64,000 nt of DNA from Psammoneis japonica. Its lineage: Eukaryota. The notes beneath the pieces are model-generated. The model did not search any database. It had not been told where the DNA came from and worked only from the letters and a program-made list of their open reading frames with translations. The translations under genes and the position numbers were made by a program. Where the stretch lies: positions 186,001-250,000 of the forward strand of contig QPGO01000104.1 of NCBI GenBank assembly GCA_008632985.1, in the 5' to 3' direction. This document shows positions 1-64,000 of the stretch, in pieces (within the stretch, counting starts at the first letter, position 1; each line of letters begins with the position of its first letter).

Positions 1-275
1 GTGTTATATGCCTTGGATTTGATTATGCTGGTAACAAACACATATGCTTTGACGTGAAGCACAAAAAAGGCGAGACCTGTCCAACTTTTCCGGCTGACAA
101 TAGCACGACAAACATTTGGGTACAGCACTGTAACCTACAACAACGTGGTGCGGCAATACCCGGTTGACAGACAATTTGACACTACTAGAATTATTAATCC
201 GCTACCAATACGCACAGATTTGACAAGATTCTGCGATGGCGTAAACACACGTTTTTGAGGCCATCGATCCTCTTC

Positions 276-646
276 TTAAGGATAGTAGTGTCCTTCCTCC
301 TCCTCTTCTTCTTCCTCCTCCTCTTCTTCTTCCTCCTCCTCTTCCTCCTCTTCTCCTCTTCTTCCTCCTCTTCCTCCTCTTCTTCCTCCTCTTCCTCCTC
401 TTCCTCCTCCGAGGATGATTTGCTTGACTTGCTAGACTTGCTAGACTTGCTTGACTTGCTTGACTTGCTTGACTTACTTGACTTGCTTCCCATTCCTTTG
501 CCATACAGCTCGCGAGCATTGTAGGTCGATGTTTTCTCCAACTTGCGGGCATGGATCTCGCGGCCGCGGACACGCGACTGAGCGGCAGCAACGTCCACCA
601 ACGCCATCGTGGCAACAGCAAGGAGGAACAACGGAAGAAGCTTCAT
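276..646 (-). CDS. Secreted silaffin-like protein (signal peptide, RXL sites, (KSS)n block, poly-Glu), with an apparent 1-nt frameshift in the poly-Glu tract
   Basis: MKLLPLFLLAVATMALVDVAAA signal peptide, then RKL and REL motifs, GSKSSKSSKSS... and a Glu run. Restoring one base near 351-355 gives ...EEEEGHYYP* (stop 276-278). 646-276+1=371, one short of a codon multiple. Confidence 0.8.
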
Positions 647-1214
647 GGTTGAGGGGGGAGAGAACACTGAAAATCACGCTGCAATCTGTTTTGTGAGAGT
701 TGTGAGTTGTGAGACGATGGCGGATAAAGTGGGCAAGTTTTTGTTTTTTCACAAAAAAAGTTGATAAATTTTGAAACATTTATATGACCTTCAGAACAGT
801 ATGATTCGCAAAAATTTAAAAATCAATGATGTTATTTCACGCTTCATACCGAATAATAAAAATTTAATTATCAAACCGCATGCCGTATCAAAATTTTAAA
901 GACAATGTTCGAATATGCACGTGAAGATATTCACATAATGACGCATACTCATTTATTATAAAATGTCAACGAATCACAATCTTAGATGCTGGATGTCGGA
1001 AGTCATGACTTACATAAAGGTGGTCAAATTTTTAAATATATTCAGAAACAAAAAAATGAGTCGTAGACATGACTCACACTGCGAAAGTAAAAATTTGTAA
1101 AGCGCTGCCAGTCGTGGGAAAGCAATTTCTTTCTCGCAACAAAACCGCTTCCATCGTGCCGCTTCTCACTTTTTCTTGTTTAAAAGAATCATCCCCCCAA
1201 CCCTGTTTCGAACC

Positions 1215-2282
1215 ATGCGTGTTTCTGCCTGTGTTTTCTTTGGTGTTGCTAGTCTGCTCGATTGGCAGAATGGAGCCTTGGCGATTGCTAATCCTTCGGG
1301 AGAAGAAACAGTCGAAAAGGTGGCGGACTCGGAGCAAAAGTTTGTATTGAAGCCGGATGCGAGCCTTTTAGACTATCTAGACCCCTCCCTGTTTGAAGAT
1401 CCATCGGTTTTGAAAGAAATCAAGGAAACTCTTCGTAGAGGAAGCCTCGTTGCTATCAAGGATGCGTTTATTCCAGAGTTTGCAGAATATGCGTGGTCCT
1501 CTTTTAGTCGAGATGATCTCGAATGGGAGCCGTTTGTGTCTATCAAGCCCAATGGCCACAACTTTCTAAAACACAGACCGGTCTCGAAAGATAAAGAGGA
1601 GGTGTTTAAACAAGTTTCAGATGTTTTCAAACACAAGGAATCGAGGAAGTTCATGTCTTCTCTTTCAGGCAGAAATTGCCATTCCAGCAACATTTCTACC
1701 TTGTTGAGCTGGTACAAGCCGGGAGATCACAGTAACCCACACAGTGATCGACTGGGAAAAAGAACGGTGACTTTTCTTTGGCAGCTCTCCAAAGATTGGG
1801 ATCCAGCTTGGGGTGGTGCCTTTTATTGGAACAATGCATTCTTCCAAAACGCTTACCAGCACGCCTCGTTTAACACGCTCCTCCTGTTCCCTGTAACGGC
1901 CACATCAACCCATGCTGTCACCCCAGTCTTGCCTGCTTCGGAAGGTTACAAACGACTGACCTTTTGTGGTTGGTACAATGCCAAAATAACTCGAGACGAA
2001 TGGGATACTGTGCATGATCCTTTGGAACTCATGTATGCCACCCCGGAGGATCGATCCGACTTGACATATGAGGAGGCAAAGCGAATTGTGGCGATGGATC
2101 TTTCCGAGGTCAAGGACGAGGCTCGCCGACAGAAACTTGATGCTCTCAAGGACGACATTCTGGATGAAGCTATTCATCCCTTATATGAAGATGCTATTTA
2201 TGTGTTGGGTTTTCCTGAGGAGAACCACGACCTTGAGAAAAAGGACGGGTTGTCGGAGGGACAACAAGAGAGGACCTCTTGA
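1215..2282 (+). CDS. Secreted 2OG-Fe(II) oxygenase (prolyl/lysyl-hydroxylase-like)
   Basis: Signal-like N-terminus MRVSACVFFGVASLL. Has the HSD ... WGG ... H(AVTPV) ... R(LTFCGW) HxD...H...R pattern. Confidence 0.85.
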   Translation: MRVSACVFFGVASLLDWQNGALAIANPSGEETVEKVADSEQKFVLKPDASLLDYLDPSLFEDPSVLKEIKETLRRGSLVAIKDAFIPEFAEYAWSSFSRDDLEWEPFVSIKPNGHNFLKHRPVSKDKEEVFKQVSDVFKHKESRKFMSSLSGRNCHSSNISTLLSWYKPGDHSNPHSDRLGKRTVTFLWQLSKDWDPAWGGAFYWNNAFFQNAYQHASFNTLLLFPVTATSTHAVTPVLPASEGYKRLTFCGWYNAKITRDEWDTVHDPLELMYATPEDRSDLTYEEAKRIVAMDLSEVKDEARRQKLDALKDDILDEAIHPLYEDAIYVLGFPEENHDLEKKDGLSEGQQERTS

Positions 2283-3849
2283 ACCGTTTCATTGAGTCTT
2301 TAGCTTTTCACGTACAATTGTAACTCTATAGCGTCAGACCTACATACTTTCTTTGTTCTTCTGGATGTCCTTCGAGGACGATAAAACTTAATGTGTCACT
2401 GTGAATGGGAATGAATCAGGGTGAATGGCAAAACTGCAATGCACAACTTGATCGGGACCAAAAGGTGGTAGATTTCTGTTGCATTGATGGCAACTTTGCC
2501 AGGCCGAGGCAATCAGCAACAAAAAGTTTGAGGTTAGGATGATGCAAAGGGCACCCTCAAGGTGTGAAGAGGAGACAAGTGGTCATGTGGGGACGCTGTT
2601 CCAGTGATCCCAGTCCAGCAAGCCTCTTTTGTGGAGAAGCAGAAGGACATGTGTTCACCCCCAAGGGAGACAGAACATCAATGCTGTTCCTCCTTCTAAG
2701 GCTCATTTGCAATCTGTGGCAGAGTTTGATGATGCCAAACCAATCTTTGAAGAGAGCTGATTTGTCAAATGTCAAAGGCAAGAGTGTCTTGGTTTTGGCA
2801 TTTTCAACCAGAGTCTTGACATGCTGTTGGTGTGTTTGAGAGTTGCCAAGCTTTGTGAGATCCCCATCCATTGCAGACTTGCCAGCCTCAAGCCAAGGAT
2901 CTTAAACTTTCTTCATCTCAGCCACTGCTTTGTGCCCAGCTTGTCTGGTTCATTGTGAGCCTTCAAATGGTGCACAGTGCACATTGGTTGACAGAGAACC
3001 GTCCCTGCCAGTGCACTTTTCAGCAGCAATCACAGCATGAATGAGGCTTTTCCTGGCACTTGCTGCCACCAACCTGCCCACTTGCTGCTTCAAAGCTTTG
3101 GCTGTTCAATCCATCATGATGTGTGTGGAAGCTTCAAAACACAGTGGAGGCGGCCATTGTTGTGGTGGTTGTGCTGCTCCCCAGTTGTGCCATGGCAGTG
3201 GCAATCAAGTCCTTGTGCACCACAGGCAGTGGCTCATGGCACATCTTCAACCACTTCCCCTTCATGGAGTGGGTGGATCAAATGGGCTCCTGCCATGGCA
3301 TGTCAATGATGGCAAAGTTTGGTCTGCAACAACTTGATGAAAAGATGGGAATCTTGTGGACCTGCATCAATGAGGTGACCTTGCTCTTGCCACTGTCTTT
3401 AAAGTCCAAGGGCTTGAGCTGCTCCAACCCCACAAGGCACTTGGCAAACATGCCTGCCCTTTGATGTCACCAGCAAAGTTGGCACCTGCAGATGAAATGG
3501 AGCCTTGTTGGCACCAAAGGTGTTTCGCACATTGGAAAACCCAAGTGCAAGACCTGGGGTGGAAAGCGGTGACACAGAGAATGCAACAGCAGCTGTGCCC
3601 ACAGCTGTCTGCACTCCAGTCTGCCCCTGAGGGCACAAAGTGGGCAGACACAACCCATCAAAGCCAGGGGGCTTGGCAATCCTTTGCTCCAATCTGACCA
3701 TTGCACTTTTCTCAACAGCAGCTCTCAAGTGGCTTTGAGACATTGTTCCCCACAATCCCAGATCCTTGTGACACATGCTGGGGATCAATGTTCCTCAACA
3801 ACAGCTCTTGGAAACCAAGCATGTGCACCAACTTAGAAGTTCTGCTGAG

Positions 3850-4960
3850 AGCACAGCCACCACACCAAAACATTGCCACTCTCCCGCTCATTGTTTCCTC
3901 AGCTTTCAACATCTTGCTGGCAATCAGGTCACAGCCTCTGCACCAATGCCGCCCACTCCTGTGCTGCTCACTCCTGCTTTTGCTTGTTGATTGGAAGTGA
4001 GTCCATGCCCCCACACTTGCCAGCCACACGTGCCTCTGTGACCATCTGAGCAGGCTTGGTGAGAGCATTTGCAACCATTGAGAGCATTTGCAACCATGTC
4101 AGCCATGTCATCAACAAAGGTGCCATCAGCGTGAAAGGCCAGAGACCTTCTCCAGTGTGTCGCACCACTTTCTTCAGCCAACTCTCTGTGTTCAATGTCA
4201 ATTTCTTCAAGCAAAGCAATGTGTTTGCTTGTGAAGCCAATTGGCACAACAACCAAGTTCTGGCGCTGCTCACCACAATCTCTGGAAGCACATCATTGGT
4301 TTGCAGACAAAGCCATTCAACAGGACCCACCCAACTTTGGCAGCTCAAATGAATTTTGATGCCGGCCTTGGGCCCAGGAAGCAATTTAGATGTTTTTCCA
4401 ACACAATCCTGTCTCTGTTCTTGACATGGGTCCCCCACATTGATGTAAAATTTTGGCACCCCATGAGCAGAAAACAGCACATGGCAGGCACATTTCTGCC
4501 CCTCTGCCGTGCCCTCTACAATTTCTTCAGGCATGAAGACTCAAGCTCTTTCTGAACAAGGTCTGCCATTGCCTTGGCACAACCTGGCCTGTCACACCAC
4601 AAGGGGACCACCGTGTGAACCAATTTGTTGGGCTCAAACCAATCTGTGTTCTTGGCAAAGATCTCCTGCAAAATTTGCCAAGCAGGAGAATGACAAAAGC
4701 ATTTGTGCCATCCTTTTGAATCTGCTCTGAAGCATCCTCAACAAATGAGTGCCAGCACCACATCACAACACATGCCTTGACATCTGGGGGTCATGTCGTT
4801 GCTTCAAAGAGTGACTCATGAGATTCACCTGTGTGTTGGAGCACTTCAGGATTGAAGGTCCCCCTCTGATTGATTTGCAAGCAGCCCTTGATTTGGGAAC
4901 TTGCCATTGTGACATTGTCCAAGCAATCAGTGGACTGCAATGGTGCCAGTGGTTGCAGCA
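3850..4960 (-). pseudogene. hemH: Ferrochelatase pseudogene (plastid type, with C-terminal CAB/LHC-motif remnant)
   Basis: Frameshifted fragments: PKSRAACKSIRGGPSILKCS, VVPLWCDRPGCAKAMADLV, VLFSAHGVPKFYINVGDPCQ, LSCQSWVGPVEWL, VVVPIGFTSKHIALLEEIDIEHRELAEESG, AEETMSGRVAM. Confidence 0.9.
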
Positions 4961-6299
4961 GTCAAACAAGAATGCCATGGTCTGAAAACATGTTGCACAG
5001 CTCACCTGTCAGAAGGTGGCAATTTTGGCATCTGTGCCTGTTGAGCTCAGCTTCTCACTTCTCTTTTGTCAAGTGTCAACCCCTGTGTGCATTTCTGCAC
5101 GTGCTCTCACACCAATTTTGCCCTTTTCAGATGGCATTTTGCTGTGTCCCCCAGCACCCTTTGGGCCACTTCTGTCATTGGTGTGCCCTTGTTTTGGCAT
5201 GATGTGCAATGATTTTCAGCAAAAATCCATGCCTTGTGGTTTGCGTGCTTGTTGTCTCGGCAATTTGTTGCAGATTCAGTGCATTTTCTGCACAGGATCC
5301 ATCGCAAGTTCCGCGCACTTCACAAATGCCCGCCCATGTTCACATTGTCTTTGATGCAATCATCTTCTGTCCACACCGTCATCCCACCACATTTCTTTTT
5401 CTCCTGTTGGCTTCTCAAGTCCTTCACCTCATGTGGTGCAAGTTCTGCCCCTCTTGCTGTGGTGTTTTCAAGTGCTTGTTTGGACAAACCATTGGCGCCA
5501 CTTGATGGCCATCCATTTGCTGCACAGATTGGCATTTCTGTGCAAGATTTGGCATCAATTCTGCGTGAGAATGATGTTTCTTCCAACGCCCTTCTCATCA
5601 CATCATCAAGGCTCCCTGTTTCACACATGCAAGTCCTGAACACCCCCTCTTTTCCCCACTGGCCTGCCAACCATGCTGCTCTGAGCAGCCAGTGGCTCAA
5701 TTTTGTTCCGGCGCATCAGGTGTGAAACTCAGTCAGTCTTTGTTGAAGACAAGACTCATCCTTGGAAGCAAGTTTTTTTCAGAGTTTGCACTGACTTTGT
5801 GTCCTCATGTTGACATGGCTGTCCTTTGTTGTGTTGGTTTGGGTGCTTTGCATCCTCTCCAAAAGAAAGCAACGACCTCAATTCTGTGCAATTGCATCTC
5901 AACCAGTTGTCTCCATTGGGTGCCTCCATCCAGAAGCACCGTGCAAACTTAAAATTGGGTTTGAGTTTTTCTTTGAAGCAAATGGCAAATGACCTGTCCA
6001 CTGCCTGACCAACAAACCAGCCAACAACTGGCCAACACAAAAAAAGTGTCCTGAAGAATCGCCAGCCACTGAGTGGTTCAATGAAATCTTGCACCCCGCA
6101 CCAGTGGTGGGAGGTCCAAGTGTTTTTTTCAGAGGAGGAAAAAGCCCCTGTGCTTTGGCCATCTTGGTTTTCAAAGAAAGCCAGAGCATCAAGTCCAAAA
6201 AGAAAGAAAAGCAAAAGACCATGCCCAAATGGTGCAAAAACATGGAAAATGAAAATTTCAACTGATGTGCCTTTGCAAATTCTTCCATGAGCAGGTGTG

Positions 6300-8250
6300 A
6301 AATGCACCAGTTCTGCTGGAATCGATTTCCGAGTGGAAGCAACTCAATCAGAGCAGCACCTCAAGATGGAACCCTGTTTTTTTGTCTGCAAGACAAGAGG
6401 ATTTGTTCTGATGCAATCCATTTCAAAAGCCTCAGGACCAAGGACTCCACAAGTGCACAGCATCATCAAAATGTCTGCACCAAGTCATGGTTGGATAGAA
6501 TTTCAGGTCACGAGTCAATCAGGTCCAAGAAACACATCTGCTGTGCAAGGAGAGACCATTGGAGAGTTTTTAGAGACCAAATCGACAAGCCTTGAGTCCA
6601 AAGAGCAAGAAGGAACCATTGAAAACTACCCCAAGAGTCTCTCAACTCATGCCTTCCGAGAAATTACACTTCAGAATCAGAGTTGTTGTTTTTGAGACGA
6701 TCTGAAGAAACCAAAGGCTCTCAGCAGCAAGAAAGTGCCTGTTGGACCCAAGAGGTCAATGAAGAGTGTCTGTGCGACCCTTCAATCGACTCTAAGTTGA
6801 ATCTGGTGGGAAACCAAGCGCTGAGCCATCAGCCATCACTCGCACCGCAAGGATGGCAGCATCAGTCTGCTGTCCAAAATGACGAACTGCTGGAACACAC
6901 CCTTGACAAGCTGATTGAATTTTGAGCAGTCCAGAGGTTGTTGAAGACGTCCATGACAAAAAAATGTCAAATCAGACTCTGACAGCAAGGTTGGCTCCAA
7001 AACCAAAATGGCTCCAAGTTTGGTTCCGAAAATGGTCTCCTTTGTGGCACCTGAGCTGTCCAAAGTGAATGAAAAGTGCCACCTTTGAAAAAAGAACACC
7101 TGCATCATGGATTGAAGCCACTCTAAAAACAAAGTGGCAAAAGAGTGCAAGGGCAGCTCTGAAAGAGACCCAAAAATACAAAGCTCTGATGGCAATCGCA
7201 CACGGTCGTGTGACGACAGCAGAAACACCTCTGTGAAAGAGGAGTTGAATGCCACAAGGACTGAGCAGTTCACAACAACATTTAAAATGAGTTCCTTGGC
7301 ATGGGAACAAAAAAACAAGAGCAAAATTGTGACTCCAAAACACTTGGTGAACAAAACCATCAATTTGGAAAAATTGATCTGATCGATTCCGATCAAAAAA
7401 TTTGTGCCGCTGGAGGAGCACAACTCAATGCAGGACGTCTGGCAACCCAGAAAAAACACCACAGCATGTTGCACCAGTCCTGTCCTCTTTGTCTGTGTGA
7501 GTGCTTCTCTGAGAAAAGCAAAAAACAAGCTTCAACGCCGTTCTTCTCAACAAAGAACATTGTCAACCACAACTTTGCACAAAATCATGCGGAAGTTGAG
7601 AATGAAGAAATCCTCCACCAAAACTTGGGAAACAAAGGGTGGACTCTTCACGACTGACAGTCGCTGTCCAACACAGTTCTCTTTGTCTGAACTTGACAAG
7701 CATGTGATGACATCAATGACAAAGTGTGTTTGCAACACATCATTCTCTTCAAGTTCACATGATGTGATCAATTGACATGACTTGATGCTCAGTCTTGCAA
7801 TCAAACTGGGCTGTGCAAATGAAGAAATCAAATTGGAAGAAGCAGCTGCCCTGCAAAGAATGTTGTGCACTCTTTGATGCTGATGTTTTCCAGCTGAAAA
7901 CTGGTCACATTGAAAAATGTGATGACGTGAGTGGAGTCAATGACGGAACGAATGGTCCTCGACTCACATTGTCACACTGTTCATCACAATGATGTGACAG
8001 CTGCGGCAACTCATCTGACTCCAGAGGAGCAGGATCAATTGAGCTTCCTTTTAAAAAAAGATTTGAGTCTCTTTTTGATGGTTCTCTGGGCAAGTGGACC
8101 GGAAAACCTTGCAGTGAAATCTGGTGCAAAACTGCATCACACAAAAGGTTTCCTGTTTCCACAAGCCTTGGAGGCAACTTGCAAGGAGGTCGAAAGGCTC
8201 TGCAAGCCAAAAATCCTGAAGAAAAACAAACCACTCTGAGCTCTTCCCCA
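6300..8250 (+). mobile_element. Degenerate Ty3/gypsy gag-pol remnant (protease to start of RT)
   Basis: HDVI..HDLM (cf. protease YDxIIGRDL) near 7760-7790. HLTPEEQDQLSFLLKK..LFDGSLGKW..KEVERLCK..ILKK at 8010-8230 matches the pre-RT region of diatom gypsy pol. Left boundary approximate. Confidence 0.65.
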
Positions 8251-8351
8251 GTTTCTGTGCATGACTCAAGCACACCCATTGTCCGAAGGGGGGCACAACT
8301 CCACACCCAGATGCAACACTGAGTCCCAGCGACATCTGCTGACCAGCAGAG

Positions 8352-8748
8352 GACGCGCTCCAGCTCTGGGTGGGACCTTGCACCACTGCACTGTGACATC
8401 AACAGTTTTTTGGATCGCGTCGCATGTCACCCACGCACATTTCTACGTGTTGTGTTCTCCGAAATTGTTTCATGCTCCCTGTTTTGCGAAGCCAAAGGCT
8501 TTCCATTTTCAACATTTGTGAGAATGAAAATGTGCTGGGTGTTTTCTTTGATGTCTGAAGAACACACCCGGGCAAACTGTTGATGATGCACTGCAAGCAT
8601 GGAGGAGGAGATGCTTTCGTAAAATTGCCTCTTTTTCTGTTGGCGATCATTCACATTTTCATTGCAGCAAAAATTCACTGCAGAGCTTGCACGCAGAATT
8701 CTGCAGGCCCAATGTCACACGGAGTCCCGCCTGGGACTGGAACCCATC
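8352..8748 (+). mobile_element. MITE family A, copy 1 (~397 bp)
   Basis: TIRs GACGCGCTCCAGCTCTGGGTGGGA / TCCCGCCTGGGACTGGAACCCATC with 4-bp TSD AGAG. Near-identical to 48769-49162 and 57477-57874. Confidence 0.9.
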
Positions 8749-8829
8749 AGAGCCACAGAAAAAGCAAAATGATGCTGCGCATCTGAGAGGAAATGAAGCA
8801 CAGAAGCTTTGGAAAACAACAACAAACAA

Positions 8830-10685
8830 GTCCCGCATTTCCATGTTTTTGTGTTTTCCCGCATTTCCATGTTTTCGTGTTTTTCTGCATTTCCATGTTT
8901 TTGTGTTTTCCCGCATTTCCGTGTTTTGGTGTTCCGTGTTTTTGTGTTTTTCCATGTTTCCTTGTTTTCATGTTTTTCCGCATTTTCGTGTTTTCGTGTT
9001 TTCCTGCATTTCCATGTTTTCATGTTTTCCTGCATTTTCGTGTTTTTGCATTTTCCCGCATTTCCGTGTTTTCCCGCATTTCCGTGTTTTCCCACATTTT
9101 CGTGTTTTCATGTTTTCCCAAATTTCCGTGTTTTTGTGTTTTCCTGCATTTCCATGTTTTCGTGTTTTCATTGCATTTCCGTGTTTTCGTGTTTTCCTGC
9201 ATTTCGGTGTTTTTGTGTTTTCCCACATTTCTGCATTTTTGTGTTTTGTCGTGTTTCCATGTTTTGGTGTTTTCCCGCATTTCCATGTTTTTGTGTTTTT
9301 CCGCATGTCTGCATTTTCTTGTTTTCCAGTGTTTCCGTGTTTTTCCGCATTTCCATCTTTTCATGTTTTCCCGCATTTCCGTGTTTTCATGTTTTCCAAC
9401 ATTTCCGTGTTTTTGTGTTTTCCTGCATTTCCATGTTTCCGCTTTTCCTGCATTTCCTTGTTTTCGTGTTTTCCCACATCCCGCATTTCCGTGTTTTCAT
9501 GTTTTCCAACATTTCCGTGTTTTTGTGTTTTCCTGCATTTCCATGTTTTTGTGTTTTCCTTGCATTTCCGTGTTTTCGTGTTTTTGGGCACGCTGAATTA
9601 AAGTCACGCATTGGGCACATGCCCTCACTCCACTTTTGCCCCCGAATGGCCAGATCTGTAAAACGGATGTTTCTGTAAAACGCGCACGCAATTGGCGTGC
9701 ACGAACAGTCAAAATGTGCATCCGGCGGCAAGACAAGGGAATCGAACACGGCCCGGCGCAAGACGGACAGGTCTCACGCAGAATCCTGCGCAGACATGAG
9801 GTGATGAGCCAACCCATGTGTTTTGCACGACAAAGCACGTGTTTTACAGATCAACACGGTTTTACACCATTGCCCTCCCTCCCCCACTTTTCTCTGGAGG
9901 GTGCGCCCAATGCGCGACTTCAACTCAGTGCACCCTTTGTGTTTTCCCTCATTTCCGTGTTTTTGTGTTTTCCCGCATTTCCATGTTTTCCCACATTTCC
10001 TTGTTTTTGTGTTTTCCAGGGTTTCTGTGTTTTCATGTTTTCCCGCATTTCCGTGTTTTCGTGTTTTCCCACATTTCCTTGTTTTTGTGTTTTCCAGGGT
10101 TTCTGTGTTTTCATGTTTTCCCGCATTTCCGTGTCTTCGTGTTTTCCCGCATTTTCGTGTTTTCGCACATTTCCATGTTTTCGTGTTTTCCCATGTTTTT
10201 GTGTTTTCCTGTGTTTCCGTGTTTTCATTTTCCCGCATTTCCCTTTTTCATGTTTTCCCACATTCCTGTGTTTTCGTGTTTTCTCATGTTTCCAGGTTTT
10301 TGTGTTTTCTCGCATTTCCAGGTTTTTCTGTTTTCCCTCATTTCCGGGTTTTCATGTTTTCCCGCATTTCCTGGTTTTCGTGTTTTCTCTCTGCCATTCA
10401 TTGCAACGCCAGAGCACAATTTCGCGCCTTTCACAATTTCCTGTGTTTCCGTGTTTTTGTGTTTTCCCACATTTTCGTGTTTTTGTGTTTTCCTGCATTT
10501 CCGTGTTTTCGTGTTTTCCCACATTTCCGTGTTTTGTGTTTTCCCACATTTCTGTTTTTTTGTGTTTTCCCACATTTCCGTTTTTTTGTGTTTTCCTTGC
10601 ATTTCCGTGTTTCAGTGTTTTGGTGTTTTCCCGCATTTCTCCAGGTTTTTGTGTCTTCCCGCATTTCCGGGTTTTCTTGTTTTCC
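8830..10685. repeat. Satellite/minisatellite of 8-9-bp subunits (~26-bp higher-order unit TTTTCCCGCATTTCCGTGTTTTTGTG), interrupted by a MITE
   Basis: Directly visible tandem arrays at 8830-9585 and 9936-10685. Confidence 0.95.
9586..9935. mobile_element. MITE with ~35-bp TIRs (GGG...CCC), PIF/Harbinger-like
   Basis: Left end GGGCACGCTGAATTAAAGTCACGCATTGGGC; right end reverse complement GGGTGCACTGAGTTGAAGTCGCGCATTGGGC. Flanked by TTT/TTT inside the satellite. Confidence 0.8.
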
Positions 10686-12021
10686 TTTGATTTTGTGTGG
10701 TCCAGCAAAGGCTGCAGCCCTGAGCAAAAACAATGTGGCAGAGAAATCAACAAGCTTTCAATGAATGAGTTCCGGCACACAATGATTGACAAGGGCCACC
10801 ACAGCAAAGGATTCACTGCCATTTGCATGGCCCAAACAGCACCCACTCCATCAGCAACTCTTGGTGTTTCCAAAAACAAGCACGACATTGCAGTGGACCT
10901 GTTGCACAAGCTTGTCTCTGCTTCAAGTGACAAGGGATCCTTTCTGTGCCATTTCAGGGATGAAATGAACAAAACCTTTGCATCGCTCAAGCACGCACCC
11001 TGCCTCCTGCAACATGACTTTCTGGCAAGACTTGGTGCAGCACCAAGGAATGTTTGGCACCTGCATTTTGATTGCTGCTTTTTGGTTGGAACAAAGCAAC
11101 AACAATCACAAGAAACAAGAGCACCCCCATCCAGTGGCTGCAGTGCAGCTCAACAACTTGCCCTCATTCAGTCTCGCCACATGAACAATTCTGGTGTTGT
11201 TTCATTTTTCATGTGCCCTTCCTCAATGCATCCATGGTTTGTTCATTTCCTTTTTAATCCACCTGGCATGTTGGTCTGCTGTTGATTCCATTGGCTCTTG
11301 TTTCAACGAGTTGTCACCAAAAACATCAATTTAAACAGCTGCCTGTTGTGGTGCCTGCGGGAGCCACAAATCCATGTTTTTGATGTCTTTCTCATCATTT
11401 TCTCCTGCTTGCAACTGCTTGCTGTTGTTTTCTTGGGTCTTTTCTTGGGTCTCTTCTGTCCCGTCCATGTGGTCCCAGAACTCCCTCGAACAAACTTCGT
11501 TGCACTCATCTGCGTCCTTGCTCAATCTCTGCTTGTGTGAATCTTTTTTCCCAATTCTTTCTGCCACGGGTGCATTTTTTGGCAAAGAGCTTTTGGGCAG
11601 GAAAGACACTGTTAGCCCAGCAATGTACCTCCAGTGAGCTAGCCGAGATGTCCCGCTCTCGTTCTTCTGTTCAACAAAGCCGACACGTCCATTCGTTGAA
11701 AATTTCACAATGCCCTTGCCACATCATGGCCTCAGTCATTAAGAAAGGAAAAGTCTTAGCAGCAAACGACACATTCCAAACAGCTATGACGATGCTTCTG
11801 ATTCCTCGGTCCTAAATTGCCGCCTTTGTTTCGTGTGGCTTCGTACGACGGGGCGCCCTCATCGCATTTAACTAGTGAAGCAGAAAGAGTTGCTTTTCTC
11901 TAAAATTCTTCTCCTATGAATTAAAAAGTTAACTCTTGGAAACTTCCTTTGCTACGGACACAAACAAAAGGAATAATATTTTTGCATATCACTTCACAAA
12001 AGCATTCAACCACCAATGTCT

Positions 12022-13713
12022 CTAAAACATGAACGCGACAGCCAACGCCACCAAGGCGCTCGAGGTAACACAAAATAGCATGCTCATGAAACCGGAAGGA
12101 AGCATAGTAGCAGCACCAGAGGCAGTGGGAACAAAGCTTGGACTAACCGAAGCGGTAGGTTCAATGGTGCCGATTGGCGTGTCGGTGACAGGAGGCGGGG
12201 TCGCAGAGCCGGTTGGACTCTCTGTTGCCACAGTTGTTGGGCTTGAGGAACTGGTGGGGCTCATCGTGGACGTGGGGCTAGAGCTCGGGTTCGAAGACAC
12301 CTCGACGATGGTCGGCGCCAAGGAAGTGGTAGCAGCAGCACTCGGAGTTACTGTGGGAGAAAAGCTGCTGGAGGGGGCACTGGAAAGACTAGGAGCCCCA
12401 GTTGGCGCAACACTGACGCTTGGAGCGACCGAGGAGCTTGGAGAAGAAGATGGTGAGTCGGTACCGACACTCGGGGCAGAGCTTGGGGAAGCACTACCAA
12501 GGCTTGGAGAAGCACCACTAAGGCTTGGAGAAGCACTGGGGAAAGCACTAGCAGAAGCAGCAGTGGGTGAAGGACTACCGGTGCCGGGAGATCCAGTGGG
12601 TCTCCCGTTTAAGGTGACAATCGACGACAGTGTCCTCTCGGCAAACTCTTGGTTAAACGCGCTTGAAGTTCCAAACGCCCTAATGACAGCACCTGCTACA
12701 CCTTGCTGGGCGATAAGGTCATAGTAGTACCTTGGAGTGTCAGAAGCGTTTTGGCACTGGATACTGGACAACCCAGCTTCGTTGATAAAATTGGTAAAGT
12801 CATATCCCTCGGAGTATTCCCAGCACTCAAAAGATGTAATTGACGTCGTGGCGGTGCAGTTGCGATCAAAGGCCGCACGAACTGCATCGGTGGATGTTAG
12901 ATTGTCGCACCTGAACGAAACGCCAGTAATGTTCTGCACCGTTCCGGTAAGATCTGTGCAAGAAAGCTCGGTGCTACCATCGTTGCCCGTAAAGTCAGTA
13001 CGGCCATACTCATACCACTCGGTGCACGAGTAAGCATGGCAAGCCTTGTCTGTACCGCAAAACTCAAATCCACCGGTACAGTCGTTGTCGCTGGCACAGT
13101 CACCGGGAGCGGGAGAGGTGGTGGGAGGAGCCTGTACAGAGAGCGTTGTGTCAATGCAGTAGGGAGGAAAGGTTTCGTCGAAGTTGAAGTTCTGGTTTCC
13201 GGTTGTGAAACGTCTGGTAGGGGTAGCAGTACGGGTCCTGTACGAGTAGAAGTTGTTACCCTGATCACAAGGATCACTTTGGTTCAATGCCAGTGTTTCA
13301 GCCACAAAGGACGAGAAGTCTGTGCCATTGGCGTATGCGAGGCACTGGAAAACTTGGATTCCAGACAACGATGGGGTCGAGGCGGTACAAATCTCGTTGA
13401 AGTCCACCCTCGTCAATGGAGCATCGCTAAAGTTTTGACCACATCTAAAGTCGGTTCCAACAGTCGAAGTGTCAGGTCCAGCATAAGGCGCACAGGTGAG
13501 CTGGGCTGACCCGTCTGAACCAGTAAAATCGGTTGGGCCATACTCGTAATAGTCGGCGCACGTGTACCAACGACAAGTGAGGTCCGTTCCGCAAAACTGA
13601 AGACCGTTGTTGCATCCTACTGCAGGATCACAAATCGATCCTACTTGAGCCTCACTCTGGCCAACCAGAAGTGACAGTAACAGCGGCACAAAGGACGTCG
13701 CAAGCAGCTTCAT
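12022..13713 (-). CDS. Secreted, probably GPI-anchored surface protein: two Cys-rich repeats plus a long S/P/T mucin-like stalk
   Basis: Signal peptide MKLLATSFVPLLLSLLVGQSEA. Two C..FCGTD..C..Y.C..YEYG..DFTG.DG repeats, an SPS/APS stalk and a hydrophobic C-terminus after SGA. Confidence 0.85.
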   Translation of the reverse strand: MKLLATSFVPLLLSLLVGQSEAQVGSICDPAVGCNNGLQFCGTDLTCRWYTCADYYEYGPTDFTGSDGSAQLTCAPYAGPDTSTVGTDFRCGQNFSDAPLTRVDFNEICTASTPSLSGIQVFQCLAYANGTDFSSFVAETLALNQSDPCDQGNNFYSYRTRTATPTRRFTTGNQNFNFDETFPPYCIDTTLSVQAPPTTSPAPGDCASDNDCTGGFEFCGTDKACHAYSCTEWYEYGRTDFTGNDGSTELSCTDLTGTVQNITGVSFRCDNLTSTDAVRAAFDRNCTATTSITSFECWEYSEGYDFTNFINEAGLSSIQCQNASDTPRYYYDLIAQQGVAGAVIRAFGTSSAFNQEFAERTLSSIVTLNGRPTGSPGTGSPSPTAASASAFPSASPSLSGASPSLGSASPSSAPSVGTDSPSSSPSSSVAPSVSVAPTGAPSLSSAPSSSFSPTVTPSAAATTSLAPTIVEVSSNPSSSPTSTMSPTSSSSPTTVATESPTGSATPPPVTDTPIGTIEPTASVSPSFVPTASGAATMLPSGFMSMLFCVTSSALVALAVAFMF

Positions 13714-14444
13714 GGTCGAGAACCCTATCTCTTTCACGAGGTAAGTCGAGAGAAGTGTGGCGTCTGGATTGGATCTTTGTGAATTTTTGGCGGTCACTTA
13801 TCGCGATACTAGAATTGACTGGTGCAATACCAGAAGATTCACGTGGACTCTACAGCAGTTTGGAATTTTGGCAGTCTATTCGAAATATATAGCCCACAGG
13901 ATTTAGGGGACGGGGTTCTGGAAGATCGCCAGCTCTCACTTTCCGTTGGCTACTCCGAGTGCTCGTGACTCACGTGTGTTTGTCGGAGTGTTCAAATTCA
14001 GGAGACATTTTGGATTTATTGTGGTCATAACACATCTCTCGCAGCGCTTTATTGTAGTCTTGGCTTAGTATAGTAATCCCAACTACCGGTACCTACTTTA
14101 GTTTAGTTCTCCGATTGAGCTGTACCTTGTTGGACCGACATAGCTGCTGAGCGTTAACATCCAATTTCGATGCGGAAGAAGCTAGCTTAAATTTCGCTTG
14201 CGATCTATCTCTGGGTCTTCCCCGGTCATCTGATTTGAAGGTCGTGGTCAGCGGTGTCTTTAAAATGTTTCTGTTACCAGAGTCTAGTAGCTATCTTATT
14301 TGGCAGCAACTCACAAGCTACAAAGATTTAGACAACTTTGAATGGTCCTGCACTAAAAAACCTTATATCCCTCTATTCAATCCATTCTAATTCACTCTCG
14401 CAGCGTAGCTGTTTGCAAGAAAACGTATCTTTCTTTTTCATTCC

Positions 14445-15782
14445 TTAAACAATGAAAACAGAAGCAACGATAAGAGCAACGGTGGCCGTTGCAACCGAAA
14501 GAAGCAAGTTGTTCGACGCAGCACTTGGAGGGGTGGTTGGTGAACCAGTCGCTGGCGGATCCGTAGCCCCAGGAGCTGGGGTGCTTGGTGGATCCGTAGT
14601 CCCCGGAGAAGGCGTACTTGGCGGATCTGTTGCAGGTGTCGTGGTTGGTGGATCAGATGTCTCCTCTGCAAAACTAGAAGAGGTAATGGTGACAATCGAT
14701 TGAAGCGTGAGCTTGGCCAAGGTTTCGTTAAAGGCTGTAGAGGCGGAAAAAGCAACAATGGCAGGACCAGGAGCTTCTCCCTTTCTGGCAATTAGGTTGG
14801 TGTAGTATCTCGGAGATTCGTTCGAGTCCTGGCAAACAAGATTCGATGCCCCGGCATCAGCGAGAAACGTTGAAAAGTCATAGTTCTCGGAGTACTCCCA
14901 ACACTCAAAATAGTTTGTGCCGGTTTGAGCTGTGCAGTTGCGATCAAACGCAGCACGAATCGGAGAGGGATTGGTGCTATCGCTGCACCTGTACGAAGCA
15001 CCAGTTTCTGTCTGTACAGTTCCCGATAGATCTGTGCAAGATAGCTCAGTCATGCCGTCATTGCCAGTAAAGCCGGTACGACCATACTCATACCACTCGC
15101 TGCACGAGTAGAAGTGGCACTCGCGGTCTGTGCCGCAAAATGCAAAGGGCGACTCACAATCATTATCGGTGGCGCAGTCACCGGGTGCTGGAGCCGTTGT
15201 GGGTGCAGACTGTGCAGTGAGTGTCGTGTCAATGCAGCTCAACGGAAGATTGGGATCGAAATCAAAGTTCTGATTTCCAGTTGTGAAACGGCTCGTAGAG
15301 TTCGCAACACGGGTCCTGTAGGCGTAGTAGAGGTTGCCCTGGTCGCACGAAGCAACAGTCTTCAATGCCAACGCTGTTTCGATAAAAGCCGTAAAGTCTG
15401 TGTCGTTGGCGTATGCCAGACACTCAAATAGTTGGGTTCCGGCAAGCGTTTGGGTCGTTGCTGTACAAATCTCATTAAAGTCCTCCCTCGCCAATGGAGG
15501 AGCGTTTGCCCTACACCGAAAGTCAACACCGACTGTAGACGCGTGGGGTCCAGCATAAGGCCCACACGAGACCTCCGTTGCCCCGTCATATCCAGTCAAG
15601 TCGACAGGCCCATACTTGTAAAAGTCGGGGCATGAGAATCGACGGCAGGTCTTGTCTGTGCCACAAAACTCGAGACCATTTCTACAATCTATTGTCTGGG
15701 TGCAGGAAGATCCAACTTCAGACTTACACTGGTCGACCAGAAGAGAGAGCAACAAAGAGACGGCAACTGGAAACAACTTCAT
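14445..15782 (-). CDS. Tandem paralog of 12022-13713 with a shorter TDPP-repeat stalk
   Basis: Same signal peptide and two Cys-rich repeats, shared RFTTGNQNF and RAAFDRNCTA, and a hydrophobic C-terminus. Confidence 0.85.
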   Translation of the reverse strand: MKLFPVAVSLLLSLLVDQCKSEVGSSCTQTIDCRNGLEFCGTDKTCRRFSCPDFYKYGPVDLTGYDGATEVSCGPYAGPHASTVGVDFRCRANAPPLAREDFNEICTATTQTLAGTQLFECLAYANDTDFTAFIETALALKTVASCDQGNLYYAYRTRVANSTSRFTTGNQNFDFDPNLPLSCIDTTLTAQSAPTTAPAPGDCATDNDCESPFAFCGTDRECHFYSCSEWYEYGRTGFTGNDGMTELSCTDLSGTVQTETGASYRCSDSTNPSPIRAAFDRNCTAQTGTNYFECWEYSENYDFSTFLADAGASNLVCQDSNESPRYYTNLIARKGEAPGPAIVAFSASTAFNETLAKLTLQSIVTITSSSFAEETSDPPTTTPATDPPSTPSPGTTDPPSTPAPGATDPPATGSPTTPPSAASNNLLLSVATATVALIVASVFIV

Positions 15783-16215
15783 GGTGATTCGCTTCTCGTA
15801 AAAAGTGGACGTGGTAAAATTGGATCTTGCGAAATCTGTTCATGTTCGCATCAATTGACAAATGAGCCGATTTGTGGGCGGGATGCATGGTCGGGAGTCG
15901 AGTCGTCACATGCCAACCACATACTGTATCATAGTTTGTCTCGTAGAAGCTACATAATTTTGAAAATTTCGATATCGCCACGCTCTCATTATAAATATTA
16001 TATGTATCTGAATACTTATTTCATTCCCACTCCACGAAATTGCAGCCGCAACCCTTTGACCCTACATAAACACTCAACTTAGAGTAGTAGAGCTACTAGC
16101 TAGAGGACTACTCTAGTAGAGGGCACTACTAGAGTAGATAGAGAACGCAGGGGACAGATACTTGAAAAAAGTAGCATTGTTTCTAGCTCTAAAATAGAAG
16201 AGTATATAAAAAATA

Positions 16216-19200
16216 TTAGAGGTGTCCTGCCATTGCACGCATGGCAGCTTTGTTATTTGTAGCAACCCCTTGAGACGAGGATACAAAGCTTGATGACGAT
16301 GGCGCTGATCCATCCGTCGAAGGTAGAGAGTTACCACCGTCCGGTCCCATTAGATGGGTTGAATAATAATCACTGATACGTTGCTCCATGTAAATTCGAT
16401 CTCGTAATCTTCGTGGTGAATGTCGTTCGTCGGGAAACACGAGCAAATCGTACTCCTTGCCAGAGGCAATCAGTCGATTAATGAGACGTGCCGTATGTCG
16501 AAAGTGGACATTCTCGTCAATCAAACCATGGACAATCATTAATTTTCCCGTCATGTTTGGGACGTGTTCAAAAATTGCAGCCTCTCGGTAGCCGCTAGCA
16601 TTCTCCGCGGGTAAACCCATGTATCGTTCCGTGTAGTGCGTATCATAACCGTCCCATGATGTTACAGGTGCACCTGCGACAGCGACATGGAAGACATCCG
16701 GAGCTCGACAAAGGCACATGGCTGCCAAGTATCCTCCATAGGACCAACCATAAATACCAACGCGAGTAGGATCGGCGATACCCCGCATGGTCAAATGACG
16801 CACGGCTGTAACCTGATCCAAGACCTCAAGTCGTCCAAGGCGTTTGCGAATCGCGCTTTCAAACGACAATCCACGTCTAGCGGATCCTCGATTGTCGCAC
16901 TTGACGACAGCAAACCCCAAGCTCCGAAGCAACTGTGCACGCATGTCTGCACATTGTCCCCACGATCGGTTAACACGTTGAACATGGGGCCCACCATAGA
17001 CGGCACACACCAAAGGGTACGGACCAGGACCATGCACTGAAGCGTCAGGCTTGTACACTGCGGCATGCAGAGTCTCGGTCCCATCGGACGTTGGAAAGGA
17101 CATTAACTCTGGCGCAGGCAGGTTTGAAATCCACTCTTGAGCAACAGGATCGGGAGGAAGAAATGAAGATTCCCTGTCTTCCGAATCATGAAGCACACAC
17201 AAGAATTTTGCAACTGATGTGTCACGTTCCGAGTTACTTTCCAACGAATCCACATGTGTCCGCGGAAATTTGCGTCCCCGCGCTACCTGAGCAAAAGGAC
17301 CCGTCTTGGGTAAAACATACAGCTTGACAGATGTGGGTCTGTCCAGGTCGGAACTCGTGTCGACAAATATTCGACAATCACTGTCCATTGCGATTGAATG
17401 CATTCCAGGCTCGGTGGTCAGACGAACCGGATCAGGCACCCCGTCCACATCCATACTGGAGGAAGTGCTCTTGCGAACGGATGACTGTTTTCCGCTCAAA
17501 GCACTCATGACGTGCTTGAGACCCCGCCGTACCCCACCGTGGTGGCCATTCTGTTTGCTGTCATCCAGCATTGTGTCCCCAGAGTCAGAGCTGTCGCGGT
17601 CGTCTCGTCCATTCTCGTCACTGCCTCCTTGGTTGGTAATGGGCAAGGCAAACAAGTGTCGCTCCAATGGCGAACCAAATGTCCCGGTAACGTACACGGC
17701 ATCATTTTCTAAATCCACTCCCGCTACATCCTCAACAATCCAATCTCCAGCAGACACGGTTCGAATCATGATGGCTTTGTCCCCATTATATCCTGGAGCA
17801 AATGTGTACAGGTACAAGTGTGAATACCCGGTTCGCTCCGAAGCAAACAAAAAGGAAAACGATCCGTGCGGCAATGGATTGGGAAGCGAGTGATCTACCA
17901 CAGGAAAGCATTCGTCGGGATGAATGGCCCTTGGTAAAACCCGCATCATGTGATTCAAATTAATCCAGACATCACTTCGTTCGGTCAAGAGCGTTCTTGT
18001 GTTTCCAGTCGACAAGTCAATACGCACAACCACCAAGGTTGACTGTGTTCGATTCTGCCATTGAGCGCAAGCTGATCCATCCGGTAACCACAAGACCCGC
18101 GCCAAGTATTCTTGCGCCTCTCGTGGTGGGTCGAGCCATAGACACTTTTCCCAGTTTCGTTTTGCAGCCTTATCCGACTCGGAAAGCTCCTCGTCCTGAT
18201 CCATCATTATTTCGTTGCTGTCACTCTCCAACAGATAATCCAATACATCTTCATCCTGCGCATCCGAGCTCATGCCATGATGCGTCTCATTCAAAACTGT
18301 ACTCCTGTCCACCTTGACATAGGCTAGTTGCACTTTACAATTGTCTTGACCTGCAAAGGGGTATCGATGATCTTCGTAGGGCGCATCGCGGGTAGACCCA
18401 TCACGGCCTTCATGCGTAATGCGATAGGGCGGAATTCCAGATTCATCCACCCGTGTAAATAGAATGCCAGATGAATCCGGATTCCACCAATAGCCACGAT
18501 AGCGATCCATTTCTTCTTGCGCCACAAAATCCGCCAGTCCATGCGTGATGCAATCCTCCTCGCACGCTCCAAAGGTCAAACGAACCGGTTTTGATAATGC
18601 TGAATCATCGCCATTGTTTCCAACCCCCAGTACATAAATGTCTCCCGCAACAACAAAGGCAACCATACTTCCATCGGGTGACAATTGTGGATCAATCGCA
18701 CTCGCATCACGGCCCACAACGGGTCCCACGGTTTTCGTCGTGGCAGAACCAAACAGTGTTTCCTGAAGCGTACTTTTATCATAAATCATTCGCAACGCAT
18801 CTTTTGCTTTGGAAGCAACTCCATCCTGAACATAGACATTGCCACGAATCGGTACCAACACTCGCAACTCGTCCTTGTACAGAGTCCAACTGAATTGCGT
18901 CGCACCCGAATGCAATCGCTGTCGTTCTCGACGCAACTTTTCTTCTAATGAAACCGATCCCTGATCCTTGACCATTGTATTGGGTAGTTTTAATAGAGGA
19001 GATATTAACGATTGGTGGACTGCACATCCCGGATGCAGTTGATTTAAATCCAACACAAACAATTGACGTTCGGCAGACGAACGGGAAGAAGACGAAGCAG
19101 CATTAGTACGGCGCAGAGACGAGGATAGAAACGCCAAATACCGTTCTTCTGCCAATTCAGGTGAAAAACATAATGACGAGGGACCTGACAAGCCTAATCG

Positions 19201-19467
19201 TGCATGAGGAGATTATAGAAGAAAAAACAACAGTTAGTTGATCAATACCTGTTTGGCACAGTTTTTCTCAGCTAAAACATACCGCAGAGCAGCAGAAAAA
19301 AGTCACGATCAAAACTTACCGGGAGGAGGTAAAGCTGCTACAACTTCTGCCGTCAGGGGCTGACTGGTACTACTACTAGAAGTACTACTTGTTGAATTGT
19401 TATTATTTGGGGCAGACGACCGACCCCGACGCCGCTGCTCAGACTTGCCATGAAGAAAGTGTCCCAT
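16216..19467 (-). CDS. DPP9: Dipeptidyl peptidase 8/9-like (S9B); exons 19467-19320 and 19193-16216
   Basis: QEEMDRY, VYGGP, GWSYGG nucleophile, DENVH and ERH motifs. GT-AG intron 19319-19194 keeps frame (phase 1). Confidence 0.92.
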
Positions 19468-19599
19468 GGTTGTTGTTACGTTGCTGATTTTAGAGTGTGA
19501 GACAAAAACGCGTGCGTGCGACGTCGTCGCGTGACAAGAGCGGACCGACTGGCGAGCGACAAGTGTTCGCCTTTTGAGAACACCAACTTCTCACCAGTC

Positions 19600-22500
19600 A
19601 GATAGACAAACAGAAAATGCCAAACTGCTCTGTCAGCTGTCCGTCAACTTGCGCGGGATTTCATGTTGCCCCAGCGCAGCCCTAGCACAGTCATCTCACA
19701 ATCAGACATTTTCACCAATCAACTGCAACTGGCAGGGCTTGTGCCATGGTCCGTGAAAAGTTCTGTTGTGGCTGGGAGAGCAGAAGAGAGTGCATCAAAA
19801 ACAGGGCAAAAAACCAGCCGAGCATCGCGCACAGGAGGTGCTGGCACGCAGCACAAGTGCGCCCACTCCTTGCTGATGCAGCAAAGCCACACACTGGCCT
19901 CTGGCACTGGACAGCACAGTGCTCCTGCTCACACACACCTGTGTGGCACATCACATTTTGGCACAATGCAGACATGACCAGATGCCGTCATGCAAAATCT
20001 CAAGCCAGTGTGTGAGCAGTCCACTGGTGTTGCCAGAGGGACAGCTCACAGACACTCGCTGTCAAATGACAGCACTTGGCACAACATCTTGTGCAGCACT
20101 CAGAGCAAGGTAAAAGAGTTGTTCATGCAGCAACTCTGGAGAGAGAGCATGGTGACAAAAGACAAAGCTGCAGCCCGATGAGGTCATGATCACTCTTTTG
20201 AAGTTGACCATGGGTCCAGAGAGGCAACAAAATGACACACCACAGTCAAATGGTGTTCCCTGCAAAACAAAGCTGTGTCTGTTGGAAATTTGGCTGCTCT
20301 TGCTTGCTGTTTTGCTCTTGGGCTCACACAAAGTGCAGCAAAAAAAGCAGGCGGCACTGCGCTGGCTTTGCAGCAAACCGCTGCTTTCTCTTGCACTCTT
20401 CACAACAACTTGAATCCTTGCCCACATCTCTCTGGGATGAGCCACCCTCTTTTGAATGTGCGCGCTCATGACCTGGGTGCTGCAGAAGCCCAGCAACTGG
20501 CACCCAGCTCTGTCACACTTCCAGCTGCTCCCAAGGCATTTTTTGGGTTTTTTGAGCAACAAAGCTCTTTCCACTTTGTGGATGTCAACACAAGGTTTGT
20601 GCAGCTCCTGAGACGGGGCTCTGGCATCTGTGAGTGTGCTTGTCTTGATCTGCACAGCAAGTTTGACTTTTGTGCATTGTCAAGTTGGTTGAAATGTTGT
20701 CTCTCCTTTTCTCTCCAAGTCTGACCTTTGCCTCTTGTTTGGGTTTGGAGCTGGGTGGCAGACTTCCCCCCGCAAATCATGTCAGGGAAGCAGCGACATG
20801 TCAAGGAAGCAGTGACATGTCCCAGTGACAGGCGACATGCCAAACAACAATTTCATTGATTCATGGGCCAACCTCAGTCAAGTGCAATTGTCTTAAACTT
20901 TGCCACCAAGTGCAGCCAAATGTCTTGTTCATGCTCCAAGAAACATTTTCTCAATGAGAAGCAAGCTCCCAAAAAGTGATGCCCACATGTTCCAGTGCCA
21001 GGTGACATGCCAAACAAAATTTTCATTGATTCATGGGCCAACCCCACCCAATCAAGTGCAATTGCCTCAAACTTTGCCATCAAATGCAGCCAAATGTCTT
21101 GTTCATGCTCCAAGAAACATTTTCTCAATGAGAGGCAAACTCCCAAAAAGTGATGCCAACACAATGATGAACATGACCACACACACAGTGGTGGCTGCTT
21201 TCCACCTTGTGGCAACAAAAACAATGCCGTCAGCAGCACCATCACATTTTGCTTGGTCTGCAGGTGCCATTGTTCTTTTCATCAGTGAAATGACTTTGGA
21301 CTTGCAGAGCTTTCAGCATCTTGAAAGTGATGGAGTTTTTGCACCCTCCTCTTGGGCCATTTTGACCCCATGCTCTGAAAGTGTTCAATGTGAAAATGAT
21401 GACATTGAGTCCACTTCACATCCAAGTCAGCTCATGCAGTCATTTCGGTGTCACAAAGATTCATTTCAGTGACCTTGTGCACTGACTTTTGGGTGATGCA
21501 TCAAGACCTGCAAAATCCTTTGAACACAACAGCTCCATTTTTGCATGAAATGATCCACAATTCAACATTTCCTTCACAACACATGTTGCATTGGCTTCAT
21601 GCCTTTAACCAGCACTGCTTCCACAGTTGTGAAGTCAAAGAAAAATTTCAAGAACAACCACACACTGCCATGGCAACTTCTTGTGCGAAAAACACATGTG
21701 TCTGGACTGGGCACGGCTTCACTTGTTTTCCATGCTGTGAACAATGGTGTGCAGCCAGGCTCTCAGATGTGCCACAGCCAGCTTGCAAGCACAGAGATTT
21801 GAGCCTCAGCTGAGATCTGCAGTTTTGTCACACAGAAGCTGCCCAGCTGCAGCCATGTTGTCAGATGACAACTCTGCTTGTCTCTGTGCCATGCCTGCTC
21901 CATCCCCAACATGGCATGCAAGATCAACTCAAAAGCAAGTTTTCTTTCCACTGTCATGATGGCAAAGCCTGGTGAATTTGCAGCTGGCTGCTTGCAGGTG
22001 TCATTTGCTTCTTCTGCCACAACTTTGGCAGCAGACATTTGCTGAACAAGGCACCACATGGTCACCTGGTTTCCTGCCAATGCACACACCCCTTGATGGT
22101 GTGTTCAGCAGCACTTCATGGAGTGGTGCAAGCAAACACAAGAGCAGCAGATGCAAGCTCAGCAGGCAGCAGCAAGCTGAGGTCAAGCCACAGGTGCTGA
22201 TGCTTGCCAGAGCACCTCTGAACAACTGCACCATTGTCGTCATGACCACCCAACTTGGCAACAACAACTCCATCTCTCTTGCCGCACTGCACCCTGGGCT
22301 TTCCTTTTCTTGGTCTTTTTCATGCAAAGAGATGAGCTTCACTTGCTTTCATTGTTGCTGCCCATTTTTGCAGCATTTCTGTCTTTTTTGCTCTGTTGAC
22401 AACTGCCCTTCTTGCCCTGAAACGAGCCGACAACAACGTGCATGCCACATTGCTGCTGAGTGTGTGTCAGATCTGCACAGAGCAGAGCACTGGCACTGGG

Positions 22501-22860
22501 TGCCTCCTCCCACAGTGACATGTGCTGCTGCATTTGCAAGGAATCCTGGTTGGGGCATGCCAGAGGCTTGGGGCATTGTGTCAAGTTGGCTGTTGTTGCA
22601 CTGGGCTCCATTCTCAGACAGTGTCATGCCTCTTGGAGAGCACTGTCCTTGACATGGCTGTTTTGCTGCTGGCACACAGAGTGACCCTCCTTGGTGACTC
22701 CAGTCCATTGTGCATCAACAACACCTGCAGGGGTGAGTGCGCTGGTCCCTGGCTTCCCAATGAGCCCCCTCGGGTTGCACAGCTCCACATTGTTTGCTTG
22801 CTGCGGCAAACTCGAAGGCACAATTTTTTTGCATGTTGTGTGCGTTTTTTTCTCGGAAAA
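19600..22860. other. TpA/CpG-depleted degenerate repeat block 2 (unclassified debris left of the YR element)
   Basis: TA almost absent, TG/CA excess and no credible ORF. Confidence 0.75.
20834..21158. repeat. Tandem duplication of ~170 bp
   Basis: GACATGCCAAACAA...CCCAAAAAGTGATGCC occurs at ~20834 and ~21004. Confidence 0.85.
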
Positions 22861-23428
22861 TGCAGCTGTCGCCACTTTTCTTGTTTGTCCTCAGCAGAGT
22901 GATTCAAGCTAGGAGACAAGACACAACAGGACCAAATCCAACAGGCAGGAGTGGAGATGGCTTTGCTGGCACTGTGGGAAGCCCTGCTCCCAAACCCAAG
23001 CTGGACGGTGGGCCAGAGGGCAGGAGAGATGGGAGCAATTGACTGTCTAGAGCCCGGCTTGCTGTTGTTGTTCTCAAAAGAATGAAAACAATGAAAGCCA
23101 GAGAAGAGTCATTGTAACTCCCGTGCAACGTGCGGCACTTTCAATGGGAAGGAATTGGGAATCCCTCTTTGTGGATCTCACGAGGACAGCGGCTGTTGCC
23201 ACTTTTCTTGTTTGTCCTTGGCAGAGTGATTCAAGCCAGGAGACAAGACACAATGGGACCAAATCCAATGGGTGGGAGTGGAGATGGCTTTGCTGGCACT
23301 GCAGGAAGCCCTGCTCCCAAACCTGAGCTGGACAGCAGGCTGCCAGCACCACCCACAACAGCACAGCAATGCAGTGAAGGGCCTGTGACTTGGGCGGGAG
23401 GGTGGGCCACGTCTGGCGGGTGTGGCGC

Positions 23429-24600
23429 TCATGGAGGGTTGACGGGGACATCGGCGTTCGGAAGGAGAACGAAGTTGCCACCTTGGAGCATCCGTTGAGA
23501 GAAATGGCGCACAATCGGTTCCGCCTGAAGGTGGAGGTGCCAAAGCATTTCGTCAGAGTGCCAGCAACCCAAGAGACATGATGCAATGTCCGTGTCCACT
23601 CGGGCACACAGCAACCCCATGGTGCCTGCAGCTCGAAGACTGCGGGCGGAGACATTGCCAGGTGTGAAACCGAGGTTCTGAGGGCCGAGGGCCAGGACAG
23701 TGGTGCGGAGGATGGCAGTGATGTCGGCAGGAGTGACAAGGTGCCAGGCACCATTGTGAAAACAAACAGACAACGGAGTGTCAGGGTGCACTCCATGGGA
23801 GTGGAGATGCAGAGCTCGGCGTGCTGCAGCCTTGACAGGGCAAAGTTGAGGATGCCCAGAGAGGCCTTGACCTGTGACTTCACCCACCATTTTTCTGGGT
23901 GGTGAAATCAAGCGTGGCAAAGGTGGCGGCATTGAGACAGGCAGCAGGGCACGTGAATAAATCCAAGTGTGCTTGACCAGTGCTCAGCCGCAAGTCGGCC
24001 AGATGGAACGGGGTGGAGTCTGACAGTGTTGCAGTGCATTCGCCGGGTCACATCAAACAAAAGAATGCAAGTGCGATCATGTCGGCAATGGCCATGGTGC
24101 CGGGGTGGTGACCAGTGGCCACCAATGCAAGGATCCAATGTAGGACAGTGATCAGGATCAGTTTTACTTGGTCTGGCAGAGGATCCTCTTTCTTGCAGTG
24201 ACGGATTTGTCGGGTGAGACGGAAATCCATTTGGCCTTGGGGTGTTTTGCGTGAGTCTGGGGCCCCCATTGCAGAAAACGTTTGTCCAACCGACCGCACG
24301 GCATCTTCAGCAGTGCATGCTTGGATGGGATGGCCACGTGGGGTGATTTGGCCAGTTCGATGTCAGTGCATGAAGACTTGGAGGAAGAGAACTGGGTCAT
24401 CAATGGCTTGGAGCAATGGGTCGATGGCCATTTCGGCACAAAATTCAGTCCATTTTGTCCAATGGGTGTCACAGGCGGTGGCGCGCGAAGGGGCAATGGA
24501 GTTGGCGACTGCGAATTGTGCAGCGCCGAGATCACGTGGGAATGCAGCTCTCGTGGCGGCGTCCACAAGCACCAAGATTTGGTCTGTGGACAAAAAGCGT
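23429..24600 (-). pseudogene. Tyrosine recombinase of the Ngaro element (frameshifted, catalytic Tyr lost)
   Basis: VSARSLRAAGTMGLLCARVDTD...LLGCWHSDEMLWHLHLQA (cf. HSLR/RSLR...GRWxSDxxxxY). Confidence 0.85.
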
Positions 24601-24666
24601 TAAAATGTTGCAAAAAGGCAGCAGTGGTTGGTGATCAGAGGCGGGAGGCATCGTCAGCGGCAGTGT

Positions 24667-26520
24667 TCAAAGGCCCCGGCAGGTGATCATGCAATGCAAT
24701 GTGGCAGTGATGACGTTGGTGACAGGCGGCACAGCGCAGGAGCTTGGCTTGGGGCTTGGCAGTGGTGGACGAGCCCTCACGTTTCCAGCACATTGTGCCA
24801 AACTGTCAGTGCGCTGCAGGTTGGTGCGTTCACGCAGATCAAAACAATCTGTGGTGGCATGGGTGTGGAGCATGCTGCCTGCTAATTCGAGGTCAGTGTT
24901 GGTGATGGAACCATTGGGGTTGTCGAAGGTTGCCAAATCCCTGGTGACATCGTGGGGAAAGGGCATGCGCCACACCACGGGGCCTGAATCCTGCTGGTGC
25001 CGGGGCCGACCTTGGGGTGAATGCTTTGCCCGGGCCGCCCGGGGGACAGCAGCAGGAGTTGGGATGATGACACCGCCAGCACCATGGCCAGCGGCGTTGT
25101 GGCAGCCGTGCACGGCAAAGTCCAACTGTGCAAGCTCTTGGATGCGCACTGGGTGATCTTCGATGGTTGTGGTGAGATCGCGAAAATCATCCAAGACACT
25201 GTGCACAGTGGGAGTCAAACGGACACGGGAGTCAGGTGGGGTGTGACGGAGAGTGTCTTGTGGCTAAGAGAAAAGGCCTCGGGAGCCGGGTGTGGCAAGC
25301 AAGAGCGAACGGAGTTCTCCAAGCAACTCATGACAGTCGGTGGTGGTGGCATGTTGACGGGTTCGAGGGAAGTCCTGGGCAAGAGTGTCGTGCAGCAGGC
25401 GATTTAAACGTCGGGTGGTGAGACGCAGTGTCACAGCTTTGGTGTCGATGAGCCATCCGAGGACCTCTTTTTGTGTGGACCAGGAGGCATCACCTTTGCA
25501 AAGCTTTTTGACAGAGATCGGTTCGGTGCGATGTGGTGAGTCGTCTGGGGCCAAGGGATGAAAGATGTTGTCAATTGCCACCATCAGTGTGCAATGCACG
25601 TTCAAACGGGCAGCGCGTGAGCCCTGCGCGGCCCCGATGCAGTCATCAACATGTGTCTCCACACAAGCAAGGCGACGAGGACGTCAATGTCCAAGGTGTG
25701 GGTCCGGGTCATTGGGCATTGGGACGGCGATGGTGTCGGGTGGCGGCGGCAGTGTTGGTGGCAACGGCGGGCAATGACTCATGGCAACATGCTCCAAACG
25801 ATGAGGTGGTGCCTGGCAGTTGCACAGGAGGAGTTGGTTGGCAATGTCAGCACCCGTTTCGGTGGAGGTGCTAAAAGCAGGTGGCAAATTTTTCCATCCC
25901 ATTGGCAACTTGGCAGGGATGGCGATGAGTGGTGGCTCACCTGGCAGACTGGGGAAGGCAACAGCTGGGACCTGTGCACGGTCCGGTGCCAACGTCATGT
26001 GGCAGAATCTGTTGGACATGTCGATTTTCATCAGATGGACGTGTCCTTTGTTGGGGTTGGCGAGGAGGAAGCATCGCAGGAGCCGGTCAAGAGCTCTCCT
26101 GAACTGCATGGATTCCACTGGCGTGTTGGGCTGCGCAGCATCGTTGGTTCCGTAGAAAGTGCAGTCTGCGATGGGCCGGGGACATCGTCCATGCTGGGGG
26201 ACTGCTCCAATGGGACTGATGTGGAGTCCTGGGGTGTTCTTCACGTCCTTGCAGGGGACTACAACCCAAAAGCCCTTGTCGACACAGTCGGCCATGTCCT
26301 CACACAAAAACTCAACACACTCGCAGGCGGACTTGTGCGGCCCCCTTTGGATGCTGGCGTCTGGTTTGGCGGCACTCCACGGTGGGTCGGCAACGGTGAC
26401 TGGAATGCCTCGGCGTTTACAACCCTGGAGCATGCAACGGGCAGGATGGTCGTGTGCCCCATGCATGGGGCCCAAGTCACCTCGACCACGATGGTGTTGC
26501 AACAAGCAGCTGAGGCCTCT
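24667..26520 (-). pseudogene. Reverse transcriptase / RNase H of the Ngaro element
   Basis: ISPIGAVPQHGRCPRPIADCT, HLMKIDMSNRFCH, LPMGWKNLPPAF, THVDDCIG (YVDD), KEVLGWLIDT and ITNTDLELAG. Confidence 0.88.
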
Positions 26521-29500
26521 GCGACGCCAATGTGACATGCTCACCCAATTCATCAGTGTCAACTGATTCGGCAATCGCTTGCCCACGTTCCGTGGTGCGG
26601 CATTGCCGCTTCCCAAATCTCTCCGTCTGCGGGGTGATGGATGCTGCTCACTGGCAGTGAAAGAAGGCTCTCGGTCCCGAGTCCCCGAGCTGGGGCCGTT
26701 GCCAATGACCCATTTGGTTGTCCCCAATGCTCCGTGGCCCAAGTGAAAAGTGCATCCTGCTCCGCTTGACTGTGGCCGCCACGATGATCGGCACGGGCAT
26801 TGCAGCTGGAGTTGCGCTGTCCCTTTGGGTGGAACGGGAGGCACCGAGGATTCCCACTGGCGTCCATCGGCAGGGCAATGTTGGCCGCAGCACACCTGTC
26901 CTTGACTGCACGGGAGCGGACCCCCGGCCTGGCGCGAATCTCATCGAATCACGTGTCGCAGTGCTCATTGCGAATCAACATGTTGGCACCTGGGCGTGCC
27001 GGTGGTGGGGGCGCGGCAGGTTGCTGTGGTGCAGCAAACGGTTGGGGTGTCGCCGGTGGAGCTTGGTGTGGCAAGACGGCTGTGGGCAAGTCACACCTCC
27101 AATGCATGGCCCCTTTGGCGGCCAAGCGAACAATGGGTTGTCCTTCAAAGGGCAAAGGTTGGTCAGCACGTGCCTGGTCAGTGAACCACTGCCCGATCTC
27201 TGTCTGGGCCCAACATTGGAGGTCTGCCAGCAAAGTGGGATAGCGCACCATTTGTCATGCCAGCTCGTTGGCACAAACATCCATCGCGCGGCGTTGTTGT
27301 CCCAGCCACGTCGTGACCGCATGCTGGGTTCCTAGACTGGTGGCGAGGATGACACGGTGACCGTCACAGGAGTGTTGGGCTCCTTGCATTGCAGTGGTGA
27401 CCCTGGCTTTGTCTGGTGCCTCCAGGATCTGAGTGTCTGCTGCACTGGGCACATTGTCTCCACAATGGATCTGGCGACAGAGCGCATTGCGGCACGCAAT
27501 TTGCCATTCTTGCTCGGGCATCGTGAGACTGAAGATGAAGGGATCAATCCCTTGGGTGAGGTCATCTTGATTGTGTCTGGCAAAATTCTGTTGGAGCAAC
27601 TTGGACACCAAATTTGCCAATGCGGGCACGTTGAAATGCACCCCAAGGGCCTCACGTTGTTCGTTGACACTGCCTTGGACTGAGGCCACCCGTCCGGGCT
27701 TGGGCGCAGATGCCAAGTCGGCCCACATCTGCGGCAATTGTGTCTCTTGGTAGATCTGACACAAGCACATGATGACGAGGGTGGCTTGCACACCAAAAGC
27801 CTCCCATGGGGTTTTGCCACGTGCACTGGCTTGTGAGCGTGCCTGCAGCGACCAACCTCTGTTGACGCTGCTCTGCCGTGAGGTTGTCAATGGCAGCAAT
27901 CACGGGCTGAAAATGCTGCAATGTCTGCCCTTGTTGCCCCACATGATTGGGCAAATCCCGATTGACCTTTCTCTCAAAATGCCGAATGAGGGATTCATTC
28001 GGCGGCCAGGGCAGAGTGGGCCAGTCCCTGATCACAGCCAAGGCCACATGATCCTGCTGAGCAGCTGCACATGCCACCTTCAGAAAATCCAACAAGGGGC
28101 GGCACTCGTTGACTTGATTTGCCGCGGTCGCCGCACCATGGATTCGTGTGAAGGCCTGTTTGGGTGTCAGCGCAGTCGAGAGCAGTGGATTGACACAACT
28201 GAAAGGCACGAACATGCAATTGCGTGTCCGCACCTCTGCTGCATTGGTGGTCTGATCGGCAACATGGGGGTGAAACCCAAGTGGGTGTGCCGTGATGGCG
28301 GCCAACATCGCGGCGGCGTCTAACACGTGTGTGCCATTGGGTGCAAGATTCGTCATCTCCACCGGGAACTCGGCCAGTTGATGCTGGTTGACCGCTGGAT
28401 CACCTGCAATGCCGCAGGTGCACCCGTCCCAGGGTTGCGCTTGTCCCACTGCCGTCGTGGGGCACGTGGATGGCCTGTGCGAGATTTGGACACATCCGGG
28501 TTTGTTGGCTTGGCCTGGCAAACGACAGTGCATGGCAATGGCCATTGGCATGTCGTGCTCTGATGCGGCGGCAATCCTGGTGAACAAAGCTTGCGGGTTG
28601 CACCTTGACAGTCCATTGATGCCGGCTGCGAAGTCCACCATGGCTTCTTGGTGCTGTCCCTGGTGCAGGTCATGGTTGGCTGCTCCGCAGCAGTCGGCGC
28701 ACATCCGCACTGCCTGCGGTTGCAGCAGCACTGGCACCACATTGGGTCCCTGTGTGGCCGGCACCTGCTCAGGAGCTTGTGGAGGTGCTGGTTGTTGTTG
28801 CCCAATGGGCAGTTGCTGTGCCAGTTGATTCATGGGGTTTGCTGTCCTTGCGGCTTCGGCTGTGGCTGCTGTGGCCCTGGAGCAGGCTGCCCTGGCTGTT
28901 GGCCTGCTGGTGGCACCGGATGCATGGGCGGTGGGGTGGCACGTTCTGATGAGCATTTGTGTTTCCTGGGTCCGGTGGCGCGCCGGTGTTCAACATGATG
29001 TTTCGAATTGGTTGCACTCCTGCTTGTGCGAAGCAAAATTGAAAAGAAGGCAACAACAGCGGCGGAGGTCTCCTGCGTCGAACTCAACAGCGATCAACCA
29101 TCTAGAGCCCGGCTTGCTGTTGTTGTTCTCGAAAGAATGAAAACAACGAAAGCCGGAGAAGAGACATTCTAACTCCCGTGCAATGCACGGCACTTTCAAC
29201 AGGAAGGAATTGGGAATCCCTCTTTGCGGATCTCACGAGGACAGCGACCTAAAAAGTAAACCAGGCCTGCGGGGGAGCATTGACCACTTGTCTTTCTTTG
29301 TGGGTGTGGGTGTGTGCCGTTGCATGCTGCATTGCCTGTACGTACGTAGGGCCCTACCGCCGGGGCCGGTGTCGGCATTGTGGCGGCTGAGTGGCGTGGC
29401 CACCGCACCGGTGACGCGGATGACCGTTATATTTGATGTCTCATGCCATTTTTGGGGCTGTAGCGAGGTGCACGGACACTCTTTTTTTTCCAATTTATCG

Positions 29501-30127
29501 CCATAATAGCGCATCGCACAAACTCACTTATTGTTCGATATGCTTTCCCCAATATGACTTTTTCGTGTAGAATTCACTATAAATTATCTTTGTATATAAC
29601 TGAATACATTTTTGAACATGCCACGCCGGCAATCCCAATTTTTCAGAACTTTCGAGCTCTCCTGAAAAACCGTGCCACGACCTCTCATGTCCTCAATGAT
29701 CATTCTACGAATCCGAAGAATTCATCTGTACTAAACAACCCATCCCGTTCCAAATTCCCAGGGACACACTTTCAAATTCAGACGGACCCCCCCCGACTGC
29801 CCGACTGCCGGACCGACACGAAAAAGTCTGCAATCACCAACCACTGAGTGGTCAATGAAAACCCCGGATGTGTGTCCAGTCTTCAAGTCCGATGAGCCGA
29901 TGAGAATTCGAAGCCACAGCATGCAGAAGCAGTACTACAGTAGAGAGTGTAGAGGCCGTGTTCGCATTGTGTATTTCTCAAAAGATACTGTACGCTGTCT
30001 TCTAAACGTGACGGTAATTGAAGAAACTTTTTGAAAGCAAGTCAATGTTCTTTGTGCCATATGCTTGCCATTTTCAGCGTCTCACTTCTCTGGATCTTAT
30101 TTGTCATATTCTCACACGCAGCAAACC

Positions 30128-32077
30128 ATGAGTCAGAAGCCAGAAAAGCAAAAGTTTAGCCAGGAGGCGGAGGAAGGGGAGAATGGAGGTTCGGGAGAAA
30201 CCAGAAAGAATGATCCTGGAGACCTATCAATCGAAAGAAAAGGAGGCAAGAGTCATCATGGCGGTGTTAAGAAGATTTGGCACAAGCACGCATCGGGTTC
30301 GCTTTGTTTGGAGGAATCGAGAACGAAAGCAAACGGAAGGAAGGACTCATCCTCCACAGGAGAGAAAGGAAAGCACTACCATAATCACCGCCACTTTAAT
30401 TCTCCCCATGCTCCTCCGGAAAAAGCACAATCTACTTCCTTACATTGCCATGCCGAAATCTGCGACAAGAGTGACATTTCACCACCTCCAATACCAAATC
30501 ACAGCATTCATTCACATTCTCCACGAAATGCTGCAACCTTGCCTGGTGCCGTTCGTGAAGGAAACAACGGTTATGGCAATGATCAACATGAATACACCAC
30601 GATATACGAGGAGTCACCTCTGCCCCGAGATGATTCTTTGGAACGACAGGGAAGAAGTCACGAAGAGTCTTTGTTTCCCGTGGTTTCAGCGCATCGAGTC
30701 GAGGACCCGATTCTTGTGTCAGCCGTTGAGGCGAAGGATGACCAAGATCCAAAGTTTTGGGCGATATCCCGCAATCGAATCATCGTTATTGTTGTCGTTG
30801 CCATCATTGCCAGTCTCGCTATTGGTCTGGGACTGGCACTAACGTTACGCGACACTACATCAGGTGACAACATAGATGAGCCCGAGCCTCTTGCGGGAAA
30901 CTGGGTCCAAGTCGGTCAAGACATTGTCGGTGCATCTCCGACCGATGGATTCGGGTCATCCATTTCACTATCGGCAGACGGAAATACGATCGCTATCGGT
31001 GCCCTCTACAATGATGCCAATGGTGCTAGCTCTGGACACGTTCGTCTGTACCGCAACAATGTGAATAATGGTGAGTGGGAACAGCTAGGGCATGATATTA
31101 TTGGTGAAGCTTCTGGCGATCAATCGGGATGGTCCGTGGCATTGTCTGCGGATTCTAGTGTAGTTGCCGTTGGCGCGTGGTTGAACGATGGTGCGCAACA
31201 CGGGGATGAGAGCAACTCTGGCCACGTTAGGGTGTTTGAAAATGCAGATGGACATGGCAACTGGACACAGATAGGCCAAGACCTTGATGGTGAAGCGCCT
31301 GCCGATGAGTTTGGCACCTCGGTGGCACTCTCATTGGATGGTGGAACTGTTGCGATAGGCGGAGATGAAAACAACGGCGAAACCGGTAAAAAATCGGGTC
31401 ACGTGCGAGTGTTTGTCAGGCAGGAAAATGGTAAATGGATTCAACTTGGTGATGATATTGATGGAGAAGCTTCCAATGACAGCTCTGGTTGGTATACTGC
31501 ATTGTCTTATGATGGAACGGTGGTAGCCATTGGAGCACCGTGGAACAGTGAAAATGGAGAAGAGGCTGGTCATGTTCGGGTGTTTGTGTGGACTGGAGGT
31601 GAATGGGCCCAAGTGGGAAAAGACATTGATGGAACTCAAGGAGCGAAGAGTGGCTATTCAGTATCCATGTCCTCTTTCGGAGAAATGGTGGCAGTTGGGG
31701 CCGTCGGCTACCAATCTGATAGAGGTCTTGTACGTGCCCTGAACCTCGTTGGCAATGAGTGGGAGCAAATTGGTCAGAATATTGTTGGAAAGGAGGAAAA
31801 CGATGGCTTTGGCTGGTCTACTTCACTTTCGTCTTATGGGACAGTTCTGGCGGTTGGAGCACCACAAATCACCGGAAGCAGTCCTGGCTATGCCCGTGTC
31901 TTTCTGAGAAATGTAGATGATGTGTGGGTCCAGCTTGGACAAGACATTGTGGGATTGAGCGCTGGGGAATTTTGTGGATGGAAGGTGTCACTGTCCACTG
32001 ACGGTACCACTTTGGCTGTTGCTTCACCATTTACAGGCCATGTTCGAGTGTATCACCTCACGGAAGATGGAACCTAG
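30128..32077 (+). CDS. Type II membrane protein with FG-GAP-like beta-propeller repeats
   Basis: Disordered N-terminus, TM segment IIVIVVVAIIASLAIGLGLAL, and ~7 repeats of W.Q.G.DI.G....D.FG.SV.LS.DG..VA.GA. Confidence 0.88.
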   Translation: MSQKPEKQKFSQEAEEGENGGSGETRKNDPGDLSIERKGGKSHHGGVKKIWHKHASGSLCLEESRTKANGRKDSSSTGEKGKHYHNHRHFNSPHAPPEKAQSTSLHCHAEICDKSDISPPPIPNHSIHSHSPRNAATLPGAVREGNNGYGNDQHEYTTIYEESPLPRDDSLERQGRSHEESLFPVVSAHRVEDPILVSAVEAKDDQDPKFWAISRNRIIVIVVVAIIASLAIGLGLALTLRDTTSGDNIDEPEPLAGNWVQVGQDIVGASPTDGFGSSISLSADGNTIAIGALYNDANGASSGHVRLYRNNVNNGEWEQLGHDIIGEASGDQSGWSVALSADSSVVAVGAWLNDGAQHGDESNSGHVRVFENADGHGNWTQIGQDLDGEAPADEFGTSVALSLDGGTVAIGGDENNGETGKKSGHVRVFVRQENGKWIQLGDDIDGEASNDSSGWYTALSYDGTVVAIGAPWNSENGEEAGHVRVFVWTGGEWAQVGKDIDGTQGAKSGYSVSMSSFGEMVAVGAVGYQSDRGLVRALNLVGNEWEQIGQNIVGKEENDGFGWSTSLSSYGTVLAVGAPQITGSSPGYARVFLRNVDDVWVQLGQDIVGLSAGEFCGWKVSLSTDGTTLAVASPFTGHVRVYHLTEDGT

Positions 32078-32299
32078 GGTGTTCGTTATCTTATTCCGTA
32101 CCCGCTGGACATAACATTTTCTCCCGGTGTTTCTGCACTCTAATTGTTACTCCCATAATGTATGTTATTTACAAAACTTAAAACGGCAAATTTCTTTTTA
32201 TGAACCTGTTCTTCAATTTGAATGCCAAAACGTTGATGTTCCCTTGATGTTCCTCTTTGTCAGTGCACCACATTTGGGCCCAACGACATTTAAGGCACT

Positions 32300-34700
32300 C
32301 TTGAAGCGATGCACACAGCCCGCAAATGACAACCCCGGTTCATGATCCAAAATCGTGCCTTGAGTGGGACCAAAGACACCAGAAATTGTTGCCAAAAGTC
32401 ACTTTTCTGAGGTCCATTTGGCATCATCTGTGGGCATTCTTTCCAGACTGTTGCAATGTGAAGCTGGCAAAATTGCGCTGCATCATCTGCAAATTTCAGT
32501 TGACTTGTGTCTTCACGTTAACTTTGCTGGTGTGAAAAGTTGCAGTTGTTGTGCTTTTGTGCGGAGATGTGGGAGGAGTTGCAAAGAAGGAAATTGTGGT
32601 CACAACCGCACCTGTGTCAAAGGAGAGCACAGTCAATGGCGACAATGACGGGGGTTCCAAGTGCACTGCTGTGCAAAAAAGCAAGCAAAAAGCCACATTT
32701 CATGTTGTGCACAGTGCTGACACAAGATCTGTTCAGCTGCAAAGGTGGGTGCATGATGCTCACTCAGATCCTGGCTCTCAGAGGTGCAAGGAATGGGGCT
32801 GAGGGCAGTGTGCCAGTGTCTGGGAAGAGCAGAGAAGGTGGTCTGAGAGCACCACTGTGTGGACCAATGCAGCACTTCAGGGTGTGCATTTTTGGAGCAG
32901 TGTGCGCTGCAAATGGCCAAATCAAAAGGCTGTGCTTTTTGACAAAATTTGGTTGCAGCAAGTCTCTCTTGCACTTCCTTTGAGAAACCACAAGAACACC
33001 AGCACTTGCAACTGTGTTTGCAAGCACTTGTCACCCCTTCAGGTTGCATGACAAGAGTGGATTAACTGGCAAGCAACCAGTGTTTTGCTTTTGCAAACAC
33101 TGTCTTTGCACTTGAACCTCATTTGCCACACTCAGACAAACAAAATCAGATGCACCACCTGTTTCTCTGTGCACGGCAAAGTGGGATCACAGCAACACAT
33201 AAAATCCACCTCTTCCTGTTGCTTGAAGACTTTGTTTGCACATTTGGATGGAGTTGCCCCAGCCAGCAGCCCCACAGCCAGACATGACCACAAATCCTGA
33301 CAGGACTTGGTGCACAATGTGGTCTTTTTTCATTTGCAAAGAGCTCTGTTTCTGTGGGAGAGCCAAACAGCACTGGCAACAAAAGCAGGGCCAGGGGCAA
33401 AAGCCACCAGTGCCGTGCATCATGGCTTTGTAAAAGAAGGGGAGACTTGGCTGGCTCTGTGCTCAAGCTGAGGCAGGGCACTGGAAAGCAAGGGAGGGGG
33501 GCTTGGCTAAAGTGAGTGCACAGCAGATGTAAAAAGGCACAGCATTGAAGCATTTCTCTGCTTTGGGGCACCTGCACTGGGCAGAGCATGCTTTCATCTC
33601 AGCAGCAACATGCTGTGCATGGAGAGCCCCAGAGAAAGAGTGGCTGGCAAAGCACATGCAACACACACAGGGGCTTGCATGGTCAAGAGCGGCGGTGACA
33701 AAAATCTGTGCCATCAACACACTGGAGCATGGCAGCACAGCATCATCTCAAGTTTCATGCATCACACAGGCTCCAGTGTGAACATTGGGCACCAGTGCCA
33801 GTGAGAGGAGGCAAGTGTGAGCACCCCCATGCAAATGCATCCTGGTGCTCAGAGTTCAGAGTGCACTCATGGGTGACATGCAGTGCTGCATCAATGGGTT
33901 GCACTGGACAGAAGATGGCTCCCTGCACTGTGAAAATGCTGAAGAGAGAGACAGAGATGTGGATGAAAGAAGCCAGGCTTTGTTTTCTCATTTTGTGGTT
34001 GGCACAAGAAAGTCAAAAGAGGCTTTTTTTGGGTGTCCATCTGCTGCCCAATGGTTGTTGCACTGACATGGCATTGCACTGAAGTGGTTGTCACTTTCTG
34101 CTCTTTGGACAAGTGCTGCTTCATCGTTGCACAAAATGAGTTGTCTGCAAGCTGCAGCACAACAGCGTCTTTAAACACCATGCTGTGACCTGTGACATTG
34201 GATCAGCTTTGCCTCCCCTCATGTGATGAAATGCTCCAATGTCAAGAGGCTTTCTTCACACAAAATGTGTTGTCTGCAAGCTGCTGCAGCACAAGGGTGT
34301 CTTTAAACAACATGATGGCTGCTGTGACATTGGCGCCAGTTTTGCTTCCACTCCTGTGAAAAAATGCTCATTTGTCTGCATGTCAACTCTGCTGCTTTCT
34401 ACGTTGGTGCTTGGCTGGACTTCTTGCTTCTTGCCAAGAACTTCCTCAATTGAAAAGAGCACAACTCAAAGTGACTGAAGGAAAATTGGAACCTGGCTGC
34501 CTCAGGCTTCTTCGTTCATCACATGACAACACAGAGCTCTTGCTCAAAGAAAAACCAATTCCATCCATGATGATTTGACGGTTGCCTGCTTTGCACAGCA
34601 CACACTTGAGATTAAATCATTCCATCCAGCCAACACCAGCCAACACTGGTGTCCTGCCAGACAGGTGAATGCAAGCATGGAGACCTGCGGATTCTTTCTT
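32300..34700. other. TpA/CpG-depleted degenerate block 3
   Basis: TA almost absent except in TTAA/TAAA contexts; Tyr-free spurious ORFs. Confidence 0.8.
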
Positions 34701-34989
34701 TTTAGGAAAAGCATGCGTCAATGTGAGAAATGTGCCCAACAACACCCATGCCGGAGTGCCGCACCGATGCATCTACGCGTTGCCAGCGTTTCAGTGCCGT
34801 CTCCGACGCATGAGCTATCGTTTGTACCTGGCATTCGATAAGTCGGGAAAGAGTCGCCGTTTCACTTGCGTCACGCGTCGCAACGAATTCGATTTCAACA
34901 AACAACAACTATTCTACGGCAAAATCAGAATATTCTGTGGACGACTTCAACAAGGGAGCAAGCTATTTATTGGGGTAGGTTTCACTGCG

Positions 34990-37900
34990 TCACAGCCAAA
35001 CGTCTGCAACATCCTTGTTGTCAAAACGCTGTCCACATGCTGGACACTTCCTCGACCGATTCTGTTTTAGCCGACGAGCAGCGGTTAGAAAACGGGCGAT
35101 CACATGTCATTTGTCTTTGAAGCACACAAATCTTACCCTGACGTTCTCTTCCACACATTGTTTGCAAAACATGTGTCGGCATCGTAGCAAAATGCACTTT
35201 TTGTCCCGGACATTGCACACAGGACACGCGAGACGACCTTTCAACACGGAAACCTGCGTTGTGAGTTCTTCTGTAGTGAATTCCGAGCTCATTCCTTGTG
35301 ACTTGGACAAGTTGCTTAATCTCTTTGCGGTTTCGGTTGATTCACGCTGTGCCACTGCCAAGGACTCTACAAGTCGAGCTTTCTCTTCTTTGTCTTTGGT
35401 AGCTTCCCTAGCAAGCTCTTCGCAACGAGTTTTGGATGTTTCCGTGCTTTTCTGTAAAGACATCATTTCTGCTTTGGATTGAGACAATGCGGCTTGGGCA
35501 GTTTCCTTTTCCTGCTGCAACGACTCGCATTTTGCTTTCATGGCTGCTAGCTGCTCCTCGAGCGCCTTGTATTCGCAAAATGAGTGAACCGCTTGGTTTG
35601 AGCTAGCATGAATAGTGACACATTATCATTCCGCAACAAACACATACCTGCTTCTCCTTGAGAGCTTCCTCTTCAACCCGCTCTTTAGCATTGGTAGCGA
35701 GACGAGCAGCGAGAGCGACCTGTCCAGAACTCTTTCCTTGCTGCTCGAGTAGCTCCTTTTCTTGCTCCAGCTTGTCGGCAAGGCTTTTAAGATGCAAAAT
35801 AGTCGACAGTGATTTCGCATTCATATCATCCTTCTCCGCACTTTGTTTCACCAACCGCGAGTTCGTTTTGACAAGGGCATCCCGTTCTTTCTCCGCGCGC
35901 TACAATACGATAGTAACAACACCAGCGTTGGGTTTCAGTTCTGGCTAACAACATCCATACCCCATCAAGAACAATCCAACGACCCCTACTCACCTCTTGT
36001 TTCGCTTTAGCTAAATCCTTGCTTTCCTTTGCCCCTAGCAACTGCTTTCTCATTTGTCGGTGTTCCTTGATGAGTTTCTCCATGGAAGCCTGCGACACCT
36101 TATTGTTATTATCCTTTGAGACTGACGCCGCCGGCGGCACATCTGCAGCTCGAGACGCCGATTTCCCAGCCACTAGAGCTGCATTCTTGACTTTTAGTTC
36201 CTCTAGCTTGGCTTGCAGCCCCTCATTCATTTTAAGAGCTTCCGCCAGGGTCACTCGCACCGTTTCGGCCTGTCGTACATTTTCCAATGCTTGTTTCAGC
36301 TTGTGTTGCAACTGAGCAATTTCCTCTGCTTGTTGTTCCATCAGCCCCACCTCACCGTCGCCGTGCAGTTCATTCCATCGTTTCTTATGCTTTTGTTGCA
36401 AGTCTTCCAGACTCTGTTTGGCCAGCTCGGCATTTCCCTTGGCTTGTGCCCACTCTTTTGTTGCGTGCTGTAGTTGTTCCTCTTTTTCCTCGAGCTGTCG
36501 CTTACAGGACTCTAATTGCGCATTCAATTCCACATGGAGACTCGATTGTTTCACGTCCTCATCTGAAACGACCTTCTTTTCGGATGAATCCAACAAGAGA
36601 CTGTTTATTCGCTTCGTTTGTTCCTCTCGTTCCTTGATGATCTATTTTTCGAAAATAATAGTGTCGTCAAGGAGACCCGCCAGACTGTCAGCGATACAGT
36701 TCAATAATACACGATCAAAAAGTCAAACTTAAAATCACGCATACACACACCTCTTGTAATTGTTCTTGCCGACTCGTCGCCACTGCTTGCAAATCTTTTA
36801 GTTGCCTCTTGAGATCATTCACTTGGGCCGTATCCACCACGGCAGAGGACTTTTCCTCTTGTTCTCCCTCCTGCGCGTGTGGTGGTGGTGGTGGTGAAGA
36901 AGTTTCCAATTTGATGGGCGCCGACGCTTGTTCCAATGCGACCGATGCTGCAATATTCTCCACGTCGGATTCTTCCACTTGCTTCATGACTTCCTCCAGC
37001 TTGACTCGCCCGGCTGCCAATCGATAGAGTCCCCGTCTAACCCGACGATCCGATTCGGTTGCGTCGTCTCGTGCCTTGCTCAATTCATCAATTTGTGTCT
37101 GACTGGCCGCGTGCAACAGTTTTAACTGATTCAATTCAGCTTGGAGCGTCGCCGTGTCGATCGTAGTACTAGCATTGGTATCATTGGAGGAGCTGTAATT
37201 CAAAATGCTCTCTTGCAATTGCTGCGCCCGCCGTGCTATACCAGCCGCGACTTGATCCATACTACTACTACCACTACTACTATCCCCGTTCACTCTGGCC
37301 AAGCTTGACAGCGAATCCAACAAGGCAGTGATCATTTCCACATTCTTACCAGATCCCGTACTGGCAATACCGATGTTGTTTGAGCTACTAGAAATGGTGT
37401 GCTGCAAATTTGGGGAGGTGCATAGAGAGCGAGTAGGTGCGCAACCCGCAAAAAAAGAGGAGAGCGATAGGTTGTTTAGCAAACGCATAAGAATATCAGG
37501 ATATGAGCAAACAGAAGATGAAACCGCTAGTATGCCAATCAAACACCCTGTTCACGCCCCCCACAGCTTCATAAGTCTCTTGTAGGAGTATTCGCGCAGA
37601 AGCATCCCATACATACACACAAACTCACCACATGATTTTGTTGTTGTTGTTTCAACATGACTTCCATTTTCGTCCATGACGATTCCAATTCCTGAATAGC
37701 CCGTATAGCCTTATTGACTGATTCACGTCTAGCATCTCGTTCCTCTTGTAATTGAGATTTACTAAATTGCAACGCTTTGAGTTCGGATGCAAGCGCCCGA
37801 TTCTGATGCAACAAGTAAAAGGCATTTTCTTCTGAAACGACTGCTGAAGAAGGACTAGGAGACGGTCTCTGTCGTTTGGAACCACGTGGTGACTTTGGTA

Positions 37901-38147
37901 AAGAAGAACTGCTTGTTACTTTTGGTATTGGATTCGCAGTAGCAGAAGGATTTGGAGCCTTGGGAGCAGTAGCAGAAGGAGTCGATGGAGCAGTTGACTG
38001 CGTTTTGGGAGCTTGAATTCTCGGGACCTTTTGCGGCGGTTGCTGAGGACTACTTTTGTTGCTCCTTTCTTCTGTAGATGATGATGGTAAACTATTGGGT
38101 TGACCGCCGCTCTGTTGTCGTGCTCGTTCCGCCAGTGCTCGCTTCAT
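34990..38147 (-). CDS. BRE1: E3 ubiquitin ligase BRE1-like (multi-exon, coiled coil + C-terminal RING)
   Basis: Starts MKRALAER, contains QNRALASEL and long coiled coils. The RING CPVCNVRDKKCILLRCRHMFCKQC is spliced to NRSRKCPACGQRF...VWL* (stop 34990-34992). Internal exon borders not all resolved. Confidence 0.88.
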
Positions 38148-38399
38148 CGTCGTCTTATTATGAAGAGCATACCGTAAGAGGTGCACCAGAAGCAAGCAGC
38201 AGAGCCACAATCATGCCGCATCCTTCGATGGCTCATGATGCTGTAGCACTCGCGTAGACTGCAGTACAAATGCCGAAGAGGGCTTCATCTGGTCCAATCA
38301 GAACCTTTGAAACCGGATTGGCATCAGGACATGAGCACATTGAACCTGAAAGGACTTCACTTTCTAGTTTATCCGCCCAAGTGTGAATGTCTGAGGTGG

Positions 38400-41150
38400 T
38401 GGGTGGGGGAGAGGACGCAGAAGATGATGTTGTGTGTCTGCATTTTCGTCTTTTGCGGCACTCATTCTCAAGTTGAGCCAGGCTAGAGTTATTGTTGGTC
38501 CTCATGAGAGGAGACCACCCATGTGATCAGTTTTGCTGAGCAAAGGCATGGCAGAGAGAGTTTGCAGATTGACGTGTGTGAGAGAGAAGCTGCTGCTGGG
38601 CAGCCGCCCCAAGCTCTTGTGCTGGCTCTGTCTTCTTGGGGTCCTGTCATGATGGAGGGTGGGAACTGGGGACAATTGCATCAGAATGATGGCAGAGTGG
38701 TCAAAAGTTTGAGAGACACAATTTCTGAATGGATGGGACCTTTGTCATCGACAACGCTGGACAACTCTCCAGAGACACAGCATTTCTCTCTTGAGCGTGG
38801 CAACACCAGAGCTCTTGCCTCAACCAGCTTGACAAGACAACCCAATTTGGCCTGTCCAACACCCCCCATGCCAAATGCTTCATTTCTTGCAACTTGATTC
38901 AACTGACCTCCACAGAGTGCAGCAGTGGGGGGGCGCGGCTTCTAGAAGTCAGCTCTTGGTGCCAAAGTGCTGCACATGTTGGCTGTTGTTGGATCGCAAG
39001 GCCTTGCAGCAGAGAGTTTGTGTGGCCAGGCACAAGTCATGTGGCAGGGGTCTGCAAAAGCATGACAGCTCAAATTGGTGCTGACACAATCAACAAGATG
39101 TCCAGAGTCAAGTCTCATTGACTCGTCAATCCAGTCACATGACAAACAGCTGTTCCAGATTGTCCCTGGCTCATTTCTTGACTTGCGCCAGTGTGATGCC
39201 TTGTTTTTTTTTTTCATTTTGCACTTGATGGTCTTCTCCCCACACAAAGTTGAAGCTTGTCCCAAGGCCATTGTGTTGCCCATTCCTTTTTCACTCAGCT
39301 CATGTTTTTTGTGCAATCATTGTGGGAGCAGCCCAGCATCATGTGACTTTCCCAGCAGGCACTTTTGACATGATCATCGACACCAAAGAAACTTTTGTTG
39401 GGCAACAAAGCAGAGCCACAAAAGGGATTTTTAAATGACAGTGTTTCAAAAAAAGGCAGAGATGCACAGACAGACACTCCCATGAGGAACAGCTCCAATG
39501 TGTTTGCAGCCACAATCTCAGCTGCCGGCCGAGTGGCCAAGCCATTTTTGCATGGGCAAGGAACAAACCCACCCTTGCCCACTTGATGCAAGGGTGCTCT
39601 TGAAACATGGGAGCTTTTTGACATGCTTGGCTTGTCTCCCACCCATGCACTGTCACACCACATTTACATGTGCATGTGCTGCTGGCAACCAGCATGTTTT
39701 TGTGCTGAGCATGATGTCATGCATGCATCATAAGAGTGCACAACCCTTGTTGTTCACTCTGAGTTGGCAAACAAGACACGTCAACTGACATCTGTTGGCA
39801 CAAAGACTGTGGGTGTTGCACATCCAATGGGATGTTCTGGCACTGTAAAGGCTTCAGAGCAGACAAGGGAAAATGAGATGGGTGCCAAGAGTGTGATGAT
39901 GATCATGCTCTGTGTGTGGCTTGGAAGCTGTGCTGCTGGTGGCAGAGGGGCTGGAGAAAATGCGAGTGGACGTGTTCCAGTCCCAGGTGACGCACAAAAC
40001 GACAATCGGATTTTGAATGTAATTTATGCACATTTTACTGCACATGGTGTTTTAATAAAAATACTTGGACAGATTGAATTTTGTGGGCTTCTAGAGTGTG
40101 AACACTTAAACAGTTTTTTGAGTGGCACTCAAATCCTTGTGGGATGTGTGTCATAAACTTCCTCAGCAGACTCAACACTGATTGTACGTCAGTAGATTTA
40201 TACCGAGATTTCTTTGTAGGTAGAAAACCTAACAAGTGTCATCGTAGAAAGACATGTTTAGGTAACTTCCAAATGCCGGCAACATTTTCGCCGAAAATCA
40301 TCCGTTGTGTTACGAATCTTTTAACGCAATGGAAAACATAGATAGCACAATAACAATGACATTGCAACACTCACACGAGTCTTGTTAGTGTTGCAAAACA
40401 TTTATATTTGTATAAATCTATACTTTTGGTGGTGAAAGTTCGATCGTAAGTTAGGGACCGCGCAAAAATCGCGCAAATGTCGTTTTTGTGCACGATTTGG
40501 TTCACGTGCGGCTGGAACACGTCAGTGGGCTCTTTGGCAAAAGAACATTTCTGGACTCATGTCTCATGCAGGACAACGTGCATTTTTTGGGCCAGTTGCC
40601 CACGATTGCTGCAATTGCCAATGAATGCAGTGACTCTGCTTTTTGCAAGCTGTGCTCAAAAGCAACAAAGTTGCACCACACTGCCCAACTTGCCCCACAA
40701 AACAAGCAATGATGATGTGAGCAGTGCCACATTTCACATGCTGCAGATCCCACCAAAGACAAGTGCCCCATGTCATTGTGCTTCCTCTTGGAGCAATGCA
40801 GCACAAATGCCGCTGATTTGGCTGCGCACATGTGTGCGCAAGTTGTGTGCGTTGGTGCACCACAAAGAAGAGAGAAGCTGTGGGGCAGCAACTGTGGTGA
40901 GGAAGCACAGCTCCTCTTGAGCATCAGTGTGGGTGGGCATCACACACTCTTGTCGATGTAACAACGTTGTTTGCCATGGCTCATTGATGTTGCAGACTGC
41001 TGCTCATTGCTGTGAACCATGCGGTTTTTGGTCACCGTGTTCTTTCAATTGATTGAGAGTGCTGCTGAGTTGAAGAGGAGCCTGTGCAGCAGAGCAGAAA
41101 AGGGAGCAGCAGAAGGAGGCACGGAGGTAGCAGCAGGAGCGGAGGAGAAG
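38400..41150. other. TpA/CpG-depleted degenerate block 4 (possible DDE transposase debris, WIDESM near 39120)
   Basis: Same composition as the other blocks. The DESM motif is only suggestive. Confidence 0.65.
39969..40523. mobile_element. MITE family B (termini related to family A, different interior)
   Basis: GACGTGTTCCAG...CTGGAACACGTC with 4-bp TSD AGTG. Confidence 0.85.
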
Positions 41151-41659
41151 AACGGCTGTAGAATGCAGCGCGTACGGCGTTTGGCGGAAGGCGGAATGGA
41201 ATGGGCGAATGAAGAGACGGTGCGGAGCGGAGGGAGGGTGAGCACATTGCTAGCGTCAGGCGTTAACTCTATCCACGGTGGAGGTGCGTGCTCTGTGCTC
41301 TTTGAAAAAGCCGCATACCGCATACTAAAACGTCCTCTGTAAAATCTACATTATTTCAATACCAAGAAATGTCCGTTCTGGTGTTCGGCGAAATGTCGCA
41401 CCTGTAAGTACGTCAGCGCCCCACGTGGAAGTCGCCGATCGTCTCACAAAATCTGCGCTGCGCTCACGCATTCCACATCACAAACATCATCTCTCCACGA
41501 GGAAAGTGCAAACGACCACCACGTTGAGAGCAGGATAGCCGAGCAACTCACATCAACTCATCTTCAACTTGCTCATTCAGCGGTACACCTAGCCGCCACT
41601 GCATTCTTTCTTGTTCACTAACATACGACTACACAAACACACACATACACGAACCGACA

Positions 41660-43283
41660 ATGAGGATATACGCTTGTGCTCTTTCGTCAGTAACTCTTTC
41701 CGTGCTTGCAACAACTGGAACACATGCCTTTGTTACTACCGGACCTTCCTTTGTTCGACACTCGTCGCTCCAGGCAAACCCCGGAAACGAGTTTGATCAC
41801 TTGTTGGGTGAGGGTGATGGCTTTGCACAAAACGCAGTTATCAAGTCTAGACCCGTCGATGTCAGGAGGCAGACCGTTATTGGAGACAGCAAGTCGGTTG
41901 TGCAACTCATGAGTTCGTCCGAGGGAGCCGTCCCTCTCGATAACTTTCCGCAACCAATCGTCAAGGGAACGGGTGGACAAGGAGCAGAACAGCAACAAGA
42001 GCAAGAGCTTGCAGAAGCGTACGATCCTTATTCGGAAACTACAACGGGTATGGATCCCGTCATGCAAAAAGTACAACAAAACAAGGGAGGGATCGGTAGC
42101 TTTGTTGCGGATTTGAGTTTCCAAGAGTTAATGTTCGTCCTCATTATTCCAAGTATCGCAGCCTTTGCCGGTGCCCGATGGGGCCTACGAAAGGTATCGA
42201 CAAGACTGGAAGAGAATGCCAATGATATTCTTGACAGTTATGCCAATGAAATGATTTATCATGACGGAGACATTGAAGAATTGAAACTCTGTCACAAGGA
42301 TTACAAACGACGCTTGCTTTGGTTGGGACCCAAAAAGAAGGAAATCATGATTAAGCACTTTTTGGAAGCCTATGCCAAGAGAAAAGTGGTTAGTCCGCAA
42401 TCGATTTCGTGAGTAGCTTTTTTGATGGATTGTTGTGTGGGCTGTGTAACCGTTTCGTCCATTTTTGCTAATCCAATCCATCTCGTTCCTTTCGCTTTTA
42501 CTTTTACAGCACTCTCTCGAATGTATTTCAAATGTACAAATTGTCGGAAGAAAAGACAGCGGAAATTCTCGTTTCACTTTGCAAAAAGATGGGAACCGAT
42601 AAGATTTCGTCTGCGGGCAAACTCTTGTTTTTCGGGAATCACATTCTCGTCACTCCCGAGGGATTGCGAGCCTTGAGACCCATCAAGGAAATGATCATGG
42701 CCACCTACAGAGACAAGTCTCAAGCGGAACAATTTGTCGATGCGGCACAATCGTGAGTATGAAACTGTAATTCAGCAAGTTGGAGCTATGTATGGTGCTT
42801 TAGGCAACTAACTTACCACCAACCACTTCTTCTCTTTCTCTAATTATTAGTGCCATGGGCGAGGCGGCATACAGAAATGCTGTCACGAGCACGGGCATGG
42901 AGCAAACAAAACTGACTCCCGGTTGGAAAGTGCTCGGATTGGACAAGGAAACGGCGGAACGCATCTTTAATGAAGAAGCAAAGGAAGGTTTCGTTTCGGA
43001 TCGTGAGGCCATGTACAAGGGTCAAACGACCAAGTACGATGAAAAGGGTCGAGCCATTGACGACGAGGGCAAGTTGGTGAATCCAGAAGAAGCCGACGAG
43101 GATGATGATGAGGACGGCGATGCTCCCACGGGTAATGTCTTTGAATGCGGAGAATGTGGTTACACGCTCTTTATTGCCAAAGGACGTGACTTTAAGTTTT
43201 ACGGGGAGGACTTTGAATGTCCCGAATGCGGAGCCAAGAAGGACAAGTTTGTGTCACGCGACATTGATCTGGATGACGAATAA
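41660..43283 (+). CDS. Plastid-targeted membrane protein with C-terminal rubredoxin domain; exons 41660-42408, 42510-42752, 42851-43283
   Basis: Signal peptide ending THA-FVT (ASAFAP-like) and one TM segment. Two in-frame GT-AG introns. FECGECGY...FECPECGA. Confidence 0.88.
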
Positions 43284-43956
43284 TATGTATGCGCTATCAT
43301 TTTGCATGCTAGATTTTGTAACATTACATCTTGTGTGTAAGAATTGCCTATTCTCTGTGTAGAAAGCGTTTGTCGGGATACTTTGAACGTAAACTCTACC
43401 TCTACTAGCTAGATGGCAACACCCTTTGGCGACGGATTGGATTGTTTGGAGGCCTTCATCTTCTCGTGATGAATCAGAGTGTTTGCTATGGCCCCTGTTG
43501 GCTTGTGTTCCATATCACCTTCTGTGCATTTCTGCAGAACTAGAGTTTTTAGAGCATAGCATACTAGCAAACTCAATCGAGCGATCAGAATAACGTATTC
43601 GTATTGGCGACAAGTTGCCCCCCTTTTTTATTTCGCGCGTCTTTTTCTTGCGCCAAAATTCGAGAAAAGTGATGATGGGTGGGTCACGGATGATGACATG
43701 ATGACACCTTCAACCACGACACGAAGAAATAATGTGATATGCGGAAACAAACAAATAACGACACACTCTCTACTCTCTAGCTAGAGTAGAAAGAGCCAAT
43801 CACATTGTGGCAAAGCCGCACTCGTGAACACACGGTTTCTTGTTTCTGCCTGTGAAGCATGGGAACCGCACCATGCGAGTCGGGCCTCACATTTTCTCTC
43901 AACATGCGAGGGTCTCATTATTTTCAAGCACACGCCTCTTTTGACAAGGATCAATC

Positions 43957-45308
43957 ATGGACGCACCGCTACCATCAGTATGGGAGGCTCTCGTAGACCC
44001 CTCTACTGGTCAGACGTATTACGCTGATCACAAGAACAAGGTCACGACGTGGGAACGCCCCAAACCTCCTCCTCCTCCGCCTTATCCAGGTGATACGGTT
44101 TTGCCTCATCAACCCAACTTTTCAGAAAACAATGCTGCTGCAAGCTATGATTCAAAAGACACAAGTACTACAAGCGAGACCACTGATGTATACTACGTTT
44201 CGGTGGAGAAAGAAAGCAAGAGTTCATTTTCCTTTGCCACCTGCTCCGATGAAGACGTCGCCCCGGTGGAAAACAGCATTGGCATTGTCTCTTTCGCTAG
44301 TAGCAACGATTTCAAGACCTTGGAACTGCACATGGAAACTCAAGGTGAAACGCCAGCTACCGAGGATGTCACTGCTGCTTCCATTCCAACAGAGGATGAA
44401 AACAGGGATCCAGCCCCCAACACCTGGACCGTTGAAGCAGACGATTCCCGACAAGAAACCAAGCCAGTCGTCATTTACCCAAGGACGACGCAAAAGGGGA
44501 AAGCACAAGCCAAGACACCCTTTCCTCCGTATGATATTGATTCTCGTCCAGTCACTACTTTAGCCTACCAAGGTGAGAGCTCATCCAGCAGGACTAGCAA
44601 AAAGCTCAAGTGGCGGGAAGTCATGGGATCCAAAATCCAGAAGCGCGTCGACAAGGGTTGGAAAGGTATGCAAGATTCCATGAATCAAAAGAAAAACGAT
44701 TGGAACAGTACGGAAGCATTGGACATCCGCGGATCTACCATGAATGAGTATCCACTCAACATGGCTCAGGCCCTTTGGCTCAAGCAGAATTTTCGCTTGA
44801 TTGTCCGTCCCGAAACACATTACTGGTACGATGCCAACAGCGGCTTTTGTGGTAAGGTGGGAGGGAAAATGAAACGGATTCTGGATCCATACCTTGACAT
44901 TCGAGGGCGTCTTGATCCTCGTGCCAGTGCGGTGATTCTGGCATTGCTATCAATGGACGAGATATTCCAGAAACGGAACGAGCCGAATTCTTTGCCTTTT
45001 TGGGCATTGAGCTCAACGAGGGCTGTCGCTATTCGATTGATGGCGACGGCTATGTTCGCATCGAGGGCTCTCAAGACATCTTGTCCAATTGGCGGGATCA
45101 GCGGCGCAAGAAACGCACGCAGATTGGAATTGGTGCCGCTGTTGCAACGGTGGCTGTCCTTGCTCTGGGTGACGCCGGAGGTGGATCGGGTGGTGGAAGC
45201 TCCGGCGGTGGCTACGACTATCGGGATGGCAGGGGCGGCTTCATTGCGACTGCTTCGGACGGAACGACGTATTTCTCGGCTCCAGGTGTAGGCTCGGTGG
45301 CCTATTGA
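43957..45308 (+). CDS. WW-domain protein with YWYD..SG..G / INGR domain; apparent 1-nt frameshift at ~44929
   Basis: WEALVDPSTGQTYYADHKNKVTTWERP, then YWYDANSGFCGKVG. Adding one base continues as GGDSGIAINGRDI... to a stop at 45308. Confidence 0.75.
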
Positions 45309-45623
45309 TACGATCATAGCTAGCTGAATAGTCCGCCGACAAACGAAGCAACGAGCATTTTTATAGACACAGAACAGTATAGACACAAAATTTATGCATA
45401 ATAGTAAGCACAGCTCACTCCAACGTGAGTTAGTTATGCTTTCGACATTAACAAAAAGTATCAAGTTTAATCCACATCTTTTTTACATTTTAAAATTGAT
45501 CCTGTATATGGTAACATACAAACACACTAGTGTGCGTCCTTATCAAAATCGACAGCAAGCCTCGTCCCATGCTGTACATTCAAAATACCGTTATAAAATA
45601 GCGCGTCGCTCAATCCCATGTCC

Positions 45624-46334
45624 CTAAAAGTCTGCTTCCTCGGTTTCCACTTCCTCTTCCATCATCATTTCATCATCCGACATGGCTTCAACATGCACAG
45701 GATGGATCTTTTCCCCAGTAACAGAACATTCATACATGCCTTCCTCTTCTGTCGCGTTTCTCCAGTCCCACCCCTCGGCTGCAAATTCAACGCTGTTGCG
45801 GTGGGCATTGTACAAAATTTCATTTGCGTTGTTCCAGAGCCGTTCTCGAACTCTTTCTGAGTACTCATCTCTCATGGGAATAGGAACTACAGTGACTTGA
45901 TCATCGAAAACAAGTCGTCGTTGCTGCTTTTTCGGGGCTTCCGACGATGTGACTGACGTGGGAGAGCTATTGGAGGGACTAGTACTCGAGGAAAAGAGGC
46001 CCAGTCCCCAATCAGACGGTTTTGCTTCATCCGTCTCGTCAAAACTGTCCGTTCCTGGTTTGAGTGGCTCGCTACTGATATTGGCATCGCCCAATAGGGA
46101 TCGAGGAGGAGGAAGAGTGTTTAGGTTTGTCGCGGCATCGGCTGCGTTTTCAATCCCGAGTTTATGCAGCAGGTTTGATCGTATTCTTTCAGAAGACTTG
46201 CTACCGCTGTTGTTGTTCATGGTTGATGCTCGAGCCGCTGTTATGGATGATGTACTAGCGACAGTAGTATTAGTAGTAGATGCCTGTGTAGTTGTTGATG
46301 CCGGGCTACTGATCATCTCCGTCGTAAGGGCCAT
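45624..46334 (-). CDS. Hypothetical protein (diatom-type xxF...V.V..IP...Y....LW motif)
   Basis: 236-aa ORF with normal composition and an S/T-rich N-terminus, containing RRLVFDDQVTVVPIPMRDEYSERVRERLW. Confidence 0.75.
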   Translation of the reverse strand: MALTTEMISSPASTTTQASTTNTTVASTSSITAARASTMNNNSGSKSSERIRSNLLHKLGIENAADAATNLNTLPPPRSLLGDANISSEPLKPGTDSFDETDEAKPSDWGLGLFSSSTSPSNSSPTSVTSSEAPKKQQRRLVFDDQVTVVPIPMRDEYSERVRERLWNNANEILYNAHRNSVEFAAEGWDWRNATEEEGMYECSVTGEKIHPVHVEAMSDDEMMMEEEVETEEADF

Positions 46335-46620
46335 TGTCTTGCTCTATTTTTAACTCTAATGTATGTGCATGCATGTTCATGAGTAAATCGGCATGTTGCG
46401 CGATTGCGTTCGTCGCCAATGGCCGACGTGGTAGATTTCTACCACGTCAATACTGTGAAGGAGGTGTCACTTTACAAGACTTGTCGATCCTACGAAAATG
46501 TCATATGAACTGTCCTGTAGAATTTTTGATTTAAATTGGTGACGCACCGTTTTTGATTTTTAACAAAATAGTAATGTCATTGCCTAATACTATTTAACGC
46601 CAATCGTATCAGACGCTTAA

Positions 46621-48376
46621 CGCGCGATTTTGCGGCCCGCATCTGGGCCGCAAAATTTTTATTGCAAATTTTTGCGACCCACATGCGGCCGCAAATTTGC
46701 CACAATTCTTAAAACGAAGCTTATCTCGTTGTTATTTTTGCGCGGGAAATCAATGTTGTAAGAGCGATGTGATGTCTTGTCATTTGTTGTTGAAAGTGTT
46801 TTTTTGCACTGCTTCCATTTTCGCATCGAGCATCGATCACTGTCAACATGGACAGCGAACGTGAGCAGAACACACGTGACGACGTATGTGAGTGTCCTTT
46901 TGTCATCGCTGACTGTCGTTCTGCCATTGTCTCTCTTATTTTGATGCTAACTGCAGACTGCTTTTTTCGTCTTCTGATTTCTGAAGCTGCCGTTGTGGCG
47001 TCATTCTGGGCTGCATTTGACAAAGGTTCGGAAGCGGCCATTCCAAGTGTGTCGTTCGTCCCTGCCGACGATGCTGTCACCGTAGTTGTGGACAGCGAAA
47101 AAGATGCTGACACTGCAGTGAAGGCAACGAAGGGCAGAATCACGCCCTTGGTGCGTTGCCGTGATTGTGGTGAAGCTCCCTGTGTCATGCCTGCCATTTA
47201 TGATCGCATGGTTTCGATTGGAGATGTTGGAGAAGAAATGGGTCTGAGCAACAAGCAGATCCGTTTCTCTCTCTACTGCGAGTCTATTTCTCTTCTGCAT
47301 GGATTCCTTGGTCGTCATCAACGTGTTGAGCTGCCGGATTGCATTCATCGTAAAATTCATGATCTGCACCCCCAAACCCGTGAAGAGCCGTGCACGGGTT
47401 TCAAAGCCAATGGGCAGGACACCAAGCAGCTGCTCGTCATGCAGTTGTTTTTTAATTTAGCCAAACCAATCTTGAAATCATCAACTGCTGGCATGCTGCG
47501 CACATCTTTGCAACAGTTGTAATTTTGCGGCCCACTAAAATGGATGCAACATCGCTGCGGAAATTGGTTTCTAATGGTTTTTCCTTGGAGAACAAATGTC
47601 GTTCCTCAACTGTTCCAATGGAGTTTTTATTTTGCCATCTGCTCTACTAAAACAGAAAATGGATGCAACATGGAGCACGAAATGCTAAAGGGCATCCGCC
47701 AGCACGAAGAAATCCACTCTGAATTTGTCAGGCTTGTCTTTGTTGTGTTGCCTGACGGGACAATGACGAGAACGACAGCTGACTCCACCCTCGTTGAATG
47801 TCAGATCGCCCCCCGGGATGAATGTACGACGAGCCGCAGCATTGAACTCGTTGCCGTTTGCTTTTCGAGGACACTCCAGCATCTGCCCGTGAACTTCCAT
47901 GCTGTCGATGCTTTCCTCTGCGGAATGGAGCGGCTGGTGTTGAGGATGCAAGCACATCATGTCAGAAACAATCAACTTTTGTTTGGCAAAGCTGAGTCGC
48001 ACTCGAGCTCTCTTGGCCACTGGCAACTCCACAGGAAGACTTGGAGGGGGGGCATGTGCGGGTGCAGATGGTGCTTCGGCAGCAGACTGCGACACCGGAT
48101 TTCGCGGCATGTCTTGAACAGGCGAAAAAGGCATGTCCGTTCCCACTGCAAGCAATGCTGACACATCTGGCACTTCTCTAACGATGTTGTCAGGCGTCCG
48201 AGATTGATGGAGTGAATGTCCTTCACCGGTGTGGCCCGCCGCAGGGTCGCCAAGATGAAGTGTCGATTCCTGTGTTTTCGGGTGTGGAGAATTCGACTGT
48301 GGGGTCAATTCATCGATTGTCTCTGTCATTGAAGATTTGAAAAAATTTGCGGCCCACACATGGGCTGCAAATGGCG
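46621..48376. mobile_element. Internally deleted piggyBac-like DNA transposon
   Basis: TTAA on both sides (46617-46620, 48377-48380). Imperfect TIRs CGC..ATTTGCGGCCC..TGGGCCGCAAA. Transposase fragment FIPGGDLTFNEGG..RHCPVRQHNKDKPDKFRVDFFVLADA at ~47690-47900 (-). Confidence 0.85.
46848..47522 (+). CDS. Accessory ORF in the piggyBac-like element with a Cys/His domain (C..C...PC...R..LY.....HG.LG...R..LP.C....I...P.....TGF)
   Basis: ORF track 46848..47522; the true start may be downstream. Motif resembles the P2X7-ballast/nanor-like domain (from memory). Confidence 0.55.
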   Translation: MDSEREQNTRDDVCECPFVIADCRSAIVSLILMLTADCFFRLLISEAAVVASFWAAFDKGSEAAIPSVSFVPADDAVTVVVDSEKDADTAVKATKGRITPLVRCRDCGEAPCVMPAIYDRMVSIGDVGEEMGLSNKQIRFSLYCESISLLHGFLGRHQRVELPDCIHRKIHDLHPQTREEPCTGFKANGQDTKQLLVMQLFFNLAKPILKSSTAGMLRTSLQQL

Positions 48377-48421
48377 TTAATGTCACACAATGCTTGTTTA
48401 ATGGGTCATTGTGTTTTATTT

Positions 48422-48540
48422 GTCCATGGATTAAAATCATTGCCACAATGGCAACGAATTCCTCGTAGATGATTTTTGTTCATCCATGGATTGAAATCAT
48501 TTTTGTGACAGAGTGATGAATTCCTCATAGATGATTTTTG
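48422..48540. repeat. Two ~60-bp direct repeats
   Basis: TCCATGGATT(A/G)AAATCATT...GAATTCCTC(G/A)TAGATGATTTTTG occurs twice. Confidence 0.7.
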
Positions 48541-48768
48541 CCATTTTCTGAAATCGACGGTGTGCACGTGCATTTTTTTGTTTTTGTTTTTTAGTGTGTT
48601 TCTTGTTTTTTGTGAACACTCAAGTGCACAATGAATTGAATTGGCAGTTTCTTGAGCATGCCACAAATTGATGTCAAGGTGCAGCATGCATGCCAGTGCT
48701 TGTCTTTTCTGACAACATGATCATCTTCTTGCAGCAGCCATCAGCGAAAACCAGACGAAAGCCCCCCA

Positions 48769-49162
48769 GACGCATTCCAGCTCTAGGTGGGATGTGCTGC
48801 TGCACTGTGACATCAATGGTTTTTTGGATCGCGTCGCATGTCGCGCACGCACATTTCTGCGTGTTACATTCTACGAAATTGTTTCATGCTCCCTGTTTTG
48901 CGAAGCCAAAGGCTTTCTGTTTTCAACGTTTGTGAGAACAAAAATGCACTGGGTGTGTTCTTTGATGTCTGAAGAACACACCAGGGCAAACTGTCAATGA
49001 TGTGCTGCAAGCACGAAGGAGGAGATACGTTCGTAAAATTGCCTCTTTTTCTGTTGGCGATCATTCACATTTTCATTGCTTTGCAAATTTGCTGCGGAGC
49101 TCGCACGCAGAATTCCACGGGCCCAATGTCACACGGAGTCCCACCCAGGACTGGAACCCGTC
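48769..49162 (+). mobile_element. MITE family A, copy 2
   Basis: Same TIRs and body as copy 1; TSD CCCA. Confidence 0.9.
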
Positions 49163-49643
49163 CCCAGACCTCTCCTGCCATGTGGGCTGTGGTGCGTGCC
49201 AACCCACACAGCTCTGTTGTCCATGCACAGATTTGAGTCATTCAAGACATCAACTCAGGATTGCCTCTGCTGCTGAATCAAACAAAAGGCACTTGCACTT
49301 TCTTCCTTCTCCTCGCACTGCAGCAACAAGCCAGCAGCAGCCATGGTCAGAAGTGCAAGAAGAGAGTGCCGCGCATCACATTGGCTGTTTTTGTTGAGTG
49401 CAGTTCCTGTGCTCCAAACCAAAGAGCTCTGTTGCAGCTCTCACAGCAATGCTGTGTGTTGTCTCACAACCCCAGCACTTTGTTTGCAGCCTGTGAGCGA
49501 TCTGTTCATTTTGACGTTGGCAAGTCTCAACCATTTGATGCAGTGTGAGTGAAAATCAACAGACAAAACCCAAGAAGGCTTTCAGCCAACAACCCAAAAA
49601 ACACAACAACTCCCATGGGGCTCCTTTTGGAAAGCGCGGTTGG

Positions 49644-50300
49644 GCCTGTTCCAGCTCCAGGTGCTCCGCGCGGGTTCGATTCCCATCATTTGGATTTTTG
49701 TGCATTTGGCGCAATTGACTTTTTCCAAATCCGTTTTTTGCCAAATCGAAGGGCAAGCGCACACTTTACATGCATTTTCGGGTGCACACTCACCTTTCGA
49801 TTTTCGAAACGATCAAAATTGAAGGAGTCAATTGCAGACGCGTTCCAGACGTGGGTGGGAATCTGTGTGACATTGGGCCCGTAGACTTCTGCGTGCGAGC
49901 TCCGCAGTGAAATCATGCGGCAATTAAAATGTCAATGATCGCCAACAGAAAATGAGGCAATTTTGCGAACACACAAACTCGCACATGATTGAAGCACATC
50001 ATTTTTTACTTGGCCAGCCACATTCTTCAGACATTGAAGAGTGCAACTGGCGCGTCATTGTTTCTGTGAATTTGTCGTGCAAAACATCTGGGGCTTCGCA
50101 AAACAGCGATTCTGGACAATTTTTTTTAAACATCACACATGGAAATCTACGTGCGAAACATGCGACGGATGACAAAAATTGTTGTTGTCACATGTCAGCA
50201 CTGCGAGCTCCCACCTGGGGCTGGAATGCGTCTGCGCCAAACTGCGTGAAAATCGGCCTCTCACGTGATGAAAAGCAGATCACCTGGAGCTGGAACAGGC
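49644..50300. mobile_element. Outer TIR element hosting a nested family-A-like MITE
   Basis: Perfect 20-bp TIR GCCTGTTCCAGCTCCAGGTG / CACCTGGAGCTGGAACAGGC, with GTTGG duplicated on both flanks. Confidence 0.8.
49837..50232 (-). mobile_element. Diverged MITE family A relative, inverted and nested
   Basis: GACGCGTTCCAG...CTGGAATGCGTC; body is reverse-similar to family A; TSD TGCA/TGCG. Confidence 0.85.
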
Positions 50301-53300
50301 GTTGGTGTGTGAATGGCAGTGCTGATGTGTCGCACAGATTCAGTGGAGAAAGAACATCATGCTTTGATTTTCTGTCAAAATCACAAGAGGAAACTGATCA
50401 AGTGGGAAGTTGGTGGTCAATTTTTGACAGCTTCTGGCAAACAAATGACTGAAAGAACACAGCTTGTTGCCAGACCAAGTGGCGTCCATGTTGCCCAAAA
50501 CATCAACCCAAAAGCAGCAACCCAAGTGGCTTGGATGATTGGCTTGTGTGGACAAGAGCAAAAGAATGACAGTGCTCCACCCCCAAAAAACAGCACAAGT
50601 GTCAAGCACTCTTGTGGTTGGCTCTGCAGGGCCACATGTGTGAAGAAGGTTGTGCTCCGCCATCTGGCCACATGTGCTCGCACATTTCAATTTCCTGTGC
50701 ACATCTCATGGCACAGAATCAATTTTGCTGAGCCACAGTTCTGGGCACTCAGGAGTTTGCCTGAGCTGCTCCTTGAGGGCTCCATTGAAGAGAGGTGACA
50801 ACAAACTGGGGGCAAATTTTGTGGTGGTCCCACCGTGGTGCACCTGCAGCCACACACCACACACCTGTCTGTGAGCTGCCCCTGCTTGTGCCTGTGCAAG
50901 AGTCTTGCATTGGCAAGGGTGTGCCACACCATTTTGACACTCCTGCCAGTCCAGAACAGCACTGAGCAGTTTGGCTGTGGGTGCTGTCTGACCCATCAGC
51001 CACCATGTTTGTGGAAATTCTTCTGCCAGCAATGTGTGCATTTGCGCAAACTTCCAATGCAGTGCTGTGCAGCCCTCCATGAAACTGAGCCAGCCCCCAG
51101 CAGCAGGTCGAATCTCTCAGTCCCATTTTCCAAGCCATTGCACTGCAGCTTTTCCCATTTCTCCATTGGCCCGGGCCTTTGTCATCTTCTGATGCAGCTT
51201 GTCTGCAATGAGGAAGTCCGCTGGCCTGCTGTTGGCATGTCATGGCAGGCTTGGGTGACTCACCCCACTGGCGCAACATCACCTTGTCAACTCTGCATTG
51301 CCCAGATGCATGCTTTGCACCCCGTTGCCTCTGACAAAAAGTGAGCAGGAGTTGGTGGTAAACAAAAATGACTCCTTTCTGCTGTCTGCACAGCAGATGA
51401 GTGTCCACACAGAGACCATTGCAGGAGCCGGCAGACATGAGCCATGACAACAGGTGCACTGTTCTCTTGTTCTTGATGTTGATGAGTTCCAGTCACTTCC
51501 TGTCAAATTGACAGCCTTCATGACCTTGTTGAATCATGAGCTGTTGTCGAGTGTCAAGAATGTTCTGCAGTGACACAAGTTCACAAGTGGTGGCCAGAGT
51601 CAATTCTGGGGCCCACTCAACAGCAAAGCCAGAAGCCACTTGAGAGAGAGCAGCACATGAGTGATGTTCACAGGGTGCCAGGTTGATGGGGAGCAACAGA
51701 AATCAAAGAAGAACAAATTTTGGTGGCCAACCTCAATGGACTCATGAAGAATGAGAAAACAGCGAACAGCCAGAGTGACAAACAGGCAGCACAAAAACCA
51801 ACAAATCACTCCTTGAACACTGCACCTTGTGGCTGGGGAATGGAAAATCCATCAGCCTTGCCAGGTGATGGTCATTCTGGTGCACACCCCAAAGTGGGCT
51901 TGGGTTTGAGTCACACCAACCAAGTGTTTTGGCCACCTGTGAGACTTTCACATGGGTGCGAGCTGTGACATGCACAAGACCAATCACCCACAGCTGGCCA
52001 CACCAAAAACTGTTCCTGACCCTGGAACATGATGCACCCCTTTCTCCTGTGAGGGCACCTGCAATGGTCTCTGCACAGAGACTCATTTGCTGCGCAGACA
52101 GCAGCAAGATGTTGTGCCATGTCTGGGTCAGAGCACTGCTTGCTGTGTCCCACAGATGTCACCAAGCTCAGCTTTGAAGATGGGGCACAAATGACGTCAC
52201 TCTTGCTTTTGCTCAAATCCTGTCCTGTCAGCCTCCTTGAAGGTTTCAGGTCTGCTGTGGCATGCTCTTGTGCACCCTGGCCCACTTGCCTCATGCCAAC
52301 ATTGTCCATTCACACTGTCCACAGGAACATCAGAGTTTTCCTTTGTCCAGTCCAAAGGGGGCACAAAACTTGGCACAAACTTGCTGTTCATGAGGTGTGG
52401 CTGGTGTGTTTTTTGCATCTCTGCTGGCCTCTCCTTTGCAACTGTGTCTGTGTCCATGTTCATCTGCAAGGGACAGTCCAAGGTTTTGCATGCAACAAAA
52501 TCATCTGGGTGTCCTTCAACCTTCATGGCGACCCAAGTGAGAGGTTGCTTTCAGAGTTTGAGGTGCACATTGAGCAGATGACATTGTGTCACTTGCCTGT
52601 TGCAGTGAGGCTGTGCTCAATGTTTTTTTGCTGCACTCCCAAGAGCTTGATGGTCACTGCTCCCATCAGCCACAGTCCTTTGCTCTGTTTTTTGAACCTT
52701 GCGTGCAATGATGGATGTGAGCTCCATCCACTGCACCACAACAGACAGAAGGCCAGTCAACTCTGCACAACATGCACCACCCAAGTTTGAAGCAGGGTCT
52801 CTGGACCTTGCTCGTGCTCTCTGCTTTCTGCATTTGACAGCCTCTGTTCTTCACACAAAAGAGCCAGTGGAAAGTGCTGCAGCCACGCTCTGCTCTCTGG
52901 ATGCCCTGCAGCAGCGCTGGTTGCCATTGTTGTCATTCTTGCACCCCCCTTTGCTGGCCATCTGAAATCTTGGCAAAAACTCCCAGTGTGCTCTTGCAGG
53001 TCTGTTGGGCTGGCCTGGGTCTCTGTTTTGACTCTTGTGGCCAATGGAAATTTTGCCCATTTCCCCTGCATGCTGGTGATGACAGTGACCAGCCCTTGCT
53101 GGGCAACCCAGAGCTGGAGCATCTCCATGTGGTGTGTCCTCATCTGCCCTTTTGTGCACTCTCGCTTTTGTGATGTCCACAGGAAACAATGCCATTGTTT
53201 GTGGTTGTGATCTGTTTGCCACTTCAGTGGTGTGTTGTTGATGTTTTGATTCTGTTGCCCCAAACTGCACTCAACCAGGTGCTTCCTTCTGCCACACCAC

Positions 53301-54100
53301 CGGCCACTCTTTGGCTGATTCCCTTGTGCTGGCCACCAGTCAAGTGTGGCTCTTGGTGCTGGTCATGAGCGGGTGGTTTCCTCTCAGGCTGCAAGGCAAA
53401 ACCTCCCCCCCCAAGCCACACTGGAGAACACATTCACCTGCAAGCACAGACAATGCAGACTGAGCCTTGTGCCAGGGGCTTGCATGTGAGCCCCCACCAC
53501 CCCACCACCCCACCACTCTCTTGAGCCCAGAGGCTTCAGGAACTTGTTGACTCTCCTTTGTTGACAAACAAAGTCAGTTTCTGTGCAGAAGTCATGCTCA
53601 CTTTGGAGCTCATGTGTTCTTTGCAAATGGCAAGAAATTGGCAGCCCTTGCAGCTTTGTTCAAAGAGCTGTGCCCTGGCGAGCCAATCTCCAAGCACACA
53701 CAGTGCAAATGCTTCCACCACCAGACAAACTGGCCCTCACCACAACAGCTCTCCAGTGAGCAATGGTGGTGCTCTCTGTTGAGAGTGCTGGAGGTTTGCT
53801 TCCAGCATGTGAAAAAAATGAGGGGTGTGTCGCCAGTGTGTGGCACGAGTGCTTCGACCATTGTTGCACCTGGGTGCTCCCTCTGTGTGTGCAAGACAGA
53901 TGTCTGCTCTTGTTCAGAGGAACGTCTCTCTTTGATTGTGAGCTGCCAATGCAGCTTGAACAAATTCTCTTTTAGATTTGGCTTTTATGTGCTTTCCTTC
54001 ACTGCAGGCCCTGGACTGGCCAGCCAGTTTTCGGCGGTCGCATCCAAAAGCAAGTGTGGTGGCGTCTGTGACGTCACGGCTGTCGCCCGAAAGTTGCATG
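50300..54100. other. TpA/CpG-depleted degenerate block 5 (unclassified part)
   Basis: Virtually no TA over ~3.6 kb; no credible ORF. Confidence 0.8.
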
Positions 54101-54175
54101 CAGGAGTGAGGAGTGAACCCCCAAAACGCGACCAGATTCACCCAGCGACGAAGCAACACACAATTTGTGAACAGC

Positions 54176-54970
54176 ATGAAATTAGATGGAAAGAACATCA
54201 TCATCACTGGTGCAGCATCCGGCATCGGCAAAGCTTTATTAGAACAGCTAGTCAGGACGGACGCAAATGCCATTTTTGCAGTCGATGTGAACGCCGAATT
54301 GATCAAGAAAACCTGTTCCAGATTGCGCTCACCAAAAGTTGCGCCATATGTTTGCGACGTTTCGGATCAAGTAAACATCGATAAATTATTCCACCATGCA
54401 AAAGAAGAGCTCGGCACCATTGATGTGTTTATTGCAAATGCCGGCTTTGCATATTATGAACGGCTCGACGGAGCGAACTACGAACAAATCGAGAAGATAT
54501 ACCAAGTGAATGTGTTTAGTGCGATATATTCCTTTGAAAAGATGCAACAAATCAACCGAGGCCGTGACCACAAGACTGTAATCACTGCATCAGCAATGGC
54601 GCACATGGGTGTACCGGGGTATGCTCTGTACGCTGGAACGAAATCAGCCTTGCACCGGTTTGCTGAAAGCGTTCGCTGGGAAATGAGCAATCCTGAAGAG
54701 TTGATGTTGGTGTATCCGATATCCACACGAACCAGCTTCTTTGATGCGGCTGGTAACGGGGTGCCGACGGCGTGGCCTACCCAGTCATCGGAAACTGTTG
54801 CCCGTGCAATGCTTCATGGCATCAGGCGGGACAACCAGAGCGTTTATCCTTCCTACCTCTTTCGCGTTACTCGGTTGCTCAAACGATTTTTACCAGTACA
54901 TCGCGTGGTCCTCTACCCGGAGTATCGAAAGTTCCAAAAATGGGATAATGCAGAGTGTTCCATTCATTAG
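54176..54970 (+). CDS. Classical short-chain dehydrogenase/reductase
   Basis: TGAASGIG, NAG, S and YAGTK motifs; intronless. Confidence 0.92.
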   Translation: MKLDGKNIIITGAASGIGKALLEQLVRTDANAIFAVDVNAELIKKTCSRLRSPKVAPYVCDVSDQVNIDKLFHHAKEELGTIDVFIANAGFAYYERLDGANYEQIEKIYQVNVFSAIYSFEKMQQINRGRDHKTVITASAMAHMGVPGYALYAGTKSALHRFAESVRWEMSNPEELMLVYPISTRTSFFDAAGNGVPTAWPTQSSETVARAMLHGIRRDNQSVYPSYLFRVTRLLKRFLPVHRVVLYPEYRKFQKWDNAECSIH

Positions 54971-55093
54971 AAGTTAGAATTAAGATTTACAAGCAACGCA
55001 AATTTTGCACAAGTCGATTTGAAAGTTTCGTGGGCAACTGATGGAGTTTACTCCCATCTATATACTGCTAGACAATACGTCCTTCATTAAATA

Positions 55094-55660
55094 TTAAATG
55101 GAAACCTTCACATTCATAGGATATTCTGTCTCATCTCTCGTCAAAACGAAGAAATATGGGAATTCGCCAGCACCCTTCATATCCATGGCTCCGAGTAGCG
55201 TGCTATTGTCAACCTTGACAAAATGATCTAAAATGGCTTTTTGGTCATAGACCATGGTACCAGTTACCTTTCCTTGATACTCAATCATTCGCAAACGAGC
55301 CTTGGACGTTCGTGTAGCTACCAAAGGGCGGAGTATGACGCGCAGTGCTCCTACCGCTCGTATCTTGGGAAGCTTCATGCCCAAACCAAGGGGGATGCAC
55401 CCTGGGTTGACGGCAAAAAGTTTTGTTTTTCGGTAATTGTAAAAGATCAGAGGATGTACCTCTTCCGGGCTCTCAAATAGCTTGCCGTACCATCCACTGA
55501 GATCGAGCAGCCCGTCGAGGCGGTGACCCGTCTTGATTTCAGAGCCTTTCCATTTTCCAATCATAAAGTCCAGCGTTGCTGGAGGCAATGTGTTGAAAAT
55601 GTGCAAGACATCTTCAGGACGAGCTTGTCTTGATTCCAGGAGTTGCTCAAGCGTAACCAT
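55094..55660 (-). CDS. GXWXG / DUF4334 domain protein
   Basis: FMIGKWKG, GHRLDGLL...GWYGK.F, ARLRMIEYQGKVTGTMVYD...ILDHF and LLGAMD motifs. Confidence 0.88.
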   Translation of the reverse strand: MVTLEQLLESRQARPEDVLHIFNTLPPATLDFMIGKWKGSEIKTGHRLDGLLDLSGWYGKLFESPEEVHPLIFYNYRKTKLFAVNPGCIPLGLGMKLPKIRAVGALRVILRPLVATRTSKARLRMIEYQGKVTGTMVYDQKAILDHFVKVDNSTLLGAMDMKGAGEFPYFFVLTRDETEYPMNVKVSI

Positions 55661-55899
55661 GAGTGTAAAAGCGAGCAACGAAACTGCAAGTCAAAGCGCT
55701 CATGTTTGTTGCATGTGCAGCTGTGCCGCATGATCCCGCTTCCTCTCTTATCACACCAAAGTGAACCTCAACAAGCTGGAAGCGCAATCGCAGATCTTTT
55801 CGCGCGCAACGGACGGACAGAATAGAAATCGAAGGGCCCTGCTGCTCTCTGCTGTAGCTTGAGCAATGAATGTAGCTCTCTGCTAAAGGTCGATTCTAG

Positions 55900-58480
55900 A
55901 GAGAAAAAACAGCTTCGTCTCAAGGACTGATTCTGCACTGCAGCGCAGCTTGAGACAAAGGATGTCTCTCTTATTTTTAACTGTGATGTGCACGCGATGA
56001 GAGTGAGCACTGCGAAGCACCGTTCTCAGTGGCGGCACGTGGTCGACAAAGAGCTGCTGCATCCTTTGTGCCGACTGTCGTGAGACACATGCAAAATGTG
56101 ACATAAAGATTTCCAACTGCAATTGCAACTTTTTTGCTGGTCCTTGTCAAATTGGCTTTCGGTTTGCATGCAGCTCCTTGAAAGCAGAGCTGCATGTGGC
56201 GACTCTTCAGGGCAAGACTTGGGACATTGCTCGACTGTTGTTGTGATCGTTTTGCTCCCATCAGGAAATGCAATTTCTTCATTTTTTCTGTTTTGCTGCA
56301 GGTTCCTTCTTCAATGGTCATGGGGGTTGGCCAGTTGGAGTTTCCACTTGTGGCAAAACAAGTTTCCGTGCGGACAACGTGCAGATGCAATGAAGGACAG
56401 CCGCTCCGATCCATTTGAGCACGGATTTGGAATGAGCTCGACAAGCAGGCTCCAGATCTGATCACTGATGGTGCAGAGCTCCCATCAATTGCACTTTTGG
56501 TTTCACGCACTGTCCCATCATAAAGCACATCACGTGCCACATCACACAGCCAAGCTGCATTGACGCCATGGGGCGAAAATGAGCAAGGTGTTGTGATTGC
56601 CACTGTCGCTTTGAAGGGGAAGCAAAAAATGTTCCAAACAAGGCACCAACCATTGTTTGCAGTGTCCAACAACTGCACTTGCTGCACAAACCAGCTCTTC
56701 TTCTCTTTTTGAAAAAAAAACATCCCATTGTTCCTTTTCTGTGTCATGCACGGCGGTGCATTGTCGACGTTGGAAACCAGAGTGTCATTTTCTGCATCTG
56801 TCATGGGAAACTGGCAGAAACAAAAATGATGCTGTCCACACGTGTGCATTCATTAGATGCCAGAATTCCTCAGATGCTGACAATTGCGTCTGCAGTGGAA
56901 ATCAACCCAGTGATTGCAGACTCATCAATGCAGCGGTGTGAGAGCCCTGCAGAAAAAATGTCAGCAAACACACTGCTTGTTGGCATGTCCAAATGCGGCA
57001 TGACAGTCAACAGTGCCAAGAAATCCAGCACAGCCATCAAAACAAGCACTGTTTTGCAGTGGTGTGACCACACTCTCATCTTGATTGACGTTGCGGCCAT
57101 CGATCTACAAACGATCAAGTCCCATGGTGGGAGACGCGGTGTTTTTTGCTGTTCTGAGCATTGCATTGGATGGGTGCAACTTCAAAATGCCACGTCATGT
57201 GCCACAACAACACACAGCTTTGTGTGCAATGCACTGGGTGACAATGTGTGAACCTCAAGCAACCAGGAGGTGGTGGCCGTCCAACCCACCAAAAGTGACC
57301 CGGATGTTGGGATTCTCAATTTGCCAAAATCAGGTGATTTTGCCAAATCCAACCAGCCATCCACCCTCGTTGTGACTGATTTCTGGCCACTCGCCGGAAG
57401 GGCACATTGACTCATTGTCACTCACATGGGGGGCTGCTCTGGCTGACTCATGGCACTTGGTGCCTGCATTGCCAGGGACGCGTTCCAGCTCCAGGTGGGG
57501 ACCTCGCACTGCTGCACTGTGACATCAAGAGTTTTTTGGATTGTGTGGCATGTCGCGCACACAGATTTCTGCGTGCGACATTCTACAAAATTGTTTCATG
57601 CTCCCCATTTTGCAAAGCCAAAGGCTTTCTATTTTCAACATTTGTGAGAATGAAAATGCTCTGGGCACATTCTTCAATGTCTGAAGAATGTGCCCGGGCA
57701 AACCATTGACAATGCACCGCAAGTGTGGAGGAGGAGATGCGTTCGTAAAATTGCCTCTTTTTCTGTTGACAATCATTTGCATTTTCATTGCTTGACAAAT
57801 TCACTGCGGAGCTCGCATGCAGAATTCTGTGGGCCCAATGTCACACGGAGTCCCACCTGGGACTGGAACCCATCCAGGGCAGAAGCATTCTCTGGGTGAT
57901 CTTCACAATCATCAGGTCTTGGCCCACCTGTGCAGCTGAGAGCAACCAGCATGATGAGAAATGCAGAGTTGGCGAGGATGATGCTCACACCCACACTTGG
58001 CCACCAAGAATCACAAGAACAACCATTTTCTCCCTGGTCATCATGCCTGTGGTCACTTGTCACAGCAGCTGTTGCCACCTGAAAGGCGCCAGCACACATG
58101 CAAAGACAGCCCAAAGCCCCCACCAAAGTGAGCTCACATGCATCTTCATGTGGCACCACCAGAGCCAGTGGACAAGGAGAACACTTGTGACAGCACAGCC
58201 AGATTCACAACCAGAGATTTGCAGCTGCACACGGACACTGCTGCAGCTGACAAGATCCAGGAGGCAGTGGCGCAGGCAAGCCAAGCACTGCCCACCTGTC
58301 GTTTGTCAAAGCAGCATTTGAGCAAAATCATCAGGTGAGACTTGTTTCAGAGCCTGGCACAAAGCTGCATCACAATGGATGATGGCAGAAATCCCAGCTT
58401 TCTTGTGACATCCCACTCACCCAATCCTCGCAGCAACTTCTTTCCCCTTCTTTTGTGGCACACTTTGCCGCCGCCCTTTT
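55900..58480. other. TpA/CpG-depleted degenerate block 6
   Basis: Same composition as the other blocks; contains MITE A copy 3. Confidence 0.8.
57477..57874 (+). mobile_element. MITE family A, copy 3
   Basis: Same TIRs and body as copy 1; TSD CAGG. Confidence 0.9.
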
Positions 58481-58878
58481 CGACCTTGAAGAGACTCCTC
58501 TTTTGAACTCGGTCATTCTATTTTTATGAAACCACCGTGCAGAATACACTGCTGCAACGCAGGAAAAGGCTTGTTGATGACACATCGTGTCACGAACTGC
58601 GGTCGTGTGCATTTTTATTTGTGAGAACTCCTTCAAGGCACACGCAAAAAATCTTTTTGCGCGCAATTTTTCAATTTGAAATCGCGTGCGAGAACAAAGA
58701 TCGGCATCGAACTCGATCCAAAATCGTCGTAGAAGCTGATACAAAAGCTACAGAGTACCAAAACTTGTGTACAATTCTACGGTTCATTCGAATCGAATCA
58801 ATCCAACATCGTGCAACTCCCACCGCTCAAAAACCAACACGAGCGAGAAAGACGACGCAAAAACGCTGAGTCCCGACC

Positions 58879-61560
58879 ATGAGCAGTGTTGTTGGAATTG
58901 ACTTTGGCAATGCCAACACGGTCATTGCCGCTGCAGGCCGTGGTGGTGTGGATGTGATTCTGAACGGAAATTCCAATCGACTCAACCCGTAAGTGTGACG
59001 ATCTTTGTCATTGATTCGAGCTGCGTGTAGAAGTCTACGTAGCTTTCAGTACAATAGATTTCCCGATTTTTTTTTTCGCTCACATTTTTTTCTAATTTTT
59101 TCTTATGCTTTCTGTAGTTGCATGGTTGGGTTTTCCGAATGCCGCAGTCTCGGAGAAGGCGCCAGTACGACTGCTACGTCCAACTACAAGAACACGATCA
59201 CCAGTATGAAGCGTCTAGTGGGATTGGCCTTTGACGATCCCCGAGCTAAGGCGGAGATGGAGTGGCTCGGATTTGAATGTGTCCCCATCAAGCACGCGGC
59301 CAGAGGTCCTGATTCGATCGGAGTCAAGGTCAACTTTAACAACGAAGAAACCGTAGTCTCCATAGAAGCTGTCGCTGGAATGATGGTGAAGCATCTGGGT
59401 GAAATTGCAGCTAGGAAAGCGGCTGATTCGGCTCCGAATGTGTCGGATCATTCCAAGTTGAGTCTTGATCAGTATCGGCCGCAGGACTGGGTCATTGCCA
59501 TTCCCGGATACTACACGGATGCGCAGAGGCGTGGATTTCTAGTTGGATGTGAATTGGCAGGAATCACGGGTGTTCAGCGTCTCATGCACGAAACAACCGC
59601 CACCGCCTTGGCTTATGGGATTTTCAAGGATATTCGCAAAGAGTTCAAAAAGGATGAACCGACCAACGTTATGTTTCTTGATATCGGAGCCACGGCTTAC
59701 TCGGTAGCAATTGCGGCCTTTGAACCTGGGAAACTTATCGTCAAGGGTACGGCGTACGATGCCAACCTCGGAGGACGCGACTTTGACATGCTTATTGCTG
59801 ACTTTATTGCTACCGAGTTTGAAAACAAATACAAGGGAAAGCTCAGCGCCAAGCCCATGGAAAAGCCAAAGGTTCGAATCAAGATTTTGGCTGCAGCTGA
59901 AAAGGCGAAAAAGACACTCAGTCCCCACGGTGTCAAGGAGGTACGCATCAATCTGGAATGCCTCATGGATGACCTGGACTTTGGAGTTACACTCAAGCAG
60001 GAGGCTTACGAGAAAATGTGCAAGCCATTGCTCGATCGTCTTGCCAAGCCAATCGAGACGGCCTTGGAAGAGGCAAAGCTTAAGGTTACCGACCTTGCGA
60101 GTGTGGAGATTGTGGGCGGTACAACCAGGATTGGATCCGTCAAGAGGACGTTGCAGCATATTTTGGGCGGCAAGAATCTTTCCACCACCATGAATGCGGA
60201 TGAGGCTGTCGCTCGTGGTGCCGCTCTTCAGAGTGCTATTCTCTCTCCTCGGTTCAAGGTTCTTCCCTACGAGATTCAAGAATACCAACCCTTCCCAGTC
60301 AAGGTCATGTGGGATGAAGTTGCCGAGGGTACCGGTATGGAAGTGGAGGGCGACGCAGAGGGCAATGACGGCGGTATGCCTTCCAACTCGGTTGTCATGT
60401 TTGACCGTGGATTGAACTTTCCCGTGGTGCGTCGCGTGACGCTTCGTCGATCCGGTGACTTTTCCGTCAAGGCCGAGTACGATGATGAATCGCATACGCA
60501 CGGCTTTCCGGAAAATGTGAACAAGGACATTGCCACCTTTAGCATCAAGGCCCCCGCCGGTGAAGAAAAGAAGGTGCGAGTCAATGTCAAGCAGGATATT
60601 CACGGAATCATTTCATTGAGCTCTGCACAAATGGTGGAGGAGATTGAAGAAGAGGAAGCGGAACCGCCCAAGGACGAAACACAAGGAGACGCCAAGGAAG
60701 GCGAAGCCAAGGAGGAGGACGCCAAAAAGAAGAAAAAGGTCAAAAAGACCAATCTCGAATTCACCATCAGCCAGCCCTTGTTTTGGACCAAGGCTGAAAT
60801 CGACGCTGCCTTTGAATCAGAGGTTGCCATGGCCAACATTGATCGTGTTTTCCGTGAGACATCGGATATGCGCAACGAACTCGAATCGTACATTTATGAC
60901 ATGCGAGACAAGATCATATCCGAATCGCAATTGGCTCCCTACGGTACCGACGAGGAAAAGGCTGCCTTGTCTGCTGCTCTCGAAACAAACGAAAATTGGC
61001 TCTACGAAGACGGATTCGATGCCACAAAGTCTGTGTATGCCGAAAAGCTTGAAGAGTTGAAGAAGCTCGGAGGGCCAATTGAGTTCCGTCACACCGAGGC
61101 CGCCAACCGTCCTGGTGCTTTGTCTGCTCTTCAGAAGCTTGTTGAGAGCTACAGGACTTGGCTCAATGACTCGCAGACCAACGAGAAGTACGCTCATATT
61201 ACCGATGAAGAGCGCGAGGATTGCCACCTCAAGTGCGATGAGATTTCGAGCTGGGTATACGAGATGCTCGACAAGCAGGGTTCTCTCCCTGCTAACGTTA
61301 ATCCCATTGTAACCGTGGCAGAGGTGAATGCCAGATCGGCTGAGCTCACCAAAACTTTGACTCCCGTGATGAAGAAACCGGCACCTAAGATTGAACCAGA
61401 GAAGAAACCTGAGAAGCCTGCCGAGCCGTCGGCCGAGAATGCTGCGGAACCCATGGAAACGGAAACCACGGAAGAGGGTGCAGCGCCCACGGGTGAAGAG
61501 AGCAAAAAGGAGGAAGAACCTACACCCATGGAAGGTGTGGAGGTGCCTGCTGTGGATTAG
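58879..61560 (+). CDS. HSP110: HSP110/Sse1-type HSP70-family chaperone; exons 58879-58988 and 59118-61560
   Basis: MSSVVGIDFG, GGRDFD, VEIVGGTTRI, TTMNADEAVARG and RNELESYIY...ENWLYEDG. In-frame GT-AG intron. Confidence 0.95.
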
Positions 61561-61895
61561 ATTGGTTCTGGGGCTTTGAGTGTAGGTGATTTGACACTTT
61601 CGACGCGGGTATCTCTTGTGCAGTTTGCTGTGATAAAAATAGTCATTTAGTTACCGTGAAAAGGTTTTATAGTCGTACGATAGCTGACTAACTAGAGACC
61701 ATGCAACCACCGAAATTCCGAAACGTCCTCGAGCTCATGCGCGCTGTTGGCACGCGGTCACGCACAGTGCGACATCTTCAATCTTGCGATCTTTCGTATC
61801 TTTGATCTTTGACGATCTTCCTTGATAGCTCTTGCCCCATCCATTCCAATTCATAAGCTACCGAGCTAAATGTAGTTGGAGTGAATCGTAAAACA

Positions 61896-63455
61896 ATGAG
61901 ATATCGCGGACTCTCTCTTCCACTGCTGGCGTTGACAGCGGCGTTACTTAGCCATCCCACAACAGCTATACATCGACTACAGCACAATTCATCGCCCAAC
62001 CAGCTGCGCTCATCAATCTCAACCACAGCATCACTGACACCAATTCGTGGGGGAGGTGGAACCACAACATTTGAGAAGCGGCGTCTTTCTGATGCTCGTG
62101 CGATTCAATGCTATTTGCTTTGTGGATCTCGTTTGTTTCAGCAAGCCATGCGCAATACATTAACGAATGTGCTCATTTACATGGCTCGCGATATGGAGAT
62201 TTCAGTGTCGCAAAAGGGATCGTTGCTAGCGGCGATTGCCTCGGGCTATTTCTTTACACAAGTTCCAGGAGGTGCCCTGGCTGACAAGTTTGGTCCCAAA
62301 AATGTGCTTGTCGGCGCCCTCTTGGCTTCTGCTCTGTGTTGTATGGCCGTACCAATCGCCGGAGACAAGTTTGGTTTGAAGGGGATTTGGCTCACAATGT
62401 GTCTCATGGGCGCAGTACAAGGACCCATGTTTCCAACGTCGTCCGTCTATCTTTCAAGGTGGATGCCTACGGCTTCAGGACCAGGAGAGCCAGACGAAAA
62501 AGCATGGGGAACCAGCATGTTGGATATTGGTATCTCCATAGGTTCGTTGCTGATTATTCCTATCGTGACTAGTTTGGCCGAAGCACTTGGCTGGAGAAAT
62601 ACGTTCTTTTGTGTTGGCGGTGCCAGTCTTGCTTTTGTTGCCTTGTACATGTGGCTAGGAGCGGACTCACCGTCAGATTGCTGGTACATTAGTGATCGCG
62701 AGCTAGAGTATCTAGAGAAACGTGTGATGAAACCTGTTTCAGCGCCATCCAAGGCCAGTGCAAAGGAAAAAGGCAGCGCAGAGGAGACTACATGGATTGG
62801 AATGCCATGGAAGATGGCGAGACATCCCGGTCTCTGGGCTATATTTGTATGCCATATTGCCTTTAACTTTGGCGCTTACTATCTGACAAACTGGAGCCCG
62901 ACCTACTACAAGGACATTTTAGGTCTGGAGCCTCATGAGGCAAAACTGCACCTGATGCTCCCGCACGTTACTAATCTTTTCATTCGAATGCTCAATCCAA
63001 GTTTGATTATGGCAGTGGCTCAAGCGGGTTTCAATCTACTACAGTCGCGTCGTCTCTTCACCGTCTTTGGGTATCTCGCAGCAGCGGCTTGTCTCGGACC
63101 CGTCTATGGTCTTCGAAAATTGAGTCCATGGGTGTCGACCGTGTTGTTTTCTCTTGCCAACGCATGCTTTGGTCTGGCTCCTACCGGATTTAAATCCAAT
63201 TACCTGGATATAACTCAAAAGTACGTTGGAATTGTGGCTGGCTATGGAAACACCCTGGGAACGGTTGCTTCCATTGTTGGACCAAAGATTACGGCGGCCA
63301 CATTGGTCCGGACAGAGGGAAACTGGTACGCTGTCTTGTGGACCGTGTGTGCTGTCAACATTGTGGCGGCTTTGAATTACGCCCGCAACTCTGTCGTGGA
63401 ACCGATTGAAGATCTTATCCAGCAAGAAGAAACAAACCAGGGTAAAAAGAAGTAA
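61896..63455 (+). CDS. MFS transporter, SLC17/anion:cation symporter (sialin/PHT4-like), with N-terminal signal extension
   Basis: GYFFTQVPGGALADKFG, QGPMFP, LGWR, WSPTYY and NYLDI...GIVAGYGNT motifs; multiple TM segments. Confidence 0.9.
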   Translation: MRYRGLSLPLLALTAALLSHPTTAIHRLQHNSSPNQLRSSISTTASLTPIRGGGGTTTFEKRRLSDARAIQCYLLCGSRLFQQAMRNTLTNVLIYMARDMEISVSQKGSLLAAIASGYFFTQVPGGALADKFGPKNVLVGALLASALCCMAVPIAGDKFGLKGIWLTMCLMGAVQGPMFPTSSVYLSRWMPTASGPGEPDEKAWGTSMLDIGISIGSLLIIPIVTSLAEALGWRNTFFCVGGASLAFVALYMWLGADSPSDCWYISDRELEYLEKRVMKPVSAPSKASAKEKGSAEETTWIGMPWKMARHPGLWAIFVCHIAFNFGAYYLTNWSPTYYKDILGLEPHEAKLHLMLPHVTNLFIRMLNPSLIMAVAQAGFNLLQSRRLFTVFGYLAAAACLGPVYGLRKLSPWVSTVLFSLANACFGLAPTGFKSNYLDITQKYVGIVAGYGNTLGTVASIVGPKITAATLVRTEGNWYAVLWTVCAVNIVAALNYARNSVVEPIEDLIQQEETNQGKKK

Positions 63456-63680
63456 TTTCTAGAGAGTAGTCGTAAGCCTTACTCTGAAAGTTTTGGATCG
63501 TTCGTTCGACTTTTCGCGTGCTCGCTCGTGCGCAAAAACATGCCGAGTGAGCGAACACCGAAATTCCAAAATGAAATTTCGAAAATTCCGTTTTTACGAT
63601 AGATTCAGTATCTAATCTACTTACGAAAGATGTTCTGTACGATTTGCCTCATTTTAATTTTTTGCCAAGTGCGGGTCACG

Positions 63681-64000
63681 ATGGGGAAACAAAAGCGAGG
63701 AGGACAAAAGAAAAGGGCGGACGTCCCGCTGGAGCGTCGGACTATTCTCGATGGACATTGCTCCATGTTGGTTCCACTCCCAATCACCAACAGTGGACTG
63801 ACGGGGGTTGGATGGATCGTGTCGGCATTACAGCCGCCGGTCTCGGGTATATCTTCGATCCTCTTAACGCAGAAGGGCCGATTGATTGTTTTTACAGCAA
63901 TGACGCCTACGCTAAAGCCGGATTCTGCACCATGTCACTCGAGCTGCGTCCGCCTCTGGAAGCTATTCGTGCAGAAAGCGCCCCGGAAAACCTTACCGAG
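63681..64000 (+). CDS. Possible 5' end of a gene (MGKQKRGGQKKRADVP...), running off the window
   Basis: Open frame from ATG 63681 to the window end with normal composition; no recognisable domain. Confidence 0.35.
   Translation, partial: MGKQKRGGQKKRADVPLERRTILDGHCSMLVPLPITNSGLTGVGWIVSALQPPVSGISSILLTQKGRLIVFTAMTPTLKPDSAPCHSSCVRLWKLFVQKAPRKTLP

Follow-up and report, generated by a model that had tools for sequence, protein, structure and literature searches.

In a 64-kb stretch of DNA from the pennate diatom Psammoneis japonica (hereafter the window), six blocks have lost nearly all of their TA dinucleotides, while the flanking genes keep theirs. These blocks are quite probably islands in which defunct mobile and repeat DNA was struck by a TpA-specific A:T->G:C hypermutation, in addition to the decay of methylated CpG; the islands would comprise a tyrosine-recombinase (YR) retroelement, MITE-like elements, satellites and captured gene fragments. 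In the proposed mechanism, both processes are context-specific transitions that would act at the DNA level and end in TG or CA. A hit on the top-strand A of a TpA would give TG and a hit on the bottom-strand A would give CA, and the second process would be ordinary methylated-CpG decay. The direction of change, its strand symmetry, the element-sharp edges, a 3'-neighbour effect and the sparing of the flanking genes are all apparent from the sequence itself.

The blocks sum to 32,420 bp, in which dinucleotide counts over the window gave 109 TA (observed/expected ratio, o/e, 0.054), with o/e values of 0.42 for CG, 1.66 for TG and 1.79 for CA; the corresponding values in the 31,580 bp outside the blocks are 0.57, 0.95, 1.18 and 1.18. 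The pattern of TA loss with TG/CA enrichment, which formed the core of an initial annotation of this DNA, was thus recovered in full. Neighbouring DNA keeps TA as had been claimed, both in ORFs (o/e 0.53) and in 9,556 bp of non-ORF DNA (0.64), and the TA cluster cited as an example is present at 29339, 29343 and 29347. TA o/e is 0.00-0.08 in 26 of the 64 1-kb windows and at least 0.16 in all the others, and ~90% of the TA expected from the flanking rate is gone from the blocks, where every other dinucleotide containing A or T stands at an o/e of 0.82 or more. Both losses appear to end in TG/CA, since the summed deficit of TA (-1031) and CG (-1074), 2105, is balanced by the surplus of TG (+1015) and CA (+1164), 2179. 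The two strands are alike (3535 TG and 3430 CA in the blocks), which agrees with the strand-symmetric TA->TG/CA mutator put forward earlier, as do the polarised and between-copy comparisons described below. The loss depends on the 3' neighbour, TAT being the most mutable and TAA the least. No correlation is seen between adjacent TG/CA outcomes (3481 of 6935 are the same, 0.502 versus 0.500 expected), and therefore a processive single-strand deaminase gains no support.

CpG->TG/CA decay runs alongside the TA loss in the same blocks and is less complete. Its signature, the one expected of methylation decay, consists of the CG deficit and of 53 CG>TG/CA reversals inferred for the block proteins versus none for a host gene. 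Among 1-kb windows CpG loss is uneven (CG o/e 0.06-1.1) and TA loss even (0.00-0.08); in 9001-11000, for instance, CG o/e is 0.76-1.10, yet TA is gone (0.00-0.08). TA loss is thus a process separate from CpG decay and independent of the degree of CpG loss. The initial annotation had drawn the same distinction, and had pointed out that repeat-induced point mutation (RIP) would make TA and not erase it, which also stands.

Block A (~2535-11613) has 27 TA in 9,079 bp (o/e 0.04; CG 0.39, TG 1.59, CA 1.77). It contains a ferrochelatase pseudogene, relics of unknown kind and a single MITE-like copy. A 26-bp satellite (TRF period 26) adds two plus-strand arrays, 8831-9584 with 29 copies and 9936-10685 with 26.4, which are TA-free at the o/e given for 9001-11000, with CpG mostly retained. 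Block B (19683-29246; 22 TA in 19683-29103, o/e 0.05) consists of a 3.2 kb unknown relic (19683-22860) and the YR retroelement; to its right TAs restart at 29250 and 29257, so that the edge falls within 10 bp of the retroelement terminus. Block C (32291-34613) has 10 TA (o/e 0.07; CG 0.15, TG 1.83, CA 1.90). Block D (38490-41128) has a TA o/e of 0.06 in 38490-40020 and 0.05 in 40452-41128, and is split at 40020-40452 by what seems to be a young insertion. Block E (47825-54183; 23 TA, o/e 0.06; one TA-free run of 2,614 bp) is less depleted in its left 2 kb and is preceded by a partly depleted shoulder (46794-47825), whose ORF at 46794-47522 has o/e values of 0.23 (TA), 0.88 (CG), 1.49 (TG) and 1.52 (CA); a weak GT20 fragment in this block (E 6.4e-4) falls under the Pfam cutoff. 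Block F (56104 to ~58519) has a TA o/e of 0.04-0.06 in 56001-58000, and TAs restart from 58519. The earlier statement that all six blocks are repeats could be borne out in part, as the repeats found within the window are a four-copy 400-bp family, the 26-bp satellites and one retroelement. The confinement of TA loss to mobile or repeat blocks, which had also been claimed, holds within this 64-kb window, and the block edges are sharp.

The organisation of the minus-strand element at 22862-29246 is that of a YR retrotransposon, now dead, whose direct repeats are split as in the Ngaro/PAT-like type, following the scheme as described (PMC4157794). Its parts are, in order, an A repeat (29246-29101), ORF1 (~28989-26700), a reverse transcriptase (RT, 26940-25684), the YR (24596-23444), a B repeat (23333-23189), a second A repeat (23191-23046) and a second B repeat (23006-22862); the A repeats are 92% identical and the B repeats 90%. 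The RT has 1,909 homologues at E<=1e-3. The window's own RT copy gave no match in a Pfam search, and among its relatives 5 of 8 proteins, and then 1 of 6, had an RVT_1 match, always under the gathering cutoff. Pfam, NCBIfam and PDB-sequence searches for the tyrosine recombinase were likewise without a match. A predicted structural model of the relatives' ORF3 (pLDDT 79.8), on the other hand, matches Cre (E 1.5e-7, probability 1.00), at low TM scores of 0.38/0.44, and has 41 PDB matches at E<=1e-3, including XerA, XerH, the phage and Tn1549 integrases and Flp. The window copy aligns to these relatives at 43-53% identity, and this element accordingly has a tyrosine recombinase downstream of the RT.

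The proteins encoded in the blocks reveal the direction of the change. The fragment of a ferrochelatase pseudogene on the minus strand of block A (3930-4940) was recognized by Pfam PF00762 on two ORFs and spans at least three frames, since tblastn of 15 ferrochelatases gave HSPs in -1, -2 and -3. It is host-derived, and is in the same TA-poor state as the transposons and satellites. One of its 9 conserved Tyr columns is kept, while 6 read Cys, 1 His and 1 Gln. None is kept in the RT (0/7; 4 Cys, 2 His), in ORF1 (0/2) or in the tyrosine recombinase (0/6; 1 Cys, 1 His, 3 Phe, 1 Ala), where His has taken the place of Tyr in the C-terminal RYL motif. Taken over these four proteins, 1 of 24 conserved Tyr is kept (12 Cys, 5 His, 3 Phe, 1 Lys, 1 Gln, 1 Ala), so that 17 columns show Tyr->Cys/His, whereas a host DPPIV gene used as control keeps 26 of 29. 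The initial annotation had reported such replacements in four proteins, and they are present in the ferrochelatase, the RT and the tyrosine recombinase; the fourth, a piggyBac transposase (DDE_Tnp_1_7-type), was not found, there being no Pfam match to it in 271 block ORFs of at least 70 aa nor in stop-read-through frames of 50001-54200 and 4900-8400; heavy decay could mask one. As had been claimed, block ORFs are Tyr-free and rich in Cys and His; P0122 has Y 0.2%, C 5.3% and H 5.0%, compared with Y 2.1%, C 1.3% and H 3.9% in its 150 relatives.

When single steps back to the family consensus were counted for the RT, ferrochelatase and YR, 30 TA>TG/CA, 53 CG>TG/CA and 16 other transitions were obtained, compared with 3, 0 and 12.3 in the host control; in the three block proteins the 30 TA>TG/CA reversals stand against 9 other AT>GC transitions. 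The CpG decay shows in these proteins as Arg->Cys/His/Trp/Gln/stop. Such polarised tests use relatives at ~40-55% identity in place of same-family consensus sequences. Ordinary decay is also heavy: each protein has 20-22 transversions, together with 15-18 differences that take more than one step. In 80 loci of related metagenomic elements TA o/e is 0.37-0.85, none being TA-poor; 0 of their 1303 1-kb windows fall below 0.25, and a shortage of Tyr is seen in 0 of 26 close protein relatives. Together with the comparison between copies, the polarised comparison with relatives supports TA as the ancestral state and TG or CA as the outcome of the change.

The comparison between copies was made in a MITE-like family of ~400 bp with terminal inverted repeats, of which blastn found four copies. 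The plus-strand copy in block A (8352-8748) is 70-87% identical to the other three, which lie in block E at 48769-49162 (plus strand) and, inverted relative to it, at 49837-50234 (minus strand), and in block F at 57476-57874. In their alignment 7 dinucleotide columns have TA in at least one copy and TG/CA in others, 17 columns mix TG and CA, and no column has TA in all four copies, a distribution which indicates that the copies mutated independently of one another. Block D harbours a further MITE-like element (39969-40523), which is unmutated; its arms, inverted and located at 39969-39990 and 40502-40523, are similar to the ones in the 400-bp family, and 33 TA are listed between 40020 and 40452. 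It is best read as a young insertion that escaped TA loss, and its normal TA content inside block D implies that the process is not simply domain-wide and continuous. This element and the partly depleted shoulder, taken as 46794-49000, would fit episodic action and equally a difference in age.

Several other explanations have to be weighed against hypermutation. At WA motifs Pol eta introduces A->G errors, with TA as a hotspot, and a polymerase of this type might have acted in methylated or repaired heterochromatin; Pol-eta-like repair coupled to methylated DNA was a candidate in the initial annotation. However, a WA mutator is disfavoured because AA is undepleted (o/e 1.30 in the blocks versus 1.17 outside) and AT is mildly reduced (0.82 versus 0.92), and a WA-biased polymerase is not expected to leave a near-total loss of one dinucleotide; we regard this origin as highly improbable. 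Selection or an element-intrinsic avoidance of TA is scarcely credible. TA-free DNA lacks TAA and TAG stops, and elements could in this way evade a TA-directed host factor, but the copies are dead (Tyr->His in a catalytic motif, Arg->stop, frameshifts), none of the 80 related elements is TA-poor, and the ferrochelatase fragment and satellites are in the same state. If RNA or cDNA had been hyperedited before integration, by ADAR-like A->I editing or by deamination of minus-strand cDNA in the way that APOBEC3 attacks retroviruses, elements would arrive already mutated, which would explain the exact retroelement edge, and the 5'-T preference resembles the ADAR 5'-U preference quoted in a preprint on Bigelowiella natans (Mettrop et al., bioRxiv 10.64898/2026.01.13.699255). 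Nevertheless, DNA that is not of retroelement origin (the MITE-like copies, the 26-bp satellites and the relic at 19683-22860) is equally TA-free, TG equals CA on both strands, the MITE-like copies disagree at TA/TG/CA sites, and the mutations reported in B. natans arise in resident single-copy DNA, so that such editing is very unlikely.

An assembly or basecalling artefact is also unlikely, if a little less so. True TA bearing a dense modification such as 6mA or 5hmU might be misread on each strand and give a random TG or CA in the consensus; a long-read miscall of this kind would produce the TG/CA scatter, the uncorrelated neighbours, the sharp edges and the Tyr->Cys/His replacements, and 5hmU with a preference for TA and TC has been reported on dinoflagellate repeats (PMC11572971). 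But ~90% of the TAs in the blocks would have to be miscalled in a contig whose host genes read as intact ORFs, the longest of 998 aa, the TA-rich MITE in block D reads normally, and real decay of an independent kind is present in the blocks (frameshifts, transversions, and CpG->TG/CA with Arg->Cys/His/Trp/stop). Furthermore, an identical signature was obtained by Illumina as de novo mutations in B. natans.

In that chlorarachniophyte, TpA->TpG/CpA hypermutation of integrated viral DNA has been shown experimentally, 230 of the 231 mutations in two viral inserts of mutation accumulation lines being A->G/T->C, all at TpA; the genome has 124 TpA-poor clusters, and RT and DDE domains are over-represented in its TpA-poor CDS (bioRxiv 10.64898/2026.01.13.699255). 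As far as the preprint describes it, the two systems have in common that TpA alone is struck, giving TpG or CpA by strand, that foreign or mobile DNA is the only target (the remainder of the B. natans genome keeping the normal GC->AT bias), and that TpA-poor, CpA+TpG-rich clusters have an excess of RT and DDE domains; the process in B. natans is not constitutive. They differ in host (Stramenopila here, Rhizaria there), in evidence (a state inferred from sequence versus mutations measured de novo), in degree (near saturation at o/e 0.05 versus a Rho of 0.45 for the B. natans NCLDV insert) and in targets (transposons, satellites and a gene fragment versus giant-virus and virophage inserts). In addition, the diatom shows CpG decay and a 3'-neighbour effect, whereas the words 'CpG', 'flanking' and 'trinucleotide' do not occur in the preprint's main text. 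Full-text literature searches found no report of TpA hypermutation in diatoms, as the initial annotation had supposed; the phenomenon as such is not new, however, given its description in B. natans in 2026. We read the kind as already known from B. natans, and the diatom as a second major lineage in which it has run to saturation.

Other known systems resemble it in part. Fungal RIP also ruins repeated and mobile DNA in a dinucleotide context and spares genes, but its C->T changes (CpA->TpA in Neurospora) enrich AT and create TA, the opposite direction. RIP was rejected for these blocks, where TA is destroyed and GC content is 50.2% versus 48.1% outside. Many diatoms encode a RID-related DNMT4 of unknown function (PMC9998398). 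Deamination of 5mC, as in methylated diatom transposons, probably affects the same blocks, where CG o/e is 0.06-0.7, and yields the same TG/CA products, but it cannot remove TA, and it is patchy where TA loss is uniform. ADAR and APOBEC3 share deaminase-driven clustered transitions, a 5'-neighbour rule and an action against selfish nucleic acids; they work on dsRNA or single-stranded cDNA before integration and are strand-asymmetric, whereas in the diatom DNA elements and satellites are struck equally on both strands. Dinoflagellate 5hmU is directed to T, is reported to prefer TA and TC and to mark transposons, and could provide T->C chemistry at TpA, but it is described as a silencing mark and not as a mutator (PMC11572971).

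We infer that the hypermutation is an enzymatic process of the same kind as in B. natans, aimed at silenced or foreign DNA. If it is real, its chemistry has in our estimate slightly under an even chance of being the conversion of adenine to hypoxanthine at 5'-TA-3', carried out by an enzyme with a deaminase fold that the transposon-silencing machinery recruits. The main alternative, oxidation of the T in TpA to 5hmU/5fU, which mispairs with G, is rather unlikely. Nothing seen in the window favours the deamination over this oxidation. The same signature in an unrelated alga means that this may be a widespread genome defence. We suggest, tentatively and with more doubt than conviction, that a defence by TpA-directed DNA editing could be of ancient origin and common throughout the SAR supergroup, or even beyond it, and that in diatoms it would be saturated, outpace 5mC decay and target single elements almost to the base pair. 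Such precision would point to guidance by homology or small RNA and not to spreading chromatin, and the enzyme would either deaminate adenine in DNA or belong to a route that oxidises thymine, in neither case one so far known to act on nuclear chromosomes.

When the window is scanned in 1-kb steps, the observed/expected ratio (o/e) of the dinucleotide TpA is 0.00-0.08 in 26 of the 64 windows and at least 0.16 in all the others, and the o/e of TpG and CpA in the 26 TA-poor windows is 1.2-2.55, mostly 1.5-2.1. Joined together, the TA-poor windows make up six blocks, i.e. A (2535-11613), B (19683-29246), C (32291-34613), D (38490-41128, broken at 40020-40452), E (47825-54183) and F (56104 to ~58519), with a longest TA-free run of 2,614 bp. 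The blocks comprise 32,420 bp with 109 TAs (o/e 0.054) and o/e values of 0.42 for CG, 1.66 for TG and 1.79 for CA, versus 0.57 for TA, 0.95 for CG, 1.18 for TG and 1.18 for CA in the remaining 31,580 bp; the loss of TA from TG/CA-rich blocks with normal flanks, as described in the initial annotation, is therefore borne out. The blocks also differ from the non-coding DNA outside them, since the TA o/e outside the blocks is 0.64 in DNA without a long ORF (9,556 bp) and 0.53 in ORFs; both being TA-normal, the contrast is not one of coding versus non-coding DNA. Within the window the effect is as local as had been claimed, with TA counts per 200 bp jumping from 0-2 to 6-15 across every block edge, and the right end of the terminal repeat of the retroelement in block B (~29248) is followed by TAs at 29250 and 29257. 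At the o/e of the surroundings the blocks would gain 1,031 TA and 1,074 CG and lose 1,015 TG and 1,164 CA, so that a loss of 2,105 TA+CG stands against a gain of 2,179 TG+CA. The other A/T-containing dinucleotides are not depleted in the blocks (o/e of 1.30 for AA, 1.28 for TT and 0.82 for AT); GC-biased gene conversion or a plain AT->GC pressure is ruled out, as TA is the sole A/T dinucleotide lost.

Eight host genes outside the blocks were named by Pfam, and the host genes there, which are long and intron-free, mark the organism as a raphid pennate diatom. One of them encodes a DPPIV-type peptidase that shares 56-61% identity with its best database matches, the named ones being from Pseudo-nitzschia, Nitzschia, Cylindrotheca and Fistulifera, and the database search returned no near-identical protein. 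A 2OG-Fe(II) oxygenase gene (1101-2282, plus strand; PF13640/PF13661) adjoins block A, and was dropped as a candidate base modifier as it has no Tet_JBP match in Pfam. Two paralogous long ORFs at 12022-13797 and 14445-15839 (minus strand), which share 72% DNA identity over ~890 bp and have no Pfam family, are TA-normal; the TpA process thus spares a tandem gene duplicate. Three successive ORFs of 271, 278 and 213 aa at 35826-38210 (minus strand), also TA-normal and without a Pfam family, are possibly one gene with introns. A 455-codon frame with one internal stop at 46794-48161 (plus strand) has a TA o/e of 0.23 and no Pfam match, and could represent a more recent target that is still part-way through the process.

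In the 32 kb of the blocks, Pfam recognized almost nothing beyond two ferrochelatase pieces and a sub-threshold fragment of glycosyltransferase family 20 (GT20). The former belong to a ferrochelatase pseudogene at ~3930-4940 (minus strand), traced through three frames by tblastn with 15 ferrochelatases; the latter, at 48409-48720 (minus strand) in block E, is a weak match to the GT20 C-terminus (E 6.4e-4, below the cutoff) and is possibly a second piece captured from a host gene. A MITE-like family of ~400 bp with terminal inverted repeats has four copies over three blocks (8352-8748, 48769-49162, 49837-50234 on the minus strand, and 57476-57874), and a 26-bp satellite forms two arrays in the window. 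The left part of block B holds a 174-bp tandem duplication at 20815-21161 (89% match). Block D is interrupted by a 555-bp element (39969-40523) whose inverted arms resemble the 400-bp family and for which 33 TAs are listed at 40020-40452; being TA-normal in an old block, it appears to be a young insertion that was left untouched, possibly a family member that was mobile until recently. Its ends show a possible 4-bp target duplication, read by eye only.

Block B contains a dead retroelement on the minus strand (22862-29246). Its reverse transcriptase (RT) ORF (25684-26940, minus strand, 418 aa) has 1,909 homologues, whose RVT_1 matches all fall below the Pfam cutoff. From at least 455 confirmed related metagenome loci we fetched the 80 best; in the two whose layout was examined (L004, 1-6220, and L010, 1-6198) ORF1 is followed by the RT and then by a third ORF. 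The identity of the third ORF comes solely from fold comparison, as neither Pfam, NCBIfam nor PDB sequences gave a match, even with the intact relatives. A model built from 28 sequences (pLDDT 79.8) matched Cre recombinase with an E-value of 1.5e-7 and a probability of 1.00, and there were 41 PDB matches at E<=1e-3, including Xer, phage and Tn1549 integrases and Flp; the low TM scores (0.38/0.44) are what one would expect when a protein has two domains. By its predicted fold, the third ORF is thus a tyrosine recombinase (YR), which in the window copy lies at 24596-23444 (minus strand). Split direct repeats mark the ends of the element, with A at 29101-29246 and 23046-23191 and B at 23189-23333 and 22862-23006, the same A1-B1-A2-B2 arrangement as has been described for PAT and Ngaro elements (PMC4157794). 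The family is common in aquatic metagenomes, where many of its contigs are ~6 kb long and spanned entirely by the element. As both the RT and the YR fall below Pfam thresholds, standard annotation would miss this family.

The direction of the change was read from columns in which 60% or more of the aligned relatives share a Tyr. The window codon kept Tyr in 0 of 7 such columns of the RT (4 Cys, 2 His and 1 Lys instead), in 1 of 9 of the ferrochelatase (6 Cys, 1 His, 1 Gln) and in 0 of 6 of the YR (3 Phe, 1 His, 1 Cys, 1 Ala); in ORF1 it was kept in 0 of 2 (1 Cys, 1 His), which makes 1 of 24 for the block proteins, and in the host DPPIV, which served as the control, in 26 of 29 (3 Phe). In the window copy of the recombinase, the motif RPGEYT appears as *PGECT, and the C-terminal GRW..LRYL as GCW..LWHL. 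The replacement of conserved Tyr by Cys or His put forward in the initial annotation is accordingly seen in the ferrochelatase, RT and YR; the piggyBac transposase named as a fourth case was not found by Pfam, either in block ORFs of at least 70 aa or in the read-through frames of 4900-8400 and 50001-54200. Single base changes that would restore the consensus residue in the RT, ferrochelatase and YR fell into 30 TA>TG/CA, 53 CG>TG/CA, 16 other transitions, 57 transversions and 50 multi-step cases, the corresponding values for the host gene being 3, 0, 12.3, 28.7 and 7. The MITE-like copies allow a comparison free of any outgroup: of 74 columns with a pyrimidine-purine step in all four copies, 7 have TA in at least one copy and TG or CA in the rest, 17 are TG/CA mixtures, 16 have CG alongside TG or CA, and CG and TA are found in all four copies in 2 and 0 columns, respectively. 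These patterns imply that TA is ancestral and was lost independently in each copy, with either strand targetable. The Tyr columns, the reversals and the MITE-like copies thus agree with the proposed direction from TA to TG/CA, and the mixed outcomes at the same sites, without strand bias, with its strand symmetry.

CpG decay is visible in the blocks as well, in the form of Arg->His/Cys/Trp/Gln/stop changes, but the CG o/e is patchy (0.06-1.10 per kb) where that of TA stays at 0.00-0.08. CpG is retained and TA absent in the 26-bp satellites, and the left 2 kb of block E with its shoulder (46794-49000) is intermediate (TA 0.16-0.23, CG 0.75-0.88). TpA loss is accordingly faster and more uniform than CpG loss, and independent of it. 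Relative to outside DNA, TA survival is 0.164 for TAA, 0.091 for TAG, 0.067 for TAC and 0.029 for TAT, the ratios being the same when measured against the 80 related loci; TTAA accounts for 21% of surviving TAs versus 5.6% outside, and ATAT for none. The ratios can be fitted by hand with an additive model whose rate depends on the base lying 3' of the target A (T > C > G > A); some of the pattern could also stem from TAs newly formed in A/T runs. The outcome at a site, TG or CA, shows no correlation with that of its neighbour (3,481 of 6,935 the same, 0.502 vs 0.500 expected), and this test gave no sign of the strand-coordinated bursts that mark processive single-strand deaminases.

No TA-poor relative was seen among the 80 best metagenome loci (TA o/e 0.37-0.85; 0 of 1,303 1-kb windows below 0.25) or among the protein relatives, 26 of them close and 150 more remote, whose Tyr content is normal, in a sample that leans to intact or unmutated copies, one search pattern having required GFY and the ranking being by E-value. 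As far as these relatives can show, being ~50% identical rather than a same-family consensus, TA-poverty is not a property of the elements themselves.

The sequence shows an A:T->G:C substitution limited to TpA that acts on DNA, hits either strand and each copy separately, and stays within mobile and repeat DNA; we infer that the process is enzymatic and targeted. Because TpA reads the same on both strands, a single activity directed at its A or its T explains both TpG and CpA. We favour deamination of adenine, which would become hypoxanthine at TpA. Alternatively the T of TpA might be oxidised to 5hmU/5fU and mispair with G, a chemistry that the window sequence cannot separate from adenine deamination and that has a parallel in dinoflagellates, where 5hmU reportedly favours TA and TC and occurs on repeats (PMC11572971). 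The Pol-eta-like repair offered as a candidate in the initial annotation is unlikely, because a WA mutator of this type would not leave AA intact (o/e 1.30 in the blocks).

Editing before integration is also unlikely, as DNA elements and satellites are hit too and the two strands equally, and selection for TA loss is unlikely for copies that are dead. A slow, domain-wide chromatin effect is argued against by the nearly base-pair edge of the retroelement and by the untouched young MITE in block D, which fit an episodic or sequence-guided action instead. Most of the signs, the Tyr->Cys/His readings included, would also arise if dense modification of TpA were misread in a long-read consensus; however, the host genes of the same contig are clean, the blocks carry much independent decay, and short-read measurements in another alga gave the same signature, for which reasons we consider such an artefact improbable.

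That alga is Bigelowiella natans, in which one integrated giant-virus region and one virophage region account for 231 of the 302 nuclear mutations seen over 15 mutation-accumulation lines; 230 of these 231 were A->G or T->C, all on TpA, at rates ~1000-fold over background and in some lines only (bioRxiv 10.64898/2026.01.13.699255). In the main text of this preprint, the genome is described as having 124 TpA-poor, CpA+TpG-rich clusters, and RT and DDE domains are enriched among its TpA-poor genes; adenine deamination is proposed, an ADAT2 homologue is named without a functional test, and diatoms, CpG and flanking context are not mentioned. TpA-specific hypermutation of invading DNA is thus a kind first described in 2026, with the B. 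natans preprint as its sole described case. The diatom blocks are of the same kind in a different supergroup branch, but consist of transposons, satellites and a captured gene fragment rather than giant-virus and virophage inserts, and their TpA loss is near saturation. In line with the initial annotation, full-text literature searches found no report of TpA depletion or A:T->G:C repeat hypermutation in diatoms, although the kind itself is known from B. natans. The sole diatom mutation-accumulation study found a GC->AT bias with high-coverage repeats filtered out, and the word 'transposable' is absent from its accessible text (PMC6604790).

The same signature in a pennate diatom suggests that the process is more than the peculiarity of a single lineage. 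We know of no genetic system for B. natans; CRISPR knock-outs, methylomes and chromatin maps exist for diatoms, and the present case moves the question to this group. TpA o/e combined with TG/CA excess makes a simple genome-wide marker for old mobile DNA that homology searches miss. The finding is also a warning about models of repeat decay built on CpG only and about 'orphan ORFs' that are Tyr-poor and Cys/His-rich, since these can result from such a mutator.

Follow-up and report, generated by a model that had tools for sequence, protein, structure and literature searches.

A duplicated ferrochelatase gene in a diatom genome, decayed within a sharply bounded block that has lost TpA and CpG in favour of TpG and CpA

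In the present study, a stretch of diatom DNA of 64 kb (the window) was analysed around a copy of a ferrochelatase gene, and three main findings were obtained. First, this copy is a dead duplicate, made at the DNA level, of a diatom plastid-type ferrochelatase gene. Second, TA and CG were the ancestral state at the affected sites of the copy and TG/CA is the derived one. Third, the process behind this change is confined to sharply bounded blocks of the window, and the neighbouring genes and spacers are spared. Taken together, these findings suggest that a duplicated host gene has probably been eroded by a block-confined process that acts on both strands and turns TpA and CpG into TpG/CpA. The copy and the lesions that break its frame are located as follows.

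3828-5006, minus strand: ferrochelatase pseudogene, recognised by Pfam, PDB and frameshift-aware alignment to homologues
4060-4097: perfect 19-nt tandem duplication, frame-shifting, across which a loose end of the parent-like contig (described below) joins
4257-4258: loss of 1 nt relative to other ferrochelatase contigs, at the frame switch between the ORFs 3971-4540 and 3927-4292
4537-4538: loss of 1 nt relative to other ferrochelatase contigs, at a frame switch
4673-4681: deletion site, with 44 letters in the parent-like contigs and 7 in the window, a net loss of 37 nt

The identity of the copy was established at the protein level. Two of the four ORF pieces tested passed the PF00762 cut-off of 27 (40.2 and 43.0 bits, E 2.7e-10 and 3.9e-11), no Pfam match was obtained for the remaining two, and all 16 PDB matches of the longest piece were ferrochelatases, which bears out an earlier note on this DNA that had recognised a ferrochelatase here. 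The span proposed in that note, 3850-4960, lies inside the copy, but the copy is longer. In a frameshift-aware alignment with P0001, the best relative of the piece searched (56% identity), window positions 5006 to 3840 correspond to residues 124-518 of 536, and 198 identical codons were counted among the 376 aligned; the alignment with P0136 extends the pseudogene to 3828, into the C-terminal hydrophobic stretch of the family. The pseudogene is without interruptions, nearly full-length and colinear with a 536-aa diatom-type ferrochelatase, including the C-terminal hydrophobic helix region. Its relatives in the databases are plastid-type ferrochelatases of algae with red-type plastids, the named ones being from Vitrella and brown algae, and the C-terminal piece was closest to P0135 (73%) and P0136 (69%) in the protein search. 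The parent protein was not among the matches of the protein searches with the pseudogene pieces, which returned related diatom proteins (P0001, P0135 and P0136), and the best DNA match among 80 metagenome loci around related ferrochelatase genes reached 67% over 491 nt (L049).

The intact frame expected of a working ferrochelatase was not found in this copy, which is broken by frameshifts, a stop, the 37-nt deletion and the 19-nt duplication. The number of frameshifts depends on the reference and ranged from 6 to 10, and is hence given as at least six, together with one in-frame stop. The 37-nt deletion at 4673-4681 costs about 13 codons (the YPQFSISTSGSSL region), and the gap also appears in the alignments with homologues.

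The dinucleotide content of the copy is strongly skewed. Compared with the numbers expected from base composition in 3828-5006, TA occurs 4 times instead of 76 and CG 10 times instead of 70, and TG and CA occur 122 times instead of 63 and 149 times instead of 84, respectively; a CG deficit matched by an excess of TG/CA, the mark of methylated-CpG decay, is present in the pseudogene. The five altered family motifs listed in the earlier note were all recovered in the minus-strand translation, namely GDPCQ (Tyr codon altered to TGT at 4426), SCQSWVG (TGC at 4342 and TGG at 4333), WCDRPGC (altered codons at 4596 and 4581), IEHREL (CAC at 4190) and AACKSIRGGPSILKC (4879). Among eight homologues, 150 columns reach a conservation of at least 80%, and the pseudogene is unchanged in 97 of these and changed in 53. 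The change of TA to TG/CA or of CG to TG/CA alone could account for 25 of the 53 changed codons, when the ancestral codon is chosen to favour the signature; 5 of the others require another transition and 23 a transversion. Tyrosine provides an unambiguous test of the signature, because its codons always contain TA. Conserved Tyr was kept in 1 of 12 columns, compared with 96 of 138 for the other conserved residues (Fisher p = 4.4e-5), and the 11 that were lost have become Cys (8), His (1), Trp (1) and Gln (1); of the 383 codons in the whole aligned reading of the pseudogene, a single one encodes Tyr. No loss was seen among conserved H, Q, W, K, M and C, with 17 of 17 retained. The excess of TA to TG/CA changes claimed for this copy in the earlier note is therefore borne out by the 4 TA against 76 expected and by the single Tyr kept of 12, and it is confirmed that the signature lies far beyond chance.

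The direction of the change was read from other contigs of the same sample, in which at least three ferrochelatase-like sequences are present: the window copy and two further contigs of the DNA run X1. Run X1, in which 0.89 of the words sampled from window 2500-7500 occur and which was compared with window 1-8300 at 80% likeness, may be the window's own source sample and is thus not independent support for the window sequence; its contigs, at a depth of about 60, reproduce the window without a difference over 864 nt and with a single one over 1405 nt. The first of the two further sequences, a parent-like X1 contig of 8491 nt, is colinear with the pseudogene over 4081-4932 and aligns with 4091-4673 (93 differences, 4 gaps) and 4681-4932 (48 differences) at about 83% identity. 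A 1578-nt contig from run X2 of the same sample is essentially identical to it, with 96 and 48 differences from the window over these two stretches and the joint at 4673-4681 shared. The third copy is an X1 contig of 1167 nt that lies on 4101-4556 with 75 differences and 13 gaps. The parent-like contig restores the frame where that of the window breaks, by one extra letter each at 4257 and 4537 and by its longer sequence at 4673-4681, and, where its letters are readable, it encodes SGITNW like the homologues, in place of SGATHW in the window and SGVTNW in the 1167-nt contig.

A hand tally against the parent-like contig drew on 40 of 885 rows of differences, a small and non-random sample made up of two loose ends of 30 nt and the stretch 4122-4164. 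In these rows the parent-like contig has six TA and five CG, and all 11 are altered in the window, 9 of them by the signature (TA to CA 2, TA to TG 2, TA to CG 1, CG to TG 2, CG to CA 2) and 2 by a transversion. The earlier note had proposed a check for an unmutated parent, and the parent-like contig keeps TA/CG at every one of these sites. The expectation of that note that the parent would provide an exact ancestral sequence did not hold for this contig, as the 24 differences tallied are divided equally between TA/CG sites of the contig (12) and other sites (12). From this division, and from the 23 of 53 conserved codons that need a transversion, it follows either that the exact ancestor differed from the parent-like contig or that other processes also act.

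The spectrum of differences was counted over the X2 contigs, on the basis of 167 distinct places from about 189 differences, of which about 144 come from the 1578-nt contig. Read from the window letter to the contig letter, A>G was found 38 times, C>T 32, G>A 36 and T>C 33, and transversions 28 times, which amounts to 139 transitions against 28 transversions, or about 5:1. The four kinds of transition are about equal, which indicates that both strands were hit. Such equality is expected when TA and CG in double-stranded DNA change to TG and CA, and it is not expected from the editing of a single RNA or cDNA strand. The fate of the tyrosines weighs against this two-strand reading, being skewed on the coding strand (8 Cys to 1 His) despite the symmetric DNA counts. 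The copy resembles an ordinary duplicated pseudogene in being colinear, in its frameshifts, stop and small indels, and in having a better-preserved copy elsewhere, but it differs in this ratio of transitions to transversions and in the near-total loss of two dinucleotides.

The 1167-nt contig adds to this comparison. At 4130-4131, the TA of the parent-like contig is CG in the window and CA in the 1167-nt contig, from which it follows that sequential hits occur. Of 13 sites in the listed rows, the 1167-nt contig has the letter of the parent-like contig at 7, and it may represent either a paralogue or an allele; in the latter case, its 16% divergence, compared with about 1% in the neighbouring gene, would imply a very fast process. 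The block and both other ferrochelatase contigs have a contig depth of about 60, compared with about 113-145 in the neighbouring gene, and the block may be present on one haplotype only.

The same signature extends far beyond the pseudogene. The window is a mosaic of seven signature blocks (30,917 bp, about half) and gene islands (28,906 bp), in which the following blocks, delimited by the observed/expected ratio (o/e) of dinucleotides, and repeats are placed.

2540-11600: TA- and CG-depleted block of 9 kb that holds the pseudogene
19750-29000: second large signature block
32400-34600, 38400-41150, 47900-54050 and 56150-58350: further signature blocks
5264-8300: high-copy repeat adjoining the pseudogene, with a summed contig depth of 1300-6755 in most bins and no protein domain recognised in it
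8351-8748, plus strand: 400-nt MITE-like element with terminal inverted repeats
48769-49162, 57476-57875 and 49837-50234 (reversed): other MITE-like copies

In the blocks, the o/e is 0.05 for TA, 0.39 for CG and 1.73 for TG/CA, compared with 0.59, 0.96 and 1.16 in the islands, and the frequency of TA+CG lost in the blocks (0.067) is about that of TG+CA gained (0.072). Among the blocks, CG is least depleted in the GC-richer one at 24-28 kb. The left edge of the 9-kb block lies about 260 nt past the end (2279) of a 2OG-Fe(II) oxygenase ORF and the right edge about 400 nt before an ORF at 12025; the left edge is sharp (about 2400-2540), with TA dense up to 2389 and only 3 TA in the 1000 nt that follow. 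A general bias of non-coding DNA was rejected, since the spacers between the island genes are TA-rich, for example with 40 TA in 379 nt at 15840-16218. A signature test on 1-kb windows (TA o/e below 0.2, CG below 0.6, TG and CA above 1.4) was passed by 74 of 253 in the present window and by 0 of 2255 in 80 related algal loci (633 kb), which come from metagenomes, are centred on ferrochelatase genes and are a weak control for a signature of blocks; in the twelve most diatom-like of these loci (124 kb), TA o/e never fell below 0.42. A tandem pair of paralogues in an island (12796-13682 and 14874-15754) differs by 110 transitions and 149 transversions, and each of its ORFs retains 33-35 TA and 55 CG, without the signature. 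Because this intact pair is spared, the evidence leans towards the block, rather than duplicates as such, as the target.

The grounds for regarding the blocks as repeats are contig depth and one MITE family, not recognisable transposon genes. Low-copy DNA has a summed contig depth of about 60-120, and the depth of the pseudogene corresponds to 1-3 copies. A stretch of the 9-kb block at about single-copy depth (3048-3878) is depleted as strongly as the repeats. The four MITE-like copies all lie in blocks, and in 17 dinucleotide columns TG and CA alternate between them; CG survives in some copies at 16 columns and TA at 7, most CG and some TA being kept.

These features invite a comparison with repeat-induced point mutation (RIP) of fungi, which converts CpA to TpA (C:G to T:A) and leaves TpA enriched. 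As in the RIP of Neurospora and other fungi, dinucleotide-specific transitions on two strands are found here in sharply bounded tracts of repeats and gene duplicates, missense and nonsense changes are created, and the dinucleotide content is skewed; both strands of the tract are affected, as the similar counts of the four transitions and the rise of both TG and CA indicate. The differences from RIP are that TpA is here removed, by a change from A:T to G:C, that the host is a diatom, and that the process looks gradual, RIP being known as triggered by duplication. Cytosine deamination alone cannot be the chemistry, because it is by a change from A:T to G:C that TpA is removed. A RIP-like system, in which duplicates would be recognised by homology (e.g. 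before meiosis) and mutated in a burst by an enzyme specific for TpA and CpG, would agree with the presence of three or more ferrochelatase-like sequences, with the high-copy repeats adjoining the window copy and with dinucleotide-specific transitions on both strands, and diatoms carry DNMT4 enzymes related to fungal RID (PMC9998398). We nevertheless regard such a system as unlikely. Its direction would be reversed, with TpA destroyed rather than created; the parent-like copy keeps TA/CG at the listed sites and the island paralogues are spared, although in both cases selection could explain the sparing; the near-single-copy stretch at 3048-3878 is as depleted as the repeats; and the ordinary substitutions together with the partly converted MITE-like copies suggest slow accumulation.

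Capture by a transposon of Pack-type, Helitron-like or retro-element nature, after which the copy would have shared the fate of its carrier, is less probable still. In its favour, the pseudogene adjoins a high-copy repeat, and another decayed copy is present elsewhere. On the other side, terminal inverted or direct repeats flanking the pseudogene were not found, 2300-6500 containing only short repeats at chance level; no run of A or T of at least 7, as a poly(A) trace, was present in 2400-5600; and a TE protein domain was found in 0 of 332 block ORFs in a Pfam scan of 341 ORFs (106 + 85 + 150), the other 9 being from an island. In addition, the depth of the pseudogene is unlike that of the neighbouring repeat, and nearly the whole coding region is present rather than a fragment. 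The only sub-threshold Pfam matches among the 341 ORFs were Glyco_transf_20 (E 6e-4) and CBFD_NFYB_HMF (E 2e-3), and the Glyco_transf_20 piece gave no PDB match; the longest ORF of the highest-copy stretch (231 aa) gave one weak phmmer match (E 1.6e-5, 8 stretches) in 1.84 billion proteins. The earlier note had supposed that a mutator acts on duplicated or TE-captured housekeeping genes; the signature on a duplicate of a housekeeping gene agrees with the first part of this claim, and the second finds no support, as flanking repeats, poly(A) and TE domains were absent in these searches.

Hypermutation by known editors of RNA and cDNA offers a further comparison. ADAR converts A to I on RNA with a preference for 5'-U, and APOBEC3 converts C to U on one cDNA strand; changes of A to G after a 5' T and the hypermutation of mobile DNA recall them, but both are strand-asymmetric, whereas the pattern observed here is symmetric and block-wide and includes non-transcribed-looking DNA. 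Reverse transcription of an mRNA after its hyper-editing from A to I by an ADAR-like enzyme would yield a retrocopy, which would fit a copy without interruptions and the 8 Tyr to Cys changes (A>G on the coding strand) against 1 to His, and such a retrocopy is highly improbable given the four transition kinds in about equal numbers and the excess of both TG and CA, which mean that both strands were hit, the same pattern in the non-coding flanks and the entire 9-kb block, the absence of poly(A), and a parent-like genomic contig that is equally uninterrupted; the loss of introns is uninformative in this respect, because the 8491-nt contig likewise has no intron over 4081-4932. Equally hard to credit is an artefact by which heavily modified block DNA was systematically miscalled: some long-read base-callers can make systematic errors of A>G and C>T at modified bases, but the k-mer contigs of X1 match the window, genuine indels, the 19-nt duplication and the 37-nt deletion accompany the substitutions, and miscalls on two strands would leave many TA and CG rather than 5% of the expected TA.

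Herein, we return to the block-confined erosion of TpA and CpG, and set out the reading of the ferrochelatase copy that we consider probable. The duplicate lies in the repeat-rich block of 9 kb and has been eroded there both by indels and by a mutational process restricted to such blocks. This process converts the self-complementary steps TpA and CpG to TpG/CpA on both strands, and sequential hits sometimes turn TA into CG, with the CpG made in this manner being removed again in turn; the weaker depletion of CG relative to TA, and its weakest depletion in the GC-richer block at 24-28 kb, would follow from such production and removal. The process appears to be chronic rather than a single burst, because ordinary substitutions occur alongside, conversion of the young MITE-like insertion is incomplete, and the two decayed ferrochelatase copies have each diverged on their own. 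Genes would be spared because the activity ends at the edges of the blocks and because selection removes hits in essential copies. The rate at TpA is estimated, from the loss of about 95% of TA compared with about 7-8% of other divergence, to be about 20 times the background per base; a factor of about 20 is of the order of the rate of methylated CpG in mammals. GC-biased gene conversion was rejected as the cause, since the GC content is 50% in the block and 48% in the islands, only TpA is hit among the A/T sites, and CpG changes in the opposite direction.

The blocks may be silenced chromatin, in which the loss of CpG would be ordinary deamination of 5-methylcytosine. The decay of CpG in methylated repeats resembles the present pattern in the depletion of CG, in the excess of TG/CA and in the alternation of TG and CA per column between copies, but it accounts for the CG half only, as TA is depleted more than CG, and we know of no CpG process that removes TA. 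The loss of TpA would come from a second activity, likewise restricted to the blocks, that acts on the T:A pair and has mutation as a side effect. Transposable elements of diatoms are methylated (PMC9998398).

Two candidate chemistries are considered for the loss of TpA. The base that is hit cannot be told from the sequence, because TpA is self-complementary and T>C on one strand equals A>G on the other. A slight preference, tentative and falling short of even odds, goes to a TET/JBP-type dioxygenase that would oxidise thymine, and oxidised thymine can pair with G. Deamination of adenine in DNA with a preference for 5'-T is a close alternative, possible but somewhat doubtful. A mark of 6mA on TpA was rejected, since eukaryotic 6mA, where known, sits at ApT. 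The preference for thymine oxidation is based on a precedent in dinoflagellates, in which 5hmU takes the place of T, with a preference for TA and TC, is located on repeats and overlaps with 5mC (PMC11572971). This system, with a thymine dioxygenase of the TET/JBP type, resembles the present one in having a second mark directed to TA, on repeats, in a marine alga; the difference is that dinoflagellates are alveolates and the present host is a stramenopile, and TA loss by mutation is not reported in the available part of that source (PMC11572971).

For calibrating the process, the pseudogene is the best object in the window. Conserved codons, together with a less decayed copy from the same sample, reveal its ancestral state, so that the pseudogene allows the direction, context and strand symmetry of the process, and its rate compared with the background, to be measured. 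The evidence for the block process as a whole comes from one 64-kb window. Hypermutation of TpA to TpG/CpA was not found reported in diatoms or elsewhere in the full-text literature searched, subscription journals lying outside it. The known hypermutation of repeats is C-to-T chemistry (RIP, CpG decay and APOBEC). For TpA to be removed by a change from A:T to G:C, another enzyme or base modification is required, and the literature searched describes none for genome defence. A mutator of DNA targeted to chromatin blocks in diatoms, or in the present one at least, which would be a mirror image of fungal RIP in converting TpA to TpG/CpA on double-stranded genomic DNA by a natural adenine deaminase or thymine dioxygenase, and which would be the first natural A:T-to-G:C editor in genome defence, is a speculative possibility that we hold with some doubt. 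If true, such a mutator and CpG methylation would jointly bring about the permanent destruction of repeats and stray gene copies, and an enzyme behind the process would be of interest for algal epigenetics and base editing.

The blocks also matter for annotation. On both strands they contain 88 TAA and 46 TAG triplets compared with 1310 TGA, and since TAA and TAG are almost absent, the blocks are full of long spurious ORFs. The window also holds several intact genes. In addition to the 2OG-Fe(II) oxygenase (1101-2279), these encode a DPP-IV-type peptidase (16219-19212), an FG-GAP protein, a WW protein, a short-chain dehydrogenase and an MFS transporter. An intact ORF of Hsp110 type at 58999-61557 has its best matches among diatom proteins, at 59-68% identity, which identifies the window as nuclear DNA of a diatom that lacks close sequenced relatives in the database searched; the named matches include those from Seminavis, Odontella, Attheya, Coscinodiscus, Cylindrotheca, Skeletonema and Thalassiosira, with one eukprot row labelled Alexandrium.

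Repeats were found within the blocks, the tracts of the window that are depleted in TA and CG and rich in TG/CA. The block that holds the ferrochelatase pseudogene (2540-11600) contains a 26-nt satellite in two arrays, with matches of 69-71%, whose units differ mainly by the alternation of CG, TG and CA:

8831-9584, 26-nt satellite, ~29 copies
9936-10621, 26-nt satellite, ~26 copies

The satellite stretch (8831-10621) is strand-asymmetric, with an observed/expected ratio (o/e) of 1.9 for CA and 1.3 for TG and an AT skew of -0.3. In addition, a MITE-like element of 400 nt with inverted termini of ~35-40 nt was present in four copies, and all 4/4 copies in the window lay in TA-poor blocks:

8351-8748, MITE-like element
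48769-49162, MITE-like element
57476-57875, MITE-like element
49837-50234, MITE-like element, reversed

These copies were 70-87% alike, and those at 48769 and 49837 faced each other across a gap of ~700 nt. MITE copies also lie immediately upstream of a weak Pfam match:

48409-48720, minus strand, C terminus of Glyco_transf_20, a family of trehalose-phosphate synthase type, sub-threshold (E 6e-4; 19 bits vs a cut-off of 32.5)

This piece may be another decayed fragment of a host gene, besides the ferrochelatase copy; a PDB search with it returned no match.

The block at 24001-28000 is richer in GC (57-58%) than the other blocks and has kept CG better (o/e 0.66-0.70), with TA still at 0.07-0.08, and might represent a more advanced stage of A:T to G:C pressure. 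No family was found for its ORFs of 418 and 445 aa; with TAA and TAG almost missing, these ORFs are probably spurious.

In the gene region (1-2500), the window and X1, a DNA sequencing run that contains window sequence, differed at 22 listed places, each on one contig only, at a depth of 110-146, whereas in the block part (3257-5505) there were 0-1 letter differences at a contig depth of ~60. This contrast indicates either that the block is single-haplotype or that the haplotypes there are too divergent to collapse. At position 4265, the window has G, creating a CG, vs A in 3/3 covering X1 contigs, the window's own included; this mismatch is a strain or assembly difference.

Beside the pseudogene's block or at its edge were observed:

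1101-2279, plus strand, 2OG-Fe(II) oxygenase gene, PF13640-type, prolyl-hydroxylase-like
11334-11723, minus strand, ORF with a sub-threshold histone-fold match (CBFD_NFYB_HMF, E 2e-3), at the block's right edge
12025-13797, minus strand, long ORF (591 aa)
14448-15839, minus strand, long ORF (464 aa), tandem paralogue of the preceding

The oxygenase gene ends ~260 nt before the block edge and falls outside TET/JBP, the dioxygenase family considered for thymine oxidation; no tie was seen between this gene and the proposed block-confined change of TpA/CpG to TpG/CpA. The tandem paralogues, for which no Pfam family was found, share ~71% nucleotide identity across 880 nt, and both have normal TA/CG content.

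Follow-up and report, generated by a model that had tools for sequence, protein, structure and literature searches.

Probable erosion of TpA to TpG and CpA across silent, gene-free DNA of a pennate-diatom-like genome

About half of a 64-kb window from a single genome, that of Psammoneis japonica (GCA_008632985.1, contig QPGO01000104.1, positions 186,001-250,000 of the forward strand; the window is this whole stretch), consists of blocks from which the dinucleotide TpA has almost vanished. Together these void blocks span 34,100 bp and hold 158 TA where 2123 are expected (observed/expected, o/e, 0.07) and 920 CG where 2134 are expected (0.43), with TG at 1.64 and CA at 1.77. We consider it probable that a context-specific process turns TpA into TpG or CpA in the silent, gene-free compartment of this pennate-diatom-like genome. 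The observations collected here demonstrate the direction of the change, that it affects TpA and CpG only, that it stays within blocks, and that transposon, retroelement, host pseudogene and unannotated DNA are treated alike. The blocks, which carry no strand, are as follows:

2401..11750, TA-void block 1: MITE copy A, tandem arrays and a ferrochelatase pseudogene; TA o/e ~0.05
19451..29300, TA-void block 2: GC 0.55; a decayed retroelement; 29 TA in 9850 bp, o/e 0.06
32201..34800, TA-void block 3: TA o/e 0.08, CG 0.21
38301..41250, TA-void block 4
47651..54200, TA-void block 5: MITE copies B and D; a 2614-bp TA-less run at 51359-53973
55901..58700, TA-void block 6: MITE copy C; TA o/e 0.07

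Over the window as a whole, TA stands at 0.32 and TG/CA at 1.42-1.48. Genic DNA has TA at 0.57 and CG at 0.95, and short intergenic spacers between neighbouring genes keep their TA (0.69-1.15). The void blocks end about 0.1-0.9 kb from genes, and every long gene-free block lies at a TA o/e of 0.03-0.08, whether it holds the MITE, the reverse transcriptase (RT)-like retroelement, the ferrochelatase pseudogene, tandem repeats or DNA without recognisable origin. Pyrimidine-purine steps make up nearly equal shares of void and genic DNA (0.245 versus 0.240), so the two differ by transitions only. Cuts for low TpA and high TG/CA, applied to 1-kb windows, pick out runs of three to eight; for example, 3001-9000, 20001-28000 and 50001-54000 have TA at 0.00-0.08 and mean TG/CA at 1.54-2.00. 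Both cuts are also passed at 9001-10000 and 28001-29000, and the tandem-array window 10001-11000 passes on mean TG/CA (1.88), with TG alone at 1.20. Duplicate pairs within void blocks show TG-for-CA double swaps, in either direction, in 13 of 55 difference events, as against 1 of 119 for genic paralogs. Strand-coordinated editing was considered and rejected: neighbouring TG/CA steps in void DNA agree with one another in 3000 of 6006 comparisons (z -0.33), and there is hence no processive one-strand signature.

Two alternatives can be weighed on composition. Selection might purge TA from non-genic DNA where it does harm, for instance by attracting nucleases or transposons or through DNA mechanics; most genomes show a mild avoidance of TA, as do the genes of the window (0.47-0.66). 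It is barely credible, however, that selection accounts for the void blocks, where o/e values of 0.03-0.08 persist over kilobases: it would, implausibly, have to work at thousands of individual positions in junk DNA, the purge extends to tandem repeats, pseudogenes and defunct transposon copies, and the short non-coding spacers between genes are spared. Biased repair would also change A:T to G:C at TpA, if methylated DNA recruited a G:T-mismatch glycosylase that excised the T facing a G regardless of which strand was newly made. The loss of TA and of CpG in the same places suggests methylated DNA and is consistent with such recruitment. Glycosylases of this kind prefer a CpG context, and one would therefore rebuild CpG from CpA and TpG faster than it eroded TpA. 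Since CpG is instead depleted (0.43), and other A:T sites are without visible effect (AT 0.82, AA 1.29, TT 1.28), this explanation is decidedly unlikely.

Evidence on a context-specific process acting on TpA comes from a family of miniature transposons with copies in three of the blocks. The initial annotation compared copies A, B and C and read TA/TG/CA triads as ancestral TA mutated independently on either strand. The elements concerned are:

8352..8748, plus strand, MITE copy A: 397 bp; target duplication AGAG; TA o/e 0.08, CG 0.65
48769..49162, plus strand, MITE copy B: 394 bp; target duplication CCCA; TA o/e 0.19, CG 0.91
57477..57874, plus strand, MITE copy C: 398 bp; target duplication CAGG; TA o/e 0.11, CG 0.62
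about 49837..50234, minus strand, degenerate MITE copy D: site 1 is CA; flanks CGCA and TGCA
8536..8572, plus strand, MITE internal hairpin: DNA fold z -3.0 (A), -5.2 (B), -9.2 (C)

Pairwise identities among A, B and C are 87.1, 84.6 and 83.5%. Copies A and B form the closer pair, with C more distant from both. The inverted ends span about 25 nt, with 5-6 mismatches between the left end and the reverse-complemented right end, and the target duplications are 4 bp long. In sequencing run X1 the family occurs in 2517 contig pieces, and its summed word depth, which is not copy number, is 1e5-4e5 against ~60 for single-copy contigs; the ends of copy A coincide with a depth jump and with loose ends in X1 contigs. 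Copies A, B and C are thus a high-copy MITE, a non-autonomous DNA transposon, for which a 4-bp duplication alone names no superfamily. Run X2 has one contig piece of the family and adds no information, and neither an Rfam search of the 64-kb window nor a metagenome scan using the most abundant MITE core gave a match. In the hairpin of copy C, TG/CA states are exchanged in both arms and the 16-bp stem is perfect. Selection on the stem was rejected as a reading of this swap: with two or three site pairs per lineage its chance is ~1/8 to 1/16, which is no evidence of selection.

The letters quoted by the annotation are all present exactly as given. Site 1 reads CTC-TG-GG in copy A (8364-8370, dinucleotide 8367-8368), CTC-TA-GG in B (48781-48787, dinucleotide 48784-48785) and CTC-CA-GG in C (57489-57495, dinucleotide 57492-57493). 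At site 2 the copies read TTC-CA-TT (A; 8501-8507, dinucleotide 8504-8505), TTC-TG-TT (B; 48915-48921, dinucleotide 48918-48919) and TTC-TA-TT (C; 57627-57633, dinucleotide 57630-57631). Elsewhere, copy A has TTTCTACG where B and C have TTTCTGCG, and GATACG in B corresponds to GATGCG in C and GATGCT in A. Across the 89 aligned pyrimidine-purine steps, 18 are TG/CA-dimorphic without an intermediate, 22 vary with CG and 5 with TA; the last include both triads, and one CA/CG/TG triad also exists. This pattern is far from chance. Three copies alone are nevertheless unable to polarise any change: the proposal that TA became TG or CA on either strand holds up overall, through family depth, codons, rate model and composition, but not as a proof from three copies.

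Family variants were drawn from the contigs of run X1, possibly the very data behind the window's assembly; their shares are depth-weighted across contigs, tilted towards the reference copy A, and refer to the variants listed (40 of 125). Among these, T replaces C at 8504 in 75% of the depth and no variant is given for 8505, making TA the plurality at site 2 and a CG consensus there impossible. The listed variants also include C>A at 8459 (89%), G>A at 8550 (66%), C>T at 8676 (85%) and A>G at 8677 (45%), and TA is the family majority or plurality among them at 8458, 8504, 8549 and 8676. Where copy A has lost a CpG, a CG-restoring G or C accounts for 61-95% of family depth among the listed variants. 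Ancestral TA thus stands for the triad at site 2. It does not for site 1 or for GATACG/GATGCG, where no listed variant reaches 35% against the TG of copy A (for variants outside the 40, a share below 35% is deduced from those listed) and TG rather than TA therefore looks like the family majority. Position 8620 is TA in all three copies yet CA in 65% of family depth, with no matching TG among the variants listed, which points to subfamily structure. Tightly linked TG/CA dimorphisms, such as that at 8384/8385 (80% in X1, without intermediates), must be older than the MITE burst.

Counting changes in copies A, B and C against the inferred family majority state brings out an asymmetry. TA has become TG or CA in 10 of 15 instances (67%), and TA has arisen from TG or CA in 6 of 222 (Fisher test, p = 1.7e-10). 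CpG decay is the slower of the two losses, CG having become TG or CA in 17 of 66 instances (26%; p = 0.005 against TA loss). A rate model points the same way, on the assumption of independent copies, from which the closeness of A and B departs, and of a single rate per dinucleotide. With CG retention at 0.57 per copy it yields 1.4 (at most 3.9) TG/CA-dimorphic sites where 18 are seen, and CpG decay is accordingly unable to produce them; the excess implies ~27 founder TA, against 26.2 expected at o/e 1.

These figures bear directly on the possibility that the sites began as CG, that deamination of one strand or the other gave TG or CA, and that a second deamination gave TA. CpG decay is real, as the 17 of 66 majority-CG instances and the CA/CG/TG triad attest, but a CG origin for all 18 sites would demand a founder with 40 CpG against 22.8 expected, and the observed retention supplies 1.4 such sites. 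The rarity of TA gain (6/222) speaks against it as well, as do the 75% T at 8504, which contradicts it at site 2, and tyrosine codons, which are never CG and yet were lost in 10 of 11 cases. A CG origin is hardly conceivable on this evidence; a CG consensus, ruled out directly at site 2, falls at site 1 by inference only.

The codon evidence, polarised by outgroups, comes from two decayed genes in void DNA:

3936..5000, minus strand, ferrochelatase pseudogene: at least 4 frame changes; PF00762 E 2.7e-10 and 3.9e-11; TA o/e 0.04, CG 0.14
25687..26940, minus strand, RT-like retroelement gene remnant: open, 418 codons; 1909 homologs, best E 1.2e-85

Ten of their 11 conserved Tyr codons are lost, eight to TGY and two to CAN, and none of 20 conserved His/Cys/Gln/Trp codons has gained TA. 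In the ferrochelatase pseudogene, five of eight conserved Tyr are now Cys (TGY), one is His (CAC), one Gln (CAA) and one kept, with TA in 0/12 conserved His/Cys/Gln/Trp codons; TGG or CAA has replaced three of seven conserved Arg codons, and the pseudogene is devoid of CGN. All three conserved Tyr of the RT-like ORF have become TGC, its conserved TG/CA-bearing codons have become TA in 0/8 cases, and its Tyr content is 0.35%, where the median for homologs is 2.5%. Conserved Arg codons across both genes are now TGG, TGT or CAY/CAA. RVT_1 matches weakly in 5 of 11 scanned homologs of the RT-like ORF. Of 144 ORFs in the void blocks, four had a Pfam match at E <= 0.01, and only two ferrochelatase fragments passed; sub-threshold matches were NF-Y-like (11334-11723, minus strand) and GT20 C-terminus (48409-48720, minus strand), and P0136 and P0137 had no Pfam match even at E 10. 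Taken with the family depth, these codons indicate that the direction of change was very probably from TA to TG and CA.

The void blocks might be an artefact, as might the frame changes in the ferrochelatase remnant, if a long-read basecaller systematically miscalled TA and CG of heavily modified DNA as TG and CA; where the modified step is a palindrome, errors specific to one strand would produce precisely these two dinucleotides. Such an origin is very improbable. The 418-codon RT-like ORF is intact, and 92% of sampled 31-mers from 8300-18000, about one third of which is void, occur in run X1, whose word depth of ~50-66 in single-copy contigs and contig total of 141 Mb fit accurate rather than noisy reads. 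Differing states of MITE copies are, moreover, found in separate X1 contigs.

The process that we favour would be a transition, from A:T to G:C, that strikes the A of TpA on one or other strand, independently from site to site. Both self-complementary pyrimidine-purine steps, TpA and CpG, would be lost as TG and CA accumulate, with CpG loss attributable to ordinary 5-methylcytosine deamination. TA/TG/CA triads would then represent ancestral TA sites caught mid-way, and TG-versus-CA double differences between copies those fully resolved. Our best guess at the agent, offered tentatively, is enzymatic adenine deamination in TpA of DNA, aimed at silenced, repeat-rich chromatin. Alternatively, the thymine of TpA could be modified in silent chromatin, to an oxidised or J-like base that mispairs with G at replication and yields T to C. 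In other protists, TpA is a favoured context for thymine modification. Such an agent would fit the strict TpA context, the compartment restriction and the strand symmetry (TG 1.64 versus CA 1.77; no strand runs). We regard it as unlikely: no thymine-hydroxylase family is seen in the 64-kb window, whose sole 2OG-Fe(II) oxygenase (1101-2282) matches PF13640, PF13661 and no other family.

Should the TpA-directed process be real, no dinucleotide in the genome's silent half would be as mutable as TpA, CpG included, and the usual GC-to-AT mutation bias would be locally reversed. A hypermutation process described in a chlorarachniophyte in 2026 would be extended to a major phytoplankton group, with its end state visible as DNA poor in CG and all but devoid of TA. 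As TA is lost before CG, the two could serve as a clock for dating insertions. TA-void blocks offer a simple genomic test for the same system in other protists. In metagenomes, no 1-kb window combining TA o/e < 0.15 with TG/CA > 1.4 occurs in any of 67 loci that encode a DPPIV relative; these loci are often short genic contigs, many of them bacterial, and so say little about other diatoms. For annotation there is a twofold warning, in that void blocks yield long spurious ORFs and that Tyr-poor, Cys/His-rich pseudo-proteins escape profile searches.

Three familiar processes resemble that described here. Methyl-CpG decay likewise leaves TG or CA, depending on the strand hit, in place of a self-complementary pyrimidine-purine step, and its CpG deficit and TpG/CpA excess are present in the void blocks (CG 0.43, TG 1.64, CA 1.77), but it cannot remove TA or Tyr codons, both of which are lost here. 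RIP, in fungi, shares the regional, transition-only, context-dependent decay of repeats and duplicated genes. RIP turns CpA into TpA, enriching TA, whereas TA is destroyed here (o/e 0.07), an opposite polarity, and DNA without a duplicate in the window is affected too; a RIP-like C-to-T change at CpA was rejected, TA o/e being 0.07 in void blocks and 0.08-0.19 in MITE copies. ADAR-type A-to-I hyperediting has the A-to-G change and the 5' U/T preference in common. ADAR editing works on double-stranded RNA and is heritable solely via reverse transcription, unlike the present case, in which a cut-and-paste MITE, a pseudogene and multi-kb blocks are affected without strand runs.

Full-text literature, with subscription journals outside coverage, yielded no TpA-void compartment or TpA hypermutation in diatoms, and in what was found TpA-targeted mutation is known from only one other alga, Bigelowiella natans. 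According to the preprint, integrated viral DNA undergoes TpA-specific hypermutation in that species, with two viral insertions that mutate, 124 clusters at Rho TpA <= 0.43, an NCLDV region at 0.45, and an adenine deaminase acting on DNA as the proposed agent (Mettrop et al., bioRxiv 10.64898/2026.01.13.699255, 2026 preprint). On that reading, both systems make almost exclusively A-to-G and T-to-C changes at TpA, giving TpG or CpA by strand, and both are confined to regions where low TpA accompanies high CpA+TpG across runs of 1-kb windows; transposable-element-type genes (reverse transcriptase, DDE) are among the B. natans targets, as an RT-like gene is here. B. natans is a chlorarachniophyte, whereas the present genome is that of a diatom-like stramenopile, and the effect here is more extensive, with long gene-free blocks, ~half of 64 kb, at 0.03-0.08. 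Targets here also include a host-gene pseudogene, a MITE, tandem repeats and unannotated DNA, as opposed to foreign DNA only, and CpG is depleted in the same blocks, for which the sections of the preprint consulted hold no counterpart. It is possible, if tentative, that diatoms or this lineage possess a chromatin-targeted DNA-editing defence, a mirror image of fungal RIP that would deaminate adenine at TpA until all TA in silent DNA is gone, shared with chlorarachniophytes and perhaps old in SAR. Such a defence would shape half the genome, remove TAA and TAG stops from that half and create long false ORFs.

The composition of the window is bimodal, divided between a genic remainder and six blocks nearly void of TA steps, which sum to 34,100 bp, about half of its length:

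2401-11750, TA-void block 1
19451-29300, TA-void block 2
32201-34800, TA-void block 3
38301-41250, TA-void block 4
47651-54200, TA-void block 5
55901-58700, TA-void block 6

Within these blocks TA occurs 158 times versus 2123 expected (observed/expected ratio, o/e, 0.07) and CG 920 times versus 2134 (0.43), with TG and CA at o/e 1.64 and 1.77; one run without any TA extends for 2614 bp. The corresponding values in the genic remainder (28,147 bp) are 0.57 for TA, 0.95 for CG and 1.16-1.17 for TG/CA. Because pyrimidine-purine steps make up an equal share of the void and genic sequence (0.245 versus 0.240), the two differ only by transitions inside those steps. The void sequence is complex, with low complexity ruled out. 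Four short intergenic spacers retain TA at 0.69-1.15, so noncoding status alone is insufficient for TA loss, and gene flanks of ~0.4-0.9 kb are intermediate (0.26-0.64). The blocks thus show a regional, transition-only process, specific to TpA and CpG, with a net flow into TG/CA, that ends near genes. It has acted on both a DNA transposon and a retroelement, as well as on a host pseudogene, tandem repeats and DNA without annotation; that selection against TA produced this pattern is extremely unlikely.

Neighboring TG/CA steps in the blocks are alike in 3000 of 6006 cases (z -0.33), indicating random interspersion; each site resolves on its own strand. Among six duplicate pairs in void blocks other than the MITE, double swaps between TG and CA account for 13 of 55 difference events, versus 1 of 119 in three genic paralog pairs. 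TTAA (void/genic ratio 0.51) and CTAA/TTAG (0.33) are overrepresented among the residual 158 TA steps, and ATAT (0.014), ATAC/GTAT (0.045) and GTAC (0.048) are almost absent; the process may prefer certain flanking bases, or this may be an effect of block margins.

Four copies of one element offer a closer view of these changes:

8352-8748, MITE copy A, flanked by the 4-bp direct duplication AGAG
48769-49162, MITE copy B, flanked by the 4-bp direct duplication CCCA
57477-57874, MITE copy C, flanked by the 4-bp direct duplication CAGG
~49837-50234, minus strand, MITE copy D, the degenerate fourth copy

Copies A, B and C begin GACGC..TTCCAGC and end in an imperfect reverse complement of ~25 nt (5-6 mismatches); the element, with these inverted ends and the 4-bp duplications, is a MITE. 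A hairpin lies inside it (8536-8572 and equivalents in B and C); in copy C, three site pairs have TG and CA exchanged on the two arms, and the stem is a perfect 16 bp with a DNA fold of -19.4 kcal/mol (z -9.2), although the numbers are too small to tell from chance. Pairwise identities among A, B and C are 87.1, 84.6 and 83.5%, and 89 of 398 alignment columns vary, mostly by transitions at pyrimidine-purine steps. Separately, 89 steps with CG, TG, CA or TA in all three copies were classed: 44 are invariant TG or CA; 18 are TG in some copies and CA in others, without an intermediate; 22 involve CG, one of them as a CA/CG/TG triad; and five involve TA. The last class includes both TG/TA/CA triads from which the initial annotation had argued that ancestral TA mutated to TG or CA on either strand, and every letter it quoted was found in place. 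Exchange between TG and CA is the commonest kind of difference, though it needs two adjacent transitions, as expected if the copies inherited an unstable self-complementary step, TA or CG, and each resolved it independently of the others.

A CpG origin for the dimorphic sites is highly improbable. CG is present in three, two and one copies at 4, 11 and 7 sites, giving a retention of 0.57 per copy, and under a model of independent copies with a single rate per dinucleotide, CpG decay predicts 1.4 fully decayed dimorphic sites (at most 3.9 in the support interval) versus 18 observed. Had these sites been CG, the founder would have carried 40 CpG versus 22.8 expected; the excess of dimorphic sites instead corresponds to ~27 founder TA sites, where 26.2 are expected at this composition and a TA o/e of 1.

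The wider family was read out by comparing copy A with contigs of a public sequencing run, X1, which contains 92% of sampled words from 8300-18000 and may be the very data behind the assembly of the window; a basecalling artefact as the source of the pattern is very unlikely. At an 80% likeness threshold 2517 contig pieces match copy A, and summed word depth reaches 1e5-4e5, where single-copy contigs have ~50-66. This makes the family very abundant, although summed depth does not equal copy number. It has subfamily structure, for example a linked TG/CA dimorphism at 8384/8385 (80%, without intermediates among the variants listed) and position 8620, where A, B and C keep TA and 65% of X1 depth has CA. 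Directly left of copy A lies a second repeat family (8150-8237; summed word depth ~1300-1650), whose X1 majority letters are unlike the window at 8180, 8189 and 8191.

The read-out covers 40 of 125 variant rows, with listed shares down to 35%, from which unlisted places are taken to lie below 35%; shares are weighted by depth and biased towards the reference copy A. On this basis TA ancestry holds at site 2 of the two triads (8504-8505), where T at 8504 makes up 75% of depth and 8505 has no listed variant, so that TA is the plurality and a CG consensus is excluded. It is not borne out at site 1 (8367-8368) or at the GATACG/GATGCG difference, which have no variant to copy A's TG among those listed. 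TA also predominates, as majority or plurality, at 8458/9 (A 89%), 8549/50 (A 66%) and 8676/7 (T 85%, G 45%, hence TA at least 40%). Where copy A lost CG (8429, 8431, 8533, 8615, 8682, 8688 and 8705), the CpG-restoring base occupies 61-95% of depth, and CG is retained in 65% at 8694. Against the inferred family majority among listed variants, A, B and C changed TA to TG/CA in 10 of 15 instances and lost CG in 17 of 66, with TG/CA becoming TA in 6 of 222 and CG in 5 of 222. The spectrum is thus asymmetric in the direction first proposed (Fisher tests: TA loss versus gain, p = 1.7e-10; TA loss versus CG loss, p = 0.005).

Two gene remnants in the void blocks, listed here with a further long open frame, provide a check independent of the MITE:

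~3936-5000, minus strand, ferrochelatase pseudogene, four or more frame changes
25687-26940, minus strand, open reverse-transcriptase-like remnant of 418 codons
27655-28989, minus strand, open frame P0136 of 445 codons, without a Pfam match

The ferrochelatase remnant keeps 96 identities at 139 columns conserved among 15 homologs, and a functional copy must be located elsewhere in the genome. Few Tyr and many Cys/His residues mark its composition: of eight conserved Tyr, five are now Cys (TGY), one His (CAC) and one Gln (CAA), with one retained, and seven conserved Arg are now two TGG, one CAA and four AGR. None of 12 conserved His, Cys, Gln or Trp codons became a TA codon. The reverse-transcriptase-like frame has 1909 homologs (best E 1.2e-85) and 82 identities at 111 conserved columns; Pfam missed it in the window copy, and RVT_1 matched weakly in 5 of 11 homologs scanned. 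All three conserved Tyr are TGC, four of nine conserved Arg are CAY or TGT, and TA was gained by none of eight conserved His, Gln or Trp codons; Tyr makes up 0.35% of residues and Cys 5.3%, versus 2.5% (median) and 1.0% in the homologs. Pooled, Tyr codons were lost at 10 of 11 positions and the reverse occurred at 0 of 20, upholding the direction from TA to TG/CA. Two Pfam matches below threshold, located within void blocks or at their margins, to a trehalose-phosphate-synthase C-terminus (48409-48720, minus strand; E 6e-4) and an NF-Y/histone fold (11334-11723, minus strand; E 2e-3), may represent additional remnants.

TA was lost earlier than CG, as seen from MITE B (TA 0.19, CG 0.91) through MITE A, MITE C and the reverse-transcriptase-like frame (0.08-0.11, 0.62-0.68) to the ferrochelatase remnant (0.04, 0.14). 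Void blocks are almost without TAA and TAG, leaving TGA as the sole stop, and hold 182 ORFs that run 90 codons or more from stop to stop; a Pfam scan of 144 void-block ORFs gave only two matches above cut-off. Such frames are a trap for gene callers. The void block that holds the 418- and 445-codon frames is GC-rich (0.55-0.61), and two tandem arrays, with 69-71% matches and units differing mostly by CG/TG/CA at shared positions, give rise to spurious ORFs as long as 562 codons:

8831-9584, tandem array of a 26-bp unit, 29 copies
9936-10621, tandem array of a 26-bp unit, 26 copies

The host is a eukaryote, and the window has long, unbroken ORFs. Its DPPIV gene (998 codons) has best matches at 59-61% identity, the named members being raphid pennate diatoms. 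Two paralogous genes, in tandem 2078 bp apart and 73-79% alike in repeated parts, have normal TA and CG content:

12022-13797, minus strand, paralogous gene 1, without a Pfam match
14445-15839, minus strand, paralogous gene 2, without a Pfam match

As to the agent, we tentatively regard a DNA adenine deaminase as the likeliest. Directed to silent repeat chromatin, it would deaminate adenine in TpA to hypoxanthine, yielding A:T to G:C changes at the A of TpA, and CpG loss would follow from ordinary 5-methylcytosine deamination. A mutagenic modification of thymine at TpA is a doubtful alternative, and biased G:T repair an improbable one.

A full-text literature search found no report of TpA-void compartments or TpA hypermutation in diatoms, and no comparable 1-kb window occurred at 67 metagenome loci with DPPIV relatives, a weak comparison given many short genic contigs and many bacterial ones. 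Fungal RIP has the opposite polarity. The closest illustration comes from Bigelowiella natans, where, according to a preprint, the same signature arises de novo in mutation-accumulation lines, is limited to integrated NCLDV and virophage DNA, and is attributed to a proposed ADAT2-like DNA adenine deaminase (bioRxiv 10.64898/2026.01.13.699255). By the cluster definition used there, runs of 3-8 consecutive 1-kb windows here satisfy both cut-offs, with TA far under the Rho TpA cut-off of 0.43. The lineage differs, however, and so do extent (about half of a 64-kb window, rather than particular viral insertions), TpA depth (0.03-0.08 here versus 0.45) and the fate of CpG, which is lost in the same blocks here.

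Follow-up and report, generated by a model that had tools for sequence, protein, structure and literature searches.

The T-rich tandem array in the 64,000-nucleotide stretch of Psammoneis japonica DNA analyzed here (contig QPGO01000104.1, positions 186,001 to 250,000; hereafter the window) is a non-coding higher-order minisatellite of ∼1.45 kb. It is a real but ordinary tandem repeat, unfit as a gauge of the TA-erasing mutation that marks its surroundings. With a probability of roughly 0.7, the array multiplied from a founder that was already free of TA and then lost CpGs by decay, and it most likely has no function and is selfish or neutral repeat DNA. Its subunits form a rough meter of CpG decay but no meter of TA loss, for which no more than one of the three slots could hold a record, and a saturated one. 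When TG and CA states are inherited from a founder, a tandem array in TA-purged DNA can mimic a record of TA conversion, and counting slot by slot exposes such inherited states.

Across the three blocks of the array (table 1), 129 of 164 T-run-delimited tokens are one of six cores (CGTG, 37; TGTG, 26; CATG, 24; CGCA, 18; TGCA, 15; CACA, 9), and TA, CGTA, and CGCG are all absent. These cores, and a T-rich strand skew (782 T and 103 A in 1,453 bases; AT skew of −0.77), had been described correctly in a sequence-only reading that derived positions 8830–10685 from one TTT(T/C)CGTA unit. That description of a satellite is apt for the three blocks and not for the MITE and the interruption that separate them. 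The repeat is also longer than the 8–9 bp then proposed. TRF reports a period of 26 with scores of 514 and 432, which are far above chance, and the unit consists of a 10-mer (slot A) followed by two 8-mers (slots B and C), as in TTTTCCCGCA TTTCCGTG TTTTCGTG at window positions 10038–10063. Slot order is kept in 107 of 123 classifiable neighbor pairs, and the T/C alternative in the proposed unit separates slot C (TTTT-led) from slot B (TTTC-led). In higher-order minisatellites and satellites, several copies of a short unit diverge and are then repeated together as one longer unit. Here, likewise, a trimer of diverged 8–10-base subunits is arranged head-to-tail in fixed order and was amplified as a 26-base unit, with slippage runs, internal duplications, and a transposon insertion, but the array is small, occurs at few loci, and resides in a genome where a process erases TA.

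Table 1. Features of the window, by window position, and of the telomere-like tract found elsewhere in the genome, by locus.
Feature	Location	Strand	Description
TA-depleted domain holding the array	2540..11610	.	Sharp edges; 26 TA in 2697–11332, dense TA on both sides
Broken ferrochelatase copy, two frames	3927–4540	-	Inside the TA-purged domain
Dispersed-repeat relic left of the array	6234..8239	.	Copies in C406 and C70 without the array; no credible Pfam domain
397-base high-copy MITE	8352..8748	+	∼25-base imperfect terminal inverted repeats; target duplication AGAG (8348–8351, 8749–8752)
Array block 1	8831..9585	+	∼29 copies of the 26-base unit; TRF 29.0 copies, score 514; in-register parse
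350-base MITE within a slot-C subunit	9586..9935	+	∼35-base terminal inverted repeats GGG...CCC; 5 TA, 24 CG, 2 CGCG
Array block 2	9936..10396	+	Internal 78-base duplication with common rare variants
Non-array interruption, 40 bases	10397..10435	.	Sequence and token parse
Array block 3	10436..10690	+	TRF, token parse, in-register parse
Dispersed-repeat relic right of the array	11141..11565	.	
Telomere-like tract	L022:2849–2903; also L026, L027, L028, L029, L030, L035, L036, L037, L038, L148		

Base composition predicts 55 TA in the array where none is observed; this expectation is an unfair null because the unit itself is without TA, and the zero is largely built in. A protein-coding reading of the array was rejected, as its long open frames are a consequence of lost TA stops, and a period of 26 is not a multiple of three. 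An argument from pseudo-replication was likewise dropped: identical stretches of 70 and 73 bases fall within the range simulated under independent CpG states (58–92), though local duplication within the array is still shown by common rare variants. No Rfam match reached the gathering score, and the 26-mer pattern had no match in metagenome and viral contigs. In a search of sequencing runs, one DNA run, which may be the assembly's own source, contains 0.74 of the sampled words and no RNA run is listed as containing them.

The array shares its TA-depleted domain with a broken ferrochelatase copy, repeat relics, and two MITEs. TpA observed/expected ratios are 0.00–0.08 per kb across 3001–11000, and frames in 2560–8426 and 11334–11812 yield ferrochelatase fragments plus three weak Pfam matches below the cut-off. 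Judged from the domain edges and from copies of the 397-base MITE, changes of TA to TG or CA are confined to TpA and occur in repeat or foreign DNA, in blocks with defined bounds. More sharply bounded TA-depleted domains lie at window positions 20001–29000, 33001–34000, 39001–40000, 48001–54000, and 56001–58500. CpG observed/expected ratios range from 0.06 to 0.75 among them, which implies that TA and CpG losses are not tightly coupled.

The 397-base MITE, 82 bases from the array and independent of it, is represented by 1,647 candidate copies in the genome, among them loci L041–L070 and L101–L118, and target duplications are seen at other copies too. We aligned 47 distinct copies, a similarity-selected sample made up of the best matches to the window copy and to a TA-rich copy. 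In the 1,222 cells of 26 TA columns, 452 are TG, 392 CA, 349 TA, and 3 CG, and the rest other; TA thus became TG or CA in 844 cells, and 25 columns hold both products at least twice. CG became CA or TG in 200 of 1,034 cells. Individual copies keep from 1 to 25 of the 26 TA, and TA and CG retention are correlated across the 47 (Spearman 0.51). The window copy retains 2 of 26 TA and 14 of 22 CG sites, and its TA loss is ∼5.7 times its CG loss on a log scale (2.56 vs. 0.45). Conversion depends on context: of the two A residues at a site, the one with C after it changes much more frequently than its partner (GTAT, CA 130 : TG 26; CTAC, TG 74 : CA 12 in one copy set), and TA is often spared in GTAA, TTAA, CTAC, and ATAG. 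In a wider column set, CA accounts for 69% in copies not chosen by the window's copy and 85% in those chosen by it. This MITE is therefore a usable TA/CG meter, and its context bias must be reproduced by any candidate enzyme.

The endings of array subunits follow a different pattern. A wraparound parse, with equal scores for TG, CA, TA, and CG endings, assigned to slot A of the window 46 CA, 7 TG, and 6 other endings (n = 59), to slot B 44 TG, 3 CA, and 10 other (n = 57), and to slot C 50 TG, 2 CA, and 1 other (n = 53). Slot and ending are thus strongly associated (Fisher, p ∼1e-25), and the cores are not the free product of {CG,TG,CA} and {TG,CA} that had been supposed. The C1 array agrees (slot A, CA 27 of 31; slot B, TG 19 and CA 0 of 30; slot C, TG 26 and CA 1 of 30). 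Slot B of the C439 array is mixed (TG 6, CA 6, and TC 8; n = 23), which counts against our preferred explanation. A CGTA ancestor would place the same CG-TA-TT context in all three slots, hence like conversion would be expected in each. As a control, the four GTAT-context TA columns of the neighboring MITE family give CA 130 : TG 26. Slot A is compatible with this ratio (p = 0.67), but pooled slots B and C (CA 5 : TG 94, or 95% TG vs. ∼17% expected) reject it (p ∼1e-38). Conversion of CGTA unit by unit thus fails for the 8-mers because their endings contradict the ratio at true TA sites. In contrast to the MITE columns, slots B and C do not hold both products. Nor do homologous sites at slots B and C, where TA is 0, show the combination of TA, TG, and CA that marks hypermutation of the Bigelowiella type; slot A (CA 46 : TG 7), also with TA at 0, could be read either way.

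In the three arrays, swapped endings occur in 11 of 107 slot-A subunits and in 16 of 178 slot-B and slot-C subunits (p = 0.83), the latter count including two window swaps that probably arose otherwise, one as a duplicated A end and one by deletion. Clean CA swaps occur in place in three window subunits of slots B and C. Of the seven slot-A subunits that end in TG, six are inside blocks and in slot-A position, five of them followed by a slot-B subunit, and their upstream bases differ. Unless it started from TA or CG, a swapped ending requires two changes, and the window's endings include no CG intermediate a single step away, a pattern that a TA ancestor would produce; this counts against the explanation we favor. 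Upstream bases resembling those of a donor slot were found in 5 of 9 TG-ended 10-mers (one a probable parse artefact) versus 15 of 84 (p = 0.02, artefact included), and weakly support copying between slots.

Relatives elsewhere in the genome may offer a source for these endings. The exact 26-mer pattern has 11 matches on three contigs, and all read CA, TG, TG even though TA was allowed. Among 552 8-mers in array context genome-wide, none ends in TA and 24 end in CG; neither TA-ended 10-mers (looser pattern) nor the exact TA trimer were found in the species' own assembly, which may be incomplete. The search for unmutated CGTA arrays that the sequence-only reading had recommended thus came back empty for the assembly, and a kind of array that it had named as contrary to its model exists. 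In the assembly consensus, C1:1185703-1186029 consists of (TTTTCGCA) in 41.8 copies with 100% match, a homogeneous CGCA core without TA. Paralogues of this (TTTTCGCA)41 array have 17 and 9 units and lie in a 6-kb tandem macro-repeat (95–98% identical), showing slippage expansion without TA. The macro-repeat itself (C1:1179560-1211785; L022, L132, L034, and L035) is non-coding, with a repeat length of ∼6 kb and copies that are 95–98% identical and all TA-purged; it was amplified after the TA purge. Pfam scans covered 27 of its 41 listed frames, leaving aside 14 that mostly overlap arrays, and gave no match.

The relatives also include a likely counterpart of the founder. In 8 of 11 anchored simple arrays, two 8-mers ending in TG and a 10-mer ending in CA form a trio at a fixed place. 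Six trios end TG, TG, CA, one CA, TG, CA, and one TG, TG, CT; the 10-mer thus ends in CA in seven of eight and in TG in none. The 256 regular 8-mers of these arrays end in CA (218), CG (24), or TG (14) and never in TA, and all 14 TG-ended 8-mers fall within the trio. Whether the trio is seed or relic of the 26-mer, its endings were inherited.

In our preferred explanation, the 26-base unit is a member of a family of TTTYCGCA-type 8-mer arrays found across the genome. Its founder trio, also present as a single copy in simple arrays of that family, already carried CA, TG, and TG. The trio would then have multiplied through slippage and unequal exchange, with copying between slots as the probable source of the ∼8–10% swapped endings. 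The CpG of each subunit has been turning into TG or CA, a decay that methylated repeat DNA of diatoms would be expected to undergo, and a MITE inserted into the array later. Domain-wide TA erasure presumably removes any new TA and would leave no readable record in the array.

Variation in the array is concentrated at CG and leads to TG or CA, with both strands affected. The first dinucleotides of 144 window subunits are CG in 62, TG in 42, and CA in 40, and 57% of CpGs have been lost. The proposal that CG was partly and TA fully converted therefore holds for CG, whereas conversion of CGTA copy by copy is not supported. Of 41 differences in the alignment of two recent C439 paralogues (95–98% identical), 25 are of the CpG type and none is a swap of TG and CA endings. 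CG is kept in 62 of 144 array sites versus 14 of 22 in the adjacent MITE, and on this lower retention the array looks older than the MITE insertion or decays faster. Deamination of methyl-C is the presumed cause of this decay. Repeats and TEs of diatoms are CG-methylated (DNMT5; PMC9998398), and the array would resemble such repeats in that each subunit loses CG to TG or CA at its first dinucleotide, a change that went on after a recent duplication. The available text of that source reports methylation, not decay.

The 350-base MITE inside the array is short and non-coding, has inverted ends, and is dispersed, with 22 candidate relatives scored, the best 91% identical. We take it to be PIF/Harbinger-like. 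Its own target duplication is TTT (9583–9585 and 9936–9938), and the flanks of its relatives fit a three-base TTA/TAA target in TA-converted forms (TTG..TTA at L152, TCA..TCA at L154, and a left CAA at L155). At these three loci, TA conversion is visible in the target duplications themselves. A MITE lies inside the array at all three sites of the 26-mer (L004, L006, and L009; C1 and C439), with different subfamilies represented, and 26-mer arrays may be favored or tolerated MITE targets.

How the founder acquired its endings is a matter of judgment. In ours, a CGTA origin has somewhat less than even odds, and CGCG and ordinary point changes are each possible but less probable. A deep CGTA origin is plausible; so is CGCG, whose units actually occur. 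A telomere-like interstitial tract beside the simple arrays (table 1) consists of alternating CCCCAA and CCCTGA in a nearly identical pattern across copies and resembles a TA-converted form of a 12-base diatom telomere motif (PMC8329260). According to the available part of the same source, the telomere repeat of one diatom natively has TTGGGG as one half, and on that basis only the CCCTGA units point to TA. The pattern suggests that the tract was TA-converted before the block was amplified. If it was converted that early, the TA-erasing process probably reached the founder region as well. Several related array blocks lie near contig ends; a subtelomeric location was considered for them, but TTAGGG runs were absent from the contig ends, and no intact telomere run was seen at 18 stretch ends.

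If instead the deep ancestor was CGCG, CpG decay in the founder would have produced CGCA and CGTG with no involvement of TA, and the recent history would be the same as in our preferred explanation. We regard this as possible, although doubtful. The 24 CG-ended units against no TA-ended units genome-wide fit it, as do the rarity of TA to CG (3 of 1,222 cells) and the frequency of CG to CA or TG (200 of 1,034 cells) in the MITE. However, only 4% of units end in CG, some of them at common positions or in slippage runs, and these may be derived; and since the purge would remove TA in any case, its absence does not favor CGCG.

Two rounds of conversion could in principle leave a layered record of TpA hypermutation. 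A founder edit would have turned CGTA into CGTG in slots B and C, the 26-mer would have been amplified with one TA per 26 bases in slot A, and that TA would have been converted later, unit by unit, until saturation. The strand bias invoked for such re-editing is the one seen in the MITE, in which A followed by C is hit ∼5 times as often as A followed by T. The CA to TG ratio in slot A agrees with it, as do the TG-ended 10-mers that sit in slot-A position with differing upstream bases and the lack of CG-ended slot-A subunits. Against it, the overall swap rate is the same in slots B and C as in slot A, and a single copying process thus accounts for all three; the assembly has no TA-ended 10-mer; and the simple-array trio ends in CA in seven of eight cases and never in TG. 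We consider two rounds unlikely, and give them the weight we do because evidence for copying between slots is weak. A saturated site would in any case yield only a lower bound on the rate. If the layered record were true, it would mean that the process returns to DNA it has already edited and has a part in forming new satellite units.

A function for the array, as a centromere-like or transposon-subterminal protein-binding repeat with the phase of CA, TG, and TG under selection, is improbable. The 10-8-8 phase is identical at three loci, and related arrays form large tandem blocks, several near contig ends. But the array is small, eroded, and interrupted by a MITE, and is restricted to three contigs, which speaks against the centromere-like role once raised for it. 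Placement inside a transposon, also raised earlier, is no better founded: the array flanks at the three sites (C104, C1, and C439) have no mutual similarity and no common terminus was found among them, copies of the left relic are without the array, and 27 scanned macro-repeat frames are free of Pfam matches. A carrier of the array, if there was one, may have decayed. Least credible of all is expansion of one 8–9-base CGTA unit with each TA converted independently and the array serving as a built-in rate meter for both processes, for which TG and CA as the two products of TA conversion, the shared TTTYCG stem, and the TA-purged setting speak, since endings are fixed by slot despite identical context, pooled slots B and C depart from the expected ratio, no TA-ended unit was found in the assembly, and a homogeneous CGCA array exists without TA.

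The TA-erasing process is interesting biology to which the array adds little, and it has a likely parallel in a distant system. In Bigelowiella natans, integrated viral DNA undergoes TpA hypermutation, with a de novo rate ∼1,000-fold above background in some lines only, and the available text of the preprint offers the hypothesis of a candidate DNA adenosine deaminase (bioRxiv 10.64898/2026.01.13.699255). As in that text, the domain and the 397-base MITE show TA changing almost exclusively to TG or CA (844 of 1,222 cells; CG, 3) in bounded repeat blocks. The process described here differs in belonging to another lineage, in having MITEs, repeats, and a gene copy as targets, in being far nearer saturation, and in being accompanied by loss of CpG; and the array differs in being without a TA record. 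Among the papers that the literature search covered, none described a TpA-erasing process in diatoms.

Repeat-induced point mutation (RIP) of ascomycetes changes C to T and gains TpA. The available part of the Bigelowiella preprint likewise gives RIP as C to T (bioRxiv 10.64898/2026.01.13.699255). Both RIP and the present process are bounded, repeat-associated, and consist of dinucleotide-specific transitions, but RIP creates TpA, whereas here TpA/ApT is 0.00–0.10 in the domain and the TpA observed/expected ratio of 0.00–0.08 is the reverse of what fungal RIP leaves.

A search of the 91-Mb assembly for silicon transporters gave 24 matches, all above the family cut-off, in keeping with a diatom. 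One of the regions, C38:226311-230342, has a single open frame of 1,511 amino acids with three silicon-transporter domains.

What the first reader, a model, noticed from the sequence alone, without database searches (positions are those of the whole stretch)
22865..29245. Ngaro element: TpA erased while many CpG survive, so TpA loss outpaces CpG decay
Seen: over ~6 kb CG is still frequent (CGGCGG, GCGCG) but TA is nearly absent. The terminal repeats remain highly similar and differ mostly at CG/TA sites: AACGTGCGG vs AATGCACGG implies AACGTACGG, and GCTAGG vs GCCAGG. Catalytic residues were hit: RT YVDD->HVDD and YR ..LRY->LWH. Inference: the process is fast, acts soon after insertion and inactivates Tyr-dependent enzymes, as a genome defence would.
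Basis: partly seen in the sequence, partly recalled or inferred. Interest (0 to 1): 0.85.

Follow-up and report, generated by a model that had tools for sequence, protein, structure and literature searches.

The report
TpA-erasing hypermutation of diatom repeats
A dead Ngaro-type retrotransposon in a diatom genome, like every other repeat around it, has had almost all of its TA dinucleotides turned into TG or CA, the mark of a fast, repeat-targeted mutation process so far reported only in one unrelated alga.

Summary
The 6,385-bp element (22862-29246, coding strand minus) has 20 TA, against about 287 expected from its base composition. It keeps 331 CG (o/e 0.64). TG and CA are in excess, and the other 12 dinucleotides are normal.

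The TA loss happened after insertion:
- Intact metagenomic relatives have normal TA content.
- At 22 Tyr columns of those relatives the element has no Tyr: 9 are Cys (TGY) and 5 are His (CAY).
- The split repeats differ at 23 places. Of these, 21 are TG/CA/CG/TA exchanges and 2 are transversions.

The process is not specific to the Ngaro element. Half of the window (32 kb in nine sharply bounded blocks) is TA-free. These blocks include a MITE-like family, a satellite and a ferrochelatase pseudogene. Older blocks have also lost their CG.

Surviving TA sites are mostly YTAR and almost never RTAY, which points to a TAY (or RTA) target.

Host genes indicate a raphid pennate diatom. The same TpA>TpG/CpA signature was reported in a 2026 preprint for viral inserts in Bigelowiella natans. 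My searches found no diatom report.

I read this as a new member of that known kind. The enzyme is unknown, and both a deaminase and a defence role are inferences.

The parts
22862..29246 (-). Whole degenerate Ngaro-type tyrosine-recombinase retroelement; TA o/e 0.07, CG o/e 0.64
29089..29246 (-). 5' terminal repeat in coding orientation; pairs with 23034-23191 (90% identity)
27652..28989 (-). Open frame of 445 aa in the ORF1 (gag-like) position. Similarity to ORF1 of intact relatives is weak: 31% over about 109 aa at 27513-27839, which is mostly in another frame
24245..26694 (-). RT/RNase H region, 37-43% identical to ORF2 of intact relatives. It has in-frame stops TGA 25684-25686 and TAG 25264-25266, and a frameshift near 24790-24823
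25639..25653 (-). RT active-site motif now HVDDC (CAT GTT GAT GAC TGC), where relatives read YVDD[F/Y]
23435..24593 (-). Tyrosine recombinase region, 40-54% identical to ORF3 of intact relatives; frameshift near 23885
23531..23569 (-). Recombinase C-terminal motif GCWHSDEMLWHLH against family consensus GRWRSDAMLRYLH. The nucleophile Tyr is now His, and three Arg are now Cys, His and Trp
23189..23340 (-). Internal repeat pairing with 22862-23013 (88% identity)
23034..23191 (-). Internal copy of the 5' terminal repeat
22862..23013 (-). 3' terminal repeat in coding orientation
19604..22861 (.). Older TA-free and CG-poor repeat block directly abutting the element (TA o/e about 0.03, CG o/e 0.07-0.2)
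2470..11625 (.). TA-poor blocks 2470-9658 and 9846-11625. They contain a ferrochelatase pseudogene, one MITE-like copy and a 26-bp satellite
32200..34702 (.). TA-poor block (TA o/e 0.07, CG o/e 0.16)
38485..41127 (.). Two TA-poor blocks (38485-40019 and 40448-41127) on either side of a 430-bp island with normal TA content
46900..54236 (.). TA-poor blocks 47687-48864 and 49027-54236, preceded by a partly depleted stretch 46900-47686 (15 TA, none RTAY)
55979..58524 (.). TA-poor block (TA o/e 0.05, CG o/e 0.44) containing one MITE-like copy

Best explanation
The element is a dead copy of a multi-copy Ngaro-type retrotransposon in a raphid pennate diatom.

After insertion, this copy and all other repeat DNA nearby were exposed to a DNA-level mutation process confined to repeats. 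The process converts TpA to TpG or CpA (A:T>G:C transitions on either strand). It prefers sites where the A is followed by a pyrimidine (TAY, which reads RTA on the other strand).

It runs several-fold faster than CpG>TpG/CpA decay in the same DNA, and roughly 10^2-10^3 times faster than background substitution.

Both Tyr codons are TAY, so every Tyr becomes Cys or His. The RT YVDD Tyr and the recombinase nucleophile Tyr are lost as a by-product. TAA and TAG triplets vanish on both strands, which leaves long spurious open frames.

Shown: the signature, its action on both strands, its post-insertion timing, its sharp limits and its sequence context.

Inferred: that it is enzymatic (most simply a polynucleotide adenosine deaminase acting on DNA, as proposed for Bigelowiella natans), that silent chromatin or repeat recognition directs it, and that it serves as genome defence.
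For: (1) Specificity. Only TA (o/e 0.07), CG (0.64), TG (1.57) and CA (1.72) depart from normal. The other 12 dinucleotides have o/e 0.87-1.26, as in relatives and in unique DNA.

(2) Direction of change.
- All 12 metagenomic relative loci have TA o/e 0.38-0.84. L001 and L003 carry three long intact ORFs.
- Of 22 columns with Tyr in at least 2 of at least 3 intact relatives, the element has 0 Tyr: 9 Cys (TGY), 5 His (CAY) and 8 other residues.
- Among the intact relatives themselves, Tyr is kept at 8 of 21, 8 of 21 and 9 of 17 positions.
- The pol segment has 1 Tyr, 21 Cys and 32 His. Its 14 homologues have 6-13 Tyr, 1-7 Cys and 9-26 His.

(3) Both strands are hit. Tyr>Cys is A>G on the coding strand and Tyr>His is T>C on the coding strand.

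(4) Timing.
- The repeat pairs are 100% identical in the intact relative L001.
- Here they differ at 23 places in 310 nt: 11 TG<->CA swaps, 9 CG vs TG/CA, 1 TA vs CA, 2 transversions and 0 other transitions.

(5) Other copies in the same organism.
- 849 contig pieces of run X1 lie on the stretch. Variant places are A>G 185, T>C 170, C>T 200 and G>A 207, against 139 transversions in all.
- Many are adjacent CA<->TG doubles.
- At 25116 and 25329 most other copies read TA where this copy has CA on the + strand.

(6) Not specific to retroelements.
- In a 400-bp family with terminal inverted repeats, 4 sites have TA in one copy and TG or CA in the others.
- A ferrochelatase pseudogene in a TA-free block shows Y>C and Y>H against solved ferrochelatases.

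(7) Extent and limits. Nine blocks totalling 32,187 of 64,000 bp have TA o/e 0.03-0.13. TA density returns to normal within tens of bp at their edges; TA sites occur 4 and 11 bp beyond the element's end.

(8) Sequence context.
- The 97 surviving TA sites are 51 YTAR, 44 mixed and 2 RTAY.
- If the survivors were new TA sites made from CA or TG, the expected shares would be 22%, 52% and 26% (chi-square p about 1e-14).
- The baseline in intact relatives and in unique DNA is 17-19% YTAR and 26-28% RTAY.
- A half-depleted stretch has 15 TA, none of them RTAY.

(9) TA loss outpaces CG loss. 14 of 23 conserved CGN Arg codons survive, against 0 of 22 Tyr columns.

(10) Precedent. De novo TpA>TpG/CpA-only hypermutation, about 1000-fold above background, was seen in Bigelowiella natans mutation-accumulation lines (bioRxiv 10.64898/2026.01.13.699255; Results and Discussion read).
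Against: - No de novo mutation has been observed here. Everything rests on one 64-kb window, one run's contigs and comparative inference.
- Most TG<->CA swaps cannot be polarised individually, because a CG ancestor gives the same pair. Only the Tyr/Arg columns and the sites with a surviving TA are polarised.
- Two TA sites (CTAG at 23048/29103 and TAAC at 23115/29170) survive in both copies of one repeat pair. That is unexpected at about 90% loss per copy unless sequence context protects them.
- A roughly 290-bp sequence just outside the element (29258-29546) has very high summed contig depth yet keeps 12 TA, 4 of them RTAY. Being repeated is therefore not sufficient, or that family is very young, too short, or exempt.
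- The rate ratio to background rests on 2 transversions, so its interval is wide.
- No candidate enzyme, DNA modification or targeting signal could be examined, because no genome is held for this window.
- The relatives used as outgroups are only 37-54% identical in protein.
Confidence: 0.8

Rival explanations
1. The mutations are a side effect of a base modification placed at TpA in silenced repeat chromatin, and there is no dedicated deaminase. Candidates are thymine hydroxylation to 5-hydroxymethyluracil by a TET/JBP-type enzyme, or N6-methyladenine. The modified base would then mispair or be mis-repaired, giving T>C or A>G.
For: - The signature is symmetric on the two strands (Tyr>Cys 9, Tyr>His 5), and TAY on one strand equals RTA on the other. 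The target base could therefore be T as well as A.
- The sharp limits at repeat edges fit a chromatin-directed mark.
- CpG decay in the same blocks shows that these repeats probably carry base modification already.
- From recall, with no call behind it: dinoflagellate 5hmU is enriched at TpA and TpC.
Against: No modification data could be examined. TC and AT dinucleotides are not depleted in the element (o/e 0.97 and 1.02), so a TpC-modifying activity leaves no trace. Loss of about 90% of sites would need a very mutagenic mark.
Confidence: 0.2
2. ADAR-like A-to-I hyperediting of the element's RNA, fixed in DNA by reverse transcription at each round of retrotransposition.
For: The element is a retrotransposon. 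ADAR-type enzymes prefer a 5' U (as stated in the preprint's Discussion).
Against: - Editing of the sense RNA would give only A>G on the coding strand (Tyr>Cys), but 5 of 14 hit Tyr columns are Tyr>His.
- The two copies of each repeat within this one insertion differ from each other, so the changes came after integration.
- A MITE-like family, a satellite-bearing block and a ferrochelatase pseudogene carry the same signature.
- Purines 3' of the A are disfavoured.
Confidence: 0.02
3. Sequencing or assembly artefact. Heavily modified bases in repeats (6mA at TpA, 5mC at CpG) are miscalled by a long-read basecaller, so the consensus shows TG or CA at random.
For: Miscalls read from opposite strands would give exactly a random TG/CA choice per site. 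They would affect TA and CG together, and only in modified (repeat) DNA.
Against: - Contigs of run X1 are short pieces with word depth of about 50-70, which looks like a short-read library. They reproduce the TA-free sequence exactly: records of 424 and 355 laid nt show 0 differences. That run may be the assembly's own source, and its platform is not on record.
- The element also has two frameshifts, a TAG stop and many other substitutions.
- The cleanly graded series from partly to fully depleted blocks, with context dependence, is not what consensus errors usually look like.
Confidence: 0.04
4. Error-prone patch repair in methylated repeats. Frequent T:G mismatches from 5mC deamination recruit mismatch repair with a Pol-eta-like polymerase, which mutates A:T pairs at WA motifs, as in the second phase of vertebrate somatic hypermutation (a recalled analogy).
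For: TA loss and CG loss occur in the same blocks. Pol-eta errors are A>G-rich at WA (recalled, no call).
Against: - AA is not depleted: o/e is 1.26 in the element against 1.04-1.15 in relatives and unique DNA. A WA motif therefore does not fit.
- The satellite array and the Ngaro element have lost TA while keeping most of their CG. TA loss does not wait for CpG deamination.
- In B. natans the changes fell only on TpA.
Confidence: 0.04
5. The element family is TA-poor by inheritance or by selection on its own composition, and no host process is involved.
For: None beyond the low TA count itself.
Against: - Tyr cannot be encoded without TA.
- Intact relatives have 24-43 TA per kb and normal Tyr content.
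- Unrelated repeats and a cellular pseudogene share the state.
- Copies differ from each other at exactly these sites.
Confidence: 0.01

Closest known systems
TpA-specific hypermutation of integrated viral DNA in Bigelowiella natans (Mettrop et al., bioRxiv 10.64898/2026.01.13.699255, 2026; abstract, Results and Discussion read)
   Same: - Exclusive TpA>TpG/CpA transitions on both strands.
- Confined to particular non-host regions.
- Rate orders of magnitude above background.
- Long-term trace of TpA depletion with TpG+CpA enrichment. In B. natans the TpA-poor predicted CDS are enriched for reverse transcriptase and DDE domains.
   Different: - The host here is a diatom (Stramenopila), not a chlorarachniophyte (Rhizaria).
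- The targets here are transposon remnants, a satellite-bearing block and a pseudogene, at near saturation (TA o/e 0.03-0.13 over half the window). The NCLDV insert there had Rho(TpA) 0.45.
- CpG decay accompanies the TA loss here.
- A flanking-base preference (TAY/RTA) is seen here. The words 'context' and 'trinucleotide' do not occur in the preprint's main text; its supplements were not seen.
- There the mutations were observed de novo; here they are inferred.
Repeat-induced point mutation (RIP) of fungi
   Same: Transition-only, dinucleotide-specific mutation confined to repeated or foreign DNA. It has sharp limits, acts on both strands, and kills transposon genes without indels.
   Different: - RIP is C>T at CpA and creates TpA, so TA goes up. 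Here TA is destroyed (o/e 0.07).
- RIP makes TAA and TAG stops. This process removes them (TAA+TAG triplets 31 against 250 in unique DNA of equal length).
- No evidence here for a duplication trigger or a sexual-phase restriction.
CpG decay of methylated transposons (5-methylcytosine deamination)
   Same: CG>TG/CA in the same blocks. Nine of 24 conserved Arg columns are now Cys (TGY) or His (CAY), and older blocks reach CG o/e 0.07-0.2.
   Different: It cannot remove TA, and it is the slower of the two processes in this element.
Ngaro / DIRS-order tyrosine-recombinase retrotransposons (Goodwin and Poulter, as summarised in PMC3783388; passages read)
   Same: gag-like ORF, RT/RNase H ORF and an overlapping tyrosine-recombinase ORF. 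The repeat order is A-pol-B-A-B, and no Dam-like methyltransferase was detected.
   Different: - The host is a diatom. Ngaro/DIRS-like elements were noted in the brown alga Ectocarpus (PMC3145265, one passage read).
- The family is only weakly seen by Pfam RVT_1 and Phage_integrase models.
- Placement relative to reference Ngaro sequences was not tested.

Membership tests
Ngaro-type YR retrotransposon | Terminal and internal repeats in the order A-[gag, pol, YR]-B-A-B (PMC3783388) | tested here: met
   On the coding (minus) strand the order is: 29246-29089 (A), internal region, 23340-23189 (B), 23191-23034 (A), 23013-22862 (B). No inverted terminal repeats were found.
Ngaro-type YR retrotransposon | Tyrosine recombinase ORF in place of a DDE integrase | tested here: met
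   23435-24593(-) is 40-54% identical to ORF3 of intact relatives. L001 ORF3 was modelled at pLDDT 77.5 and matches Cre recombinase with Foldseek E 2.3e-7, probability 1.00. Pfam Phage_integrase scores only E 0.008, below its cutoff, and a profile search of PDB sequences found nothing. In this copy the nucleophile Tyr is now His.
Ngaro-type YR retrotransposon | Pol with RT and RNase H | tested here: inconclusive
   Clear homology to 26 RT-bearing proteins (E down to 5e-83; five carry a precomputed PF00078 hit), and a YVDD-type motif. My own Pfam scan gave RVT_1 at E 1.4e-4, below its cutoff, on 1 of the 3 intact pol proteins scanned (L001 ORF2; nothing on L003 ORF2 or P0023), nothing on the element's own frames, and no RNase H model hit.
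Ngaro-type YR retrotransposon | No Dam-like methyltransferase domain (this separates Ngaro from DIRS) | tested here: inconclusive
   No Dam or methyltransferase hit in the element or in the ORFs of L001 and L003. ORF2 and ORF3 overlap, which leaves no room for one. Pfam is weak on this family overall.
Ngaro-type YR retrotransposon | Phylogenetic grouping with reference Ngaro RT/RH/YR sequences | not tested
   No reference Ngaro or DIRS sequences were available from a tool.
TpA-specific hypermutation (Bigelowiella type) | Changes are A:T>G:C transitions at TpA only, giving TpG or CpA | tested here: met
   Apart from CG, only TA is depleted, and TG and CA are raised. Tyr TAY became TGY or CAY in 14 of 22 columns, with 0 kept. 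There are sites with TA in one copy and TG or CA in others.
TpA-specific hypermutation (Bigelowiella type) | Confined to particular non-host or repeat regions, with the rest of the genome normal | tested here: met
   Nine sharply bounded blocks have TA o/e 0.03-0.13, against 0.59 in 25 kb of unique DNA. One high-copy 290-bp repeat is not affected.
TpA-specific hypermutation (Bigelowiella type) | Rate far above background | tested here: met
   21 YR-dinucleotide differences against 2 others in 310 nt of repeat pairs. The numbers are small.
TpA-specific hypermutation (Bigelowiella type) | De novo occurrence in real time (mutation-accumulation lines) | not testable with these tools
   Needs cultures or pedigree resequencing.
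Fungal RIP | C>T at CpA (or another CpN), raising TpA | tested here: not met
   TA o/e is 0.07 and CA o/e is 1.72, the opposite of RIP.
ADAR-type RNA hyperediting fixed by retrotransposition | A>G on the transcribed strand only, and retroelements only | tested here: not met
   Both strands are hit, the changes came after integration, and non-retro repeats are hit as well.

The most novel reading that the evidence does not exclude
Diatoms have a RIP-like genome defence of opposite chemistry. A repeat- or heterochromatin-directed enzyme would edit genomic DNA at T-A-pyrimidine (adenine deamination, or thymine modification on the other strand) until every TpA is gone. It would share its origin with the Bigelowiella process, which would make it an old, widespread system of the SAR supergroup. 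Such a system would reshape repeat composition, erase Tyr codons and two of the three stop codons, and mislead gene prediction.
Probability: 0.4. Interest if true: 0.9.

Novelty: new member of a known kind. Interest (0 to 1): 0.75.

Why it matters
- Second lineage. If confirmed genome-wide, this would be the second eukaryotic lineage with TpA-targeted hypermutation, far removed from the first. It would also be the first case where the process has run to completion on ordinary transposons. That would turn a single-species curiosity into a candidate general defence of SAR algae.
- Enzyme hunting. The near-saturated state, the sharp edges and the TAY/RTA context give concrete handles for finding the enzyme. 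A natural DNA adenine editor would be of wide interest.
- Targeting signal. The same features can be used to test what directs the process.
- Practical effects. TA-free DNA has almost no TAA or TAG on either strand, so gene finders will call long false ORFs in such repeats. Homology tools also miss the transposons: Pfam found nothing in this element.
- Dating. Ages estimated from CpG or total divergence will be wrong unless TA sites are set apart.

Tried and rejected
- Whole-genome search: no genome is held for this window. Family-wide polarisation could therefore not be done.
- Pfam on nine frames of the element: nothing above noise.
- Pfam on 72 frames from the other TA-poor blocks: only the ferrochelatase fragments.
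- Profile of 15 recombinase ORFs against PDB sequences: no recombinase hit. The fold search was needed instead.
- Rfam at gathering thresholds and tRNA scan of the whole window: 0 and 0. The high-copy 290-bp repeat is no known RNA gene.
- Earlier findings of this scan: four look-ups, nothing.
- Sequencing runs: three DNA rows of one sample, and no RNA holder listed. X2 laid nothing.
- Strand-coherent patches, as expected from a processive single-strand deaminase. This is my own arithmetic on the lists: the order of Cys/His outcomes along pol gives 6 runs for 9 Cys and 5 His, with about 7.4 expected. The direction of swaps in the repeat pairs is lopsided but rests on few sites. Neither is significant, so I make no claim.
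- CTA context as the protecting feature: not significant. The purine 3' of the A is what matters.
- Literature searches for this signature in diatoms found none. The SPLASH paper that matched 'diatom' plus 'hypermutation' is unrelated.
- Absolute dating in generations was dropped. It would rest on a recalled diatom mutation rate and on two substitutions.

Full report
WHAT IS THERE

The stretch 22862-29246 is one copy of a tyrosine-recombinase retrotransposon, coded on the minus strand.

Repeats. Two repeat pairs frame it: 23034-23191 pairs with 29089-29246 (158 nt, 90% identity), and 22862-23013 pairs with 23189-23340 (152 nt, 88%). Read on the coding strand, the order is A, internal region, B, A, B. 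That is the arrangement given for Ngaro elements, as opposed to the inverted repeats of DIRS (PMC3783388, passages read).

Coding regions. Pfam sees nothing in the element's own frames. A search with the 418-aa frame 25687-26940(-) found 26 proteins (E down to 5e-83, about 50% identity; five carry a precomputed RVT_1 hit and one comes from a diatom transcriptome). Twelve related loci were then fetched from metagenomes.
- Two of these loci (L001, L003) carry three long intact ORFs of 696/830/403 and 786/864/388 aa.
- The element aligns to ORF2 over 24245-26694 and to the overlapping ORF3 over 23435-24593.
- ORF3 of L001 was modelled from a 15-sequence alignment (pLDDT 77.5). It matches Cre recombinase (Foldseek E 2.3e-7, probability 1.00).
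- In L001 the split repeats are 100% identical.

Damage in this copy. It has in-frame stops TGA at 25684-25686 and TAG at 25264-25266. It has frameshifts near 24790-24823 and near 23885. The active-site motifs now read HVDDC and GCWHSDEMLWHLH.

The element has 20 TA. In 1000 shuffles TA averaged 287 (minimum 245). It has 331 CG (o/e 0.64), TG o/e 1.57 and CA o/e 1.72. The twelve other dinucleotides lie between 0.87 and 1.26, as they do in intact relatives and in 25 kb of unique DNA from the window.

THE TA WAS LOST BY MUTATION AFTER INSERTION

Tyr is encoded only by TAY, so a working copy cannot be TA-free.

Relatives. The intact relatives have 24-43 TA per kb (o/e 0.49-0.84). All 12 loci lie between 0.38 and 0.84.

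Tyr columns. At the 22 alignment columns where at least two of at least three intact relatives have Tyr, the element has no Tyr. It has 9 Cys (all TGY), 5 His (all CAY), 3 Phe, 2 Ser, and one each of Ala, Gln and Lys. As a control, Tyr of L001 is kept in three other intact relatives at 8 of 21, 8 of 21 and 9 of 17 positions. Over 521 aligned residues of pol the element has 1 Tyr, 21 Cys and 32 His. Its 14 homologues have 6-13 Tyr, 1-7 Cys and 9-26 His.

Both strands. Tyr>Cys is A>G on the coding strand and Tyr>His is T>C on the coding strand, so both strands were hit.

CpG decay is real too, but lags. Of 24 conserved Arg columns, 15 are kept (14 as CGN), 3 are Cys (TGY) and 6 are His (CAY). 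Measured against relatives, about 7-13% of the TA density survives, against about 60-75% of CG. The per-site rate is therefore roughly 4-9 times higher for TA.

DATING FROM THE REPEAT PAIRS

Over 310 nt the two pairs differ at 23 places: 11 TG<->CA double swaps, 9 CG vs TG/CA, 1 TA vs CA, 2 transversions and no other transitions. Background divergence is thus about 0.6% pairwise. It rests on two events, so the interval is wide. Meanwhile about 90% of TA sites are gone in each copy, a ratio of the order of 10^2-10^3.

A swap taken alone could descend from TA or from CG. At the CG loss seen here (about 0.4 per copy), only about one discordant CG-derived site is expected for every six sites mutated in one copy only. 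Nine such one-copy sites are observed, so most of the 11 swaps should come from TA. This is my own arithmetic.

OTHER COPIES IN THE SAME ORGANISM

Contigs of run X1 hold the locus exactly and may be its source. They lay 849 pieces on the stretch at 80% likeness or better.
- Variant places are A>G 185, T>C 170, C>T 200 and G>A 207, against 139 transversions of all kinds.
- Many are adjacent CA<->TG doubles.
- At 25116 and 25329 most other copies read T where this copy has C of a CA. They keep a TA there.
- Only 40 of 901 variant rows were shown.

IT IS NOT ABOUT THIS ELEMENT

A 500-bp profile and a segmentation show nine blocks, 32,187 of 64,000 bp in all. Their TA o/e is 0.03-0.13, TG and CA o/e are about 1.35-2.2, and CG o/e ranges from 0.16 to 0.81.
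- The block to the left of the element (19604-22861) is TA-free and also nearly CG-free. That makes it either older or more heavily methylated.
- Edges are abrupt. TA spacing goes from hundreds of bp to about 20-25 bp within tens of bp, and TA occurs 4 and 11 bp beyond the element's last base.
- A 400-bp family with terminal inverted repeats has four copies in the window. Among its three close copies there are 18 CA/TG sites, 17 sites with CG in at least one copy, and 4 sites where one copy keeps TA while the others have TG or CA.
- Inside block 2470-9658, two frames match Pfam Ferrochelatase (E 4e-11 and 3e-10). Aligned to solved ferrochelatases they show GDPY>GDPC and DIEY>DIEH. A cellular pseudogene has therefore been treated the same way.
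- A 26-bp satellite (8831-10698) is TA-free while CG-rich. It may simply lack TA by composition.

These facts exclude RNA editing fixed by reverse transcription, and they exclude inherited composition.

SEQUENCE CONTEXT

The 97 TA that survive in the TA-poor blocks are 51 YTAR (CTAG, TTAA, CTAA), 44 mixed and 2 RTAY (ATAT, ATAC, GTAC).
- The baseline in intact relatives is 17% YTAR and 26% RTAY. In unique DNA it is 19% and 28%.
- If the survivors were new TA made by transitions at the abundant CA and TG, the expected shares are 22%, 52% and 26% (chi-square p about 1e-14).
- A half-depleted stretch (46900-47686) has 15 TA, none of them RTAY.

The process therefore prefers an A followed by a pyrimidine (TAY), which reads RTA on the other strand. 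Both Tyr codons are TAY.

CONSEQUENCES

The process makes no stop codons. It removes them. TAA+TAG triplets on both strands number 31 in the element, against 250 in unique DNA of equal length, while TGA is unchanged (211 against 192). This explains the 65 open frames of 80 aa or more in all six frames around the element. Inactivation comes through missense changes (Tyr>Cys/His, and CpG-driven Arg>Cys/His/Trp), plus the few stops and frameshifts.

HOST AND PRIOR KNOWLEDGE

A 894-aa dipeptidyl-peptidase frame next to the repeats has its best named relatives in raphid pennate diatoms, at 54-60% identity: Pseudo-nitzschia, Nitzschia, Cylindrotheca, Fistulifera and Amphora.

The same signature has been described once, in a 2026 preprint on Bigelowiella natans. 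In mutation-accumulation lines, 230 of 231 changes in an integrated giant-virus region and a virophage region were A>G or T>C, and all of those fell on TpA. The rate was about 1000-fold above background. TpA-poor predicted genes were enriched for reverse transcriptase and DDE domains. The authors propose an ADAT2-like adenosine deaminase acting on DNA. The preprint's main text mentions neither diatoms nor flanking-base context; its supplements were not seen.

Six full-text searches found no report of this signature in diatoms. DIRS/Ngaro-like elements are on record for the stramenopile Ectocarpus.

MECHANISM

Shown: a DNA-level process, on both strands, after integration, sharply limited to repeats, specific for TpA with a TAY/RTA bias, and faster than CpG decay.

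Inferred: that it is enzymatic and directed by repeat recognition or silent chromatin, and that it acts as a defence.
- An adenosine deaminase of the tRNA-editing family is the simplest candidate. From recall, those enzymes read an A preceded by the invariant U33, and the bacterial one reads U-A-C.
- A mutagenic modification of T (or A) at TpA is the main rival, and these data cannot separate the two.
- A Pol-eta-like WA signature does not fit, because AA is not depleted.
- A basecalling artefact at modified bases is unlikely, because short contigs at about 50-70-fold word depth reproduce the sequence. The run's platform is not on record, so this is not excluded.

WHAT DOES NOT FIT, OR STAYS OPEN

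- Two TA sites survive in both copies of one repeat pair.
- A roughly 290-bp sequence at 29258-29546 has very high summed contig depth and keeps 12 TA, 4 of them RTAY. Repetition alone is therefore not the trigger, or that family is young, short or exempt.
- Tandem paralogous genes at 12022-13797 and 14445-15839 (72% identical) are not depleted.
- Everything rests on one window.

VERDICT

The mutational reading and 'TA faster than CG' are supported. The Ngaro-specific and Tyr-aimed framing is not.

This is most likely a second, independent occurrence of the TpA hypermutation recently described in Bigelowiella. Here it is seen in a diatom, at saturation, on ordinary repeats, and with a newly visible flanking-base preference.

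Noticed in passing
window 3927-4540 (-), inside TA-poor block 2470-9658: Ferrochelatase pseudogene fragments in two frames (Pfam PF00762, E 4e-11 and 3e-10) carrying the same Tyr>Cys/His changes. A cellular gene copy, not only transposons, has been through the TA-erasing process.
   Followed up: partly
window 29258-29546: Sequence just outside the element with very high summed contig depth in run X1 (about 8,000-18,000, against about 50-70 for single-copy pieces) and variants with an internal deletion. It keeps 12 TA, 4 of them RTAY, so it is a high-copy repeat that is not TA-depleted. It is no Rfam family and no tRNA.
   Followed up: partly
window 8351-8748, 48769-49162, 57476-57874, 49842-50232 (reverse); termini also near 39975-39995 and 40490-40520: A MITE-like family of about 400 bp with roughly 20-bp terminal inverted repeats. 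Its copies differ mainly by CA/TG/CG/TA exchanges.
   Followed up: partly
window 8831-9584 and 9936-10698: T-rich satellite with a 26-bp unit. It is TA-free but has CG o/e about 1, and its units vary at CG/CA/TG. It is unclear whether it ever held TA.
   Followed up: no
window 40019-40448: A 430-bp AT-rich island with 33 TA between two TA-free blocks that end in MITE-like termini. It shows how sharply the process stops at element edges.
   Followed up: partly
window 46900-47686: Partly depleted stretch (15 TA in 787 bp, CG near normal) with no RTAY sites left. It may be a repeat caught midway through the process.
   Followed up: partly
window 12022-13797 (-) and 14445-15839 (-): Two tandem paralogous genes for secreted Cys-rich proteins with Ser/Thr/Pro-rich tails. 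They are about 72% identical in DNA over about 890 bp, and their TA and CG content is normal.
   Followed up: no
window 21000-30000, all frames: TA-free DNA has almost no TAA or TAG on either strand, so it is full of long meaningless open frames (65 of 80 aa or more). This is a trap for gene prediction in such genomes.
   Followed up: yes
L001 (metagenome contig, 8958 bp) and L003 (6206 bp): Intact relatives of the element. L001 shows a head-to-tail arrangement with a 5766-bp unit. L003 has identical 55-nt ends, as a circular or tandem form would give.
   Followed up: partly
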